A stretch of 64,000 nucleotides of DNA, taken from the NCBI RefSeq assembly GCF_004010195.1, contig NC_057718.1, forward strand, positions 7,622,787-7,686,786. The letters are read 5' to 3'. This document shows positions 1 through 64,000 of the stretch, one piece after another. The DNA is from Chiloscyllium plagiosum (taxonomy: Eukaryota). The notes beneath the pieces are model-generated. The model was given only the letters and a program-made list of their open reading frames with translations, had not been told where the DNA came from and did not search any database. Position numbers and translations under genes: made by a program. Position 1 is the first letter of the stretch. Every line of letters begins with the position of its first letter.

Positions 1-372
1 TAATGCAGAAAACAAAGAGATGGTAAAGTCAGTTGTGGCAACTCATTCGCCCACTTGGTTTGAGTGTTCCATGCGCAGAACAATGTCTGATCACATTATT
101 CAGGTGACAACTATGTTGCTTGCTAGGGTCTCTCTCTAACTCAGTAAATAGGTGACTTTGACTCTAATTGACATAACTTGAGAATTTCCTCAGGTTTAAC
201 AGGATGGTAACCATGTCCTGCATATCGTTCTGAGCATCCCAAGAGGCTTTTTTTGGGAGCATGCAGGTGGTGTTTCCATTTTATTTGGCAACTGCGCTCA
301 ATCTTTGCCAAGTGGACTCCATTTCCAAGGCTGGAGGTTTGAATCTGTTGAAGAACATTGTTAGCCGCTGGT

Positions 373-832
373 AAGGCAATGGCCTTGAGGTAGAGCATTA
401 ACCCTGTGACCCTGGGGGTCCCATTTTCAAATCCCACCACGCAGATGGTAAAATTTGAATTCAACGAGAAAAGATCTGGAGTTAAGATTTTAGTGATGAC
501 CACAAAATCATTCCTGAATGTTAGGAGAAAACACATCTGGTGATCTCAAGAAGGAGGTTTTGTGGCTAAAGAGATTGTGGGACATGAGGGGAAGCAGAGG
601 TAATGGAATTGAGTTTGATGATCAGCCATGATCATATTGAATGGGGGAAGCAGGCTTGAGGGTTGAATGGCCTAAACCTGCCCTTTTGGGAAGGAAATCT
701 GCCATCCTTACCTGATCTGGCCTACATGTGACATCACATGCACATCAATGTAATTGACTGTTAACTGCCCTCTGGGCAATAAATGCTGGCCCAGCCACTG
801 ACATCAACATCCTGTGAATGAATAAAGAAAAA
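373..832 (+). mobile_element. tRNA-derived SINE (here called family B), split by an old CR1 tail at ~555-684
   Basis: Head ggcaatggcc...ttcaaatcccaccacgcagatgg, body ggaaggaaatctgccatccttacctg...ggcctacatgtgac, tail gggcaataaatgctggccc...catcctgtgaatgaataaa; same family recurs more than 12 times in the window. Confidence 0.8.
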
Positions 833-891
833 GGAGTCTTTCTGTTTTGTTATCTTCCATCGTGTAGCTCCATACCAGTAGCAGCAGTATG

Positions 892-1546
892 GAGTCATAG
901 AGCCGTACAGCATGGAAACAGACCCATTGGTCCAACTTGTCCATGTTGACTAGATATCCTAAATTAATCTAGTCCTGTTTGCCAGCACTTGGCCCATTTC
1001 CCTCTAAACCCTTCCTATTCATATACCCATCCATATGCATTTTAATTGTTGTCATTGTACCAGCCTCCACCACTTCCTCTGGCAGCACATTCCATACACA
1101 CACCACTCTCTGCGTGAAAAAGTTACCCTTAAGTCCCTTTTAAATCTTTCCCCTCTCCCCTTAAACCTATGCCCCGCTAGTTCTGGACTCCCATGACCTG
1201 GGGAAAAAAAGACCTGGTTATTCAACCTATCAATGCTCCTTATGATTGTATAAACCTCTAGAAGGCCACCCCCTCAGCCTCTGACAGTTCAGGAAAACAC
1301 CCTTTCTCTAATCAAGGATAAGAGGCCAGCACAACATTGAGATTCGAAGGGCCTGTACTGTGCTGTACTGTTCTATGTTCTATCCAGCCTCTCCCTATAG
1401 CTGAAACCCTCCACCCTGGCAACATCCTTGTAAATCTTTCCTGAACCCTTTCAAGTTTCACAACATCCTTCCTACAGCAGGGAGACCAGAATTGCACGCA
1501 ATATTCCAACAGTGGCCGAACCAATGTCTTGTGCAGCCGCAACATG
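892..1546 (-). mobile_element. CR1/HER1-type LINE 3' fragment
   Basis: Minus ORF LVRPLLEYCVQFWSP...LERVQERFTRMLPG; 3' UTR/tail (ctctatgactc) at left end. Confidence 0.92.
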
Positions 1547-2499
1547 TAGTGGAAAAGTCTCGATCAGTTAGATGCTATAAACTTCCATAAACACAGAGAT
1601 GTTTTATTTTAAGTGATAACTAAAAGTTTTTATTGTTTTGGGACGAGTCTCTACTTGGTGTAACTTCAGAGTCCACCACCTGGACTTTTAGCCGCAATCC
1701 GTTCCCTTATCAATCCCAGCATCTCCGATGCCCTTGATGTTGGCAGCGCTGACTCCAGTTTGCTTTCTGATATCGGTTTCAGAAGAATAATTCCTTACAT
1801 CTGTTGTCTTTTTGCAGTAAAACATCTGCCACTTCACAAAACTGCTTTGCAAAGATTCTCACATGGAAACGAGATGATGTGTTTGTGATGGTTACAGAAA
1901 AGTTAGCAAATTTCTTTTCACTTGGGAGATGTGGAGACCAGAACAAGGGGTGTCATCTGAAAATCACTGCTGAGAGATGATGTTAGCAAGCGGAAGGCAG
2001 CGGAAATATGAAATTCACTCCCCCCTTCAAAAGGAAAGCAGATTAGATAGGGAAAAATCCAATTGAAAAATTCCAACTGAAGTTTGCTCGAATTTTATTC
2101 AGCAAGACTGTTAAGGGTTGTGGAACTGACAAAGGTCGATGGTGGTTAGAATTGATGGCTGATTTCTGTTATTGTTCTGAGGTGTACAGTGTAACTATTC
2201 CCCATCTGTTCAGGCAGTGACGATAATGCTAATCTTGAGCTCAGTGCAGTGAGCTCAGTACACCAGGCATTTTGTAAAAGCAGCCTCTCCTCCAACAAGA
2301 GGTGTGAGTTACCTGATGAGTTGGATTTATTTACAGAGTAATGTTGCAGAGTTCAGTGTTGCTATGAATTGCTTTCATAGAAACATAGATAAACACGGAA
2401 ACTGGGAGCAGGAGTAGGCCATTCAATATGATCATGGCTGATTTGTCCAACTGAGTCCCTGGTTCCTGCTTTGTCCCCATTCTCTCTGATCCTTTCAGT

Positions 2500-2976
2500 G
2501 CCAAGAAGATTTACAAGGATGCTGCCAGGGTTGGAGGGTTTGAGCTATAGGGAGAGGCTGAATAGGCTGGGGCTGTTTTCCCTGGAGTGTCGGAAGCTGA
2601 AGTTGATAGAGGTTTATAAAATCATGAGGGGCATGGATAGGGTAAATAGACAAAGTCTTTTCCCCGGGGTGGGGGAGTCCAGAACGAGAGGGCAAAGTTT
2701 TAGGGTGAGAGGGGAAAGATATAAAAGAGACCTAAGGGGCAAATTGTTCGTGCAGAGGATGTTATGTGTATGGAATGAGCTGCCAGAGGAAGTGGTGGAG
2801 GCTGGTACAATTGCAACATTTAAAAGGCATATGGATGGATATATGAATAGGAAGGGTTTGGAGGGATATGGGCCGGATGCTGGCAGGTGGGACTAGATTA
2901 GGTTGGGATATCTGGTCGGCATGGACAGGTTGAACCGAAGGGTCTGTTTCTGTGTTGTACATCTCTGTGACTCTAT
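2500..2976 (+). mobile_element. CR1 LINE 3' fragment
   Basis: [28 protein letters not shown]...WNELPEEVVEAG (CR1 ORF2 C-terminus) followed by 3' UTR and tgactctata tail. Confidence 0.95.
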
Positions 2977-3530
2977 AAACGTATCTAACTCTTTTCTTGA
3001 AAATAGGCTTACCTGGTTTCTGTGGTGGGGAAATCTCTCTGGGTGAAGACATTTCTCCACATCTTGAGAGATGCCATTGAATCTTTTGACATCCATTGCA
3101 ATGAGCTGGTTGGGTGGAAATGGCCCATGTTCAATAGAGTGCAGCACCCTAAGAGGTGACGGCGATGAAACGGTCAGGAGGATTTGACAGCCGAGATGCT
3201 GAGAGGCTTTTATTTTCCTCATTCCCTCTGTAGAACCTCGAACACAGGATTACTCTGGGTGAAGGATTGAGAGGACGAGAAATTGAGCTACTCGAGAGGT
3301 TTCCAAATCTTTCAGGCTCCTCGTTCCCCAGAGAGCTGCTGGGTGCTCAGTGACTGCGTGTATTTGAGAATGATTTTGGGGACTAAGAGAATCAAGTGAT
3401 AGGGTAGGGAAGTCAACGATTAGCCCTGAGCTTACTAAGTGGCACAGAATGATGAAGAGCTGTATGATGTACTATTTCTTATGTTCTTAAGATGTAAAGT
3501 TTCATCTGAAGGACAGCCCCTCAGAATAGA

Positions 3531-3862
3531 GGAGGCAATGCTAGTGGTATTATCGTTAGGCTATTAATCCAGAATCTCAATCAATGCTCTGGGGACCCAG
3601 GTTCAAATCCTGCTAGGGCAGATTGTGGAATTTGAATTCAATAAAGAATCTGGGATTAAGAGTCTGATGATGACCACTGATTGTCAGGAAAAAAACCCAT
3701 TTGGTCCATGAGTGTGCTTCTCAGAAGGACATCTGCTCTCCTTCCCTGGCCTGGCCTACATGTGACTCCAGACAATGTCGTTTACTTGTAATTGCCCTTA
3801 GGGATGGGTAATAAGTGCTGGCCTAGTCAGCGGCACTCTCATCCCATGAGCGAATAATAAAA
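3531..3862 (+). mobile_element. tRNA-derived SINE family B
   Basis: A/B-box-like head (ctagtgg ... ggttcaaatcc), conserved body and tail. Confidence 0.85.
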
Positions 3863-4759
3863 TAGGGTACTTCTACAGGATGGGACTGTGTGCGCCAGTG
3901 TGTGTAAGAGATGCACAGTCCCTGACATAACGCTTGGATCTCGAGCATATTGATTGAGATTTACTCACAACTGCGACATGGTGGCACACTCTGGCTGTTT
4001 GTACAGTTCCATATGCTCAATGTTTTTGACGTTGATGCCCTGCATTTCAGTGTTATTTTCAGCAGAATCCTTGTTTTATTCCTGCTGTCTTTTTTAGCAA
4101 CAGTCCAACATGTGTTAATATTTTTAATTTAAGTATTTATTGCATTGTGTTTTTCAATATTAAATTGTCCAGTCGTCCTTTTCTATTGATTGGGAATTTG
4201 CTTTGGTTATGTGCTTTTATTGAGATTGAAAAACGACGGAGAAACACTGATGTCGTTCAGTCACTGATATATGACCATATTGAGGTTGAAAAGTGTAGTC
4301 CGTCATAGTCCGTCAATAAAGGTTTCATATCTCTGTGATATGCACAACAATTTATTACCTATCTCTAATTGCTGTCAGGAAGGGGCTGGCAAGTTTCCTT
4401 CTGGAACCACTGCTGTTATAGATTACCCTGTGGGGAAATGAGAATCAACCCTACTGGTGGTAATGGAGTCATATGGAGGGCATTAGTTTGTGATGACCTT
4501 TAACCTGGAACCAGTTCAAAGAGAGGAAATGTACAATTTCTTGACCATGTCTGCCCAATCTGTAATTGGCCTTAGGAATTTTTGAAAATGTGTTTTAAGA
4601 GTTTACATCAACTGTAAAGGGACCAATGGTATTTTTGTTTGAATAATACATAAATTTGATCCATATGACTGAGTGACCGTTGACCCGGAAGCAGTGCCAA
4701 CAGGAAGGAGGTTATTGTTTGAAAGGAAAGCTGCAGCAGAATCCCAAGGCATGTTACAC

Positions 4760-6465
4760 ATACATTGAGGAGCAAGAGGGTAGCTAGGGAAACAGCTAGG
4801 GCAAACTCAAAGATAAAGAAGGATATGAGTGGAGCCAGAGGAAGTGGATGAAACCCTTATAAATATTCACCAAAGAAAGGGATGTGAGGGATATTGAGGT
4901 TAAGGAAGGGTGTGTGAATACTGTTGGGCAGTCAACAGAATGAAGGAGGAAGTTGGGTGTCTTGAAATGTATTAAGGTAGACAGGTCCCCAGGGCTAGAG
5001 GGGATCTATCCCAGAACACTGTGGGAGACAAGGGAGGGAATAGCTGGGGCCTTAACAGATTTCTTTGCATCTTCTTTGGCCTCAGGTGAGATTCCAGAGG
5101 ACTGAAGGATGGCCAGTGTTGTTCCTTTGTTTAAGAGGGAAACAGAGGTAATCCAAGTAATAACAGGAAGCCTTTGGAGAAGATACTGAGAGACAGGATT
5201 TTTTCACATTTGGAAGTGAATGGACATGCTAGTGATAGGCAGCATGGGCTTGTGCGGGAAGGTCTTATCTCACCAACTTGATTGAGCTCTTTGTGGAGGT
5301 GACAAGAATGATGAGGGAAGGCAGTGAATGTTGTCCACATGTACTTTAGCAAGGCATTTGATAATGTACCTCACAGCAGGATGGTACAGAAGTTTGATGG
5401 GATCAGGGTTTGCTGGCTAGATCAATACAAGACGGGCTTGGTTATAGAAGACAGAGAATAATGGTGTAAAGGTGCATTTTGGAATGGAGGTCAGTAACAA
5501 GTGGTGTTCCACAGGGATCAGTGCTGGAATCATTGTCGTTTGAGACATATATAAATGATCTGGAGGAAAATGTAGGTGGTCTGATTAGTAAGTTTGCAGA
5601 TGACACCAAAATTTGCAGAGTTGCAGATAGTCAGGATGAATGTCAAAGGATACAGCGGGATATAGATAGATAGCAGATTTGGGCAGAGAAATGGCAGGTG
5701 GAGTTTAATCCGAACAAATGCAAGGTGATGTATTTTGGAAGATTAACTCCAGTGTGAATTATACAATAATCGGCAGAGCCCTTGGAAGCATTGACACTCA
5801 GAGGGACCTGGGAATACAGGTTCACAGATCCCTGAAAGTGGCAACACAGGTGGATAAGGTGGTCAAGAAGGCATACAGCACCCTTGCCTTCATTGTTCAG
5901 GACATCAAATATAAAAATTGGCAAGTTATTTTAAACTGTATAAAACTTTAGTTAGGCCACATTTGGAGTATTGGATGCAGTTCTGATTGCCACATGACCA
6001 GAAGGATATGGGATGCTTTGGAGAGAAGATTTATCAGGATGTTGCTTGGTCTGGAGGGTTTTAGAAATGAGAAGAGGTTTGGATAAACTTGGATTGTTTC
6101 CACTGGAACGATGGAGGCTGAGGGGTGACCTGATGAGAGGCAAACAAAATTATAAGAGGCGTAGATAGGGTGGATAATCAGAGGCTTTTCCCAGGGTTAA
6201 AAGGTCAACTGCAAGAGGCGCAGGATCAAGGTGAGAGGGAAGACAATTTTACACAGAGATTGCTAGGTGCCTGGCACACATTGCCAGTCGAGGTGGTGGA
6301 AGCAGGTACATTAGCACCGTTTAAGGTGTGTCCTGGTAGACACGTGAACGGGAGGTGAACAGAGGGATAGAAACCACACATGGGCAATAAGTAGTGGATG
6401 TAATTAAGGATCAGAAATTGGCACAGGCTTGGTGGGCCGAAGGGCCTGTTCCTGTATTGTCCTGT
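4760..6465 (+). pseudogene. Decayed CR1 LINE ORF2 (reverse transcriptase) fragment with 3' UTR
   Basis: RT motifs VTSGVPQGSVL and KFADDTK (ORF 5479-5673); many stops and frameshifts; tail gggccgaagggcctgttcctgt. Confidence 0.92.
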
Positions 6466-7639
6466 AGAAGGGAGGACAAAAAGGGTAATCTTACATGGTG
6501 CTTGTGTCTGTAACACGCTTAAACCAGACAGAAAGCTGAAGACCAGTTTCGAGCAGAGATTGGAGGCTGGAGCATTCAGTTTTGCCAACCACCCCAGTTG
6601 ACGAGGGTTATTAAAGGAATTGGATAAAGGAGTCGCTGGAACTGTACTGTCAAGTCTGTTGTAAAACAAGCTAGGCAGTTTCTACAGGAGTGCCCCACGG
6701 GTGACCACTCCATCTGAGTCCTCCAGAGAGCGTTAAATCACAACAAACTCAGGAACGGAATCCATTAAATGAGAATAAGGAGAAATCTACATTCCAGATG
6801 CTGGACTGGAAAGACGAGAGGTTTCACTTGGTGCAGAGAGTGATACAAACACTTGTGATTTCACGAGATAGTCTTTGTAGCTGTTATTTCACATGTAACT
6901 GTAGTTTGTACTGACTATAATTTGCCTGCTAATTCATGTTGATTCTAATTCACGTTAATACAAAAGCCCTGTACAAAGTTGAATGTTGCTGCATAATATT
7001 GAAGAATATGATCCTAATTACAGCTCCTCTTCTCCACATCTCCCCCACCACCAGCAGCACCCAGGAAGAGGGACAGGGAGAGGGAATGGTCCGTTACCCT
7101 CAGAGACCGGTCATTGACAGCAATGCAGCTTTGTGTCTGTATAGTTTCACAGGGAGAGTCTGCTCATACCCAGAAATGCTTTCCTACATTAAAGGTGTAA
7201 TATAAATGCAAGTAGAAATGGTGATATCATCAAAGAGAGACAGGGCACAGGTGAAATTAAACCATCACTTAACTGGAAGCAGATATCATCAGTGTTTCAG
7301 ATTCTGCAGGTGACAAGAATACGTGCACTCAATTCCCATCTAATTTGTTCTCCAGATTTGAACCTTACAAGTTAAATTGTTTAACTGTTCCGTCGGAGTG
7401 TGAAAGGGTTTTTCTTAGTCATTTGAGGTAATTGCAGTCAAGTTAACCTGGCAGGTTATTTTCTGTCATTAGACAGTTGCTAGATCTGCTTTGATTGCAG
7501 GCACTGAGATGTGTAACATTGTCCTGCCCCTCTTTGTAAGAGGTGGCAAGTTGTAAGGTGGGAGCTTGAGCCATGATGGTGATGAATGGCGGAGCAGGCT
7601 CAAAGGGCTGAATGCCCTCTTCCTGTTTTCTGTGTTTCT

Positions 7640-7838
7640 ATCCCTGAACACTATGGGTAATTTCTCATGGCCAGTCCACCTAACCTGCACATCTTTAGAC
7701 TGTGGGAGGAAGCCAGAGCACCTGGAGTAAACCCAGGTAGATACGGGGAGAATGTGTAAACTCCACACAAACAGTTGCTGGAATTGAACCCAGGTCCCAT
7801 GAGGTGGGAGTGCTCCCCACTGAGCCACAATGCGGCCC
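7640..7838 (-). mobile_element. HE1-type V-SINE (degenerate)
   Basis: Reverse complement of V-domain gtgtggagttt...ttctccccgt...cctcccacagtc. Confidence 0.85.
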
Positions 7839-8074
7839 TAATAATACATGACATGGAGGCAGAGCCTTGCTGAGCCTCTGGCCTATGCTGTGTTTGATGC
7901 ACTCTGCGTGACCTTTCACTTTGACTTCATCTGACAGGGGCTCGTGTGATGGGTCTGCGCCCATGTCCCTCGACTCATCTGGCAAAACCCTGTCATTGGG
8001 TGGGGGTCACCTGCTGCACCCATTGTGACTGAATCCTGGGTTTTGTGCATGGGAGGTGATGTGCTCATGCTATT

Positions 8075-8352
8075 CTGTCCAGCCGATCAATCCAAAGACC
8101 TAGGTAATGATCTGGGGTCCTGGATTCAGATTGCACAATGGCAGAAATTGAATTCAATAAAAAAGAAATCTGCAATTAAGGCACCATTGATGACAACACA
8201 ACAGCTGTTCATTGTTATAAACACCCCATCTGGTTTAGCAATGTTTTTGAGGGAAGGAAATCTACCATTCTTACCTGGGCTTGCCTACATGTGACTCCAG
8301 ATGGAAAACAAATGCTGGTATAGCCAGTGACTGCCACATCACATGAATGAAT
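8075..8352 (+). mobile_element. SINE family B (5'-truncated)
   Basis: Body cccatctggttt...gggaaggaaatct...cctacatgtgactccaga and tail catcacatgaatgaata. Confidence 0.75.
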
Positions 8353-8404
8353 AGTATGAGAGGTCTGAGGGGAGGGAGAGGAGCTAACATATTTAGTGTA
8401 ATAA

Positions 8405-8742
8405 ACGGTGGCACAGTGGTTAGCACTGCTGCCTCGCAGCGCCAGAGACCCGGGTTCAATTCCCGCCTCAGGCGACTGACTGTGTGGAGTTTGCACGTTC
8501 TCCCCGTGTCTGCGTGGGTTTCCTCCGGGTGCTCCGGTTTCCTCCCACAGTCCAAAGATGTGCAGGTCAGGTGAATTGGCCATGCTAAATTGCCCGTAGT
8601 GTTAGGTATAGGGGTAAATGTAGCGGTATGGGTGGGTTTCGCTTCGGCGGGTCGGTGTGGACTTGTTGGGCCGAAGGGCCTGTTTCCATACTGTAATGTA
8701 ATCTAATCTAATTCCAATCTAATCTAAATCTAATCTAATCTA
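8405..8742 (+). mobile_element. HE1-type V-SINE, near full-length, young
   Basis: tRNA head (tggcacagtgg A box, ggttcaattcc B box), V-domain, CR1-like tail gggccgaagggcctgtttcc, (TAATC)n end; CpGs retained. Confidence 0.95.
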
Positions 8743-9404
8743 AAACTCTGTGGCACTCTATTGAAATGCAGCCTGATTGGATCTGGGCACTGGTTTGTGA
8801 CTGGCTGAACAAAGTCAATGTCTTGCTGATTGTCAGTACCATTATCAAGTAAAACAACTGCATTTACACAGTGCCTTTACTAATAGTAAGGCAAAGTGTT
8901 TCCCTAGAGGGTTATCAATTCAACTTGGCCATACAGCACATTAGGAGGTACAGAGAGAGTACTGTCCTATGCTAGGGCACTGTATCACAGCTATGTAAGG
9001 GAAGCTGAGCAGAGACATGGTTAAGGAGCTGAGTGTTTGGAAGGTCTTGAAGGATGAGGGAGAGGCAGACAGGTTTGGATCAGGGGTCTACATAGAATTC
9101 TCCATGGTAAGGTGACACTTCCCTACTCTGCCCAAGTAGATGACTTCCTATGATGCTGTTCTAGTTTATTTTATATTTGCGCTTTCCTTTGGTCTGTTTA
9201 TTTTCCATCCTCTTCAATGGGTTGGATACTCCAGACTCCCGGCCAAAACCAATAATACGGTTATTTCACTTCATTTCCTGAAGCATCAGATCTTAAACAG
9301 CAATGTTTAATGTCCCTGCGTTAGGAAGGAGAGTCATGCAGGCTATGTGCTTGCTTCTGTCTGTACCTTTGTGACTGCTCTGACAGAGAAGAAAGAGGCA
9401 GATT

Positions 9405-9555
9405 CTCCCTGTGTCTCTCGCTCGCTCTCCCTGTCTCTCTCTCGCTCTCCCCGTCTCTCTCTCTCTATCTCCCCGTCTCTCTCTCTCTATTTCCCTGTCT
9501 CTCTCGCTCTCCCCGTGTCTCTCTCTCTCTCGCTCGCTCTCGCTCTCTCTCTTTG

Positions 9556-9607
<52 letters not shown>

Positions 9608-9692
9608 TCTCTCTTTGTCTCTCTCTCTCTCTCTCTCTCTTTGTCTGTCTCTCCCTCGCTCTCCCTCGCTCTCCCTCGCGCTCTCTCTCTCA
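9405..9692. repeat. Compound (TC)n/(TCGC)n microsatellite
   Basis: Seen directly. Confidence 0.97.
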
Positions 9693-10371
9693 CTCTGAAT
9701 CTGTCTTGCCCTCTTTGAAAGAAGTCTTCATGGAGTGAGTAGCTGGAAGGCAGCCCACGAGAGGCTGTGGATACAAGGGCAGAGTCACTATGAGGTTGTG
9801 GGTTACAGTGGCAGCAGACATTGGACATCGAACCCAAGGATGCTGTAGATCTCATCACCCCAGCAAGAAAGCTGTCCGATATCTCCTTCCTTTAGTACTG
9901 GCTTGAGAATAGGGGTTTTAAACATTCAGGAGGACTTTTAAAATTTCAGTACAGCATGAGGTTCCGATTCCTAAAATAGCCCCAAGGAAACGTAAGTGCG
10001 GGAGTGTAAGGGAATTCTAACATGCCTGAGCTCTGGCAACTCAAGAAGGGGACAATGATTGAGGATTGTCACAAGCTTGTGGACTGGTGTTTCTGGCAAA
10101 TTTGCCTCCCAGGCCAGTTCAACCAGGAACCAATAGTTGCTCTACTTCTGGTCTTCATCAAACTTGGATCCTGCTGTGTGGATGTGGATACTGAAAATTC
10201 AGGAAATGTTAAGTGAGAAAGGGTACAAATATTGGTGGAGGCAACAGTGGGATGTGTGGTTCTCATATATACCAGACTTGAGACCAAAATTACAGCACAG
10301 CGAAGCACAAGTACAAATCCTGGACATGAAATACATATAATATTGCTCTCTGCAGGTTTGATTGAGGGGGG

Positions 10372-10702
10372 ACAGTGGTTGGCTCAGTGGTTAGCACTGC
10401 TGCCTCACAGTATCAAGGACCTGGGTTCAATTCCAACCTCAGGTGACTGTCTGTGTGGAGTTTGCACAGTCTCCCTCTATCTGCCTGGGTTTCCTCCCAC
10501 AGTCCAAAGATGTGCAGGTTAGGTGAATTGGCCATGGGAAATGGAAATGGAAATTGTCCATAGTGTTCAGGGGTATGTAGGTTAGGTGCATTAGTCAGGG
10601 GAAATGTGGAGTAATGGGGAATGGGTCTGGGTAGGATACTCTTTGGAGGGTCAGTGTGGACTTGTTGGGCCAAATGGCCTGGTTCCACACTGTAGGGATT
10701 CT
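10372..10702 (+). mobile_element. HE1-type V-SINE, second subfamily (tail tgtagggattct)
   Basis: Head, V-domain and tail recognisable. Confidence 0.9.
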
Positions 10703-10799
10703 TTAAAAAAAGAACAGCAATGATGAGATTCATTTAACAAGGCAGTGCAGGAACAATGGGGCTGAATTGTCTCTTTCTGCTCCTCTGATTTTGTGACTA

Positions 10800-10990
10800 G
10801 ACCATAATCTCAAGCTAAACAAGTCCCATTTGCATGCAGGTTGGGCCCACATCCTTCTAAACCTTTTCATATATTTGTCTAAATGTCTTTGAAATGTTGT
10901 GACGGTGCCTGCCTCTACCACATCCTCGGGCAGTTCATTCCACACATGAACCACGCGAAAAAAGGATGCCCCTCAGGTCCCTTTTTAAAC
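10800..10990 (-). mobile_element. CR1 LINE 3' fragment
   Basis: Minus ORF VWNELPEDVVEAGTVTTFQRHLDKYM. Confidence 0.85.
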
Positions 10991-11470
10991 TGACCTCTTT
11001 GGGGAAGCAAAAGGTTCAGGGGAAATTGGGTAGCAGCATGCCAAAAAGTGTAAGGGGTTTTGATAGAGTTAAAATGAAAGGAATCGCAGGAGGGTTGGTA
11101 ACCAAACAGCACAGATTTAAAACAGTTGACAAGTGAAGGAGAGGTGGAGATAATGTGTAAGTTATTTATGTAGCATGCTGTTACGATCTGGAATGCTGTC
11201 TGAATGGGTGGCGGAAACTTAATCAACTTTTAACTCTCTAAAGAGAATTGGGCAAATACCTGAAAAGGAAAAGCTTGCTCAATGATGGGGACTAATTGGA
11301 TAAGAGGCTCTTCTGGCCTCTTTCTGTGCTGGATTTTTGTCTGACTTCCTTATTCTCTGATATGCACTTGGCATCCTGAAAGTATTACATTCTGACAGCA
11401 AATTGTGGCCAGTGTTAGGGAGCAAGTTTTCAGTTGCCTGGACAATGGTTGCTAAGAAAGGTTGGCTAGA

Positions 11471-11473
<3 letters not shown>

Positions 11474-11510
<37 letters not shown>

Positions 11511-11638
11511 CTCTCTTCACACACTCACACACACACACACACATGCACACACACATATATACATACACACAGACATATACTCTCAAATACACACACTCAC
11601 ACACACACTCTCTCTCTCTCACTCACACACACACACAC
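11474..11638. repeat. (TC)n + (CA)n compound microsatellite
   Basis: Seen directly. Confidence 0.97.
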
Positions 11639-12337
11639 CATGTGCAGCTCTGGTTATCCAAATTTAGGAAGGAAAGCGGTTTGTTTCTGAGAAGGTAGAC
11701 AGCGGGGCAAGTAACCAAGATAACTGATGTAAGGAGCTTATCCGATGAGGAAAAGCTCGTGCTGTCTCGCTTGCTTTCTTTGGAAAGAGGCTGATTTGCT
11801 TTGGCACGTTTTGCTGTTTTTTGGAATCTCGCAGGAGACTGGCAGAGCTGATCCAGACAAATTATTCACTTTGTCAGGAGGCTTCGAATACCACGGAGGT
11901 GGTGGTGCTGGTGGTGGGGGGGGCACTTGCAGGAAAGGCCAGGCCTGGCTGGAAAAGCCAAGTGCATATTTTAAAAAACAATTTACCGTAGTTTCACTTG
12001 CGGAACGAGTAGCAGGAAGGGTAATAAACCTGTGAACAGATTGGAGGAGTCAATGGAAGCGGGAGGGTGGGGTTGCTGAGAAAGGAGAAGGAATGAAGAG
12101 AGGTGGGAGCTTAAGGCCAGCGATATTTCACTGCTGGGGGCTTTCCTGCTTCTCCCAGCCTCTGTAAACATCACCCGATACAGACAGCACACGTCACTGC
12201 AGAAAGGGCCATGTTTTGTCATTGACATTTGGCTATTTTTAGGTCTGATGCCAAGCCTCATCACCAAAGCTGTGTGAGTTCACTGATCCCTGGAGACCAC
12301 GTTGTGCAGAATTTGTTTGCTGCTCCAGTGCTTTCAG

Positions 12338-12372
<35 letters not shown>

Positions 12373-12739
12373 AATCCAGTGGTAGGTATGAGTGGATGGG
12401 TATGGAGGGAGATTCCATTCCCCCTTCCCCCTCTTTTCATCCCCACCTCCATCTACTTACATGCCCCAGGAAGGATATAAAAGAAAGTTAATTCCTACCT
12501 ATGAAGGTTGGTGGTGGTCCCAGTGCTTCCCATTGGCTTTGAACATTGGGACTGGTATTTTGCATTTTATCAAGGCAGAATTTGCAGGAGATGTGAGAAT
12601 TTGATTGCTTTATTCATCCCCTGTACATCTCTTGCTCCCACCTTATTGCAGACAATGTCAGCAGTCTGTCATTTTTTTTTAAAGTTTCCTTATTTGGTAT
12701 TGAGACCATTCAAACCCCTGCTGCCCCATACATCACAGC

Positions 12740-13045
12740 ACCAGTCTCATTGCCCTATCAGCCCTGTCTTGTTGGCTTGCACAAGCTCATGGTTAACCAA
12801 TGCTTTGGTTATAACATCCTCTTTGCTGTTTTCCAATCCTTCCATGGCTTCACCTTTCTCTCTCTCTACGCTCCTGCTCTTTGGATGCTGCCTGACCTAC
12901 TGTGCTCTGATCTAAACTTTGGTTTCCAGCATCTGCAGTCCTCCCTTTTGCCTATGCTTCTCCATACCCCTATAATCACCTTAAAGTGGGCTATTACCTC
13001 AATAGTGCTTTGTACCACTCCTGTGAAGCATCCTGGGATGTTTTT
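12740..13045 (+). mobile_element. Old L2-type LINE 3' remnant, interrupted at ~12870-12952 by a + strand Penelope-like module fragment
   Basis: Degenerate L2 C-terminal coding (atcctc...ttttccaatccttccatggc) and tgtgaagca..ctgggatgtttt tail; insert ggatgctgcctgacct...tccagcatctgcagtcctc. Confidence 0.6.
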
Positions 13046-13424
13046 ACAGATACTTCCTCTGTATGTTGGTATATTCCAACGATCTCGGGTCAAACCTTCT
13101 GAGCTTTATTCAGGTTGTACATGACTATCCATTGACCGTTGGGGAGAAGGTGTGGTCACAGTGTCGATTGTCATATAAAAGCCCATCTGGTTTGCTAATG
13201 TCCTTAAGGGGATTGTATTCACTGTGGTCCTACATGTGACCCCAGACCGACAATAATGTGGTTAATTCTAAAATGGCCAAGCAAATCACTTGGTTCAGAG
13301 CAATTAGGGATAGCCAACAAGCATTAGCCTTAACCTAGCCCTGTAGCATCCCATGAAGGAAGAATGAAATAAAAAAAAACATGACCAATCCTTTTGTAGG
13401 TATGATTGGTCATGGCATACCCAC

Positions 13425-13727
13425 ATTAGATTACTTAAATTACTTAGTGTGGAAACAGGCCCTTCGGCCCAACAAGTCCACAACGACCCGCCGAAGCGCA
13501 CCCACCCAGACCCATTCTCCTACATTTACCCCTTCACCTAACACTACGGGCAATTTAGCATGGCCAATCCACCTAAACTGCACATTTTTGGATTGTGGGA
13601 GAAAACCAGAGCACCTGGAGGAAACCCACACAGACACAGGGAGAATGTGCAAACTCCGCACAGTCAGCCGCCTGAGGTGGGAATTGAACCCAGGTCTCTG
13701 GCGCTGTGAGGCAGCAGTGCTAACCCA
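13425..13727 (-). mobile_element. HE1-type V-SINE
   Basis: Reverse complement of HE1 tail, V-domain and head. Confidence 0.93.
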
Positions 13728-14132
13728 TTAACTGGATGCAAGATCCCATTTGTAGGGCAGTGCCACTTTGATCTTTCACCCGCCGCCAATTTTTGGAGTT
13801 TGGGTTGAAAACAGAATCGTGTGGGGTATTCACATTCGATTCCAAATACTGGTCTCGAAATGGGAACTTTGCTTTCTCTCCACCTGTGCTTTCAGACCGG
13901 CTGAGTTTCTCCAGTCATTTCAGTGTTTGTCTCAGATTTCCAGCATTCTCTCATCTTGTGGAATGACTGTAAGAAATAGGAAGGGGAGTAGGCCATTCAG
14001 CCCCTCAAGCCTGCTCTACCATTCAGTTAGATCATGGCTGACTATTTGAGAAGCTATATCTCTGTTATAATAACTGGCTTTGAAGGTAACAGGAATACCA
14101 CGTAACCCTAGGATATACAAAAGAGGAAGAAG

Positions 14133-14335
14133 GAGCTTGCGTTGATACACTGCCTGTCCTGATCTCGGGACATCACAAGAAACTTTCCAGCCACTGATAT
14201 GCAGTCACCATTGTAAGAACTTCAGTAGCCAATTAATGTACAGTAAGCTCCCAGCAACAGCAATATGATCATGGTGAGGTGTTTAATTTTCCCTAGTGAG
14301 ACAGTTTGACCAGAACACTAGGGAGATCTCTCCTA
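14133..14335 (-). mobile_element. Old Deu-domain SINE (SacSINE1/AmnSINE-like) remnant
   Basis: Reverse complement reads gtgttctggtcaa...atattgctgttgctgggagctt...aattggct, matching recalled Deu-SINE 3' half; related pieces at ~15705-16000, ~23695-23790, ~41635-41755 and ~51650-51790. Confidence 0.55.
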
Positions 14336-14337
14336 TG

Positions 14338-14545
14338 TGTAGGCCAGACCAGGTAAAGATGGCAGATTACCATTCCTCAAGACCATTAGTTAAATAGGAG
14401 TTTATTTTACGACGATTGACAATGGCCACCATTGAGCTAGCTTTACATTCCAGATTTCATTTACTAAACTCATTGGCCATAGCAGGATTTCAATGCATGC
14501 CCCTTAGAGCATTAGCCTGAATTATTAGCTCAGTGACATTACCAG
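14338..14545 (-). mobile_element. SINE family B fragment
   Basis: tgtaggccagaccaggtaaagatggcagatt...gacattacca is the reverse complement of the family B body and head. Confidence 0.7.
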
Positions 14546-15379
14546 ATGCTAACTAGAGTTAGAGACAGTATTAGCCATACAGCTGACATCAAGTTGAGTG
14601 GAGGAGCTTTGCAAGTCCACATGGAACACTGATTTTTTCCAGTAGCTGTGAATTTCTTTAGATTCACAACACCTTCTCCATGTTCCCCACTACACAAAAC
14701 AGAAGGACTAAATAAACTGCGTGTCTTGTGTTGGGCATTGCAGATTGATTGTGACACTCCCTCGCTGGGCATGAATTGACCCTCCGAGGTTCTGTTGCAG
14801 TCCTAAGCAGGGCTGCCTGGGGAGGTCAGTGTTTTAAGAAAAAGGTTGAGAGAGCAGCCAAGGATGACTGAAAAGAACTCTGAAGATGATTAACCAGAAC
14901 ACAAGGAATTTGAGACTTTTAAAGGGTATGGTTATTGACTGGTTATTTATAGTGTTTCCAAGTTTAGAATTTTTTTGTTAGGAAAACAACATAGTAAGTG
15001 GAAAGGTGATAGCTTTTAGTCTTGCTTTTTAAGAGAAGGAATATTTGAGGAGGAAATGGAAGGATTGAGAGCACGTTTGGACGGGAGATCTAGTGGCCGG
15101 TCAGGCGATATGTTCCTCAGCAGCTGGGATTTTGTATATCTTCACACTGACAGACAGGTTTGATGTTTGGTTAATTAGTAATCCGCTCAACACAACCTCA
15201 GCTGTGCAGCTCATTCCTTGCTGGGACCTCAAAACTCAACCACCTGCCTCACTCATTCACCCCCTTCCTCTTGGGATGCGTTAGGTATGGAGGGATATGG
15301 TCCGAACACAGGCAAGTGAGAGTAGATTCATTGTGAAAACCGGGTGGCACACAGAAGTTGGGCTGAAGGTGACCTCTGG

Positions 15380-15628
15380 GAGTCATCGAGGTCTACAGCA
15401 CTGATAGAGGCCCTTCGGCCCATCATGTAGATCAAAAACAACCACCTGACTATTCTAACCCCATTTCCCAGCACTTGGCCCATAGCCCTGGCATTGCAAG
15501 TGCGCATCTAAATGCTTTTTGAATGTGATGAGGGTTTCTGTCTCTCCCACCCCTTACAGGCAGCGAGTTCCAGATTCCCACCATCCTCTGGGTGAGAACA
15601 TGTTTCCTCACATCTCCTCTAAACCTTT
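15380..15628 (-). mobile_element. CR1 LINE 3' fragment
   Basis: Minus ORF RFRGDVRKHVLTQRMVGIWNSLP plus tail. Confidence 0.85.
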
Positions 15629-16920
15629 CAAAGGCTTTTAAAGCCATCGGTCGGCACCCACTCGTCACTGTCTCGCTCAAGAATAATGTCAGACAAAGTC
15701 GGAACCTTGTATTGACATAGCACCTTTCACATCCTCAAAAGTGCTTTCAAGGAATATTACTGTTGCGTCAAAGGAAATTGAGTAATTTCACACAGCAAGA
15801 TCCCATATAATATTCCAATATTGCAGGGTTATTGGACTGCACACTGAGGAGATCTGTCATGGAGAGGGGACAGACAACACCCCAGTTTAAAATTGGAATT
15901 GAAAGCTAGTCCCTCAGTGCAGCCCCACCACTGTGCTGAGGCATGTATCTGCAGTCACTGTGAGAAAACCCACTGATCGAGAGGTAGGAGTGCTACCCAG
16001 TACTTTTTTTTTGTTGGAGCGAACAAGGGGGCTGAGTTTCACGTGGCAGGGGACAGTCCCAGGTGTCTGCTCTGGGGGAAAGTTCCCACTTCAGCCCAGT
16101 CAAAATGTATACAGCAAACTGCGAGCAGTACAAAGGACATCTGTGTGGGAGCAATTTTCTACACTATTGGCACTGGCGGAGGCTCAGTGTTAGGGAACAT
16201 TGGCCATGTTTTAATGGTTTGTGAACAGAGAAGTTGCAAAATTAATATTATAAGCCAATTAAATCTCCAGAGGAATCCTGTACAGAATGTGGAAATTCCA
16301 CACAGAGAGTGGAATCGATTCTGGGTTCCTGGAACTATCAGGTAGCAGTGCTAACCACTGAGCCACCATGTCCCTTGTAGTAGGTTCTAACAAGCTTGCT
16401 ACCTGGTATCTTATTTGGAGTCCCAGTGATTAATTTGTATATATCAGGAAATTGCAACTTTAGAGTGCCTTTCTGAGATGGCAACAGTGACTGCACTTGA
16501 GTTTAAGAGCCACAAGGTTACGTTGCAACTCTGTAGAGCCCTGGTTAGAGCACATTTGAAATATTGTGTTCAGTTCTGGTCGCCTCATTATAGGAAGGAT
16601 GTGAAAGCCTTAGAGAGGGTGCAGAGGAGATTTACCAGGATGCTGCCTGGACTGGAGGGCTTGTCTTATGAAGAAAGATTGAGGGAGCTAGGGCTTTTTT
16701 CATTGGTGTGAAGAAGGATGAGAGGTGACTAGACAGGTGTACAAGATGATGAGAGGCATAGAGAGTGTGGATAGCCAGAGACTCGGGGCTGAAATGGCTA
16801 TCACGAAGGGGAATAATTTTAAGGTGATTGTAGGAAGGTTTAGGGGAGATGTCAGAGGTAGGTCAGAGAGTGGTGGGTGTGTGGAATGCACTGCTAGCAG
16901 TGGTAGTTGAGTCAGATACA

Positions 16921-17019
16921 GTAGGGTCAAGAGTATGGTGCTGGAAAAGCAGAGCAGGTCAGGCAGCATCAGAGGAGCAGGAGAGTCAACGTTTCGGGCA
17001 AAAGCCCTTCATCAGAAAT
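16921..17019 (-). mobile_element. Penelope-like terminal module (family P1) with hammerhead
   Basis: Module gtgctggaaaagc...caggcagcatc...cgtttcgggcaaaagcccttcatcag; flanked by gataca at 16915-16920 and 17020-17025. Confidence 0.75.
16985..17019 (-). ncRNA. Minimal type-I hammerhead ribozyme motif
   Basis: Minus strand CUGAUGA-A-GGGC-UUUU-GCCC-GAA-ACGU-U; catalytic core boxes intact. Confidence 0.65.
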
Positions 17020-17092
17020 GATACATTCGGGACATTTAAGCGACCTTTGGAAAGGCACATGGAAGATGAAGGGTAGGTTTGTCTGATCTTAG

Positions 17093-17186
17093 GCAGAAGT
17101 GTGGACTGCAGATGCTGGAAACCAGAGTTTAGATTAGAGTGGTGCTGGAAAAGCACAGCAGGTCAGGCAGCATCCGAGGAGCAGCC
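17093..17186 (-). mobile_element. Penelope-like terminal module P1, truncated before the ribozyme
   Basis: actgcagatgctgg...gtggtgctggaaaagcacagcaggtcaggcagcatcc; TSD ttgt(c/t)tgatcttag 17079-17092 / 17187-17200. Confidence 0.75.
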
Positions 17187-17544
17187 TTGTTTGATCTTAG
17201 AGTAGGATAAAAGGTTTGCACAACATCGAGGGCCGAAGGGCCTTTACTGTGCTGTACTTTTCTATGTTGTATTTCCAAAGGCAGGAAAGTACTGTCCAGT
17301 GGCCGTGGTGATGCCTCTGAAGATGCAAGTCTTGCTTTTTAGGTGCTGCACAGGAATGTTACAATCCAAATTTGACACTGAGCCTTGTTTCATTTTGGTT
17401 GTTCAGGGGGAGTGAGTGTTGCCTGGAAGCCTAACACGCCCCAGCAGAGGTTCTCAGTGAAGCAGAGAGACTTAGGATAAACGAAAATCTGAGGTGACCT
17501 TCACTAACTTGAGATACTTGTTGATGGCATCTTTAACACAAGAC

Positions 17545-18000
17545 TGTGGCATAGTGGTAACGTCACTGGGTTAGTACAGCCAGTTCTGCTGTTACATGCC
17601 TTTCATTAATGCGAGTCATGAGCAGGGAATGCTGTTTCTAAAACACAAACTTTTAAAGTGTGGGTTGGCAATAACGTGATTACATCGGCAACACTTTAAG
17701 TGCGATTTTTTTGTACAGAGTGGGGTCACACAGGAACGCAACTATCGCGTTATAGAAGAAACAACAGTGGTCCATGAACCAGTTGGCAGAATGAGTTTGA
17801 ATCCCTCCGTGGCAGGTAGTAAAATCTGAATTTAAAGAAAATAAAAACAGGAGTCTGAGAACAGCACTGTCAATTGCACTAAAGAAAACACTATTGGGTT
17901 CATCATTGTCTGTGATTCCAAACCGAGAGCAATGTGGTTGATTCTTAATTGCCTTCTGGGCAATTAGGGATGGGAGATTCCCAAACTGATTAAAAAAAAT
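17545..18000 (+). mobile_element. SINE family B interrupted by a MITE
   Basis: Head tggcatagtggtaacgtcactgg resumes after 17767; tail gggcaattagggatggg. Confidence 0.7.
17577..17767. mobile_element. Tc1/mariner (Tigger/pogo-like) MITE, degenerate
   Basis: TA then cagccagttctgctgttac at left; cgcgttatagaagaaacaacag at right as imperfect TIR; cleanly interrupts a SINE head. Confidence 0.55.
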
Positions 18001-18102
18001 AAACAGGCCACAATCTGAATGTTGGATCAGTCTATCTCAAACACTTTGAATGACGGAGCAGGTTTGATGGGCTGAACGCTGCATCTCCCAAGTCTACAAG
18101 GT

Positions 18103-19335
18103 GTGAGAAAGGATTCTGAGGGATAGGATTTATGACCATCTGGAAGAGCATGGCTTGATTAAGTGCAGTCAATACGGCTTTGTGAGGAGCAGGTCATGCC
18201 TCACAAACTTTATCGAGTTCTTTGAGAATATGATTAGAAAAGTTGATGAGAGTCGAGCTGTGGATGTGGTGTATATGGACTTCAGCAAGGCATTTGATAA
18301 GGTTCTAGGAGTAAGTGAGGACTGCAGATGCTGGAGATCAGAGCTGAAAATGTGTTGCTGGAAAAACGCAGCAGGTCAGGCAGGGGAAGGAGCAGGGGAA
18401 TCGATGTTTCGGGCATGAGCCCTTCTTCAGGAATTTGATAAGGTTCCCCATGGTAGGCTCATTCAGAAGGTCAGGAGGAATGGGATACAGGGGAACTTAG
18501 CTGTCTGGATACAGAATTGGCTGGCCAACAGAAGACAGTGAGTAGTAGTAGAAGGAGAAAAATATTCTGCCTAGAAGTCAGTGGTGAGTGGTGTTCCACA
18601 GGGCTCTGCCCTTGGGCCTCTACTGTTTGTAATNNNNNNNNNNNNNNNNNNNNNNNNNNNNNNNNNNNNNNNNNNNACATAGATCCCTTAAAATAGCCAC
18701 CCAAGTGGACAGGGTTGTTAAGAAATCATATGGTGTTTTGGCTTTCATTAACAGGGGAATTGAGTTTAAGAGTTGAGATCTTGTTGCAGCTCTATAAAAC
18801 TTTGGTTAGACCGCACTTGGAATGCTGCGTCCAGTTCTGGTCGCCTTATTATAGGAAAGATGTGGATGCTTTGGAGAGGGTTCAGAGGTGGTTTACCAGG
18901 ATGCTGCCTGGACTGGAGGGCTTGTCTTATGAAGAGAGGTTGACTGAGCTCGGTCTTTTTTCATTGGACAAAAGGAGGAGGTGAGGGGACCTAATTGAGG
19001 TATACAAGATAGTGAGAGGCATAGATAGAGTCGATAGCCAGAGACTATTTCCCAGGGCAGAAATGGCTAACACGAGGGGTCATAGTTTTAATCTGGTTGG
19101 AGGAAAGTTTAGAGGGGATGTCAGAGGCGGGTTCTTTACACAGAGAGTTGTGAGAGCATGGAATGCGTTGCCAGCAGCAGTTGTGGAAGCAAGGTCATTG
19201 GGGACATTTAAGAGACTACTGGACAAGCATATGGTCACAGAAATTTGAGGGTGCATATATGAGGATCAGTGGTCGGCACAACATTGTCGGCTGAAGGGCC
19301 TGTTTTGTGCTGTACTGTTCGATGTTCTATGTTTC
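18103..19335 (+). pseudogene. CR1 LINE ORF2 (RT) fragment with 3' UTR; contains N-gap 18634-18676
   Basis: QYGFVRSRSCLTNFIEFFE...[34 protein letters not shown]; tail. Confidence 0.95.
18306..18432 (-). mobile_element. Penelope-like terminal module P1 with hammerhead variant
   Basis: Perfect 14-bp TSD atttgataaggttc 18292-18305 / 18433-18446; minus strand CUGAAGA-A-GGGC-UCAU-GCCC-GAAACAUC. Confidence 0.8.
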
Positions 19336-19932
19336 TTGGGAATACCAACACAGCTGGGGTTAATAGTCCAGACCGGTCGATTCTCAAACAAATGCCTTCC
19401 AAGCGTTGTTCCATGCTACAGCTGTGACAACACTGAGGGGGTTAATGTTCATCACCAAGCCCCAGGCTCCCTTGTGAGTGGAATTTACTTTCGCAGGGGC
19501 CAGGCACTTTTGCAAGCCGACACTTTATTTTTAGCCGAAGGTCTAATTTGCCGAGATGCTTCAGTGTTTTGCTGACGTCGAGAAAGTCAATGTGATTTAC
19601 CTCGGGGCAAGGAAAGATTGTGCGTTTTCCTTCAGAGCTGCGTCAGCTGCTTCGGAAAACTGGGAGCTCCCTGTGCAACCTGTGTATTTTGTTTGTTGCA
19701 AATTATTTGCCATGACCCCATTAGCATCTGTTGCTGGAGGCCTGTGAGTTCTGATGCATCAATGGCAATGCTGTGGGAAAACCCTTGGTTGGAGAGTGGC
19801 TCAGTGCTCCTCACAGGCCTGGCCACCCCCAGTTCACTGAGATGCAGCAGCCTGGAAACTCCTAACTGTTGTCCCTGCACTCTGTCAAATGCCACCAGAG
19901 AAGGTGAAAAGCAAGGAAGAGAGAGAGAGAGA

Positions 19933-20201
19933 AGATTAGATACCCTACAGTGTGGAAACAGGCCCTTCAGCCCAACAAGTCCACACCGATCCTCCGAAGA
20001 GTAATCCACCCGGACCCATTTCCCTCTGACTAATGCACCTAACACTGTGGGCAATTTAGCACGGCCAATTCTCCTGACCTGCACATTTTTGGACTGTGGG
20101 GGGAAACTGGAGCAAACCCACGCAGACATGGGGAGAATGTGCAAACACCACACAGACAGTCGCCTGAGGCTGGAATCGAACCCTGGTGCTGTGAGGCAGC
20201 A
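19933..20201 (-). mobile_element. HE1-type V-SINE
   Basis: Reverse complement of tail, V-domain and B box. Confidence 0.9.
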
Positions 20202-20494
20202 GTTAGGCTTTAACTATTGCGAAAGGCCAGACAAGCTGACAGTCTATTCTAGGGAGTGACTGAGAAAGGTCATGAAATGTATGAAGGGATTAGACAGGGT
20301 GGATGTAGACAAATATTTCCACTTGTTTCGGGCGGTGGGGGTTGGGGGGGCGGTGGGGGGGGAGATGAATTCATAACCAGGAACCATAAATTAAAGATAG
20401 TCACTAATAAATTCAAGAAGAAATCCATTTTTAACCAGAAAGTCGTTAGCATGTGGAACTTACTGCCACAGAGATAATTGAGAATTTTTTCTAA

Positions 20495-21585
20495 TATTGA
20501 TGCCTGGGACACAGCCATCACTGGCTGGGCCTGTATTTATTACCCATCCCCAATTACCCTCCAGAAGGTGGTAGTGAGCTGCCTTCTTGAGCCACTGTAA
20601 TTCTTGAAGTGCAAGGACACCCATAATATTGTTAGGAAGGGAATTCCAAAATTTTGACCCAACGACACAGAAGGAATGATGATACAGTAGCGCCTCGGCT
20701 TACAAACCTAATCCGTTCCGGGACCCGGTTCGCGAACCGAAATGATTGCGAACTGAATCGATTTTTCCCATTGTTCGGATAGCGTAAGAATGCTTGGATG
20801 TAGCGCACGCACCAAAGACGAACTGAATGAGATCACGCGGGGCCCGAGAGCTTTTGCGTTCAACAAGCGCGTAGCAAAGCAGAACAATGAAACCACGTGG
20901 TTGCACACGGGCTTTTTGCATTCGTACCTTCGTTCGTACCTTGAATTTCGTACGTACGTTGAAGCAAAGTTTTATGTACAATCCTGTTCGTAAACCGATT
21001 TGTTTGTGAACGGGGTTGTTCGTATGTCGAGGCGGTACTGTATATTTCCCAGTCATAACAGTGTGTGACTTGGAGGGGAACTTGAAGGGGGTATGCTGTT
21101 CTCCCATTTCTGCTGCCTTTGTCTTTTGAGCAGCTGGTGATCATGAGCTGGATAAGGAACCCTGATGATTTTTGCAGTGCATTTTGTAGTTGGCAAACAC
21201 TGCTGTGACTGAGTGTCAGTGATGAAGGAAGTGAATGTTTACGTTGGTGGATGTAATGCCAATCAAGCGGGCTGCTTTGTCCTGCTTCTTGTGTTGTAGG
21301 AGCTGCCCCCATCCAGGCAAGTGGGGAGTATTCCATCGCACTCCTGACATGTGCCTTCTAGATGGTGGACAGGTTTTGAGGAGTCAGGAGCTGAGTTATT
21401 GCGTTATTCTCAACATTTAACCCACTCTTGTAACCATGGTGTTTATGCAGGTAGTCCAGATCAATCTCTGGTCAATGATAACCCCCAGGGTGTTGATAGT
21501 GGAGGATTGATTCAGTGATGGTCATGCCATTGAATGTCAGGTATAGATATATAGTCTCTTATTTAACCATCACTGACATTTGGTA
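20495..21585 (-). mobile_element. LINE 3' fragment (CR1/L2-group, here LINE-B)
   Basis: Minus ORF MEYSPLAWMGAAPTT; tail is reverse complement of gggatgggtaataaatacaggcccagccag. Confidence 0.8.
20685..21040. mobile_element. Tigger/pogo-like MITE (356 bp), relatively young
   Basis: TIRs cagtagcgcctcggcttac / gtatgtcgaggcggtactg, TA on both sides (20683-84, 21041-42), CpG-rich, interrupts LINE-B at gatgata|tatttcc. Confidence 0.88.
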
Positions 21586-21792
21586 TGAATGGTAATTATA
21601 TAATGATGGAAAGATCAGCCATGATCTTAATGAATGCTGAAGCGAGCTTGATGGGCCAAATGGCCTACTCCTGCTTCTATTACTATGGAGCTATAAATAG
21701 TGTAGATGCATTGAAGGGGCAGCTGGATAAATAAAAGGAAAATGGAATAGAAAAAAAGGTCAGTTGATAAGATGGGGGATGGGGCAATGATG

Positions 21793-22450
21793 TGGGAGGT
21801 GGTGGCTTAGTGCTATTGTTGCTGGACTGTTAAACATGATGGCACGGTGGGCGGCATGGTGGCACAGTGGTTAGCACTGCTGCCTCACAGTGACAGAGAC
21901 CCGGGTTCTATTCCCGCCTCAGGCGACTGACTGTGTGGAGTTTGCACATTCTCCCCGTGTCTGCGTGGGTTTCCTCCGGGTGCTCCGGTTTCCTCCCACA
22001 GTCCAAAGATGTGCAGGTCAGGTGAATTGGCCATGCTAAATTGCCCGTAGTGTTAGGTAAGGGGTAAATGTAAGGGTATGGGTGGGTTACGCTTCGGCGG
22101 GTCGGTGTGGACTTGTTGGGCCGAAAGGCCTGTTTCCACACTGTAATGTAATGTAATGATACCTAGGGACTGTTGTGGGGACCTGGTTTCAAATCCCACC
22201 ACGGCAGTTTGTGGGGTTTGAATTCAATAAAAGTTTGGAATTAGGAGTCTAATGATAACCATGAATCCATTGTCAATAGCCAGAAAAATCCCACCTGATT
22301 CACTTAGTCCCTTTAGGAGAGGAAATCTTCCATTCTCCCCTGGCCTGGCCAACATGTGACTTCAGCCCCACAGCAATGTGGTTTGCCTCTTAACCATTAG
22401 TGATGGTCAGTAAAGGCCAGCTGAACCAACAAAATTCTCATCTCATGTAT
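21793..22450 (+). mobile_element. SINE family B hosting an HE1 SINE
   Basis: Head gggaggtggtggcttagtgc; body resumes ggggacctggtttcaaatcccacc after 22160. Confidence 0.75.
21849..22156 (+). mobile_element. HE1-type V-SINE, full-length
   Basis: gggcggcatggtggcacagtgg...gcctgtttccacactg(taatg)n. Confidence 0.95.
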
Positions 22451-22574
22451 GAAGGCATAACAAACAGAAATAACCAGCAAGGGAATCGAGGATTATGGGG
22501 ATAGTGGGGAAGGTGGAATTGAGTTTTGTCAAATCAGGTTTTTTTTTACTCCAGGGTTGATGAATTAGAGGGGA

Positions 22575-22858
22575 AGGTTTAAGATTAGAGGGGAAAGACT
22601 AAAAGGGAACCTGAGGGGCAACTTTTTTACACAGAGGGTGGTGTATACATGTGGAATGAGCTGCCAGTGGAAGTGGTTGAGGTGGGTACATTAACTACAT
22701 TTAAAAGGCATTTTGACAAATACATGGATAGGAAAGGGTTAGAAGGGTATGGCCCAAGTGCAGGGAAACGGGGTTAGTGTGGATGGACATTTTGGTCAGC
22801 GTGGACTAGTTTGGGCCAAAAGTCCTGTCTCCATGCTGTAGGACTCTATGACTCTATG
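22575..22858 (+). mobile_element. CR1 LINE 3' fragment
   Basis: tttttacacagagggtgg...tggaatgagctgcc...; tail gactctatgactctatga. Confidence 0.85.
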
Positions 22859-24099
22859 AGACGTGATCTTTATTAAATGGCTGGGCAGACCCAATGGCTT
22901 GCTTCTGCTTATTGTTCAGATAGAGCGGAAACATCAAGCATGTGTTGGGCTGTCTGGACTATCCATGATGTTAACTGTATGCAATTCAACATTGCTACAG
23001 AATCCGTGTGCCTGAGTCCCCTCTGTATCTGAGCCTCGGATTTCGCTGCTCCACAGTTCTCACCAGTGGCTGACAGTGACATGACACTCAGATTGGATTG
23101 TTTTGCCTTTGGGCTAAGTGCCGAAGTGGGAGGCACTGATAGCTGAACCTGCAGTTAGATTCCACTAACAGCAGTATCAGGGAAGTGTTTGGAGACATTT
23201 TCCTGAAAGCTGCTGGCTGTTTCCTCGTCTGATTGACCCTGGAGCTGATTTGGACACTGGAGCAGGGAGACGAGGGGCCTGATCACTGGGTATAGCACGC
23301 CCCTTCCCTCCCTGCTCTCTCCCAACTGACTCTACTGCTTCAGTAAGTCAGAGTCTGCCCTGTGTGGACTGGGGTGCAGTGTGGCTCAGGGTCAGCTGCT
23401 CTCACCCATTCTCATTTCCATAAGTCAATAGCTTTTGGCACTTTCTCCTCCCCCTGCTGTTGTTTTGCGTGATTGTTGTCAGGCACGGGCCTGTTTAGGG
23501 ACAGCGCGCACCACCCTGCAGGTCTGTCTGAGGACACAGGCAGACATTCTGCTCCCAGCCCCTACCTCCTCACTCACTTGGGAAATGGAAGGAAGATCTT
23601 TCGGTGGACCATTTACTTTGTTGCACTCCCTCCTTGCCCATTCTTTTTGCTTTTTCTTAACCTCGTGCTGTTCCTTCTTTCTTTTCTCTCTCTCTTTCCA
23701 ACATTACTACAGTCGCTTCAAAAGTGTAGTTTGCTGAAAAGTGCTTTGGAGCAACCTGAGAGGTGCTATATAAATGCAAGTGTTTCTTTCCCCTATTTCT
23801 GTCTTTCCCCATTCCCCTTTCTCTCTGTCTGTTGCACGTGCAAATATACAAATGAGTATTTGGCCAGTCAGCCCCTCAAGCCTGTTCTGCCATTCAGTCA
23901 GACAATAACTGATTTGATTGAGGCCTGTACTTGTTCACCAAACCGTCCACTCATTGACTCCCTTGTCTGACTCTGTCTTAAATGATCCTGGGTTCACTGC
24001 TGTCTGGGTAATGAGATCCACAGGCTCATGGCCACCTGAGAGGGAAAAAGAAATCTCCTCCCCTCTGTTTTACCTTCCTTTTAAACTCCGTCACTCTGT

Positions 24100-24375
24100 T
24101 TAGATTAGATTAGATTCCCTACAGTGTGGAAACAGGCCCTTCGGCCCAATCAGTCCACACCAGCCCTCCAAAGAGTAACCCACCCAGACCCATTTCTCTC
24201 TGACTAATGCACCTAACACTACGGGCAATTTAGCATGGCCAACTCTCTTGACCTGCACATCTTTGGACTGTGGGAGGAAACCGGAGCACCCGGAGGAAAC
24301 CCACGCAGACACAGGGAGAACGTGCAAACTCCACACAGTCAGTCGCCCGAGGCTGGAATCGAACCTGGGACCCCG
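24100..24375 (-). mobile_element. HE1-type V-SINE
   Basis: (TTAGA)n then reverse-complement tail and V-domain. Confidence 0.92.
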
Positions 24376-24551
24376 TTGCTTATCCACTGAGGGAAAGCCA
24401 ACCTTTCAGCATCCACCCTGTCAAACCCTCTCAGAATCAAACATATTTCAATAAGATCACCCCTCATTCTCCAACACAGACACAGACCTAACCTTTCCTG
24501 GGGGTGGTCAGTTGGCTGAACCTTCCAGAACAGTTTCTTAAATCAAGTGAA

Positions 24552-24752
24552 AGTAAACTTGCCCTAATTCTTCCAGGCCATAGTCTCACTCTCTCATTAG
24601 AGAGAGAGGTGACTGGGTGGTGATTTAACCTGAAGGTCACCACACCTCAGGCGAGATTGACAAGCTGAGACCTTTGTGGTAACTCAGCCCTTGCGGGAAT
24701 TGAACTCACGCTGTTGGTGTTACTCTGATTCGCAAGCTAACCATTGAGCTAA
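24552..24752 (-). mobile_element. Short tRNA-derived SINE (here family C)
   Basis: Reverse complement ttagctcaatgg...gagttcaattcccg...cctgaggtgtggtgaccttcaggttaaa...ctctctctaatgagag; homologues at 55960 and 59285. Confidence 0.65.
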
Positions 24753-25487
24753 ACCAGAGCTGTCCAAATGTGGCCTCACTAACACCCTGTACAGCTGCAG
24801 TAAAACATCCTGATTTTTCCAAACCCTATTCCATATTCCATTCCCTTTGCAACAATCAACAGCATTCCTTTTGCCTCCCTCGTCACAGAGTTTACTTGCG
24901 TAGAGGCTTCTCTGAGCTAACCAGGCAGGTTATGTAACAGATACAGAGCGGTGTTCAGTGTTGCTGCAGCCTTCTCCTGTTCTTCCATCTGTAGGTCAGA
25001 ACTCAAGAAAGCGACAGTGACGACGTCACAGCTGTTAATCATTGCTGCTTCACCAGAGGTAGCACCACACACTGGACAGAGGGAAGCCAAGCCGTGGTGA
25101 TTCCCCACTCCCCGTGTTCATCGCCACAAAAGATGTGAATCATTCTGAGATTTTTAATCTCGTTCTGTGGCTGTTTCGGTGACACTTCACACGCACTTGA
25201 TATTTGCTGCTGTAATTTTCTCTCACCTCCCCTTGCTGAGATTGGTGGCCCTTCATCCTCCTGAGTATCCATCATCTTCATAGGGTTTACATTTCTGATC
25301 AATTATCCATGTGTGGACTTTTGTAACTGGAGAGAATTGCTTGATTACTGTTGTATTTGTGTCATTGGCTACCTGTGGGGATTATAAATCCAACTACCTG
25401 TAATACTTGTTTTAAATTTCAATGCAATCTCTCATTCTTGTTGTGGGGTCATTTTGGTTTCTGAAATTATTTATCTTTCTCTTGTTT

Positions 25488-25738
25488 GATTAGATTACTT
25501 TACTTTACTTTACAGTGTAGAAACAGGCCCTTCGGCCCAACAAGTCCACACCGACCCGCCGAAGCGCAAACCACCCATACCCCTACATTTAGCCCTTACC
25601 TAACACTACGGACAATTTAGTATGGCCAATTCACCTGACCTGCACATCTTTGGAACTGTGGGAGGAAACCGGAGCACCCGGAGGAAACCCACGCAGACAC
25701 GGGGAGAATGTGCAAACTCCACACAGTCAGTCGCCTGA
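25488..25738 (-). mobile_element. HE1-type V-SINE running into an assembly gap
   Basis: Near-consensus reverse complement. Confidence 0.92.
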
Positions 25739-26638
25739 NNNNNNNNNNNNNNNNNNNNNNNNNNNNNNNNNNNNNNNNNNNNNNNNNNNNNNNNNNNNNN
25801 NNNNNNNNNNNNNNNNNNNNNNNNNNNNNNNNNNNNNNNNNNNNNNNNNNNNNNNNNNNNNNNNNNNNNNNNNNNNNNNNNNNNNNNNNNNNNNNNNNNN
25901 NNNNNNNNNNNNNNNNNNNNNNNNNNNNNNNNNNNNNNNNNNNNNNNNNNNNNNNNNNNNNNNNNNNNNNNNNNNNNNNNNNNNNNNNNNNNNNNNNNNN
26001 NNNNNNNNNNNNNNNNNNNNNNNNNNNNNNNNNNNNNNNNNNNNNNNNNNNNNNNNNNNNNNNNNNNNNNNNNNNNNNNNNNNNNNNNNNNNNNNNNNNN
26101 NNNNNNNNNNNNNNNNNNNNNNNNNNNNNNNNNNNNNNNNNNNNNNNNNNNNNNNNNNNNNNNNNNNNNNNNNNNNNNNNNNNNNNNNNNNNNNNNNNNN
26201 NNNNNNNNNNNNNNNNNNNNNNNNNNNNNNNNNNNNNNNNNNNNNNNNNNNNNNNNNNNNNNNNNNNNNNNNNNNNNNNNNNNNNNNNNNNNNNNNNNNN
26301 NNNNNNNNNNNNNNNNNNNNNNNNNNNNNNNNNNNNNNNNNNNNNNNNNNNNNNNNNNNNNNNNNNNNNNNNNNNNNNNNNNNNNNNNNNNNNNNNNNNN
26401 NNNNNNNNNNNNNNNNNNNNNNNNNNNNNNNNNNNNNNNNNNNNNNNNNNNNNNNNNNNNNNNNNNNNNNNNNNNNNNNNNNNNNNNNNNNNNNNNNNNN
26501 NNNNNNNNNNNNNNNNNNNNNNNNNNNNNNNNNNNNNNNNNNNNNNNNNNNNNNNNNNNNNNNNNNNNNNNNNNNNNNNNNNNNNNNNNNNNNNNNNNNN
26601 NNNNNNNNNNNNNNNNNNNNNNNNNNNNNNNNNNNNNN
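25739..26638. other. Assembly gap (900 N)
   Basis: Run of N; other gaps at 18634-18676 and 40627-40844. Confidence 1.
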
Positions 26639-26769
26639 TTTTTCCCTTCTCTCTCTCGCGCTCTCTCGCGCTCTCTCTCTCTCGCGCGCTCTCTCTCGCG
26701 CTCTCTCTCTTCCTCCATTCTCTTTTCCCCCTCTCTCTCCCTCTTTTCCCCACCTCCCTCCCCTGCCTA

Positions 26770-27280
26770 GCAGCCTCCACCACTTCGTCTGGCAGCTCAT
26801 TCCATACCCGTACCACCCTCTGCGTGAAAAAGTTGCCCCTTAGGTCGCTTTTATGTCTCTCCCCTCTCACCCTAAACCTATCCCCTCTAGTTCTGGACTC
26901 CCCAGCCCAGGAAAAAGACTTTGTCTACTTACCCTATCCATGCCCCTCATGATTTTATAAACCTCCAGAAGGCCACCCCTCAGCCTCCGACGCTCCAGGG
27001 AAAACAGCCCCAGCCTATTCAACCTCTCCCTATAGCTCAAGTCCTCCAACCCTGGCAACATCCTTGTAAATCTATTCTGAATCCTTTCAAGTTTCACAAC
27101 GTTCTTTTTGTAGGGGGGGAGACCAGAATTGCGCGCAGTATTCCAAAAGTGTCCTACACACTGTCCTGTACAGCTGCAACATGACCTCCCAACTCCTATA
27201 CTCAAGTGCTCTGACCAATAGAGACAAGCAAACACCTTCTTCACTACCCTGTCTAACTGGGGCTCCACTTTCAAGGACAT
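26770..27280 (-). mobile_element. CR1 LINE fragment
   Basis: Minus [43 protein letters not shown]. Confidence 0.92.
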
Positions 27281-27504
27281 GTCAGTAGCTTCATTTCTGT
27301 AAACATTTGGTCGTCGCGATCTGAATTGTAACAAGAACAGTGAAGTTACAAGAATATCTGATCTATAGTTAATCCTGAGTTTCAGAGCTGCCATGGGAAT
27401 ATTTATTTAACTACACTGTGTTGAGCAAGTCCATCATGCCTGTTCCTCCCCCCACCCCCACCCTCTCAACCTTCAGTACCTCTGCCAGTCAATTAAAATG
27501 GAAG

Positions 27505-28028
27505 ACACATGAACAGGAAGAACCATTTCCCCTTGATGAAGGCATCAGTGACCGTGGGGCATAAGTTAAAGGGAAGGAGCAGGAGGTTTGGAGGAAATAT
27601 GAGGAAAACTGTTTTTTCCCCAGAGGCTGAGAGGTGTGGGGAGATGCAGGAACCCTCTATAGAACATTACAGCGCAGTACAGGCCCTTCAGCCCTCGATG
27701 TTGCACCGACCTGTGAAACCAAGCTGAAGCTGATCTAACCTACACTATTGTATTCTCGCCCATATGTTTATCCATTGACCATTTATATGCCCTTAAAGTT
27801 GGCGAGTCTACTACAGGTGCATGCAGGGTGTTCCATGCCCCTATTACTCTCTGAGTGAAGAGCCTATCTCTATCATAACATTGTAGAAAAATTCAGATGT
27901 GCATTTGTGATGCCGAGGCAAAACTGTGGGTGGAGTGCTGGAAAATGGGAATTAGAATAGATGGGTGTTTTTGACCAGGATGGACTTGATGGGCCTTTAT
28001 TTTCTGTGCTTTGGATCTCTGAGTCTAT
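27505..28028 (+). mobile_element. CR1 3' fragment with a nested opposite-strand CR1 tail (~27655-27870)
   Basis: Plus-strand ORF2 end and tail ctctgagtctatg; inner piece agaacattacagcgcagtacaggcccttc is a reverse-complement tail. Confidence 0.7.
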
Positions 28029-28074
28029 GGGAATAGCAGGAAATAGGACTGTGTCCCATCTTCATTGCAGCCTT

Positions 28075-28316
28075 GTGGTACAAGGGGCGGATCCCCTGTC
28101 CTGAGCACTGAGCCCCGTGATCCAGTGCAGTACAAGGGTTAGATCCCCTTCCCTGAGCCACGTGATCCAGTGTGGCACATGGGGTAGATCCCCTGCTCTG
28201 AGCCCCTGTGATCCAGTGTGGCACATGGGGTAGATCCCCTGCCCTGAGCCCCTGTGATCCAGTGTGGCACATGGGGTAAATCCCCTGCCCTGAGCCCAGA
28301 AACCCTGTGATCCAGT
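28075..28316. repeat. Minisatellite, ~45-46 bp unit, about 5 copies
   Basis: Unit gagcccctgtgatccagtgtggcacatggggtagatcccctgc(t/c)ct at ~28110, 28155, 28200, 28246, with partial copies at both ends. Confidence 0.92.
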
Positions 28317-29075
28317 CCTTGACGACCAATGGATGTCCATGCCCACCAGTGAGTGAGGCTGGGTGAGATTCCCGGTCAGCTGGAGACCCACCATCACTAC
28401 CCCCACAGGTCCAGACTCCTACATGAATAGAAAAGTCCATATATCCGCAGCAATTCGGAACCTGCCAGTGCTCTGTGATGCATCGCTGCCTTGAGTTGAT
28501 AACACTCCTGAGTTCTAACAGATTTAGTTCTCCTGTGAACTGATCAGATTGTGGACAGTAAGATCCCACACATCGCAACTGTCTTCCCATTGGCCATCTT
28601 TAGCCCTTCTGACTGGGGGTTAGTTAGTCCCAGACTTGGGATCGGGCACAGTTGGGTGGGGCGGGGCATTCACTTGTCAATGACTGGACTTGAATATTCA
28701 AATGGATTTGGGTCTAGAACATAGAATACTCTGAGATTGGGGAGAGTGAGGTTTGAACACTGCAACTCCTGGTTCGTGAGGTAAAACCCTCCAGTGGTGG
28801 AGGTGAAAGGCCTCCTCTTATCGTTTCGTGGAGTGATGGGAGCTCCACGTGTTCCCATTGGGTGAGCTAGCAGACACTGATTGGAAGGTGATTAGCAAAA
28901 GGATCAGAGGTGACTTGAAGGGGAAATAAAATTCTCTTTATTCAGTGAGGGGGTCAGAATGTGGTGGAATCAGGGTCAATCCTAACTTTAATAAACAAAG
29001 GAATCAGATAATCGTCAGACGAGAAACAAAAAGTTGCAGATCTGTGAGGGACAGGTGAGTGAACGGGTCTAGGTG

Positions 29076-29203
29076 GGTGAAAGTGAGGACTGCAGATGCT
29101 GGAGAGTCAATGAAGAGTGGTGCTGGAAAAGCACAGTCGGTCAGGCAGCAACCAAGGAGCAGGAGAGTCGACGGTTCAGGCATAAGCCCTTCATCAGGAA
29201 TGT
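29076..29203 (-). mobile_element. Penelope-like terminal module P1 (hammerhead with GAAA>GAAC change)
   Basis: aaagtgaggactgcagatgctgg...cataagcccttcatcaggaatg; flanks tctag(g/c)tgggtg on both sides. Confidence 0.78.
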
Positions 29204-29560
29204 TGCTCTAGCTGGGTGGTCCTTCTCGGGAGCCAGCATGGGAATGACGGGTTGCATGGTCTCGCCCTGTACTGTGACCACTCCGTAACCAGTTCAGCGT
29301 TTGGAAGCACTGCCTGATAGTCCGATGTAAGGAAGGAAGGTTGGACAGGCAACGCCAGTGCATTCCCCAATCTGCAACGTCAGGACGGGAGTACGGGGTC
29401 ACATCCAGCTGGGGCTGCCAAGTGGATTTTTTTTTTTCCGTTTCAGGCTCTGCAGAGACAGCTGCTGCTGCCAGTAAAGGTCTCCATCTGAAGGGAAAAA
29501 AGGAGTGCATGTCCCAGAAGGTGTCCTCACGCCTGGTCCTCAAACCGGCAGAACCAGCTC

Positions 29561-30550
29561 GAGAGAGAGAGAGAGAAACCAAACCATTGGGGTCAGTGTT
29601 GAGCCAAGGTCATGTCGGGGAGTCCAGCTGTCTGTACATTGCTGCTTCTAGCAATGGGCTGCTTAATGGAAGGACAGCCTCTATCTGTATACAAGTGTTG
29701 AATTTTTCCATTGGCACAAATGCAGAAGGAAACATTCAGTCATTCTTAATGGTTTTCTGATCCCAATGGGCCAGCCTGGTAGTGTTTTATAATTTGATAC
29801 ACAGCACAGTCGCCATGGAAACATTACACATACAGATGTAAGAATGTTTGGGTTGTATTTACTCCATTCCCACCGCTGATTAGCAGCAGCTCCCTCTGAC
29901 CTTACAGAAGGCGCAACCTCATTCTCAGTCCGAGGACCGTGTGTAGAGTTCACTTTGATCAAAGCAATGCTTCCCGTCAGGTCAGCTTTGACACAGTGGG
30001 ACAATAGGGTCAGCAGGGTGGGTGAAAGTTGGAAGGTTTGCCCTGCAACCAGATCCGAAGCTGGTACGGCCTCCTGGAAATGGGAGTGCAGGTGAGGTTT
30101 TGAATGGATTTTTAGATTGGCGTTCATTAAGGGATATCAAGGAAAAGATGTTGGAAATGTTATTGAAGGACATGCCTGCAAAGAGAAGACTTTGTTTATG
30201 ATGTCATCTGTGCTGCACTATCCTGTCATTTCCTATCAAACTCCTGACACCGCATCCCATTCCGACACCCTCACATTCCGACTCCATCCCATTCCAGCCC
30301 TATCCCATGCCATATCCCTCACATTCCAACCCAAATCTCAAAACATTACCAGGCTGGCCCATTGGGATCAGAAAACCATTAAGAATGACTGAATGATTCC
30401 CTTTGCATTTGTGCCAATGGAAAAATTCAACACTTGTGCACAGATAGGAGCCTGTCCTTCCATTGAGCAGCCCATTGCTAGAAGCAGCAACGTACAGACA
30501 GCTGGACTCCCCGACATGACCTTGGCTCAACACTGACCCCAATGGTTTGG

Positions 30551-30594
<44 letters not shown>
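29561..30594. repeat. Long inverted repeat: arms 29561-29788 and 30340-30594, ~550 bp spacer
   Basis: ~212 bp unique arms with about 11 differences by eye, each ending outward in (GA)n/(TC)n. Confidence 0.95.
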
Positions 30595-30599
<5 letters not shown>

Positions 30600-31303
30600 C
30601 ATCCCATCCCATGCCAAACACCTCCTATTCCGACCCCGTTCCATGTCAAACCCATCCCACGCCAATACTTTCCATTCCAACTCCATCCCATTCCAAACTT
30701 AACCCATGCATAAAATTCCTTGATTCCGTAACTTTACACAGTTTGGTCACTTCTTTGGCCAAGCTGAGCCACTCTGTGTCCTTTTGAAGTTTGTGTTTCC
30801 ATTCCCAGGCTGTGGTGGTCCATTTACAAAGGGAAAGGTGTCCGACTGCTGTTCGCTGACGGATTTCCCGGGGCTGTTGAGCTGTGGTTTTGTTCTGCTC
30901 ATGTAATCTAGGAGGGAAAGCAACAGAAGTGATTCATGAGAAGAGATCAAGGGAAGGTTAGGCTTGTCTGAATTTGTAGAGGAGAGGAGGGATGGGGCCG
31001 AAACAGGCGACGTTGAACTTTTGCCTGACATACATGCACTTTTGCACCCGTTAGCCTTGGTTCTTTAGAGTATATACCAGAGAGCTGAGCGCAACCGTGT
31101 TTTTATAAATAAATCCAAAGTGGCAGCAATATTTCAGCTCAAGTTTTGAGTGGGATCTAAATTTAGTTTGAAACAGATTTGAGAGGGCATGGCTGTATTT
31201 TGAAAAAGAACAATTTTGACAAGCTCTAACACAAAAAAAAACAGCTCCAAGGTGTTTTCCACTAGAAACTGCCATTTCTCATCAGAAATGTTTGAATGAC
31301 CTC

Positions 31304-31504
31304 TGAAATAACTCTACAGAGGCCAGTGTCCCATCACCATGTCACCCTTTACTTACAGAGTCCTTGACACTGACCCAGCTCCCTCAGAGCCAGTTCCCAG
31401 AATGAACAGCACTTCTTATATCTGTCAACCAGGACTCCCTGATTAACAGCCCCAATACAGGAACTCCCGAGGTCCACCTAGCTGACTTTGTTACAATCAC
31501 TACA
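31304..31504 (-). mobile_element. Probable solo LTR (~200 bp)
   Basis: Minus strand starts TGTAGTGA and ends TTATTTCA; TATA-like gatataag and polyA-like agtaaa in order; flanks acctc/tcctc. Confidence 0.6.
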
Positions 31505-31687
31505 TCCTCCTCTGTAACTGAAGCATTTTCTGTATGTTTCGCAATGTGTGAGTGAATCTTTGCAACACTGGAATTAGTAGGGATTGAGGATACGTGAGTT
31601 GGAGTCATACCCAGCACATAGGAAGATGGTTGTAGTTGTTGGTAGTCAATCATCTCAGCTCCAGGACATCTCTGCAAGAATCCCTCA

Positions 31688-32415
31688 GGGTGGCATGGTG
31701 GGTCAGTGGTTAGCACTGCTGCCTCACAATGCCAAGGACCCAGGTTTGATTCCAGCCTTTGGTGGCGGTCTATATGGAGTTTCCCCATGTCTGCGTGGGT
31801 GTCCTCCCACAATCTAAAGATGTGCAGGTTAGGTGAATTGGTCGTGCTAAACTGCCCATAGTGTTCAGGGATGTGTAGGTTAGGTGCATTAATTAGGAGT
31901 AAATATAGGGTAGGGGAATGGGCCTGGGAGGGTTACTCTTCAGAGGGTCAGTGTGAACTTGTTGGGCAGAAGGTTTAGATTTAGATTAGATTAGATTACA
32001 TTACTGTGTGGAAACAGGCCCTTCGGCCCAACAAGTCCACACCGACCCGCCGAAGCGCAATCCACCCATACCCCTACATTTACCCCTTACCTAACACTAC
32101 GGGCAATTTAGCATGACCAATTCACCTGACCTGCACATCTTTGGACTGTGGGAGGAAACAGGAAACCCGCGCAGACACGGGGAGAACGTGCAAACTCCAC
32201 ACAAACAGTCGCCTGAGGTGGGAGTTGAACCGGGGTCTCTAGCGCTGTGAGGCAACAGTGCTAACCACTGTGCCACCGTGCCGCCCACAATGCCAAGGAC
32301 CCAGGTTTGATTCCAGCCTGTGGTGGCGGTCTGTATGGAGTTTCCCCTTGTCTGCATGGGTGTCCTCCCACAATCCAATCCCACAAGGGATTGTTTCCAC
32401 ACTGTAGGGATTCTA
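31688..32415 (+). mobile_element. HE1-type V-SINE (host) inserted in LINE-B
   Basis: Head 31688-31760; tail ttgtttccacactgtagggattcta resumes at ~32385. Confidence 0.85.
31975..32286 (-). mobile_element. Younger HE1 SINE nested in the HE1 host
   Basis: (TTAGA)n tail through to head ccaccgtgccgccc. Confidence 0.93.
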
Positions 32416-33348
32416 ATTCTGGTGTCCTAGGTCCAGCCATCCTCAGCTGCTTCATCAATGACCTTACCTCCATCAAAAGGTCAGAAATGGGGATGTTCAC
32501 TGATGATTGCACATTATTCAGCACCATTCATAGTTCTTCAGGTACTGGAACAGAACGTGGTCAAATGCAACAAGATCTGGACAATATCCAGATTTGGGTG
32601 AACAAGTGACAAGTAATACTCATACCGTACAAACACCATCTCCAGTAAGAGAGCATCAATTTGTTAGTGTTCAATGATGTTACTGTCACTCAATTCTGTT
32701 AAACCTTACTGCACCAGCTACATAAATAGTTGGCTCCATGTGCACCTCAAAGGCTGGGAATTTTGTGGCAAGTAATTCCTCTTTAGACCCCTTGATTCCT
32801 GCCTACCATCTACAAACACAAGTCAGGGGTGTGATGGATTACTCCCCACTTGCCCTGGATGAGTGCAGCTCCAACAATGCTCAACCCTCTTAATTGGTAC
32901 CACATCTGCAAACATCCATTCCCTCCACCACCGACGCTCAGTAGCAGCAGTGTGTCCTATCTATAAGATGCACTGTAGAAATTCACCAAATATCCTTAGA
33001 CAGCACCTTCCAAACCCAAAACTGTTACCATTTAGAAGGACCATGGCAGCAGATACCGTGGAAACACTACCGCCTGCATGTTCCCCTCCGAGCCACTCAC
33101 CATCCCGACTTGGAAATATATTGCCGTTCCTTCAGTGACATTGGGTTAACATCCTGGAATTGCGTCTCGAAGGGCATTGTGGGGCTACCTACAGCCGGTG
33201 GACTGTGGCAGTTCCAGATGGCAGCTTTCCTTTTTCAAGGCCATAATAAACTGTGGCCTGTACAGCAACACTCATATCCCATGAATTCTGTTGTTGCTTC
33301 TGTTTAAGAACATAAGAAATATGAACTGGAATAGACAACCTCCGCGCA

Positions 33349-33421
<73 letters not shown>
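33349..33421. repeat. (TC)n microsatellite
   Basis: Seen directly. Confidence 0.97.
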
Positions 33422-33423
<2 letters not shown>

Positions 33424-33987
33424 CCCTCTGCCCTCGCTCCTCCATCCTCCATCCTCCATCTATCTTAATTCCAAAGGTTCACAGGAAGGCAGTTGTCATG
33501 AATTGTTCACCCCTTCACCCAAAGTAATCATCACATACTGAAGAAATGGACAATTTGCGTTTGGATTAAAGTGCTGATTCTGTCGAGGATTTGTCGTTTA
33601 CTTCCTTGTCCACATTTTACCAACTGAAAACTTTTTTTTGAAATTGTTTCTTGGTGAGGCCAGTCTTGCCCTTTGAGCAGCTGCTGATGAGCTAAGCTGT
33701 CGTGTGGAAGGAGGTGGAGGTGAGTCTCTGGGTTTGGAAGGTGCTGTCAAGAGAACTGTGATATGTTGCTGTGTCGCATCTTCTGGGTGGTGCGTTTAGT
33801 GGGCACGGTGCATCTCTGTGAGGTAGGAAGTTGTTGAAGGTGGTGGATGGGCTGCCTATTGAGCTACTTTGTGCGTGGATGGTGTCGAGCGTCAAGAGTT
33901 GTTAGAGCTGCCCCCAAACAAGCAAGAAGTGGTGAACCCTTTGGAGAAATAGAGTGCATTTGAGGATCTAATTATGGGCATACTGCT

Positions 33988-34228
33988 GGTGACAGTGTCT
34001 CAGTGGTCAGCAATGTTGCTTCTCAGCGCCAGGGACCCAGGTTCGATTCCACCCTCGGACGACTGTCTGCATGGAGTTTGCACATTCTCCCCGTGTCTGT
34101 GCGGGTTTCCTCCCACACAGATGCGCAGGTTAGGTGGATTGTCCATGGGAAACATAGGGTCATAGGGGTGAGTGGTTCTGGGAGGGTAGGGATGAGCTGA
34201 ACGGCCTGCTCCACACTGTAGGGATTCT
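33988..34228 (+). mobile_element. Degenerate HE1-type SINE
   Basis: ggttcgattcc B box, V-domain, tail cacactgtagggattct. Confidence 0.8.
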
Positions 34229-34458
34229 GTGAATTAGTTTACTCCCGTTTCTCTCGTCATATCCATCTCCTGTCATTTTATTCAGTGAATTAAACATTCC
34301 ACATTTGCTGGACTGAGATTCACTGTTGTATGTATAACATTGATCACTATGAAGGAATGGCAGATACGTTCTAACGTTCTGGGTTGCTGTGTCTTAGCCC
34401 AATAGTGACAGTGGCCCATTGCTTTTCAGAAGCTCAGTGTCACGATATTGAATGGGGA

Positions 34459-34913
34459 CAGAGTTAAAAATCGCACAACACCAGGTTATAGTCCAACAGG
34501 TTTAATTGGAAGCACTAGCTTTTGGAACGCCGCTCCTTCATCAGGTGGTTGTGGAAGGCACAATTGTAGCAAATTGAGTCTTTCATCTGTTAGAATGACC
34601 ATGATAGTTTCACCTGAGAATGTAACTTTTAATAAACGTTTTGTGATTTACATATGAAAGAAGTGAAACTAACATGGTCATTCTAACAGATGAGAGACTT
34701 AACAAACAATCAAGGTATTTTTCAATGTATAATTTCAGTTGCATCACGCTGTCAACATTTTCGGTAAATTCTGTTACAATTGTGTCCTCCACAACCACCG
34801 GGTGAAGGAGCGTCGCTCTGAAAGCTAGTGCTTCCAATTTAAACCTGTTGGACTATAACCTGGTGCTGTGTGATTTGTAACTTTGTACACCCCAGTCCAA
34901 CACCAGCATCTCC
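34459..34913. mobile_element. Penelope-like element end (family P3) in inverted-arm configuration
   Basis: Outer IR 34461-34568 / ~34774-34882, inner IR 34575-34613 / 34663-34701, TSD gaatgggga 34450-34458 / 34914-34922, degenerate hammerhead in each outer arm. Confidence 0.8.
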
Positions 34914-35120
34914 GAATGGGGAAAGGTTAGTGTTGTGTCTATTTATTGCCACGTTTTACAATATCTGTGATTTCATCTTGCTGGGATTTGTGTTGTCAAA
35001 AGATTAATATCAAAATGTGTGGAAGAGGATGCCACAATGATGTTTAGTTGGCATATTGTTGTAGTCTAGAGGCTTACATGATGCAGTTTGTGTAGTGTGA
35101 GAGCAGAACATTCATGATGA

Positions 35121-35415
35121 GATTAGATTCCCCACAGTGTGGAAACAGGCCCTTCGGCCCAACAAGTCCACACCAACCCTCCGAAGAGAAACCCACCCTG
35201 TCTCACTTCCCTCTGACTAATGTACCTAACACTACGGGCAATTTCTCATGGCCAATCCACCTGACCTGCACATCTTTGGACTGTGGGAGGAAACCCACGC
35301 AGACACGGGGAGAATGTGCAAACTCCACACAGACAGTCACCCGAGGCTGGAAACGAACCTGGGACCCTGGTGCTGTGAGGCAGCAGTGCGAACCACTGAG
35401 CCACCGTGCCGCCCT
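35121..35415 (-). mobile_element. HE1-type V-SINE
   Basis: Full reverse-complement head to tail. Confidence 0.92.
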
Positions 35416-35889
35416 TGTACCAAATGAACGCAGGTTTTTACTTTGACGGAAGAAATGGAACTTCAAGGAGCTTGGCTCTTCACTTTTGTCCGAAGAAAGA
35501 GTCCTGCCTAGTCTGTGACTTTCTCTTTCCTTTTCGTTCCCCCCTTCCCTCCATCCGTGATCATTTCCCACACAGAGGCCGGAAACCAGGGTAATTTCTG
35601 GAACCACATTCCCACTGTTAGGGGTTGTAGAATTTCCTTCCCTGCTGGAACCATGCTTGAGAATCTGCTGCAGAGCAGCCAATCTAACAGCATTGTGCCC
35701 CATTTTACTCACTGTGGGCTCGGACAGGACTGAGTGGTCACCCTACACAAACCAAGACACAAAGGACACCGGTCTGGGACTTTGGGTGGAGTGAGGTGGG
35801 GAAGCTGAGAGCCTGACTGGAGAGTTCAGATTCAACCGGCAACTGCATTGAGGCCATTCAGCACCTTGAACTCATTCTATCATTCAGTC

Positions 35890-37065
35890 ACACCTACCAT
35901 TTAGTCACATTTATCCACTTCATAGCCATATCCATGGCTTGGCATGGAATATGGCAAGTTACATTCACATCACACACATGCTCACAATGGCCACCTCCAA
36001 CAAGAGAGAATCTAGCTATCATCCTTCGGCATTCAATGCTGTTACTGTCACGGAATACCCCAAATTCTGGGGGGTTACCATTGGCCAGCAACTGGACTCG
36101 CCGCATAAACACAGTGGCTGCAACAGCAGGTCAGAGGCTAGGAATACTCCAGACAGTAACTCACCTCCTGACTCCCCAAAGTCTGTCCACCATCTACAAG
36201 GCACAAGTCAGCAAGTGTGATGTAATACTTCACACTTGCCTGATGGGGGCAGCTCCAACAACTCTCAAGAAGCTTGACACCATCCAGGATGAAGAAGCCC
36301 ACTCGATTGGCAACATGTCTATAAAGCAAGGCTTGGGTTGTTTTATTTAGAGCAGGTAAGGCTGAGGGGATCTGACTAAAGGTGTATAAGAGTGTGAGGG
36401 ACATGGACAGAGTGGACGGAAACAATTGTTCTCCGTTGTTAAAGGGTTAATAACAAGGCACAATCGTTTTTAAGATCGAAGGCAGGTGATTGAGAGGAAA
36501 TTTGAGGAAAATTGCTTTCACCTCAAGGCTGGTGGGAATCTGGAAAGCATTGCCTGGAAGGGTCATAGAGGCAAGAAACCTCATGCCATAACATTCAAGG
36601 CTATAGATCTAGTGAAGGAAAGTGGGACTGGTGTAGATTAAGCAGTGCAGACTCGATGGGCTGAAGGGCCTCTTCTGTGCTGTTTGTCTCTACAACATCC
36701 AGGAACGTCCATTCCCTCCATCACCGATGCTCAGTAGCAGCAATGTGTACTATATACAAGATGCACTGCAGAAACTCACCAAAGATCATCAGACAGCACC
36801 TTCCAACGAGAAGGACAAGGGCAGCGGATACATGGGGACACCACCCCCTGCAAGTTCCCCTCCAAGCCAGTCAAGATCCTCCCTTTGAAGTAAATCGCTG
36901 ATCCTTCAATGTCCCTGGGTCAAAATCCTGGAATTGCCTCTCCAAGGGCATTGTGGGTCTACATGGACTGCAGCGGCTCAAGAAGGCAGCTCACCACCAC
37001 CTTCTCAACAGGCAACTAAGGACAGGCAATAAATACGGATCCAGCCAGTGACACCCACATCTCAG
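35890..37065 (+). mobile_element. LINE-B 3' fragment interrupted by a CR1 fragment (~36335-36683)
   Basis: TAGQRLGILQTVTHLLTPQSLSTIYKAQV; VHSLHHRCSVAAMCTIYKMHCRNSPK; tail ggcaataaat...cagccagtgacacccacatc. Confidence 0.85.
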
Positions 37066-37227
37066 AAGACGAAGCAATCTCATGGATATTACAGATGCTG
37101 GCAATCTGAAATCAGAACGGACTGTGCTGGAAATATTGTTGAATCGTACAGAGTGGAAGAGGCCCTTCAATCCATCGAGTCTGTGCCACTAAAAATATAC
37201 TACAACAATTGACACATTCCAATTGGG

Positions 37228-37344
37228 CGAAAGTGTGTACTGCAGATGCTAGAGATCAAAGTCAAGATTAGAGTGCTACTGGAAAAGCACAGTAGGTCAG
37301 GCAGCACCCAAATAGCAGGAGAATCGAGGTTTCGGGCAAAAGCC
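37228..37344 (-). mobile_element. Penelope-like terminal module P1
   Basis: Module ends in stem II gggcaaaagccc; TSD caca(t/c)tccaa(t/c)tggg 37213-37227 / 37345-37359. Confidence 0.78.
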
Positions 37345-37939
37345 CACACTCCAACTGGGGTCCCTCCAGGTTTTGAGGACCCCAATGTGCACTGTAGCTC
37401 CTCACAAGGTGACCTTGGAAATGCCTGATTTTTAGGTGGCAGGCCCCACCAGAGGGAGAATTTCAATATCTGGATGTGGTTTGGGTCATGTTCCAATTTT
37501 CTGACATTATAATTGAGCCGTCATCTCTCTTAAACATGGAATTGTTCTGACTTTTTCAATGACACTGAGAAATCATTGCTAGGCTCTTGTCATTTAGTGA
37601 AGCCAATCAAATTACCACAAATGATTACGAGCTCATTTGTTTTGTTTGGATGGTAAAGGCTAAAAACAAATTGACAGTTATTAAAGGTCAGACAAACTGT
37701 GTCTTGCTTACAACGAGTAGTCAAAAGGCCTGTGCCCTATTTTAACACTTCTATATGTTACAACCAATGCAAACAAATTCTGGGTGTGATTCATTGAGTC
37801 GGTGCAGTGTCAGTGTTCAAACCTTGCACTCCATCTTCAAGACTAAAGGACCAGATGGTGTTATTAGAGGAAATCTCACAAATGAAAGGGAAAACAGAAT
37901 AGGTAGACATTTACTCAAACACTCCTCCCCCAGCATCAG

Positions 37940-38310
37940 TGAGCTTATAGAGGTCTATAAAATCATGAGAGGCATGGATAATGTAGATAGCCAACAGCTT
38001 CCCCCCATGTTAGGGGAGTCTAAAACTAGAGGGCATAGGTGAGAGGGGAAAGGTTTAAAAGGATCCTAAGGGGCAATGTTTTCATGCAGAGGGTGGTGTG
38101 TGGATGGAATGAGCTGTCAGAGGAAGTGGTGGAGGCTGGTACAATTACAACATTTAAAAGGTATCTGGATGGGTATATGAATAGGAAGCGTTTAGAGGGA
38201 TATGGGCCAAATGTTGGCAAATAGGACTAGATTAATGTAGAATATCTGGTTGGCATGGACAAGTTGGGCCGAAGTATCTGTTTCCATGCTGTACATCTCT
38301 ATGACTCTAT
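37940..38310 (+). mobile_element. CR1 LINE 3' fragment
   Basis: LIEVYKIMRGMD...WNELSEEVVEAGTITTFKR; ctctatgactctat tail. Confidence 0.92.
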
Positions 38311-39424
38311 CTCATGGGCCCATTCAAAGAAGAAAATGAGATGAACATTCCATTTATTCATTTATCCCTCAGCAAGCTGCTGCTTTTGGGATCTTGCTGT
38401 GTGCAAATTGATACATTTTCAAAACGGCAGCAGCAATTGCACGTGCTGTTGATGGCTGCAGAATGCACTGGAATCTCAGTGCACTGGAGAAAAGCATTCC
38501 ATAAGGGCAAGTCTTTCTTCGTCGATCTGTAGAAAGGGCTGACCTGCACACAATGGGCTGAAGGGCCTTTTGATGCACTCTGCGTTGAACCAATATTAGG
38601 TGCTGTTCAGGAAGAGATGGTGCCTGATGAAATAGATTAAATGGAAGGGAATCCCAAAGCTATTGAGGTCACCATGACAACATAAGGACTGGCAGCTCAG
38701 CCTTTGATGGAGAGGCTATATAGAGACAGCAACAGCAGCTAATCATTCCTAGTCACAAGACGGGAGTAAAAAAGAAACAAGAATTTAAATTGTACTGCTG
38801 ACTGGATGAAAACAAAAGCCTCATCTATATCATCAGCATGAATTGACATGGGTCACTCATTCATCACTGCACTTAATCAGCATTTTATGCAGCTGTGTGC
38901 TGATCTGAGTCTCTCTCCTTTTTGTCTCTCGAAACAAAATGTTGTGGAAAATCTAAATGAAGGTTTGGTTCGAAGTAATGGTTTCAAGTCTGAGGAGTGG
39001 AAAATGTGACCGTTGTTTCCACTGAGCCAGCTCAGCGCAGACTTCACGTTGCATCTGCACAGGAAGTGGTAACGTGCCCAGCTGTGACACAGGAAGCAGT
39101 GAATCAAGATTTCTGAGTGGATTACTGAAGGGATGGAACCCTCCACTACCCCACGCCACCCCCCCCCCCCGCCGCCTCCTCCTCCTCCCTCCGCCCGGCC
39201 GTGTGCCTCGTGTGCCTTCAGTGACCACACGCCTGATCTAACACGCCCCAAGCATTAGCATGGCTGCCGATTGCCGCACAGGAAGACCCCACATGCAGAA
39301 ACAGGTAGAGGGAAGGAAGTTGAGAGTACGCAGCAGAAGGTTTGGGCACTGGGGCAAGTCCTCTCTCCTCTGCTTAGGGATCATGAATTGCTCCTTGTCA
39401 GTAGGTGGGGCCTAGCTGTATTAT

Positions 39425-39610
39425 GGAGGAGAAAGTGAGGTCTGCAGATGCTGGAGATCAGAGATGGAAATGTGTTGCTGGAAAAGCGCAGCAGGTCAGG
39501 CAGCATCTAGGGAACAGGAGAATCGACGTTTCGGGCATGAGCCCTTCTTCAGGAATGAGGAAAGTTGGTCCAGCAGGCTAAGATAAAAGGTAGGGAGGAG
39601 GGACTTGGGG
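39425..39610 (-). mobile_element. Penelope-like terminal module P1, long variant (left arm of composite)
   Basis: Largely the reverse complement of 40888-41021. Confidence 0.82.
39521..39557 (-). ncRNA. Minimal type-I hammerhead ribozyme motif
   Basis: Minus strand cauuc-CUGAAGA-A-GGGC-UCAU-GCCC-GAA-ACGU-C-ga. Confidence 0.7.
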
Positions 39611-40562
39611 CTGTCTGGATACAGAATTGGCTGGCCGAAAGAAGACAGCGAGTGGTAGTGGATAGAAAGCATTCCGCCTGGAAGTCAGTGACCAACGTTG
39701 TTCTTGGACCTCTGGTCTTTGTAGTTTTTATAAATGACTTGGACGAAGAAGCGGAAGGGTTGGGTTAGTAAGTTTGCCGATGACACAAAATTCGATGGTG
39801 TTGCAGTTAGTATCGAGGGCTATCGCAAAGTACAACAAAACATTGGCAGGATGCAGAGTGGGGCTGAGAAGTGGCAGAAAGAGTTCAACCTGGATAAATG
39901 CAAAGTGATTCATTTTGGAAGTGCAAATTTGAATGCAGGTTTAAGACAGGATTCTTCGCAGTGTAGAGGAACAGCGGGATCTTGGCGTCCGTGTACATAG
40001 ATCCCTCAAAATTGTCACCTAAGTTGATAGGATTGTTAAGAAGGTGTTTTGGCTTTCATTAACAGGGGGATTGAGTTTTAAGAGCCGTGAGGTTTTGCTG
40101 CAGGTGTATAAAACCCTGGTCAACTTGGAATATTGTGTCCAGTTCTGGTCACCTTATTATAGGAAGGATGTGGATGCTTTGGAGAGGGTGTAGAGGAGAT
40201 TTACCAGGATGCTGCCTGGACTGGAGTGCATGTCTTATGAAGAGAGGTTGCGTGAGCTAGGGCTTTTCACACTGGAGAGAAGGAGGAAGAGAGGTGACTT
40301 GATAGAGGTGTACAATGTAATGAGAGGCATAGATGGAGTACATAGCCAGAGACTTTTCCCCAGGACAGAAATGGCTGTCACGAGGGGTCATATTTTTAAG
40401 GTGATTGGAGGAAGGTATAAAGGAGATGCCAGGGGTAAGTTCTTTTCACAGAGAGTGATGGATGCATGCCAGCAATGGTGGTAGAGTTGGAGATATTAGG
40501 GACATTCAAGCAACTGCTGGACAAGCACGTGGACAGCAGTAAATTGAGGGTTGTGTAGCTTA
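39611..40562 (+). pseudogene. CR1 LINE ORF2 (RT) fragment inside the composite insertion
   Basis: VWIQNWLAERRQRVVV; VSKFADDTK; MLPGLECMSYEERLRELGLFTLE. Confidence 0.92.
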
Positions 40563-40844
40563 GGCGGAAGTAGGTACTGCAGAGGCTGAAGATTAGAATC
40601 AAGATTAGAGTAGTGCTGGAAAAGCANNNNNNNNNNNNNNNNNNNNNNNNNNNNNNNNNNNNNNNNNNNNNNNNNNNNNNNNNNNNNNNNNNNNNNNNNN
40701 NNNNNNNNNNNNNNNNNNNNNNNNNNNNNNNNNNNNNNNNNNNNNNNNNNNNNNNNNNNNNNNNNNNNNNNNNNNNNNNNNNNNNNNNNNNNNNNNNNNN
40801 NNNNNNNNNNNNNNNNNNNNNNNNNNNNNNNNNNNNNNNNNNNN

Positions 40845-41021
40845 TCACCCTCACCTTGACCTCTTTCCACCTATCACATTTCCGACGCCCCTCCCCCAGT
40901 CCCTCCTCCCTATCTTTTATCTTAGCCTGCTGGACAAACTTTCCTCATTCCTGAAGAAGGGCTCATGCCCGAAACGTCGATTCTCCTGTTCCCTAGATGC
41001 TGCCTGACTTGCTGCGCTTTT
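40845..41021 (+). mobile_element. Penelope-like terminal module P1 (right arm of composite)
   Basis: Pyrimidine-rich segment, then hammerhead, then gatgctgcctgacttgctgcgctttt. Confidence 0.82.
40946..40982 (+). ncRNA. Minimal type-I hammerhead ribozyme motif
   Basis: CUGAAGA 40951-40957, stem II GGGC-UCAU-GCCC, GAA-ACGU-C 40971-40978 (GUC cleavage triplet). Confidence 0.72.
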
Positions 41022-41345
41022 CCTAGCTGTATTATCACTGGACTGCTGGGGCCTAGCTGTATTATCACTGGACTGCTGTTCGAGAGAGCCAGGACCGTTC
41101 TGAGGACCCAGGTTTGAATCCCACCAAGGCAGATGTGAAGTTTGGATTCAAGACAAAGTCTGGAATCAAGAGTCTAATAATGACCATGAATCTGTTGTTG
41201 TGAAGATCTATCTGGTTCATTAATCCCTCTTACGGAAGGAAAGGCTCTGCGTGTGACTCCAGGCCCACAACAATATGGTTGACTCAATGAGGGATGGGCA
41301 ATAATGCTGGTCGAGCCAGTGGCACCCTCATCCTGTGAATGAAGT
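41022..41345 (+). mobile_element. SINE family B (head begins ~39405, split by the composite insertion)
   Basis: cctagctgtattatcactggactg...ggtttgaatcccacc...gggatgggcaataatgctgg tail. Confidence 0.75.
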
Positions 41346-41926
41346 AAAGGAAGGATGAGACGGGATGTCCAAAATTCTAATAGGGTTGGACAGATTAGGT
41401 GCAACTCACTGGATTTGAAACGTTAACTCTGCTTTCTGTCTGCAGCTGCTGCCAGACCTGCTGAGTTTCTCCAGCAATTTCCAATTTTTTTATTTCAGAA
41501 CTCTGGAGTGCACAGTTCTTTGGTTCTTTGTTTTATTTGAGATGCAGGGGAGGATAATTTCCCTGGTTGGGGAGTCTCAAACTGGTGGTGGGGGGTCACA
41601 GGTTTGAGGGGGCTGCTGTCAAGCATATTAATAGGTCACTGTCACATTGCTGCATTTAAATAGCTGTGGTGTTTCCAACGTTGCAAGCCATTGAAGATTA
41701 AACAAATAATTCATCGGCGATAAAACACTTTTTGGACTCTGAATGCAAGTTTTTGTTTTATTTTGTTATCAATATGAATGACACATTAGTCTGGCACATG
41801 CTTCCTTTATGATATATTATAACCCTCTGGCACTGCCCACATTGAAATAAATAATGCATTATTTTCAGGATAAATGAGTTTTAGTTTAGTCAGAGTTCAT
41901 GTGAGAGCCATACAGTTTAGATGAGA

Positions 41927-42226
41927 TTACTTACAGTCTTGAAACAGGCCCTTCGGCCCAACAAGTCCACACCCCGCCGAAGCGCAACCCACCCATACCC
42001 CTGCATTTACCCCTTACCTAACACTACAGGCAATTTAGCATGGCCAATTTACCTGACCTGCACATCTTTGGACTGTGGGAGGAAACCGGAGCACCCGGAG
42101 GAAACCCACGCAGACACGGGGAGAACGTGCAAACTCCACACAGTCAGTCACCTGAGGTGGGAGTTGAACCTGGGTCCCTGGCGTTGTGAGGCAGCAGTGC
42201 TAACCACTGTGCCACTGTGCCGCCCA
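41927..42226 (-). mobile_element. HE1-type V-SINE
   Basis: Near-consensus reverse complement. Confidence 0.93.
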
Positions 42227-42604
42227 CATCACTTTACGGGCAGCAAGGTTTTTGGTTGTGTTTTGTTTTAGGGGAGCTATGCACATGTGGGCCACACCAG
42301 GTAAGGATGGCAGTTTCCTTCCCTGAAGGACATTAGTGACCCAGATGGGTTTTTCTAACAGTCGACATGGTCATCATTAGACTCTTAATTCCAGCCTCTC
42401 CTTAAAACCTACCTGTTTGGCCAAGCTTTTCATCCTCTGGCCTTGAGTTTTCCCATATGGCTCAGTGTCAGAATTTGTTTGCAGTGCCCCTGTGAACATT
42501 TCATTACATTGCTGTTCAGATTTCAAACTACCATCTTCCATTCCTTAAACCTTCAAGGTACCCTTGCATTAGCTGTCTGTTTAAAGTGTGAACAGGGGGG
42601 GGCC

Positions 42605-43022
42605 ATCAGACATTGGAGCAGAAATTAAGCCATTCAGCCCATCGAGTCTTCTCTACCATTCAATCATGGCTGAGAAGTTTCTCAACCCCATTCTCCCACT
42701 TTCTCCCCGTAATCCTTGATCCCCTTGACAATCAAGAACCTATCTATCTCCATCTTAAACGTACTCAATGACCTGGCCTCCACAGCTTTCGGTGGCAAGG
42801 AATTCCATAGGTTCACCACTCTCTGGCTGAAGAGGTTTCTCCTTAACTCCATACTAAAGGGTCTTCCCTTTACTCTAAGGCTATGCTTTCGAGTCCTCGG
42901 AAACATCTTCCCAACATCCACTATGTCCAGGCCATCCAGTATTCTGCATGTTTCAATTCTATCCCCCCTCATCCTTCTAAACTCCACTGCTTATAGAGCC
43001 AGAGTCCTCAAATGCTCGTCAT
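42605..43022 (-). mobile_element. CR1 LINE 3' fragment (subfamily with atcagccatgattgaatgg UTR)
   Basis: Minus ORF EFRRMRGDRIET...FSQRVVNLWNSLP. Confidence 0.9.
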
Positions 43023-43362
43023 GTGGCAGTGGCATAGTGATGTTATTGCTGGACTGTTAATCCAGAGACCCAGGTAATGTCGGGTGGCCTGGGTTTGAAT
43101 CCTGCTGTAGTAGAATTTGAATCCATTTTTTAAAAATAGATTGGAATTAAGAGTCTAACGATGACTGTGAATCCATTGTCAATTGTTGTGATAACCCACC
43201 TGGGTCACTAATGTCCTTTAGGGAAGGAAACTGCCTCCTTATCTGGTCTCGCCTACATGTTACTCCAGACCCACAGCAATGGGGTTGACTCTCAACTGTC
43301 CTCTGGGCAATAAAAGCTGCCTGGACAGCAACACCCTCATCCTGTAAATGAATTTTAAAAAA
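43023..43362 (+). mobile_element. SINE family B
   Basis: Head, body and tail recognisable. Confidence 0.85.
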
Positions 43363-43809
43363 TGAATTTCTACTTGTAGCGGTGAAACTATTTTTAAAGG
43401 TAAAATGGGGAAATGAATATGTCGAGAATACATCTGAATTGCATTGACTGTGAACAGGTGTTTTGCAAGGGATAGGACGTGGCACTTTCCAATCATTGTT
43501 TCTTTCCACTTTCAATTTTGCATTGGCTTTTTTTAACAAGTGATTATATCTGACAGATTAATATGCTATACTGTGTGCATGCTAGTCTAGTGGTAGGGGC
43601 ATGATCACTACACCACAAGAGACCTAGATTTATACATGTTTTCCAAAATGACCAATTCAGGAATGTTAGGACATGCCTCTGGAGCGGCTGGGATTTGAAT
43701 GCAGGTCTCCTGTCTCAGAGGGAGGGACACTACCACCATGCCACAAGGCCCTTTAGACGATAATGGTATTCCAGACTTCCAAATTGAATTCAAAACTAGC
43801 CTGAGCATT

Positions 43810-44162
43810 GATTTCTTTATTCATTCGTGGGATGAGGGTGTCTTTAGCTCAGCCAGCATTTATTGCCCGTCTCTAATTGCCCAGAGAGCACTTGAGTCAA
43901 CCATGTTGCTGTGGGTCTGGAGTCACATGTAGGCCTGACCAGGTAAGGAAGGTAGATTTCCTTCCCTGAAGGATGTTAGTGGACATGGTGGGTTTTTTCC
44001 TGACAGTGGATTTATAGTAATCTTAGATTCTTCATTCCAGATGTTTATTGAATTGAAATTTCACCATCTGCTGTGGCAGGATTCTAATCCTGATCCCCAG
44101 ACCATTATCTGGATCTTTGGATTAAAAGTCCAGCGATAATGCCACTAGGCCATCACCTCCCC
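43810..44162 (-). mobile_element. SINE family B, full-length
   Basis: Reverse complement from tttattcattcgtgggatg to ccactaggccatcacctcccc. Confidence 0.87.
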
Positions 44163-44754
44163 TTTTGTAAAAAAAAAACTCTTCTAGCTTGCCCATAAGC
44201 AATAGGAACAGGAGTAGGCCATCGAGCCTGCTCTGCCATTCAATAAGATCGTGGCTGGTCAGAAACGATATCAGCTGTCCTTACCCTCTCAGGATCACAT
44301 GTGACTCCAGACCCTGTCAGGATCACATGTGACTCCAGACCCTCAGCAATACGGGTGACTCCCCAAACTGCCCTCCGAACTAGGCGAGCAAACCACTCAG
44401 TTCGACAGCCATTAGGGACGGGCAACAAATTCTGGCCTTGCCAACAGCACCCACGTCCTCTGAACGAATTAAAATAACGTGCGTGGGCAAGTTCTGAGAT
44501 TCCATGGTCTAAATCGAGATCCCCACTCCGCTCCCCACCATCTCTCTGTCACCTCGAGAACCTCGAAGGCTTGACTGGAGTGGCCAGAGAGAGGAAGGGA
44601 GAGAAGCTCTGAGCAATAGAGATTCCATCTCTTCCAGACTCGGCAGATGGCCAGTTGACATCCCTGCTAACATCCTCATGACATCTTCATCCTGGGGATT
44701 TGAGTGTCCAACCTAGCACTTCCTGAGGGTGAGCTAGGTTAGTGGAAATGCAAC

Positions 44755-45452
44755 TGTTATGCAGAAGTGAACTTGGGAGTCCGAGTTCAGAATGCTCTAA
44801 TGGTTAATGTGCAGGTTCAGTTGGCAGTTAGGAAGGCAAATGCAAGGTTACAATTCATTTCAAGAGGTCTAGAATACAAGAGCAAGGATATATTGCCATG
44901 GCTCGTTTACTTTGGAATATTTTGAACAGTTTTGGGGCCTGCATCTAATGAAGGATGTGCTGACCTTGGAGGGGAGTCCAGAGGAGATTTGCGAGAATGA
45001 TCCTGAGGATAAAGGGTTTGTCATATGAAGAGCAGTTGAGGATTCTGGGTCTGTACCCGTTGGAGTTTAGAAGGATGAGGGGCAAATCTGATTGAAATTG
45101 ACAGAATAATGAGAGACCTGGATAGAGTGGATGTGGAGGAGATCTTTACATTGGTCAGAGAGACTAGGACACAGCCTCTGAGTGAAGGGACACCCTTTTA
45201 GAACTGAGATGAGGAGGAATTTCTTCAGCCAGAGGGTGGTGACTCTGTGGAACTCACTGTTACAGAAGGCGGTGGAGGCCAAGTCATTGAGTGTCTTTAA
45301 GACAGAGAGAGATAGGTTCCTGGTTAGTAAGGGGTTTAAGGATTACAGTAGATGGCAGGAGAATGGGGTTGAGAAACATATCAGCCATGATCAAATGGCG
45401 GAGCAGACTTGATGGGCCAAGTGGCCTCACTCTGCTCCTGTATCTTATGATA
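44755..45452 (+). mobile_element. CR1 LINE 3' fragment
   Basis: KGHPFRTEMRRNFFSQRVVTLWNSL; UTR atcagccatgatcaaatggcggagcagac. Confidence 0.9.
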
Positions 45453-46017
45453 TGTTACACTGAGTGCCTGAAATTCTGCTGCTGTTTCTGCTAATTCTGA
45501 CCTGTCCGGGTGCTGAAGTGACTCTAGGACAATATGGCGTTGTCAAAAGGACTACAGAGATTCAAATTGTTTATTTTCCTTCTGTGACAGTATCTCTGAA
45601 GGTACAATAGAAACACCAAGTTCAGGCCCTCACTGAGGACCTAACAGACTTGGATACTGACCGAGTTACTACCTTCCAACACCTTGGGGATATTTGTATC
45701 CCTTCACGTCGTTAAAATCCAACCTGATGTCACTTCATCGAATGTCGCAGGTTGCAGATACCTGGGAGAGGTTACCTCAAAGCATTGCTTTCCCCCGCAC
45801 AAAAATTTTGCATTAGTTTAGCACCTTTTTAATGTAATGGCACACTCCACGGCTCCCCTGCCTGGGGTTTCATGATAAAACAGAAATCTCACACGTTAGG
45901 AGATATTTGGGATAGGTTACTCATAGCTTGGTCAAAGAGGTCAGTTTAAAGGGGATCTTAAGGCAGAAAGAAGAGATGGCGAGGTGGAGAGATTTCCAGG
46001 GCCTAGGCAAGTGGCAG

Positions 46018-46350
46018 ACTTTTATTGACTCATGGAAAATGGGCCTAGATGGTTGTGCCAGCATTTATTGCCCATCCCTAATTGCCCAGAGGGCAGTTAA
46101 TAGTCAACCACATTGCTGTGAGTCTGGAGTCACATGTAGGCCAGACCAGGTAAGGATGGCAGTTTCCTTCCCTAAAGGACATCAGTGACCCAGATGGGTT
46201 TTTTCCAACAACTGGCGAGTAGTTATCTGGTCACTGTTAAGCCAGCTTTCAATTCCAGATTGTTACTGAATCCCAGTTTCACCATCTACCGCAGTGGGAT
46301 TCAAACCAGGGTCCCCAGGGCACTAGCCTGGAGTTCTGGAGTACTGGCCC
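46018..46350 (-). mobile_element. SINE family B
   Basis: gccagcatttattgcccatccctaattgccc...cacatgtaggccagaccaggtaagg. Confidence 0.85.
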
Positions 46351-47069
46351 AGGGACATCCCCTCACGATGGTGAACACTGGGCATGCTCATGAGGAGCAG
46401 AGCTATCCAATTGGGCTGGAAATGATCAAAGTGCGGGAGGGCCATGGAGAGATTTGCATGAAAGGAGTGAGAATGTTGAAACCAGGGCATGGTGTAACCA
46501 AAGGTCTGTTTGGGTCAGCGAGCACTTAAATCCCTTTTAGAAAAAAAATCAATAAGTTGTGCAATGACCTTTCTCAATGTATCCCTCCCCATCCTGAACC
46601 CCTCCTCTTCACTCCTGCTTGCTGTTTGTCAATATTACTAACAGTGCCACATCATTAAAAACAGGTGGAGGCCATTCAGCCCCTTGACTGCCTTCAATCA
46701 CATCCACCTTGGTCAAAATGTTCCTTGACTCCATCTAGCCACCTTCTTCCTTGCCATCTCTGTGTGGCCAGAGCCTGTTTGGCAGCTTCTCCTTCCTGTT
46801 ACAGAGCAGCTTTCCAAAATCCTTCCATGGGCTATGAGTGTTGTTGCTGAGGCTGATATTGTAATCAACGTAGACCCTCGCTCACGCCACTTCAGGGGAC
46901 AATTAAGAACCAAACCGCCACCCCACGTTGGCTTGGGGCTGGGTAAGGATAGTCGGTTTCCTTCCTTGAGGGAGATGAGTGAACCACATGGATCAAGAAC
47001 TGATAATAGTTTCTGAGACTAGTTTTACTGGCTGCTACAAACCCATATCCCAAAACCATTCAAATACCT

Positions 47070-47447
47070 CAGCCCTCTAGCTTACATTAGCTACTGACCC
47101 CTCACTGCAGAGATTGCAATGGAACAATGGTGCTGGGTTAGGATGTCATGATGTGGAGGTGCCGGTGTTGGATAGGGAAGGCCAAAGTCAGAAGTCACAT
47201 GACACCAAGTTATAGGTTATAGTTCAACAGGTTTATTTGAAAGCACGCCCAACAAAGGAGCAGCGCTCCGAAAGCTTGTGATTTCAAATAAACCTGTTGA
47301 ACTATAACCTGGTGTCATGTGACTTCTGACTTTGGCCATCCCTATCCAACACTGGCACATCCACATCATGACATGCTAACCCAGCACCATTGTTCCATTG
47401 CAATCTCTGCAGTGAGGGGTCAGTAGCTAATGTAAGCTAGAGGGCTG
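47070..47447. repeat. Near-perfect fold-back (arms 47070-47246 / 47278-47447) built on Penelope-like P3 ends
   Basis: Arms are reverse complements; 31-nt loop holds ggagcagcgctccgaaagctt (hammerhead stem II plus GAA-AGCU). Confidence 0.93.
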
Positions 47448-49495
47448 GGCGCGTTTCTCAATACGAGCAGGTTCAACGTATAAATGGACTGAAAAGTCTT
47501 TGAGGCTGCACATTCTGTGACTCTTCTTTGCCCGGTACCAAGACTGAAGTGCCTCTCTTAAGGCTGTCTTGGAGAAAGCACTATAACTGTAATTCCTGTG
47601 CCTGTGGGGGTTAATAACGCGGCAGTTTCAGGAATTTTTCTCACAGTCTGTGAAAGGCATGTTGAGCTGCATCTGTTCACTGCTAAACCACAGTCAGGGT
47701 GCGAGTGATGTATGGCAAAACTATCATCGAGAAAACTGAGAACTCCATCTTTCTGAATCAGTTGGGATGTACTTCACTGACTCCCCATCCTTGCTCCCGC
47801 ATATCCCTGCCTGCTCCATGAATTCATATTGTGTGAATTCCGAAGACACATTCTGGTTTTGTGTGTGTCTACACGACAGACCTAGATACATGTCTCTTTA
47901 GCTGCACCTCCATATTCTCTTCTCTTCCTTTAATCTTTACTCTTTCCCCGTTTTCTGTTTCTCTCTCGGCTTCACGCTCTGCTTTTGGAGGTGTTTGTCT
48001 TTGCACCTCTCCTCACGTTTTGTCTCACACTCTGCCTAAGTCATCCTGTTTCTGTCTCTCTCTTTCTCTCCCCTTTTTATTGCTGGCCTTCCCACCCTCC
48101 TCTCTGTCTCATCTCTCTGCTTCTCCCTCCCTTTTTCTCCACCCCACTTTCTACTTCATTCCCTCTCTCTCTTTTCATCTTTTCTCTGTGTTCCTCTCCC
48201 TCGCTTTCTCTTCCTCTTGCCCTTTCTGCCTCCCTCCCTCTCTCGGTTTTTCACCTTCCCCTTTCTCTGCCTCTCTGTGGGTTGCATTGCTGTGATTTGC
48301 TGTGAGTTTATCCTGGAGCAGATGCTCTTGACGTGACCTCCTGGTTTGTGTTGCTATCGGGTGCTGGGGAATCATGTAGCGAGGAGAGTCTGCTGCTGGC
48401 CTAACCCTGATAAACTATGAATCTGATCAGAGAGTCTGACTGTGAAACCACATAGTGACCTCTCAAAGCACCAGATTTACACAGGGATTGTCAAAGCCGG
48501 TAGCTGGACCATAATCCACTGCTCACTGGTTTTGGCCGTCAACGTGAGATGTTTTTGAGTTTTTCTCCCTCTCCCCTCCTCTATCCGCTCAGTTGAGATT
48601 GTCACCTCTGACTCACTTCCACTAAACTGGATGCAAAGCTAAGGATAACAGCTCAATGAACTGTTGCTTCCTGGGGAGTTTAAACAGCGAGGTCTGAGGT
48701 CTCTTCACGTTCTACCTTTTTGGGGAAATGGGGGAATGACTGGCAAGGTCAGTGTTTGCGAATGTACCCTGGTTGACTTGCTCAGCCAATTCAGAGGGTA
48801 GTACGGCCGGATTGCTGCAGGGCTGGTGTCCCAAGTGGGCCAGACCAGGTGAGGATTATCGAAGCCCTACAGTGTGCGAGGAGGCCACTTGGCCCATCTG
48901 CACAGCCCCTCCAAAGAACACTCCACCCCTTTACTCTATCCTAGTAATCCTGCATTGCCCCCTGGCTGAGCCACCTAGCGTGCACATCCGTGGATGCTAT
49001 GGGCAAGTTAATGTGGCCAATCCACTGTAAGCTGCACATCTTTGAGCAAAGCAGAGGATAGACTGGCTGAGCATAGCGGGAAATCGCATGTGACAGAAGT
49101 GACCGAGAAACACATGGGTACACTACTGCAGATGCTGGCGATCTGAAATGAAAACAGACCGCACATTCTGGAAATAATTTGTTTCTGTCACTACCGACTC
49201 TGAGCAAAGGTTTTGACCGACAGACCAACCATCGTTCCTGATAAGGATTCTGAGGGAATGCTGTCTGTTTGAATTGCTCGTTCTGGGCTTGATATACCTG
49301 TGGCACTGTGGGTTTTTGGCAGGTGTGGGGGTTTGTGGGGTGTGCTGGTGAAAGGGGTGTTGGTATTTAAAAGCAGGAATCTTCCTAGCCCACCACCTAC
49401 TCTCCCACTCCACCCTCCTCATTTTGTAGAGGGTGGGTGCGCTCCCAAATAGCAGCCTTGCCCGCCATATGTAAGAAGGATAATTGATCATTAAG

Positions 49496-49815
49496 GGTGG
49501 CATGGTGGCTCAGTGGCTAGCACTGCTGCCTCACAGCATCAGGGACCTGGGTTCGCTTCCAGCCTTGGGCAACTGTCTGTGTGGAGTTTGCACATTCTCC
49601 CCGTGTCTGTGTGGGTTTCCTCTGAGTGCTCCAGTTTCCTCCCACAGTCCAAAGATGTGCAGGTTAGGCCTTGGTAAATTGTCCAAGTGTGGGTTAGCCA
49701 TGGGAAATGCAGGGTTACAGGAGTAATGTAGAGGATGACTCTGGGTGGGATCGTCTTTGTGGTTTAGTGTGAACTTGATGGGCTGAATAGCCTGCTTCCC
49801 ACTGCAGGGATTCTG
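49496..49815 (+). mobile_element. HE1-type V-SINE
   Basis: Head, V-domain, tail actgcagggattct. Confidence 0.88.
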
Positions 49816-50675
49816 TGGCGATTAATTAGTTTAGTTGAAATGCTGCTCATTCATAAATGTAAATGCTTTTATTTTGAATTGTGACTGAGCAAGTTGAATT
49901 TACTTTTGATTGATTAAGCCAAACCCTTGGTTTGCTAGACCAGCCATAACCCCCTGTGAAATGCCTTCACTCAACTTCACACACTTCGTAATGTTCAATT
50001 TAAATGCATAAAATGAAACTTTTGTGTCATCAAAACAGCGGGGAACTTGAGTCTTGCTGGAAAACAACATGTTGAAGCTCTTCCTCCTTCAATCATCAGG
50101 ACCAGTGCAAGAATGCCAGGTTTCAAACCATCCCAACAATGTCTATCCCAACAGGATAGATATTGATACTGATTGGTCACAAGGCACTAATTGACTCTGA
50201 TTGGCCTAGAGGTTGCTATAGAAGAAGCAATGGGGAAATCTGGGAAGTCACGAAAACTCCGTTTGTTTGCGGACCTCAGGGCCCGGCCTATGAATATACA
50301 TCTCCTATAGCCAGTGTAAAGGTTCAGGAACATGAGTTTTTCTCAGCAGTATTCAGGCAGTGTTAGCAAAGCCTAACAGGGGTCCCAACACCTTTAAAGC
50401 AAAGGCAGGAAGGATAGAAAATCAGCAAGGACAGAAAACAAGCAACACTTCTGTGACTAAACTGGTTGTGTCATACAAATGGCGCAGGTGTCAGTCAGGT
50501 ATGAGGGTTTCAAGCAGATGAAATCACTTACTGTTCACAGAGACTCCAGTCAGTGGCATTATTATCCACTAACAAGCTCTCATTGACTGTTATTGTATCT
50601 GCTCATAAATCCAGGTACGCTGCTGGATGGCCAAAACAGAAATTGTGTGATTTAGATCTGGTTTGGTCAAGTAAG

Positions 50676-51018
50676 AAGTTTATAAAATCATTGACAGTGT
50701 CTTTTCCCTGGGGTGGGGGAGTCCAGAACAGGAGGGGATAGGTTGAGGATGAGAGGGGAAAGATTTAGAAGGGACCTAAGGTGCAATTTTTTCACACACG
50801 CAGTGGTGCGTGTATGGAATGAGCTGCCAGAGGAAGTGGTGGAGGCTGGTACAATTACAACATTTAAAAGGCATCTGGATGGGTATTTGAATAGGAAGGG
50901 TTTGGAGGGATATGGGCCAAGTGCTGGCAAATGGGACTAGATTAATTTAGGATATCGGGTCAGCATCGGCGATTTGGACTGAAGGGTCTGTTTCGCACGT
51001 TGTACAAATCTATGACTG
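50676..51018 (+). mobile_element. CR1 LINE 3' fragment
   Basis: GERFRRDLRCNFFTHAVVRVWNELPEEVVEAG. Confidence 0.92.
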
Positions 51019-52345
51019 TAAGTGTCCGAGAGGTTCAGTTATCCATGAAGTTATTTTGTTAACACTGTTATCTCGTGCCAAGGTGTGGACTGGCTGCCAG
51101 TGTTCTGAAGGGCTGCTGTGTCGAGTTGTCGGAAGTTGTGTCTGAGCATATGATAAATACCACTGTGCTGAGTTGTGTAGTTTTGACTTGTTCATTTGCA
51201 TCAGATTTCAGTTTCAAGAGTAACCCTTTATTCTGCAGAAATTTGCATTTTGCAGGAGACCGGGGAACAGAGATGAAGCTCTCACAGATGAGAAACCAAA
51301 TGGCATGATCTATATTGCAGTAAAACTGGTCCAGGAGTGACTAAAGGACAAACTTGCTTTTCTTTCATTGCCTTCCTCAACCTCTGGGACATCCAAGATA
51401 ATTTTGAGTCCATTAAGGACTTCTTGACGTGAAGTCAGTGTTGGAAACTCAAGTTTTTGTACAAGAGGAACTGTAATAATGACCAGACAGTGAGCTCGGC
51501 GAAAATGGTCTTCATAACACAATCTAATCAACCACGATCTGATTAAATAGCGGGATGGGCTGCATCACCCACTCCTGGTACACAAAGTGATGTTGCTGTG
51601 CTTGGCAATGCCAGTTGAGAGAGTAATATTGCTCAGCGGTGCCAACTGGTAACTCTTCTTGCATATCTTTGAAATGTGCCATTGGAGTCTTTCACATATA
51701 CCAGAAAGGCCATTTGGCCCCTCAGTTTAAAATCTAGCCCTCCCCAACAATGCAACACATGCCCAGCACTGCGCTGAAATGCAGGTTAGATTCTCCTTCA
51801 CTCCCTCCTCCCACTTCACCTGAGGAAGACCTCAATATACTAGCAGCATCAGCAACTTGGATTTATGTAGCCAACTATTAACATTCCGAGATGCTTTATG
51901 GGAGTGTAAAGCGAGCCACATGTGGGGAGCTGGCTGTAGATATTGCTAATGTGATAGCTTAGATCCTTACCATACACCTCTGATGCAGGTGGAATTTGAA
52001 CCCAGACCACCAGGCCAAGAGCTGGGGACCCTACCACTACATCACAAAAGCCCTCTGGGGGGAGATGGAAACTTGGTGGAAGAGGTGTGATTTGAGGATT
52101 GTTTTAAAGTCTGAGAGAAAGGGGCTTAAGGTGGAAATTCCATTGTTCAGGACTTTAACAGCAAAAGAGACATTTGGTGGAGCGTTTTTAAAGTTAGGTC
52201 CACGGAGAGGGTGGAGAGATGTGGAGCTGCGAGAGCTTATGGAGACCAAGAGGGAGTGAGGATGCTGAGCAATCTGAAACCCTCTGATCAGAGGAGTGTG
52301 CGCTACCCACTGAGTAAAGATTCACATGCTGACTTCAGTCTCCCT

Positions 52346-52472
52346 CCGGCGAAAGTGAGGACTGCAGATGCTGGAGATCAGAGTCGAGAGTGTGGTGCTG
52401 GAAAAGCACAGCAGGTCAGACAGCATCCGAGGAGCAGGAGAATCAACATTTCGGGCAAAAGCCTTTCTATCT
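52346..52472 (-). mobile_element. Penelope-like terminal module P1
   Basis: Perfect 16-bp TSD tgacttcagtctccct 52330-52345 / 52473-52488. Confidence 0.82.
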
Positions 52473-53427
52473 TGACTTCAGTCTCCCTTAGTCAGAGGGA
52501 GAAACAGATTTCATCAGGAAATGCATACTCAAAATGACAGAGTCAAGGACTCGCAGCCCTCACATACAGCAGTCTTGGGGAGGGGTATTTTTGAAGACAC
52601 GATATGATGCATGCTGGGAGAATGATGAGGGTGACTCAGTTGTGTTTCAGAAATGGCGTGGGCCATGGATGAAATAGCGAAATGGAGAACTGGAGGATAT
52701 GAACCCTCTTGAGGGCTGAACCATCTTAATGGTGCAGACAGTGAAAAATAATGCACACACAGCCCTTTGTCAGAACATCCCCACTTAATCACAGAATTCC
52801 TAACGTGTGGGAAGAGACCATTCAGCCCATCGATTCTGCACCGACCCTCTAACGAGCATTCGACCCAGGCCCATTGCCCTACCCAAACCCTGTAGCACCA
52901 TGTTCACCATGAGTAACCCACCCTGTCCTGCACATCCCTGGGTACTACTGGGACAATTTAGCATGGCCAATCCACCAAACCTGTGGATCTTAATGACTGG
53001 GTCAGCCAACTGTCTTGGGATGACAGTGATTAGCAACTGAGTTTCAGAGCAGACCAGGCCTTCAGCTACTCACACATTGCTGTGCCATTGTGGGAATACA
53101 TAAAAAATATTCAGTTTTTTCCCTTGTCTCAGATCAACAGTACGATCTGGGTTTCTAAGGTACCACAATCCTGAGTGTGCTGACTGCCACACTCACACCC
53201 GATTTGCAAGACTCAGTTGAGTTCTGAAAAAGGGCTATTCTGTTTTGCTCTGCAGAAATGTTGCCAGGTTCTCTCGCAATTTACACTTTGTTCAAAATCC
53301 GAACAGAGTTCATATACATCGGCCCAAAGTGACATACCTTCATAGACAGGCACCTGTTCCCTGCAAACAAAAGGAATCTGTCCAAGCCTCTCACCTATTT
53401 TCAGTTACCCAAGAGCTTTTCTTTTCC

Positions 53428-53745
53428 TTTATTCATTCACAGGATGAGGGCATTGCTGGCTAGGCCAGCTTTTCCCTAATTGTCCAGAGGGCAGCTCAGA
53501 GGCAACCACATTAGCTGTGGGTCTGAAGTCACACAAAGGCCAGATAAGGATGGCAGTTTCCTTTCTAAGGGACATTAGTGAACCAGATGAGGTTATGGTC
53601 ATCATTGGATTCTTAATTCCAGTTTGATGTTGAGTTCAGATTCCCCCATCTGCTGTGGTGGGATTCGAACCCATCTCCCCAGAACATTATTTGGGTTTGT
53701 GGATTAACAATCCAATGATAATGCCACTAGGCCATCATCTCCCAT
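53428..53745 (-). mobile_element. SINE family B
   Basis: Reverse complement from tail to head. Confidence 0.85.
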
Positions 53746-54059
53746 GGTGGAGCTAATTGCTTCCTGTAACATTGTCTACAGTGAAGATTCAGCCAGTTGC
53801 AGTTGACTTGTCAACCAGTCCGCACCCTTTCATCCTGTAATATGAATTATTGTTTGAATCTTGGCGTTCTTATGTTTGTCCTGCTGAGGCAAAACCTTCT
53901 GACAGGGTGCCTCTCTTTCCCGCAAAGCTGTTTCCTTTGTTGAACAGTGATGTAGTGTCTAATTCCTCGGTCAGTCTAATTCCTGTATCCAAAAAAAAAC
54001 ACGAAGAAAGAAACTCTGGCATTGCGCCGGGCTCCCACTACTCTCCCCTTTATCTCAGT

Positions 54060-54480
54060 CTCCTTCACCCCTTACCCCTCTGCACTTGCTGACCTACCTT
54101 AGTTCCTGGTCCAGTAACACCTCAAATTGTAAAATCCTCATCCAGCATTTTCAAATCTCTCCATGGACTCAACTCTCGCTCTTTCTAATCTCTTCCAATT
54201 CCGTAACCTTCTGAAATGGCTGCTTTTCTCCATCCCTCCCTTCTTACACGCAGCTGATTTTTAATCCCCCCCTCCCCCACCAGGTGGCCATGCCTTCAGC
54301 TCTGAAGTTTCCTCCATAGCCCCTTTTAAGGGGCACCAGTCTGTTTTGACCATGTATCTTCCTATCCCCATATATGGATCGGTGTCAGTTTTTTTCCCTG
54401 ATAAACAGTTGTGTGAAATAAATGCCTTGGGACCTTTTACTTTACAAAAGGTGCTATGTAAATGCAGATTGTTGTTGTAG
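54060..54480 (+). mobile_element. Old L2-type LINE 3' remnant
   Basis: gctgacctac...aaaatcctcatc...ttcaaatctctccatgg; tail aaaggtgctatgtaaatgcagattgttgttg. Confidence 0.65.
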
Positions 54481-54591
54481 CAAAGAAATACCAGAGGACC
54501 TGCAGTTCTCATGTAATATACAATGCACAACGAGGTCTCACAGATATATGGAGAACGAGGACACGATCATAAGAATGTAGTAAGAAAGCTC

Positions 54592-55092
54592 TTGTGAAAC
54601 TTGAAAGGGTTCAGAAAAGATTTACAAGGATGTTGTCAGGGTTGGAGGGTTTGAGCTATAGGGAGAGGCGGAACAGGCTGGAGCTGGTTTCCCTGGAGTG
54701 TCGGAGGCTGAGGGGTGACCTTACAGAGGTTTACAAAATCATGAGGGGCATGGATAAGATAAATAGATGTCTTTTCCCTGGGGTAGGGGAGTCCAGAACT
54801 AGAGGGCATAGATTTAGGATGAGAGGGGAAAGATATAAAAGGGACCGAAGGGGCAATCTTTTTCACGCAGAGGGTGGTACGTGTATGGAATGAGCTGCCA
54901 GAGGGAGTCGTGGAGGCTGGTACAATTGCAACATTTAAAAGGCATCTGGATAGGATATGAATAGGAAAGTTTGGAGGGCTGTGGGCCGGGTGCTGGCAGG
55001 TGGGACTAGATTGGGTTGGGATATCTGGTTGGCATGGACGGGTTGGACCGAAGGGTCTGTTTCCATGCTGTACATCTCTATGACTCTATGTG
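54592..55092 (+). mobile_element. CR1 LINE 3' fragment
   Basis: KLERVQKRFTRMLSGLEGLSYRER; ctctatgactctatg tail. Confidence 0.94.
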
Positions 55093-55959
55093 ACTTTAAA
55101 TCGGAGCACATTGCTGTGTCGAGTTTGCCTTGCCATTCAGCAAAGTTGTATTTTGATCTGATTTTGGTTTTAGCTCGAGCTTCCTGCCTGCCTCCATCAC
55201 CCATGAGCCCCTTGTGGATGTAAAGTCTCTCTAACTCTGCCTTGACGATATTCGATCCCCCAGCCTCCACTGCTCGCTGGGAAAGAAAATTGCGAAAGAA
55301 TTCCGAGAGAAGCCGAGTGGCCCTCTGAGAGAAAAGGCCTCTTCTCCTCTTCGTCTTAAATGGGCAAACTGCCCACCCTGCTCGCAGACTTAGCTACAAG
55401 ATGGACCATCTCCCTAGCCTCTACCCTGGTAGTTCCCTTTGCATATGCTTCACCTGTCATTGAAACTCCGAGTAAACTCCTCCTGCAGGGTAAAGCCAGT
55501 GGGTCTAATCCACAAGATTCCGCCCCTCCCCCCCCCTCCCCACCTCCCATCAGAATGGGATTGAGGTGGGACTGTGATACTGCTTCCTGTTGAATTGTTT
55601 GCTAATGTTTATTGGTGAGGATTCAGTGCAATTATTTTGATCAAAATCTGGTCACGTTTGGTGTTAATTGGCAAATTCAGAGCCCAGTGACAGATTTTGC
55701 TTCAGACTGCATTAATAAACAGCGAGAATGCATCTTAAGAGACTCAAATCCACTGGTCACCTTGCTAAGACAGAAAGTTTACATTGCTGTCGAAAGCCTG
55801 TATGTCTGGGGGAACAGTCTTCCCGATAATGCATTTGACCAGCCTGCCTTATACCGTCCAATTAAACACCCAAATAAAAATCTAACAGGCTTATGAATAG
55901 AAATGCAATTCGCGCATCAGAGGGAGACCCGTTAATACTGGAGAATGAGGGTGGGCTCC

Positions 55960-56150
55960 CTTAGCTGTATGGGTGGGTGAGTGAGTGAGGTGGCTGGTTT
56001 GTAGCGTGGAGTGAAGCCAACGCGTGGGTTCAATTCCTGCACCGGCTGAGGTTATCATGAAGGATCTCAGATGTGGTGACCCTCAGGTTCGACTCGCTGC
56101 CCGCTACCTCTCCCGACTGAGAGAGCAGTTCTCCGAAACAATGACAATTA
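55960..56150 (+). mobile_element. SINE family C (degenerate)
   Basis: gggttcaattcctgcaccggctgaggtt...gtggtgaccctcaggtt. Confidence 0.6.
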
Positions 56151-57109
56151 TGCTGTTACTATTCGGGAATGAATGTACTGTCCCCCCCCACCATCCATTT
56201 TGAAGTGTAGGATTTGAGTCTGCCCTGTGTTCCACCATGCAGTTTGGACTGCCATTTGAGCCTGACAGGATATGTCAGGTTGGAGTTGAGGGGTCACCTT
56301 TGACCTGCCAAGGGCACCTGACCCTGCTAGGAACAGCAAGTGAAACCCGACAAAGCCCAGCCGAAGACACTTCTGTTTCCGGCTCACATTGGTCCCCTCA
56401 AAGCAAACTTGGGAAGTTTTGTTCTGCTGGGGGTCAAGGGGCCCGGGCCACTGTCTGCCGACAACCCCTCCACTCTCCCCTCCTGCGACGGAGCGAAATA
56501 TTGGTAACCGTCGTGCCATGGAGATGCACCTGTTAAGACCACTCCATAGGCCAGTGTGTCAACTGCACCTCACCGTCCAATCTCAATGGACCATCCCAAA
56601 GGCATGGTACAGCCAATGAGGCACTCTCAAAGGGTGTCCAAGCATGTGACAGGGTCATACAGCATAGAAACAGTCCCTTCAGCCCACCATGCTCATGCTA
56701 GCCAACACACAACTCATCCTGTGATGTAGCAGCCAACTTGCACAGCATGATCCCACAAGCGCCAGAGCGACATTGGCTGATTATTTTTTTTCCTGAGCAA
56801 AGTTACATGAAGAGTTAAATACCACCACCCCCACCCTCCCGCAGTTGCTTCTCTGTGACATACCCCACAAATGGGGTCATTTCGCCCCCACCAGAGAGGG
56901 GCAAAAGGTGGACGTTGAGGCGAGAAGGGGTTGGGGTGGGTGGGTGGGATCAGATTTAAGGACTCACCCACAAGACACTACCTCCAGCCCCCGGAGCGCC
57001 CCCTCAGTGGGAGCCTGTATCTCAGGAGTGGGGCATTGCATGTCTGACTGTGTGGCGTGTGTGTTCACTCTCGGGTCAGTCTGAACTACCAATCCTATCC
57101 CCTACATCA

Positions 57110-57767
57110 GGGTGGCATGGTGGCTCAGTGGTTAGCACTGCTGCCTCACAGTGCTGGGGATGCATGTTCAAGTCTAGCCTCGGCAATTGTCTGTGTGGAG
57201 TTTGCACATTTTCTCCGTGTCTGCGTGGGTTTCCCCTGGGAGCTCTAGTTTCCTTCCATAATCCAAAGATGTGCAGGTTAGGTTGATAGGTCCAGTTATA
57301 AGTGGAAGTTTTAGGGGAGGCAATGGCCGAGTGGTGCCGGTGGTGGACTATTAATTCAGAGATCCAGGAAATCTTCTGAGGAACCTGCGTTTGAATCCTA
57401 CCACAGCAGAAGGTGGAACTTGTATTCAGTAAATATCTGAAATGCAGAGTCTAAGGATGGCCATGAATTGGGAAAACCCATCTGGTTCACTAATGTCCTT
57501 GAGGGAAGGAAACTGCCATCCTTACCTGGTCTGGGCCTACATGTGACTCTAGGCCCGCAGCAATATGGTTGACTTTTAACTGCCCTCTGGGCAATTAGGG
57601 ATGGGTAATGAATGGTGCCTAGCCAGCGATACCCACATCTCATGAATGCATAAAAAAAATTGACCATGGGCGATGTAAAGTTAGAGATTCTGAGTGGGGC
57701 AGGGGAGAGATGGGTCAGTGTGGACTTGATGGGCTGAATGGCCTGCTTCCACACTGTAAGGATTCTA
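57110..57767 (+). mobile_element. HE1-type V-SINE split by a family B SINE (57314-57659)
   Basis: HE1 head and V-domain 57110-57285; HE1 tail gggtcagtgtggacttgatggg...cacactgtaaggattcta 57710-57767; inner SINE starts ggggaggcaatggcc and ends in an A-run. Confidence 0.85.
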
Positions 57768-58352
57768 AGTCACATGTCAAACTTCTTGACGATAGAAAGC
57801 AGGAATGTGCAAAGCCGCAGGGAATTCGTCACTGTACGTTAGAGAGCTTTTTTTAAATGTCCTATTTTATTTGCTGACAATGCCAGCCCCTTGGGCACTG
57901 TTTCTTCATCTCTTTGATGCCACCCTTGTTAACCAAATGTTGGTGAAACGTGCAGCTACGAAGCCTGATAAATCTTGTCAAATGTCACCTGCTCGACAGC
58001 TGAAAATGGGTAGTTTCTGGGCCAGGCTTTGGAGAAGGCAGCTTATTCTCTCTCACTTTAATAGTTTGCCCTTTTGCAGCGAACAAGAGTGTTATCTGCC
58101 CACCCACACTCATCTGCCTTGCTGACGTGGTGCCTCAGTGCCTCATTTGCACATGCTATTTTTGTGAAGGAAAGCAGAGAGCTATACGCCTGCTCCACCT
58201 TCCCTCACCCACCCCCCTAGTGAGTGGCTCAGTCAGTTCAGCAGTGGCCCTGACACAATGATCAGATCCACTGAACCTTTTACAGACAATCAAAAGCACC
58301 TCACAGCCACTGACATGTCAGACTCCTGTTGCTCCTGGCAGTAGCGGAGGCT

Positions 58353-58375
58353 ACACACACACACACACACACACA

Positions 58376-58436
<61 letters not shown>

Positions 58437-58678
58437 CTCTCACACATACACACACACACAGACTCACTCGCACAGATACACACACACAGACACAAACTCA
58501 CACTCACACACAGACTCCCTCTCACACACAAACACACACTCACATAGACACAAGACACAAACATGTGTGCGCACACACAAACTCACTCACACAGACTCAC
58601 TCGCACAGACACAAACTCACACTCACACACAGACTCCCTCTCTCTCTCTCACACTCACACACACACGCACACACACAT
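58353..58678. repeat. (CA)n/(TC)n compound microsatellite with internal duplicated block
   Basis: Block acagactcactcgcacaga...caaactcacactcacac..agactccctctc occurs at ~58457 and ~58591. Confidence 0.93.
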
Positions 58679-59284
58679 TGTGACTGTGCAATCTCCATAC
58701 TCTCTCTCTTTACCTTCTGGGGCTGAGGAGCTGAGTTAAAAGGGAAATGTAATTGCATTTCAGCCATGCTGTTCTTAACTGCAGCCCAACTCAAGGGTCA
58801 CTTAAACCTTCCCAAGGAGGGTGGCATTTTTTATATATTGTCACAGACAGGGAAAGTGAATATTTTGCTAGGAGTGAGTTTGGGAATCCTCTGTGGTTCA
58901 GTAGGAATTTCTGACCTGGAGCTTCTTCAAACTTCACAGCACTCCCTCTTTGCCAGATGCTACCTGATGGAAAAAGTGTGGATGTAAAAGGTCGAAGGTG
59001 CGCACCTGCAGGTTTATTGGCCTCGTTGGGTTGCACAGGCTGCAAAAGTGCATTTATTTTTATGTGTCTGTGTGAAAATGCAAAGGAACTTGGCCTTAAC
59101 CTGATGGGCAATGTCCCCCCTGACTGAAAGGTCAGCCCCATCTCTTGCCCTACACCCCACTCACCTGCGCACACATTCAGAGTTCAGAGCATTCAGAGTT
59201 TCGTCATCTCGCACCTCCTGTGTTCCCCGAAAGTTGAAATAAAGACTGCACTTATGAAGCCCCTGTCATAGCTTTCACCTTGCT

Positions 59285-59575
59285 GGTCCTTGGTTGGACA
59301 GCTGGTTTGTGGTGTACGGTTCAACATCAAAAGGGTTGTGTGTTCAATTCCTGCACTAGTTGAGATTAGGAGAAAGTGAGGATTGCAGTTGCTGGAGATC
59401 AGAGTCGAGAGTGTGGTGCTGGAAAAGCACAGCAGGTCAGGAAGCGTCGGAGGAGCAGGAAAATCAATGTTTCGGGCATAAGTGCTTCGTCAGAAACTGG
59501 TTGGGATTAGCACCGTCTCAACCTTTCCCTCGCCTGAGGCATGGTAGCCCTCAGGTTAAACCATCACCAGTCGTA
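59285..59575 (+). mobile_element. SINE family C split by a P1 module
   Basis: ttcaattcctgcact... resumes tctcaacctttccctcgcctgagg...ctcaggttaaacc. Confidence 0.65.
59370..59495 (-). mobile_element. Penelope-like terminal module P1 (degenerate hammerhead)
   Basis: TSD act(a/g)gttg(a/g)gattag 59355-59369 / 59496-59510. Confidence 0.8.
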
Positions 59576-59712
59576 TAGAGTCACATAGTATCCAGGAGCA
59601 AATTACTGAATCTGTACTAAAAACAGAAATGCCAGAGGTCACAGTGGGTCAGGCAGCATTCATGGAGAGAGAGCGAGCAAGCTAATGTTTCGAGTGTAGA
59701 TGACTGTTCATT

Positions 59713-60275
59713 GTGCAGCACAGAAACAGACCCTTCAGCCCAACTAGTCCATGCCGACCATAATCTCCGACTAAACTCGTCCCACCTGCCTGCGCTTGGC
59801 CCATATCCCACCAAACATTTCTTATTCATGTACTTATCCAAATGTAATTTAAACATGTAACTGTATCTGCATTCAACACTTCCTCTGGAAGTTCATTCCA
59901 CACACAAACCACTCTGTGTGTAAAACAAAATTGCCCCTCATGTCTTTTTTTAAATCTTCCTCCTCTCCCCTTAAAAATATGCCCCCTCATCTTGAAATCC
60001 CTCACCTTAGGGAAAAGATTTTCACCTTATCGATACCCTTCATGATTTTATAAATCTCTATAAGGTCACCCCTCAACTTCCCACACTCCAGTGAAGGAAA
60101 GTCCCAGCCTCTCCTTATGACTTAAACCCTCCATTCCCAGCAACATCCCAGTAAGGCTTTTCTGAGCCCTCTCCATCTTAATAACACCCATCCTATAGCA
60201 GGGCGACCAGAGCTAGAGACAGTACTCCCCAGAAGAGGCCTCACCAACATCCTGTCCAACCTCAACATGACATCC
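59713..60275 (-). mobile_element. CR1 LINE 3' fragment
   Basis: Minus ORF FKLHLDKYMNKKCLVGYGPSAGRWD and upstream ORF2 remnants. Confidence 0.9.
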
Positions 60276-60709
60276 CTGGTGGGCAACCTTTCCACACCAA
60301 CTCTGTGAAGTCCCCTTAGGATCTTCTACTTTTCCTTAAGGCCACCTCTCATTCTTTGATGTTCCAATGAGTGCAGGCTTCACCTATTTGACCTCTCCTT
60401 CAGACAGTGCCTCCAGATTTGACATTAGCTTATGGTACCTTGTCTGGACTGTCTCTACAGCCAGTATCTCTTTCCTCAGAGAAATAATATAACCAGGGAG
60501 CTGAGAGGTGGAATCATAAAATTGTACAGCACAGGAAGAGGCCATTCACCCCATAGTGTTTGTACTAGCTCTTGAAAGAGCTATCCAATTTCAGCCCACT
60601 CCCCTTGGTGCTGGTCTCTATAAGCTCTAAATAAATCAAGGGGCTTTTCTCCTTGGAGAGAATTAGGGGTTACAGGGATAAGGCAGGAATGTGGACTTGA
60701 CTGACATAA

Positions 60710-60840
60710 CACAAAGAACTGCAGGTGCTGGAAATCTGACAGAAAGTCAGAAATTGCCAGAGAAACTCAGCAGGTCAAGCACCATCCGTGGGGAGAGAAA
60801 ACGGAGTTAACGTTTTGAGTCCAGTGACCCTTCATCAGAA
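60710..60840 (-). mobile_element. Penelope-like terminal module, family P2
   Basis: Minus strand CUGAUGA-A-GGGUC-ACUG-GACUC-AAA-ACGU-U (G12>A); related pieces at ~13845-13950, ~41405-41520, ~59615-59710. Confidence 0.65.
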
Positions 60841-61517
60841 GATGGGCTCTTGAGGATTACCAGATGAGCCATGATCTCGTCGAATGGCGGAGTGGACTCG
60901 ATGGGCTGAACGTCCTACATCTTGTAGCCTTTGGATTGGACTGTTCTGGTTTGACTTTCCCTGGCAATTTGTGGGATAGTAACAGCGTGATGGGCAGTGC
61001 CCTTGCATCTGAGCAAGGAACCCCTGGTGGGCCAGGAAGGTGGTGAAACGTTCTGGGCACATGTCAGTGGAAGCCATTAAAAGCGGGCGAGAGTGAGTCT
61101 TGGTCAACCATGCTGGGCACAGAGTGGCACCCTCTGGAGATACAGCCTGTGGTGACAATCTCTTGTGATTGGTCCCGGTGAAAGGAACTGCGGAAACGGG
61201 TAGAAGCAGCACTTTGCTGGTGTCATGGGTCTTTCTAGATGTGGGAAAGGAAAAATACAAGTTTGGTGCTCAGGATGTGGTAAATCGATCATGCGTTAAG
61301 TGGACACGTTTTTAGCAATGACTTTACAGCTACTATAATGAGGTGACACTACTCTTGAACTGACACTGCATCCAGACTCATCTGAAGGATCTGAATTGGC
61401 ATGTCACCACGAATTCTGTTAAGGACCTTGCTCAGCACAGACGAGCTGCAACGTTTCCTTACATTGGTAAATGCTTTTCAGGTCTCCTGAGCTGTGCTAG
61501 GTGCTATACCAATGTAA

Positions 61518-61878
61518 ATGGAGACATATAAGGTAATCAGAGGGTTAGGTAGGGTGGACAGTGAGAGCCTTTTTCCTCTGTTGGTGATGGCGAGCACGAG
61601 GGGACATAGCTTTAAATTGAGGGGTGACAGATATAAGACAGATGTCAGAGGTAGTTTCTTTACTCAGAGAGTAGTAGGGGTGTGGAATGCCCTGCCTGCA
61701 ATAGTAGTAGACTCACCAACTTTAAGGGCATTTAAATGGTCATTAGATAAACATATAGAGGGGAATGGAAGAGTGTAGGTTAGATGCCCTTCAGATTGGT
61801 TTCACAGGACAGCACAACATCGAGGGCCGAAGGGCCTGTACTGCGCTGTAATGTTCTATTCGATGTTCTGTGTTCTAA
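61518..61878 (+). mobile_element. CR1 LINE 3' fragment
   Basis: ETYKVIRGLGRVDSESLFP...FFTQRVVGVWNALP; tgttcta tail. Confidence 0.92.
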
Positions 61879-62097
61879 ATCTGGGATGGTGCTGTCATGT
61901 AACAAAATCCAGTCACTTTCAGACCGATACATGAATGGGCAGGGAGCAGAGGGATACAGACCCTTAGGAAATAGTTGGCGGGTTTAGATAGAGGATCTGG
62001 ATTGGTGTGTTGTGTGTGACAACACTGTGTCACAACGGCTCTTCTTAATATTTTTTTAATTTAACCTATTTTTTGAATCATCTTGTTCAGGAACCAA

Positions 62098-63048
62098 ATC
62101 ATAGAATCCCTATAGTGTGAAAACAGGCCATTCATCCCACCTAGTCCACACTAATCTTCCAAAGAGAATCCCATCCAGACCAGTTCCCATATCCTGTCCC
62201 TGTAAGCATTACATTTTCCATGGCTAACACACCTAACCTGCACATCCCTGAACACTGTGGGCAATTTAGCGTGGCAAATCTGCCTAACCTGCATATCACT
62301 GAACACGCAGACACTGGGTGTATGTGCAAACTCCACACAGACAGTCACCCAAGGCTGGCGTTGAACCTGGGCCCCTGGCACTGTGAGGTAGCAGTGGACA
62401 GTGTGGTGCTGGAATAGCAGAGCAGGTCAGGCAGCATTCGAGGAGCAGGAAAATTGACGTTTCAGGCATAAGCCTTTCATTAGACATCAAGTCTCCTGCT
62501 CCTCAGATGCTGCCTGACCTGCTGTGCTTTTCCAGTACTAAACTCTTGACTCTGACTCTCCAATCTTCAATTTCTCCTCGACTGTGAGGCAGCAGTTGAA
62601 CAGGCTGGGGCTGTTTTCCCTGGAATGTCAGAGGCTGAGGAGTGATCTTATAGAGGTTTATAAAATCATGAAGGGCATGGATAGGATAAAGAGACAAGGT
62701 CTTTTCCCTGGGGTAGGGGAGCCCAGAACTAGATGGCATAGGCTTAGGGTGAGAGGGGAGAGATATAAAGGATACCTAAGGGGCAATGTTTTCACGCAGA
62801 GGGTGATGTGTGCGTGTGTGTGCGCGCAATGAGCTGCCAGAGGAAGTAGTGGAGGCTGGTACAATTGCAGCATTTAAAAGGCATCTGGATGGGGATATGA
62901 ATAGGAAGGGTTTGGAGGGATATGGGCCAAATGCTGGCAAACAGGACTAGTTGGGTTGGAATATCGGGTCGGCATGGATGAGTTGGATTGAAGGGTCTGT
63001 TTCCATGCTGTACAGCTCAATGCTGACCACTGAGCCACCGTACTGCCC
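62098..63048 (-). mobile_element. HE1-type SINE split by an inverted P1 pair (62396-62580) and a CR1 fragment (62597-63020)
   Basis: SINE body ends ggcactgtgaggtagcagt; head tgctgaccactgagccaccgtactgccc resumes at 63021. Confidence 0.82.
62597..63020 (+). mobile_element. CR1 LINE 3' fragment
   Basis: LNRLGLFSLECQRLRSDLIEVYKIMKGMD. Confidence 0.92.
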
Positions 63049-63768
63049 TAGACAGGACATGATACTGGATCTCCTGGGTCAGAGGTAGGGACAAGAGGTG
63101 CCACCCACCCTCCCCTCTACCTTGCTAAAGCTCATTGGTTGTAGCTGTACTATGTGACTCTTTCGGGGGTGATGTCAGTTGTATGTGGAAATATGTGAGT
63201 GAGGTATCGGTGGAAAGTGAGTGTTGTGTGGAGGGGGAGGGTGCTGGTGGGGAGAGGCTATGTGATCTTTCAGGTGGTCTGCCATTCTTTGTCTCCCCAC
63301 CACCACCCACACTGTCATTCGGCAAATATCAACTCTCTTTGAGAGCAAGGGTCAGGACTGGCGAACAGAAACACAGGCAGCCTTCAGCCCACTGAATGAG
63401 CTCACACAAGCACCGAGCATCTGGGGACAGCTCACATGAATGCCATCATCATTTCCTTCTGAATGCAGACGTTTTTTTTTCTTAAAAGGGACCGTGACAG
63501 ACACATGAAAGCCTTGCAATACTGTGCAGCTATTTTTGATATAATTGTGGCTGCACTCAAGCCATCTCTGAGAGGAAGATGTACGTTTCTTTAATGCTTT
63601 TTACCGTCTGCAAAAAGGCTTTACACAGTGGAGTGCTTTCCAATTGTGTGTGTGTGTCTCACTGTTGTCAGGAGTGGTGACAGGCTAGTGGTATTATCGT
63701 TGAATTTTATTCCAGACACCCAACTAATGTTCTGGGGACCCAGCTTTGAATCCCCCCCCCCCCCCACC

Positions 63769-64000
63769 AAGGGCATAGGTCTAGGGTGAGAGGAGAAAGA
63801 TTTAAAAGCGCCCTAAGGGGCAACTGTTTCACGCAGAGGGTGGTGCCTGTATGGAATGAGCTGCCAGAGGAAGTGGTGGAGGCTGGTACAATGACAACAT
63901 TTAAAAGGCATCAGGATGGGTACATGAATAGGAAGGGTTTAGAGGGATATGGGCCAAATGCTGGCAAATGGGATTAGATTAGGTTGGGATATCTGGTCAG
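63769..64000 (+). mobile_element. CR1 LINE 3' fragment, truncated by window end (follows a family B SINE head at ~63672-63755)
   Basis: GERFKSALRGNCFTQRVVPVWNELPEEVVEAG. Confidence 0.92.

Follow-up and report, generated by a model that had tools for sequence, protein, structure and literature searches.

The repeats of about 130 bases that recur in the shark Chiloscyllium plagiosum derive from an ordinary Penelope-like element (PLE), one end of which they preserve as a stub. In kind, the shark family belongs to the known insertion products of Penelope-like elements; a literature search, with Repbase and Dfam outside the comparison, found no account of the family nor of a peak of 5' ends at the edge of a PLE hammerhead. 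In the 64-kb stretch of contig NC_057718.1 that was analysed (the window), blastn and nhmmer located 13 arms of the family (starting at 12871-, 16923, 17092, 18308, 29076, 37226, 39428, 40563, 40845-, 52348, 59369, 62393 and 62494-), of which an earlier note on this DNA had counted at least nine. The sense of the element is the minus strand of the window (Table 1).

The window, together with 20 pieces of 10 kb each taken from contigs C1–C6 at round coordinates, forms an unbiased sample of 264 kb, which gave 52 arms for the statistics of ends, after excluding 40563 (interrupted by an N gap), 49125 (30 nt long), five matches to a second family and two ORF-only fragments, and 35 curated events for the statistics of target-site duplications (TSDs). 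The end counts leave aside a set of 30 loci biased towards long, young matches. N gaps censor or bridge three arms (L036, L042 and 40845 of the window), L037-7150 is bridged across one, and arm 62494 is coded at position 92 by BLAST and at about 105 by nhmmer. Extrapolated from 28 events in 200 kb, the genome has an insertion about every 7 kb, and its stubs number roughly half a million. The 27-mer of the shared end has six matches in the window at up to three mismatches, none exact, and none in 100 shuffles. A metagenome scan for the module gave no match, and a PDB sequence search also gave none.

Table 1. Copies of the family in the window and details of the 39428 copy (TSD, target-site duplication)
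Positions	Strand	Feature	TSD and remarks
12871..12952	+	Old tailed stub, stops near position 92	TSD not clear; lies beyond the coordinates of the earlier finding
16923..17019	-	Tail-less stub, type B, stops at hammerhead 5' edge	Weak 6 bp, 16915/17020
17092..17186	-	Tailed stub, type C, stops near position 92, just short of predicted cut site	14 bp, 17079/17187, 1 mismatch
18308..18434	-	Tailed stub, type A, stops exactly at hammerhead edge	14 bp, 18292/18433, 0 mismatches
29076..29202	-	Tailed stub, type B	12 bp, 29068/29207, 1 mismatch; absent from earlier note
37226..37345	-	Tailed stub, stops in stem II, position 117	15 bp, 37213/37345, 2 mismatches
39428..41023	.	Compound insertion, ~1.6 kb	14 bp, 39411/41022, 0 mismatches; absent from earlier note
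39428..39461	-	'Tail' of ~34 nt between two shared end positions	Putative reverse-transcription start sites (PMC11167929)
39525..39556	-	Minimal type I hammerhead motif (CUGAAGA, stem II, GAAA, C-G/U-C)	Numbered by comparison with PMC4209133
52348..52468	-	Tailed stub, type B, stops at position 120, 5-nt filler	16 bp, 52330/52473, exact
59369..59497	-	Tailed stub, type B, stops at hammerhead edge	15 bp, 59355/59496, 2 mismatches
62393..62579	.	Head-to-head pair: tail-less arm 62393-62483 and inverted degenerate tailed arm	16 bp, 62380/62581, 1 mismatch

The parent element and its hammerhead motif

The earlier note had supposed a Penelope-like parent with a reverse transcriptase (RT) and a GIY-YIG endonuclease, and this was borne out at locus L051, a 5'-truncated copy in which a tail-less module is joined by a 3' UTR of about 150 nt to a frame of 708 amino acids. 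The frame matches RVT_1 (E 4.7e-8) and, at its C-terminus, GIY-YIG (E 2.9e-4; 21.5 bits, just under the cut-off of 22.6), and its closest homologues are shark proteins with 70–83% identity. It contains ADKGG (the DKG motif) and IIYCIRCSRCGLLYIG, with two cysteines between GIY and YIG (CCHH), both as defined for EN+ PLEs in the available text of PMC8557442, and its RT-EN linker CNRRRCNTC agrees with the CX2-5CxxC definition of the Neptune and Nematis clades. By motif, the parent is thus an EN+ PLE of Neptune/Nematis type; a Poseidon label was dropped because the Penelope/Poseidon clade lacks this linker. The whole of the module maps to the pLTR of the PLE, and the pLTR with its hammerhead motif adjoins the 3' end of the ORF at L051, L009, L016 and L019. 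No copy was found in which the ORF follows downstream of the module: long open frames surround two of the top 150 copies, and the one examined, a copy on C13 considered as a 5' pLTR-ORF junction, was rejected, being followed by unique DNA with stops. An open frame of 1,307 amino acids lies around 56294441 on C4.

The core CUGANGA / stem II / GAAA / NUH is kept and loop II varies, so by motif this is a minimal type I hammerhead; Rfam gave no hammerhead match, and minimum-free-energy folding gives stem II alone (z = 0.05). Separately, one head-to-head pair scores as a microRNA hairpin in Rfam. An ATG in loop II was rejected as an ORF opener, for its frame meets a stop at about codon 24–27 and is closed by a stop in four of five script-translated copies (the fifth has a frameshifting deletion) and also in the 39428 copy. 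The motif resembles known minimal type I hammerheads in its conserved core, the bulged nucleotide before stem II, the 1-bp palindromic helix III and the short helix I, and these too are mostly single dispersed motifs with some opposite-strand pairs, 'probably related to truncated PLEs'. The differences are a stem II of just 4 bp and the number of copies, at least 92,219 exact matches to an 18-nt part in this genome against 4,000–9,000 motifs reported for coelacanth and Xenopus in a paper that does not mention sharks.

Target-site duplications and shared ends

Of the 35 events, 19 have a TSD that scores at least 9, with a length mode of 12–16 bp and a single call of 18; among 500 mismatched flank pairs one reaches that score. 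The six long TSDs proposed in the earlier note are all present where it placed them, whereas matches of 6 bp are weak, 35 of 500 control pairs scoring 6 or more. TSD length is independent of insert length (12 and 14 bp in the two long events), and in several copies the TSD abuts the hammerhead edge directly (18433, 59496, 17020). The TSD of the 18308..18434 stub has 2 nt in common with the element end; this stub sits in an RT fragment that we take to be CR1-like.

At the near end the arms have two defined positions about 34 nt apart, 28 of the 52 starting at position 5 or before and 18 at about 30–42, and the gap between them is the known PLE 'tail'. The copies at 16921 and 62396, which had been taken as clipped, actually start at the second of these ends, and 62380–62581, taken as one unit, is a head-to-head pair, as are 13 of the 35 events. 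The compound insertion at 39428..41023 consists of a tailed arm reaching position 184, about 0.95 kb of captured sequence resembling CR1, an arm of type C at 40563 that an N gap interrupts, and an inverted arm at 40845-41023.

In the available text of PMC8557442 and PMC3846280, canonical EN+ PLE units show 5' truncation, a pLTR, an adjacent inverted copy and a tail of 30–40 bp, and the shark insertions are like them in the parent with RT and C-terminal GIY-YIG, the tail at one end only, the TSDs, the solo pLTRs and the head-to-head inverted pLTRs with palindromic junctions. They differ in that TSDs are 12–16 bp rather than the 8–10 bp of Adineta, that most events are cut down to an end of about 95–130 bp, and that the 5' ends form a sharp peak at the hammerhead edge, which neither available text describes.

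The far end at the hammerhead edge

At the far end 36 of the 52 arms stop at module positions 117–137, eight stop between 40 and 116 and eight run beyond, so the peak expected in the earlier note in place of a smooth distribution of truncations is real. The loss of arms per nucleotide is 0.073 at 128–137 against 0.004 at 138–200, and stem II (98–116) holds no arm end, or at most one. The earlier statement that most copies stop at or within the hammerhead holds for this peak at its 5' edge but not for arms 39428 and 40845, which run past the motif by 55 nt and at least 100 nt, nor for 17092, which stops before it. The claim that the ribozyme delimits the unit fails because its 5' edge, where the modal end lies, is 32 nt upstream of the predicted cut and the whole catalytic core is kept; in the 39428 copy the predicted cut falls between 39525 and 39524 and the modal end at 39556.

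Genome-wide, stops within 4 nt of the edge make up about 40% for type A and at most about 70% for types B and C. Type A counts 36,457 copies at the edge, 18,548 four nucleotides further and 8,111 seventeen nucleotides further, and after correction for substitutions its loss per nucleotide is 11–13% at the edge and 2–4% after it. For types B and C, whose arm ends were mapped against references stopping at about 129–140, the counts are 55,762 at the edge and 12,404 continuing in the extensions tested. It is very improbable, and largely refuted, that ordinary 5' truncation was smooth and that the peak arises artificially because subfamilies diverge just past the hammerhead. In its favour, the sequence immediately past the edge does vary between subfamilies (GAGGAAAG, GAGCAGAG, GAGGCTGG, AGAG), the B and C references are short, and truncation leaves de novo PLE insertions in Chlamydomonas with a median length of 128 bp (PMC9977147). 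Against it, the loss at the edge within type A alone is 3–6 times the later loss, two arms are joined exactly edge to edge at 849 loci, TSDs begin at the edge in the three copies named above, and few arms end between 40 and 116.

The stop could also be made during the reaction, by an RT that halts or changes template as it leaves the folded hammerhead with its bound protein, or by an endonuclease trimming the new DNA at the ATT there, which we regard as unlikely. The modal end reads ATT on the sense strand, the ends are spread over about 20 nt between 117 and 137, and a second, diverged family, with a changed stem II and a first stem I pair of U-A for C-G (read by eye), also stops at its own hammerhead edge (60839 in the window; L050). 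According to PMC11167929, the endonuclease of PAc, an element of the anole, favours ATT close to the junction of its own ORF and pLTR, and hammerhead folding is aided by the protein. However, a stall would be expected before or in stem II, which holds almost no arm ends, and not after it, and about 60% of type-A arms pass the edge.

The earlier note had suggested a discrete SINE- or retrozyme-like lineage, but in types A and D short copies share the same module with copies that run into the ORF, and long copies have the same TSD lengths. The retrozymes described in the available text of PMC7229834 and bioRxiv 10.64898/2026.07.22.740005 share with the stubs a type I hammerhead, pLTR-related sequence, long TSDs and dispersed monomers, but they are head-to-tail tandems yielding cut-to-cut linear and circular RNA, whereas the units here occur singly or head to head and do not have the cut site as a boundary. 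No head-to-tail tandem occurs among the events in 264 kb; rare tandems in SRA contigs have a joint 3442->3313 in four contigs. For type B a non-autonomous status may apply, although we consider it quite improbable that even this type is a discrete SINE-like unit or solo retrozyme re-mobilised in trans by a PLE protein. None of 22 type-B arms passes position 133, only 26–33% of B and C arms continue in the extensions tested, and a pLTR plus CR1-like chimera recurs at eight loci; the literature also reports non-autonomous PLE derivatives such as MRC1 (PMC8557442), retrozymes from pLTRs (bioRxiv 10.64898/2026.07.22.740005) and Adineta pLTRs that acted in trans (PMC3846280). On the other side, 6,454 type-B arms genome-wide continue with GAGG, long B arms are suggested by three facing pairs with a spacing of 0.3–1.6 kb in a list of 100, the B-like module of L037 is collinear, over an N gap, with a fragment of the ORF, tailed or tail-less ends and inverted pairing vary from insertion to insertion, and no promoter head was seen, with no tRNA, 5S or SRP match in the window at E<=1.

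A possible origin of the stubs

The best reading is that the stubs are dead-on-arrival cDNAs rather than a self-propagating SINE. On balance they are probably short, non-mobile insertion products of the EN+ PLE, made in cis from its own RNA and stopping at the template's 5' end. The endonuclease would cut the two target strands about 12–16 bp apart, and reverse transcription would start inside the RNA at one of two sites, giving tailed or tail-less copies. The cDNA would then cross the uncleaved hammerhead and stop where the template usually begins, which may be a start site on the Initiator-like TCATTCC/CTATTCC or else an end left by trimming and shielded by protein. In RNA run X21, however, starts and ends do not accumulate at any point among 3,773 polyA single-cell reads on both strands, 98% of which run on into unlike sequence, although polyA reads of 150 nt are unsuited to a short RNA; run X22 gave 0 reads. 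A simple stub would come from one primed nick and a head-to-head pair, tailed on one of its arms, from two, and longer templates (tandem, read-through or circular) could account for the minority of long copies.

The available text of PMC11167929 describes for PAc (Poseidon, Anolis carolinensis) the cutting and extension of both strands, reverse transcription from two internal sites that define the tail, the use of uncleaved RNA, and a need for template sequence beyond the RT start site, which the stubs lack. The stubs are alike in the hammerhead about 110 nt from the shared end, the two tail-defining ends and the uncleaved hammerhead in DNA copies. PAc belongs to a different clade from the parent here, which has a CX4CxxC linker that Poseidon lacks, and its geometry is not directly transferable because in the shark copies a stop closes the frame of the loop ATG. 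Clustering of 5' ends is not reported in that text. A start at the hammerhead edge is not general, since in D. virilis the start site and helix I are about 120 nt apart, the start site lying upstream and the distance comprising 46 nt and an intron of 75 nt.

A further, tentative reading, which we hold to be less likely true than false, takes the stubs as a fossil record that maps the ends of Penelope RNA in vivo, with two RT start sites, a main 5' end at the upstream edge of the hammerhead and a minor class of 6–7 arms ending at 85–97 that would record self-cleavage in vivo, type B perhaps being a self-propagating unit of about 130 nt as well. The 85–97 class may instead come from microhomology between two GAAT-like ends. 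If the map is true, edge-ended stubs would correspond in PLEs to the strong-stop DNA of retroviruses, here inserted directly in that form, and the 85–97 class would represent self-cleavage in vivo, not reported for minimal hammerheads in the literature examined. Single-base junction statistics at this density of insertions can directly test models of how PLEs form pLTRs, tails and inverted copies and of whether their minimal hammerheads cut in vivo, questions raised in PMC11167929 and PMC4209133. For annotation, the stubs mimic a SINE or MITE family and belong filed with their PLE parent.

Module copies, their 3' ends and target-site duplications

The window is part of contig C9 in a 3.56-Gb assembly and contains 13 arms, that is, copies of the ~130-base pLTR-end module of a Penelope-like element (PLE); the 27-mer of the earlier note matched it six times at up to three mismatches, and never in 100 shuffles. 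The sense strand of the element is the minus strand of the window, so an insertion has its 3' end at the side shared by most copies and its 5' end at the hammerhead. Among 52 arms, the start is at module position 5 or lower in 28 and at 30–42 in 18. These two classes are the optional 30–40 bp tail described for PLEs in excerpts of PMC8557442, which in PAc (the Poseidon element of Anolis carolinensis, from another clade) is the interval bounded by two internal start sites of reverse transcription (excerpts of PMC11167929). The copies formerly called clipped do exist, but they are this second, tail-less class rather than the result of clipping. In addition, 13 of 35 events curated across the window, one long locus and 200 kb of DNA elsewhere are head-to-head pairs with the tail as a rule on one arm, as known for PLEs (PMC8557442, PMC3846280). 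Such pairs, if transcribed, would be long hairpins; the Rfam match of one to the microRNA precursor MIR533 (46.8 bits against a cut-off of 80) was rejected as false.

The six long TSDs of the earlier note were all recovered in place with 0–2 mismatches each, as was its 6-bp TSD. A strong TSD (12–16 bp, one called 18) was found in 19 of the 35 events versus 1 of 500 control pairs, and none, or 6–8 bp only, in the other 16, so the claim that long TSDs are usual holds for slightly more than half of the events. None of seven tail-less single copies has a TSD of at least 12 bp, and four have exact 6–8 bp flanking repeats; tailed singles and pairs carry 12–16 bp, and the tail-less long copy L051 carries 12 bp. 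Two start sites of reverse transcription may be linked to different staggers, with few copies and 7% of controls reaching the 6–8 bp score.

Coordinates of features in the window and in other loci (L numbers) of the same genome
Feature	Window	Other loci
6-bp TSD	16915/17020	
Tail-less singles with 6–8 bp repeats	16923	L040 1433; L048 8606; L037 974
Head-to-head pair matching MIR533	62408-62536	
Inverted pairs, arms ending at 128 and 88–97		L033; L035; L045
Joints of edge-ended arm and arm ending 88–97		sequencing-run contigs, 3313/3346-3353
Second, older family	60716-60839; 41417-41477; 13859-13946	L031 2571-2690; L050 1976-2060
pLTR arm (to ~184) with ~0.95 kb CR1-like DNA, 8 loci, 98–99.7% identity	39428-40560	L002-L008
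Tandem duplications at long-copy 5' junctions (units about 120, 25 and 30 bp)		L051 2560-3060; L012 1690-2170; L027
More distant GIY-YIG/PLE fragments		L005 (minus strand, 187-aa frame); L043 1235-1683 (~30–35% identity)

The parent element

At loci matched to a window copy, the module either runs beyond the hammerhead, first into a UTR of ~150 nt and then into the coding end for GIY-YIG, or is flanked by inverted RT pieces. A protein search for the parent gave 147 scored matches, many within open frames of 300–900 aa. The best named protein relatives are from sharks and rays. The L051 frame carries DKG, cysteines between GIY and YIG, and the CX4CxxC linker, a mark of Neptune/Nematis missing from Penelope/Poseidon according to excerpts of PMC8557442. 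The local duplications of element sequence at long-copy 5' junctions suggest repeated re-priming. Furthermore, the CR1-like chimeras have tailed and tail-less ends, and their far partners and junction letters vary between copies, which suggests either a young PLE-mobilised chimera or template switching repeated onto one foreign RNA.

The 5' end at the hammerhead edge

The motif was recognised by eye as a minimal type I hammerhead against PMC4209133; it gave no match in the Rfam search, and stem II alone forms in its MFE fold. Cleavage is predicted between module positions 97 and 98 and the modal arm end is 128–129, so the copies retain the entire catalytic core, and the ribozyme does not delimit the unit as had been proposed. 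The 5' ends of the 52 arms fall at 40–84 (1), 85–97 (7), 98–116 (0), 117–127 (14), 128–137 (22) and beyond (8). This peak at the edge (the upstream hammerhead boundary), with which exact genome-wide counts agree, bears out the earlier view that truncation is not smooth. For type A (we coined the labels A–E for subfamilies of the module), the exact count is 36,457 at the edge and falls to 18,548 after four extra bases and to 8,111 after seventeen; corrected for substitutions, 57–63% get beyond the first four bases, and the loss per base is 11–13% at the edge versus 2–4% afterwards. For types B and C, 55,762 were counted at the edge and 8,212 plus 4,192 going on in the extensions tested, a corrected share of 26–33% that other extensions could raise. 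Moreover, the exact edge-to-edge junction of two arms occurs at 849 loci, and 28,759 copies were counted of another 18-mer, which lies 43 nt past the edge, so long copies are no rarity among the young types. The arms ending at 88–97, beside the predicted cut, are possibly a trace of self-cleaved template, or else of microhomology.

The short copies, or stubs, are probably cDNAs that start internally and extend through the uncleaved hammerhead to a favoured 5' end of the RNA shortly upstream of it. In types A, B, D and E the edge is the A of TCATTCC, and in type C that of CTATTCC, which fits the Initiator consensus. PLE promoters sit in the pLTR (PMC3846280, PMC2377424). Reverse transcription would start at an internal RNA site and pass through the uncleaved hammerhead to the template 5' end, and both target strands would be cut and extended, as in PAc, whose main template is uncleaved RNA (PMC11167929). 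The PAc template must reach ~55–60 nt past the start site (same excerpts); because stubs end at that site, they would lack the template beyond it and should be dead on arrival. Against this reading, RNA reads showed no 5' end at the edge (in a library unsuited to test it), the frame from the loop ATG is closed (another frame is open throughout a type-A module), and long open frames hold only 2 of the best 150 module copies, one of which, when read, had no continuation into the ORF downstream. The start site of the D. virilis PLE, further upstream than the edge (PMC4209133, PMC2377424), also counts against a start here.

The main rival, in which RNA structure halts synthesis or the endonuclease trims at ATT to make the 5' end, seems unlikely. 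The second family is laid out similarly and has a covarying minimal hammerhead (longer stem II, U-A as first pair of stem I), and its copies at 60716 and in L050 likewise stop at their own hammerhead edge, which fits a structural stop and an RNA 5' end alike. It is more doubtful still that the stubs are a self-propagating unit, for which type B is the open case: none of 22 type B arms extends beyond position 133, yet 6,454 go on past the hammerhead genome-wide, and type B loose ends in three sequencing runs go on with identical five bases. Short type A and D copies also match long-copy modules (98% agreement per base in type D), and both long events have TSDs (12 and 14 bp), so TSD length is a property of the enzyme and not of the stub.

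Already in print, in the excerpts available, are minimal hammerheads that derive from truncated PLEs and occur singly and dispersed (PMC4209133), PLE tails and inverted pLTRs (PMC8557442, PMC3846280), pLTR-derived retrozymes (bioRxiv 10.64898/2026.07.22.740005; see also PMC7229834 on retrozymes) and PLE insertions of median 128 bp through 5' truncation (PMC9977147). The literature search, which covered neither Repbase nor Dfam, found neither a description of this shark family nor a report of 5' ends peaking at the hammerhead edge. The stubs are a real and extremely abundant set derived from a known kind of retroelement, and their sharp 5' end, perhaps with a small additional class ending at the cut site, is a useful lead that is open to testing.

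What the first reader, a model, noticed from the sequence alone, without database searches (positions are those of the whole stretch)
40946..40982. Minimal hammerhead ribozymes carried by dispersed Penelope-like modules
Seen: CUGAAGA-A-[GGGC-UCAU-GCCC]-GAA-ACGU-C here, an identical motif on the minus strand at 39521-39557, and CUGAUGA-A-[GGGC-UUUU-GCCC]-GAA-ACGU-U at 16985-17019. Mutated copies occur at ~18401, ~29168, ~59465 and ~62455. Established: Penelope-like retroelements carry minimal type-I hammerheads whose helix III is reduced to a palindrome and which are proposed to cleave as dimers. Inference: this genome is seeded with potentially self-cleaving RNA motifs at several per 64 kb, hidden inside what looks like ordinary repeat DNA.
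Basis: partly seen in the sequence, partly recalled or inferred. Interest (0 to 1): 0.8.

Follow-up and report, generated by a model that had tools for sequence, protein, structure and literature searches.

The report
Penelope-element minimal hammerhead motifs, confirmed
The motif is a real minimal hammerhead ribozyme signature carried at the tail end of Penelope-like jumping genes that litter this animal genome; it is a known kind of element, here at unusually high copy number, and whether it actually cuts RNA remains untested.

Summary
Observation confirmed. CTGAWGA-A-GGGC-N4-GCCC-GAAACGTH occurs at 40951-40978(+), 39525-39552(-) and 16988-17015(-), against 0 matches in 100 shuffles.

Interpretation supported. 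The motif has the four hallmarks of the published minimal hammerhead (min-HHR) of Penelope-like elements (PLEs). It sits in a 95-135-bp 3'-terminal module. In the own 3.56-Gb genome that module follows a PLE endonuclease region on the same strand in 27 of 29 sampled loci. Insertions show PLE hallmarks: target-site duplications, head-to-head inverted pairs, and a ~37-nt tail on one arm only.

The genome holds 92,148 exact motif matches. The window has no PLE coding sequence; its copies are truncated, non-coding ends.

Across subfamilies the constrained hammerhead positions vary less than the downstream flank (5/30 against 33/63 columns, p=0.0014). No compensatory change was found in helix II, no Rfam hammerhead model matches, and RNA reads show no ends at the predicted cut site.

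Catalysis is untested; solo copies are probably inert. This is a new member of a known kind.

The parts
40947..40986 (+). Focal min-HHR. Helix I 5' strand ATTC (40947-40950); 28-nt core CTGAAGA-A-GGGC-TCAT-GCCC-GAA-ACGT-C (40951-40978); helix I 3' strand GATT (40979-40982). Predicted cut between 40978 and 40979.
   Evidence: Helix II is the only stem in the centroid fold. Helix I has 3 of 4 possible pairs.
40845..41021 (+). Right arm: 5'-truncated PLE 3' end (about 100 nt of 3'UTR plus the hammerhead module) with the short 3' end (...GCGCTTTTCC). Its upstream limit is hidden by the N run 40627-40844.
   Evidence: The same 3'UTR sequence follows the PLE endonuclease in L050.
39425..39610 (-). 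Left arm: inverted PLE 3' end copy, 97% complementary to the right arm over 131 nt. Hammerhead at 39525-39552. It carries the long ~37-55-nt 3' tail that ends at 39425.
39411..39424 (.). Target-site duplication CCTAGCTGTATTAT, left copy.
41022..41035 (.). Target-site duplication CCTAGCTGTATTAT, right copy. The 27-nt stretch 41022-41048 is repeated again at 41052-41078.
39611..40565 (+). CR1/L2-like LINE reverse-transcriptase and C-terminal fragment lying between the two PLE arms. It is not part of the PLE.
   Evidence: sequence; tblastn to the L018 LINE, E 1.7e-30 and 4e-42. The L018 RT has RVT_1 at 2.4e-27 and its best PDB match is R2.
16936..17021 (-). Module copy of another subfamily. It has an intact hammerhead (16988-17015; CTGATGA, TTTT loop, GTT site) and interrupts a LINE C-terminal coding region.
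18307..18434 (-). Module with long tail. Hammerhead at 18403-18430 has one change (ACGT to ACAT) that breaks the helix III palindrome.
29076..29202 (-). Module with long tail. Hammerhead at 29170-29197 is mutated (GCCT; GAAA to GAAC).
37226..37345 (-). Module 5'-truncated inside the hammerhead: the CUGANGA box is missing.
52348..52468 (-). Module 5'-truncated within the core box and mutated (GAAATGTT).
59368..59496 (-). Module with long tail. Hammerhead at 59466-59493 is decayed (CTGACGA, GCAC, ACAT).
62402..62535 (.). Head-to-head inverted pair: minus arm 62402-62478 (mutated hammerhead) and plus arm 62484-62535 (starts just after the hammerhead).

Best explanation
The motif is the minimal type-I hammerhead (min-HHR) of an endonuclease-bearing, Neptune-like Penelope-like retroelement (PLE) family.

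Anatomy. The hammerhead occupies the first ~38 nt of a 95-135-bp module at the 3' end of the element. Its layout is AUUC / CUGA(A/U)GA / A / GGGC-N4-GCCC / GAA / ACGU / C / GA(U/A)U. About 60 nt downstream lies an AC-rich stem-loop region where insertions end. An optional ~37-nt tail follows.

How the copies arose (inferred). The element's reverse transcriptase starts inside the RNA at that region. It copies back through the hammerhead and usually stops or switches template. This leaves tiny insertions flanked by target-site duplications. Often both DNA strands are primed, which gives head-to-head pairs with the tail on one arm only.

The window. It holds only such dead, non-coding ends: 3 with an intact hammerhead signature and 6 decayed or cut.

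How the motif works (inferred from published min-HHRs, not shown here). A single copy cannot form helix III and is inert. Two same-strand copies in one transcript, as in tandem arrays such as locus L081, could pair their ACGU palindromes into a 4-bp helix III. That would form a double hammerhead that cleaves slowly after GUC.

My estimates: about 0.9 that this is a PLE min-HHR, and about 0.3 that it cleaves to a biologically meaningful extent in vivo.
For: Motif.
- Exact at three window sites, 0 of 100 shuffles.
- All four non-descriptor hallmarks listed in the main text of PMC4209133 are present. They can be read directly.

Carrier.
- L011 encodes a CX4CX2C linker plus GIY-YIG. PF01541 scores 32 bits, over its cut-off.
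- A search of the own genome with that linker gave 150 of 150 scored hits at E<=3.4e-27, from 48,665 first-look candidates.
- 27 of 29 fetched loci have a same-strand module 182-777 nt downstream. 14 of those 27 carry the exact motif.
- RVT_1 followed by GIY-YIG on one strand is seen in L022 and L043. RVT_1 alone is seen in L031, and GIY-YIG alone in L037 and L024.
- The focal copy's upstream 100 nt is the 3'UTR that follows the endonuclease in L050.

Integration hallmarks (passages of PMC8557442; passages of PMC11167929).
- One TSD of 12-17 bp flanks a single copy or a whole inverted pair: L002, L003, L006, L007, L010 and window 39411/41022.
- In 5 of 5 pairs examined, only one arm has the long tail.
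- 3' ends cluster at +73..+98 and at +124..+128 (43 of 119 hits).
- 13 of 13 close pairs in a 100-site listing are head-to-head.
- Reads from thousands of copies show the same three boundaries and head-to-head joints.

Constraint.
- Among 7 natural copies of different subfamilies, 5 of 30 constrained hammerhead columns vary, against 4 of 6 free columns (N7, bulge, loop 2) and 33 of 63 downstream columns. Fisher p=0.0014 and 0.024.
- In reads, the only motif positions with >=10% variants are N7 and two loop-2 positions.

Tandem substrate.
- L081 has three same-strand motifs 224 and 320 nt apart.
Against: - No Rfam hammerhead model matches: not at gathering score, not at E<=10 over 8 kb, not on 71 nt.
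- Helix II gives no covariation. C-G has 92,148 copies; T-(G/A) has 1,807, of which 3 of the 100 listed are T-A; C-A has 988. The estimated ~54 doubles against ~19 expected is within sampling noise. The stems never vary at master level, which says nothing for or against the fold.
- Helix I is only 3 of 4 pairs in the focal copies.
- The 40-nt motif folds no better than shuffles (z -0.33).
- The nearest-neighbour energy of the double-hammerhead pairing is well above the predicted dimer optimum: -9.5 against -24.1 kcal/mol for the focal copy, and -13.3 against -18.5 for L003. The optimum uses a competing quasi-palindrome, GAAACGUCGAUUC.
- RNA raw reads (X19: 2,073 laid, about 2% of the run read) show no pile-up of ends at 39524/39525 and smooth depth across the site. 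A polyA single-cell library is a poor detector of such ends.
- Only 5 of 119 copies start within 5 nt of the cut site. Cleaved RNA is therefore not the usual template.
- Published work: low in vitro activity of min-HHRs (PMC4209133). In the Anolis element the hammerhead is dispensable for insertion in vitro and no RNA-seq ends were seen at its site (PMC11167929, passages).
- The downstream blocks GATGCTGCCTGA and TTCCAGCA are as conserved as the core.
Confidence: 0.88

Rival explanations
1. Hammerhead-derived but not working as a ribozyme. The conserved 38-nt fold, together with the downstream stem-loop, serves mainly as a structural or protein-binding element of the PLE template RNA. It might mark the template's 5' end, recruit the RT, or act as a promoter-proximal element. 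Cleavage would be vestigial.
For: - 28 of 119 module copies begin at -4..-2, exactly the first nucleotide of helix I. No cluster lies at the cut site. Reads show the same boundary at 39555/39556.
- The whole module is kept, not just the core.
- There are no RNA ends at the site.
- The hammerhead is dispensable for insertion in vitro in Anolis (PMC11167929).
- Craig et al. suggest that hammerheads may simply parasitise PLEs (PMC8557442).
Against: - The positions conserved across subfamilies are those that hammerhead catalysis needs. The positions that vary are the ones catalysis leaves free.
- Hammerheads of fungal, plant and protist PLEs do cleave as monomers (PMC4209133).
- C3/G8 mutants abolish a measurable activity of the Anolis hammerhead.
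Confidence: 0.35
2. The module is the 3' tail of a CR1/L2-type LINE, or of a SINE that borrows that tail, and the hammerhead-like boxes are incidental.
For: - The window is full of LINE 3' fragments (more than 20 tblastn hits).
- A LINE RT fragment lies between the two focal arms.
- In L018 a module starts about 100 nt after a LINE stop codon.
- No PLE coding sequence is present in the window.
Against: - 27 of 29 PLE endonuclease loci carry the module just downstream on the same strand.
- Modules sit at varying places relative to LINEs: inside an RT (L016), interrupting a C-terminus (16936-17021), and in either orientation.
- There is no poly(A) or microsatellite tail.
- The one-sided 30-40-bp tail and outward-facing inverted 3' ends are reported as not seen in LINE integration (PMC8557442).
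Confidence: 0.03
3. The copies are non-LTR retrozymes: non-autonomous tandem repeats that are transcribed, self-cleave at both hammerheads, circularise, and are copied by PLE machinery.
For: - L081 has three same-strand motifs spaced 224 and 320 nt apart, with 100% identical repeat units.
- Retrozymes are proposed to be PLE derivatives (abstract and Results of the preprint 10.64898/2026.07.22.740005; passages of PMC7229834).
Against: - No window copy is tandem. They are solo copies or inverted pairs.
- Among 100 listed sites of one subfamily only one tandem cluster was seen.
- The L081 units include PLE 3'UTR sequence and look like the partial tandems typical of PLE insertion.
- No circular RNA evidence was available.
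Confidence: 0.08

Closest known systems
Minimal hammerheads (min-HHR) of metazoan Penelope-like elements (Cervera & De la Pena 2014, PMC4209133)
   Same: - Type-I order with CUGANGA and GAAA boxes.
- Unpaired nucleotide between A9 and G10.1.
- G10.1-C11.1 pair.
- No loop 3, and palindromic 15.2-16.2 (ACGU).
- Short helix I.
- Sits in the PLE terminal repeat, mostly as dispersed solo motifs or opposite-strand pairs 100-700 bp apart.
   Different: - Helix II is 4 bp with a 4-nt loop. The paper reports 7-8 bp in Schistosoma and 6 bp in D. virilis.
- Sequence variation within the genome is low, confined to loop 2 and N7. The paper stresses extreme variability.
- Copy number is far higher: 92,148 exact matches, against about 4,000 in coelacanth and 9,000 in Xenopus in that paper.
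Poseidon element PAc of Anolis carolinensis (PMC11167929)
   Same: - The hammerhead lies just upstream of the internal RT start region.
- Two adjacent start sites explain the optional tail.
- Both DNA strands are cut and extended.
- The start site lies in an AC-rich stem-loop.
- No RNA-seq ends were seen at the hammerhead site.
   Different: - In PAc the ORF starts inside the hammerhead. Here the frame opening at the loop-2 ATG closes after 25 codons, and the module lies after the endonuclease stop codon.
- The linker carries a CX4CX2C motif, the feature that PMC8557442 assigns to the Neptune and Nematis clades rather than to Penelope/Poseidon.
Non-LTR retrozymes of animals (PMC7229834; preprint 10.64898/2026.07.22.740005)
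   Same: - Type-I hammerheads.
- Proposed dependence on PLEs.
- Tandem units of a few hundred bp exist at some loci (L081).
   Different: Retrozymes carry canonical hammerheads with helix III and loop-loop contacts, occur as tandem arrays, and make circular RNAs. The window copies are solo or inverted, minimal, and only 95-135 bp long.
Rfam hammerhead families (type I, II, III, HH9, HH10)
   Same: The catalytic core boxes.
   Different: No covariance-model match at any threshold tried. I take this to reflect the missing helix III hairpin; that explanation is an inference and was not tested.

Membership tests
PLE minimal hammerhead (min-HHR) | Core boxes C3-U4-G5-A6-N7-G8-A9 and G12-A13-A14, A15.1-U16.1, and a cleavage-site H17 that is not G. 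| tested here: met
   CTGA(A/T)GA ... GAA-ACGT-(C/T) at three window sites, with 0 matches in 100 shuffles.
PLE minimal hammerhead (min-HHR) | Extra unpaired nucleotide between A9 and G10.1. | tested here: met
   An A follows CTGANGA in all intact copies. The feature is listed in PMC4209133.
PLE minimal hammerhead (min-HHR) | Helix II closed by G10.1-C11.1. | tested here: met
   GGGC/GCCC, 4 bp, is the stem present in every predicted fold.
PLE minimal hammerhead (min-HHR) | No loop 3; palindromic 15.2-16.2, so that two copies can form helix III. | tested here: met
   ACGT lies directly between GAA and C17. The 4-bp intermolecular helix is possible but energetically weak.
PLE minimal hammerhead (min-HHR) | Helix I of about 4-5 bp formed by the flanks. 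| tested here: inconclusive
   ATTC/GATT gives 3 of 4 pairs in the focal copies. ATTC/GAAT gives 4 of 4 in the CTGT-loop subfamily, which has 11,888 exact 36-mers. In L003 part of ATTC overlaps the target-site duplication.
PLE minimal hammerhead (min-HHR) | Compensatory changes that keep the stems. | tested here: inconclusive
   The 2x2 count for pair 10.4-11.4 shows only decay-level singles and no compensated family. The stems never vary between subfamilies.
PLE minimal hammerhead (min-HHR) | Self-cleavage after H17, as a dimer. | not testable with these tools
   The only indirect data are RNA reads, which show no ends at the site, in a library type unsuited to the question.
Penelope-like elements, EN+ (Neptune-like) | One ORF with RT followed by a C-terminal GIY-YIG endonuclease. 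| tested here: met
   Met in the genome, not in the window. RVT_1 then PF01541 on one strand in L022 and L043. PF01541 scores 32 bits in L011. Individual degenerate copies score just under the Pfam cut-offs. Many RT stretches are withheld as N.
Penelope-like elements, EN+ (Neptune-like) | CX2-5CxxC zinc-finger-like linker before the endonuclease. | tested here: met
   A C-x4-C-x2-C stretch precedes the GIY-YIG in L011. It is conserved at 80-96% identity in 150 of 150 scored hits. The feature is described in PMC8557442.
Penelope-like elements, EN+ (Neptune-like) | Hammerhead module physically linked to the ORF. | tested here: met
   27 of 29 loci have a same-strand module 182-777 nt after the linker match. 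The misses are L020 and L024.
Penelope-like elements, EN+ (Neptune-like) | Heavy 5' truncation, an inverted 5'-truncated partner, and a 30-40-bp tail at one end only. | tested here: met
   First-look candidate numbers fall from 48,665 for the endonuclease linker to 7,657 for the N-terminus. These are lower bounds, not copy counts.
Penelope-like elements, EN+ (Neptune-like) | Direct pseudo-LTRs (partial tandems). | tested here: inconclusive
   Only 2 of 30 N-terminal loci have a same-strand module upstream, and both are partial. 8 of 30 have an inverted one. One clear partial tandem was seen, L081.
Rfam hammerhead families | Match to a curated covariance model. | tested here: not met
   No hammerhead hit at gathering score or at E<=10.
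Non-LTR retrozyme | Tandem repeats of 150-450 bp, each with a type-I hammerhead, expressed as circular RNA. | tested here: not met
   Not met for the window copies, which are solo or inverted. Tandem units exist at L081. Circular RNA could not be tested.
LINE or SINE 3' tail | Module at a fixed place at the 3' end of a LINE ORF, with a LINE-type tail. | tested here: not met
   Placement relative to LINE pieces is variable. There is no A-rich or microsatellite end.

The most novel reading that the evidence does not exclude
The roughly 10^5 copies of ~95-135 bp that begin exactly at the first nucleotide of helix I, and that contain nothing but the hammerhead plus the RT-entry stem-loop, are not random truncations. 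They would be retro-copies of a discrete short RNA.

Two versions are possible. One is a leader RNA transcribed from the PLE 3'UTR promoter, starting at the TCATTCC initiator-like site. The other is a self-sustaining minimal non-autonomous parasite of the PLE machinery.

[quoted passage not shown] That would make this one of the smallest retroelements known and would give the PLE hammerhead a non-catalytic job.
Probability: 0.2. Interest if true: 0.6.

Novelty: new member of a known kind. Interest (0 to 1): 0.3.

Why it matters
PLE hammerheads have been known since 2014, and their function is still unsettled. The papers read here state this.

This genome offers an unusually large and young population: 92,148 intact signatures in 3.56 Gb, about 26 per Mb. 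For comparison, up to 120,000 canonical hammerhead retrozymes are reported in the axolotl (PMC7229834), whose genome is 28.21 Gbp (preprint 10.64898/2026.07.22.740005).

The copies have clean target-site duplications, defined 5' and 3' ends, and natural tandem loci. That makes the genome a good place to ask two questions. Does the motif cut RNA in vivo? Why do so many copies start exactly at helix I?

For genome annotation, it shows that a very common short 'unknown repeat' is the 3' end of a Penelope-like element.

Tried and rejected
- Rfam at three settings gave no hammerhead hit.
- Pfam on 58 window ORFs of >=110 aa gave nothing. The window has no PLE protein pieces apart from three 12-15-aa chance-level hits next to modules.
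- A PF01541 search of the own genome scored only 150 of 14,403 candidates and returned one hit. That hit (L011) became the useful seed.
- I looked for full elements between same-strand motif pairs 1-4 kb apart. The reverse transcriptases found there were LINE-type: the L018 RT has RVT_1 at 2.4e-27 and its best PDB match is R2 at 1.8e-5. This briefly suggested a LINE-tail reading, which rejected.
- 'Long open frames' reported were artefacts of withheld N stretches. I did not pursue the withheld parts, so I cannot say whether any copy is intact.
- PDB sequence searches with PLE RT and endonuclease pieces found nothing relevant.
- The ESM Atlas gave only a lead: nearest clusters carry PF26215, and some carry PF01541.
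- Earlier scan notes: nothing on this genome or sequence.
- The look-up of sequencing runs: no RNA holder listed. Two raw-read RNA runs of the same species label were laid, and X20 gave 0 reads.
- The idea that the module holds the ORF start, as in Anolis, was rejected: the loop-2 ATG frame stops after 25 codons.
- The idea that 5' ends sit at the cleavage site was rejected.
- Papers: no library paper holding 'hammerhead', 'Penelope' and 'shark' bears on this; 4 papers hold all three terms. For 'hammerhead ribozyme' + 'Penelope' + 'Chondrichthyes', 3 papers hold all terms, and one samples a single chondrichthyan for tandem retrozymes. I do not claim what organism the window comes from.
- Supplements of PMC4209133 and of the bioRxiv preprint were not read. 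They may list fish or cartilaginous-fish min-HHRs.

Full report
**1. The observation**

The window reads CTGAAGA-A-GGGC-TCAT-GCCC-GAA-ACGT-C at 40951-40978 on the plus strand. The identical 28-mer is at 39525-39552 on the minus strand. The CTGATGA / TTTT-loop / GTT variant is at 16988-17015, also on the minus strand. The degenerate pattern matched 3 times in the window and never in 100 dinucleotide-preserving shuffles.

The 'mutated copies' are real and lie at 18403-18430, 29170-29197, 59466-59493 and 62456-62478, all on the minus strand. Two more truncated hammerhead copies are at 37326-37345 and 52445-52468. Five module fragments without the hammerhead were also found.

**2. What carries it**

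All copies share a module that runs from about 4 nt before CUGA to 73-98 nt after it (short end) or 124-128 nt after it (long end).

The window lies in a 3.56-Gb assembly. There the pattern has 46,037 forward and 46,111 reverse exact matches, and 0 in the reversed control.

Ten random exact-motif loci are alike only from -3/-4 to +64..+125 (mostly +77..+95), apart from inverted partners and one subfamily with 39-80 nt more.

The insertions are delimited by target-site duplications:
- L003 is an 89-bp single copy with a 12-bp duplication.
- L006, L007 and L010 are head-to-head pairs, each flanked by one duplication of 13-17 bp.
- L002 is a chimera inside one 14-bp duplication: 145 nt of unrelated, LINE-like sequence joined to the module exactly at its 5' edge.

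The two focal copies are the arms of such a pair. A 14-bp duplication, CCTAGCTGTATTAT, sits at 39411-39424 and 41022-41035. The arms are 97% complementary over 131 nt. In 5 of 5 pairs examined, one arm ends short and the other carries a ~37-nt or longer tail.

**3. A false lead**

Reverse transcriptases near some motifs turned out to be LINE-type. The L018 RT has RVT_1 at 2.4e-27 and its best PDB match is R2. Its translation carries a stop codon followed by its own 3'UTR. The 955-bp stretch between the focal arms is also such a LINE fragment. This raised the rival reading that the module is a LINE or SINE tail.

**4. The carrier is a Penelope-like element**

The one PF01541 hit in the genome (L011, 32 bits) reads as a C-x4-C-x2-C linker followed by a GIY-YIG motif.

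Searching the genome with that linker gave 150 significant hits of 150 scored, out of 48,665 first-look candidates. In 27 of the 29 fetched loci a module lies on the same strand 182-777 nt downstream. The misses were L020 and L024. 14 of those 27 modules keep the exact motif.

RVT_1 precedes GIY-YIG on the same strand in L022 and L043. L031 shows RVT_1, and L037 and L024 show GIY-YIG. These degenerate copies score at or just under the Pfam cut-offs.

The 100 nt upstream of the focal hammerhead (40845-40946) match the 3'UTR that follows the endonuclease in L050.

RT plus a C-terminal GIY-YIG defines EN+ PLEs, and the extra cysteine linker is the feature of the Neptune and Nematis clades (PMC8557442, passages). 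[quoted passage not shown] All three are seen here.

The Anolis study (PMC11167929, passages) explains these features. The enzyme cuts and extends both DNA strands. It starts reverse transcription at two adjacent internal sites in an AC-rich stem-loop shortly downstream of the hammerhead.

Here the short and long ends flank an AC-rich stretch (CCAGCAACACA). The tail can pair with an internal AGAUGCUG block.

The window itself has no PLE coding sequence. Many RT stretches in the genome loci read N (withheld). I did not pursue them, so I cannot say whether intact copies exist.

**5. Is it a hammerhead?**

By the published criteria for the PLE minimal hammerhead (PMC4209133, main text), it has:
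- the two core boxes;
- an H17 of C or U;
- the extra nucleotide between A9 and G10.1;
- the G10.1-C11.1 pair;
- no loop 3;
- the palindromic 15.2-16.2.

Helix I is weak: ATTC/GATT gives 3 of 4 pairs. It is perfect (ATTC/GAAT) in a subfamily with 11,888 exact 36-mers.

Evidence of constraint:
- Among 7 natural copies of different subfamilies, 5 of 30 constrained columns vary. By comparison, 4 of 6 free columns vary (N7, the bulge, loop 2), and 33 of 63 downstream columns. Fisher p=0.0014 and 0.024.
- In reads pooled from thousands of copies, the only motif positions with >=10% variants are N7 and two loop positions.

However, two downstream blocks are equally conserved.

Evidence that is neutral or against:
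- No compensatory family exists for the helix II pair that I tested.
- No Rfam model matches.
- The motif is not unusually stable.
- The double-hammerhead pairing is 5-15 kcal/mol above the predicted dimer optimum.

**6. Does it cut?**

This is not shown.

Polyadenylated single-cell RNA reads of the same species label (X19) put 2,073 reads on the module. They run in both directions, and 95% continue into unrelated flanks. Depth is smooth across the site and no ends pile up at 39524/39525. That library is a poor detector of ribozyme ends.

Only 5 of 119 genomic copies start within 5 nt of the cut site.

Published min-HHRs cleave weakly, and only as dimers. The Anolis hammerhead is not needed for insertion in vitro.

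The arrangement needed for a dimer, same-strand neighbours, is absent from the window but does exist in the genome. L081 has three motifs 224 and 320 nt apart in 100% identical units.

**7. An unexplained regularity**

28 of 119 module copies begin at -4..-2, the first nucleotide of helix I. Pooled reads show the same boundary at 39555/39556. Template switches (L002) and inverted junctions sit at that point too.

A transcription start at the initiator-like TCATTCC is possible; the initiator consensus is my recollection and was not tested. An RT stop at the folded hammerhead is also possible. Neither is shown. Upstream same-strand modules are rare at ORF 5' ends (2 of 30, both partial), which does not favour a simple pLTR-promoter model.

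**8. Verdict**

This is a new instance of a known kind, notable for its copy number and clean anatomy. Catalysis remains open.

Noticed in passing
window 39411-41035: One 14-bp target-site duplication encloses four parts: a minus-strand PLE arm with long tail; a 955-bp LINE RT fragment; a second minus-strand module end (40570-40626, running into the N stretch 40627-40844); and the plus-strand arm. This is either a PLE insertion that captured LINE RNA by template switching, or later insertions into the junction of a pair.
   Followed up: partly
L002:1356-1624 (oriented as): A single insertion inside a 14-bp duplication joins 145 nt of LINE-like C-terminal coding sequence to the module exactly at CTGA. 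It looks like a template switch at the 5' end of the module RNA.
   Followed up: partly
L081 (G000:C1:16162650-16163650, minus strand): Three same-strand hammerhead modules lie 224 and 320 nt apart, with 100% identical 207-nt repeat units that extend about 78 nt beyond the usual tail. This is a young partial tandem or retrozyme-like array.
   Followed up: partly
window 40975-40987, and the same stretch in other copies: GAAACGUCGAUUC is a quasi-palindrome. In cofolding, two copies prefer to pair through it (-24.1 kcal/mol) rather than form the double hammerhead (-9.5 kcal/mol).
   Followed up: partly
window 39425-39510 (minus strand): The optional 3' tail (CAGCAUCUGCAG) is complementary to an internal block (AGAUGCUG...) and encloses the AC-rich CCAGCAACACA hairpin. 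This is a candidate RT-entry structure.
   Followed up: no
window 41022-41078: The 27 nt next to the insertion (CCTAGCTGTATTATCACTGGACTGCTG) occur twice in tandem, 30 nt apart. So the flank itself is duplicated beyond the 14-bp target-site duplication.
   Followed up: no
window, whole (e.g. 2438-2893, 18152-19233, 54585-55006, 63768-63974): More than 20 fragments of one CR1/L2-like LINE family are present, mostly 3' ends. PLE modules often sit inside or next to them, for example 16936-17021 interrupting a LINE C-terminus.
   Followed up: partly
loci L019-L047: The distance from the endonuclease linker to the module ranges from 182 to 777 nt and clusters near 250-300 and near 500-527. In L050 the short form shows an internal deletion right after the YIGETG motif. 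This suggests a large endonuclease-deleted subfamily.
   Followed up: partly
window 18634-18676, 25739-26638, 40627-40844, and many genome loci: Runs of N lie next to PLE and LINE sequence. In genome loci they cover most of the PLE RT and create false long open frames in search tables.
   Followed up: no
runs X2-X14: Runs labelled as seven other organisms (B-H) hold 30-80% of the sampled 31-mers of the 186-nt copy. Organism B shows the same copy boundaries. The module is therefore shared, nearly unchanged, with related species.
   Followed up: partly
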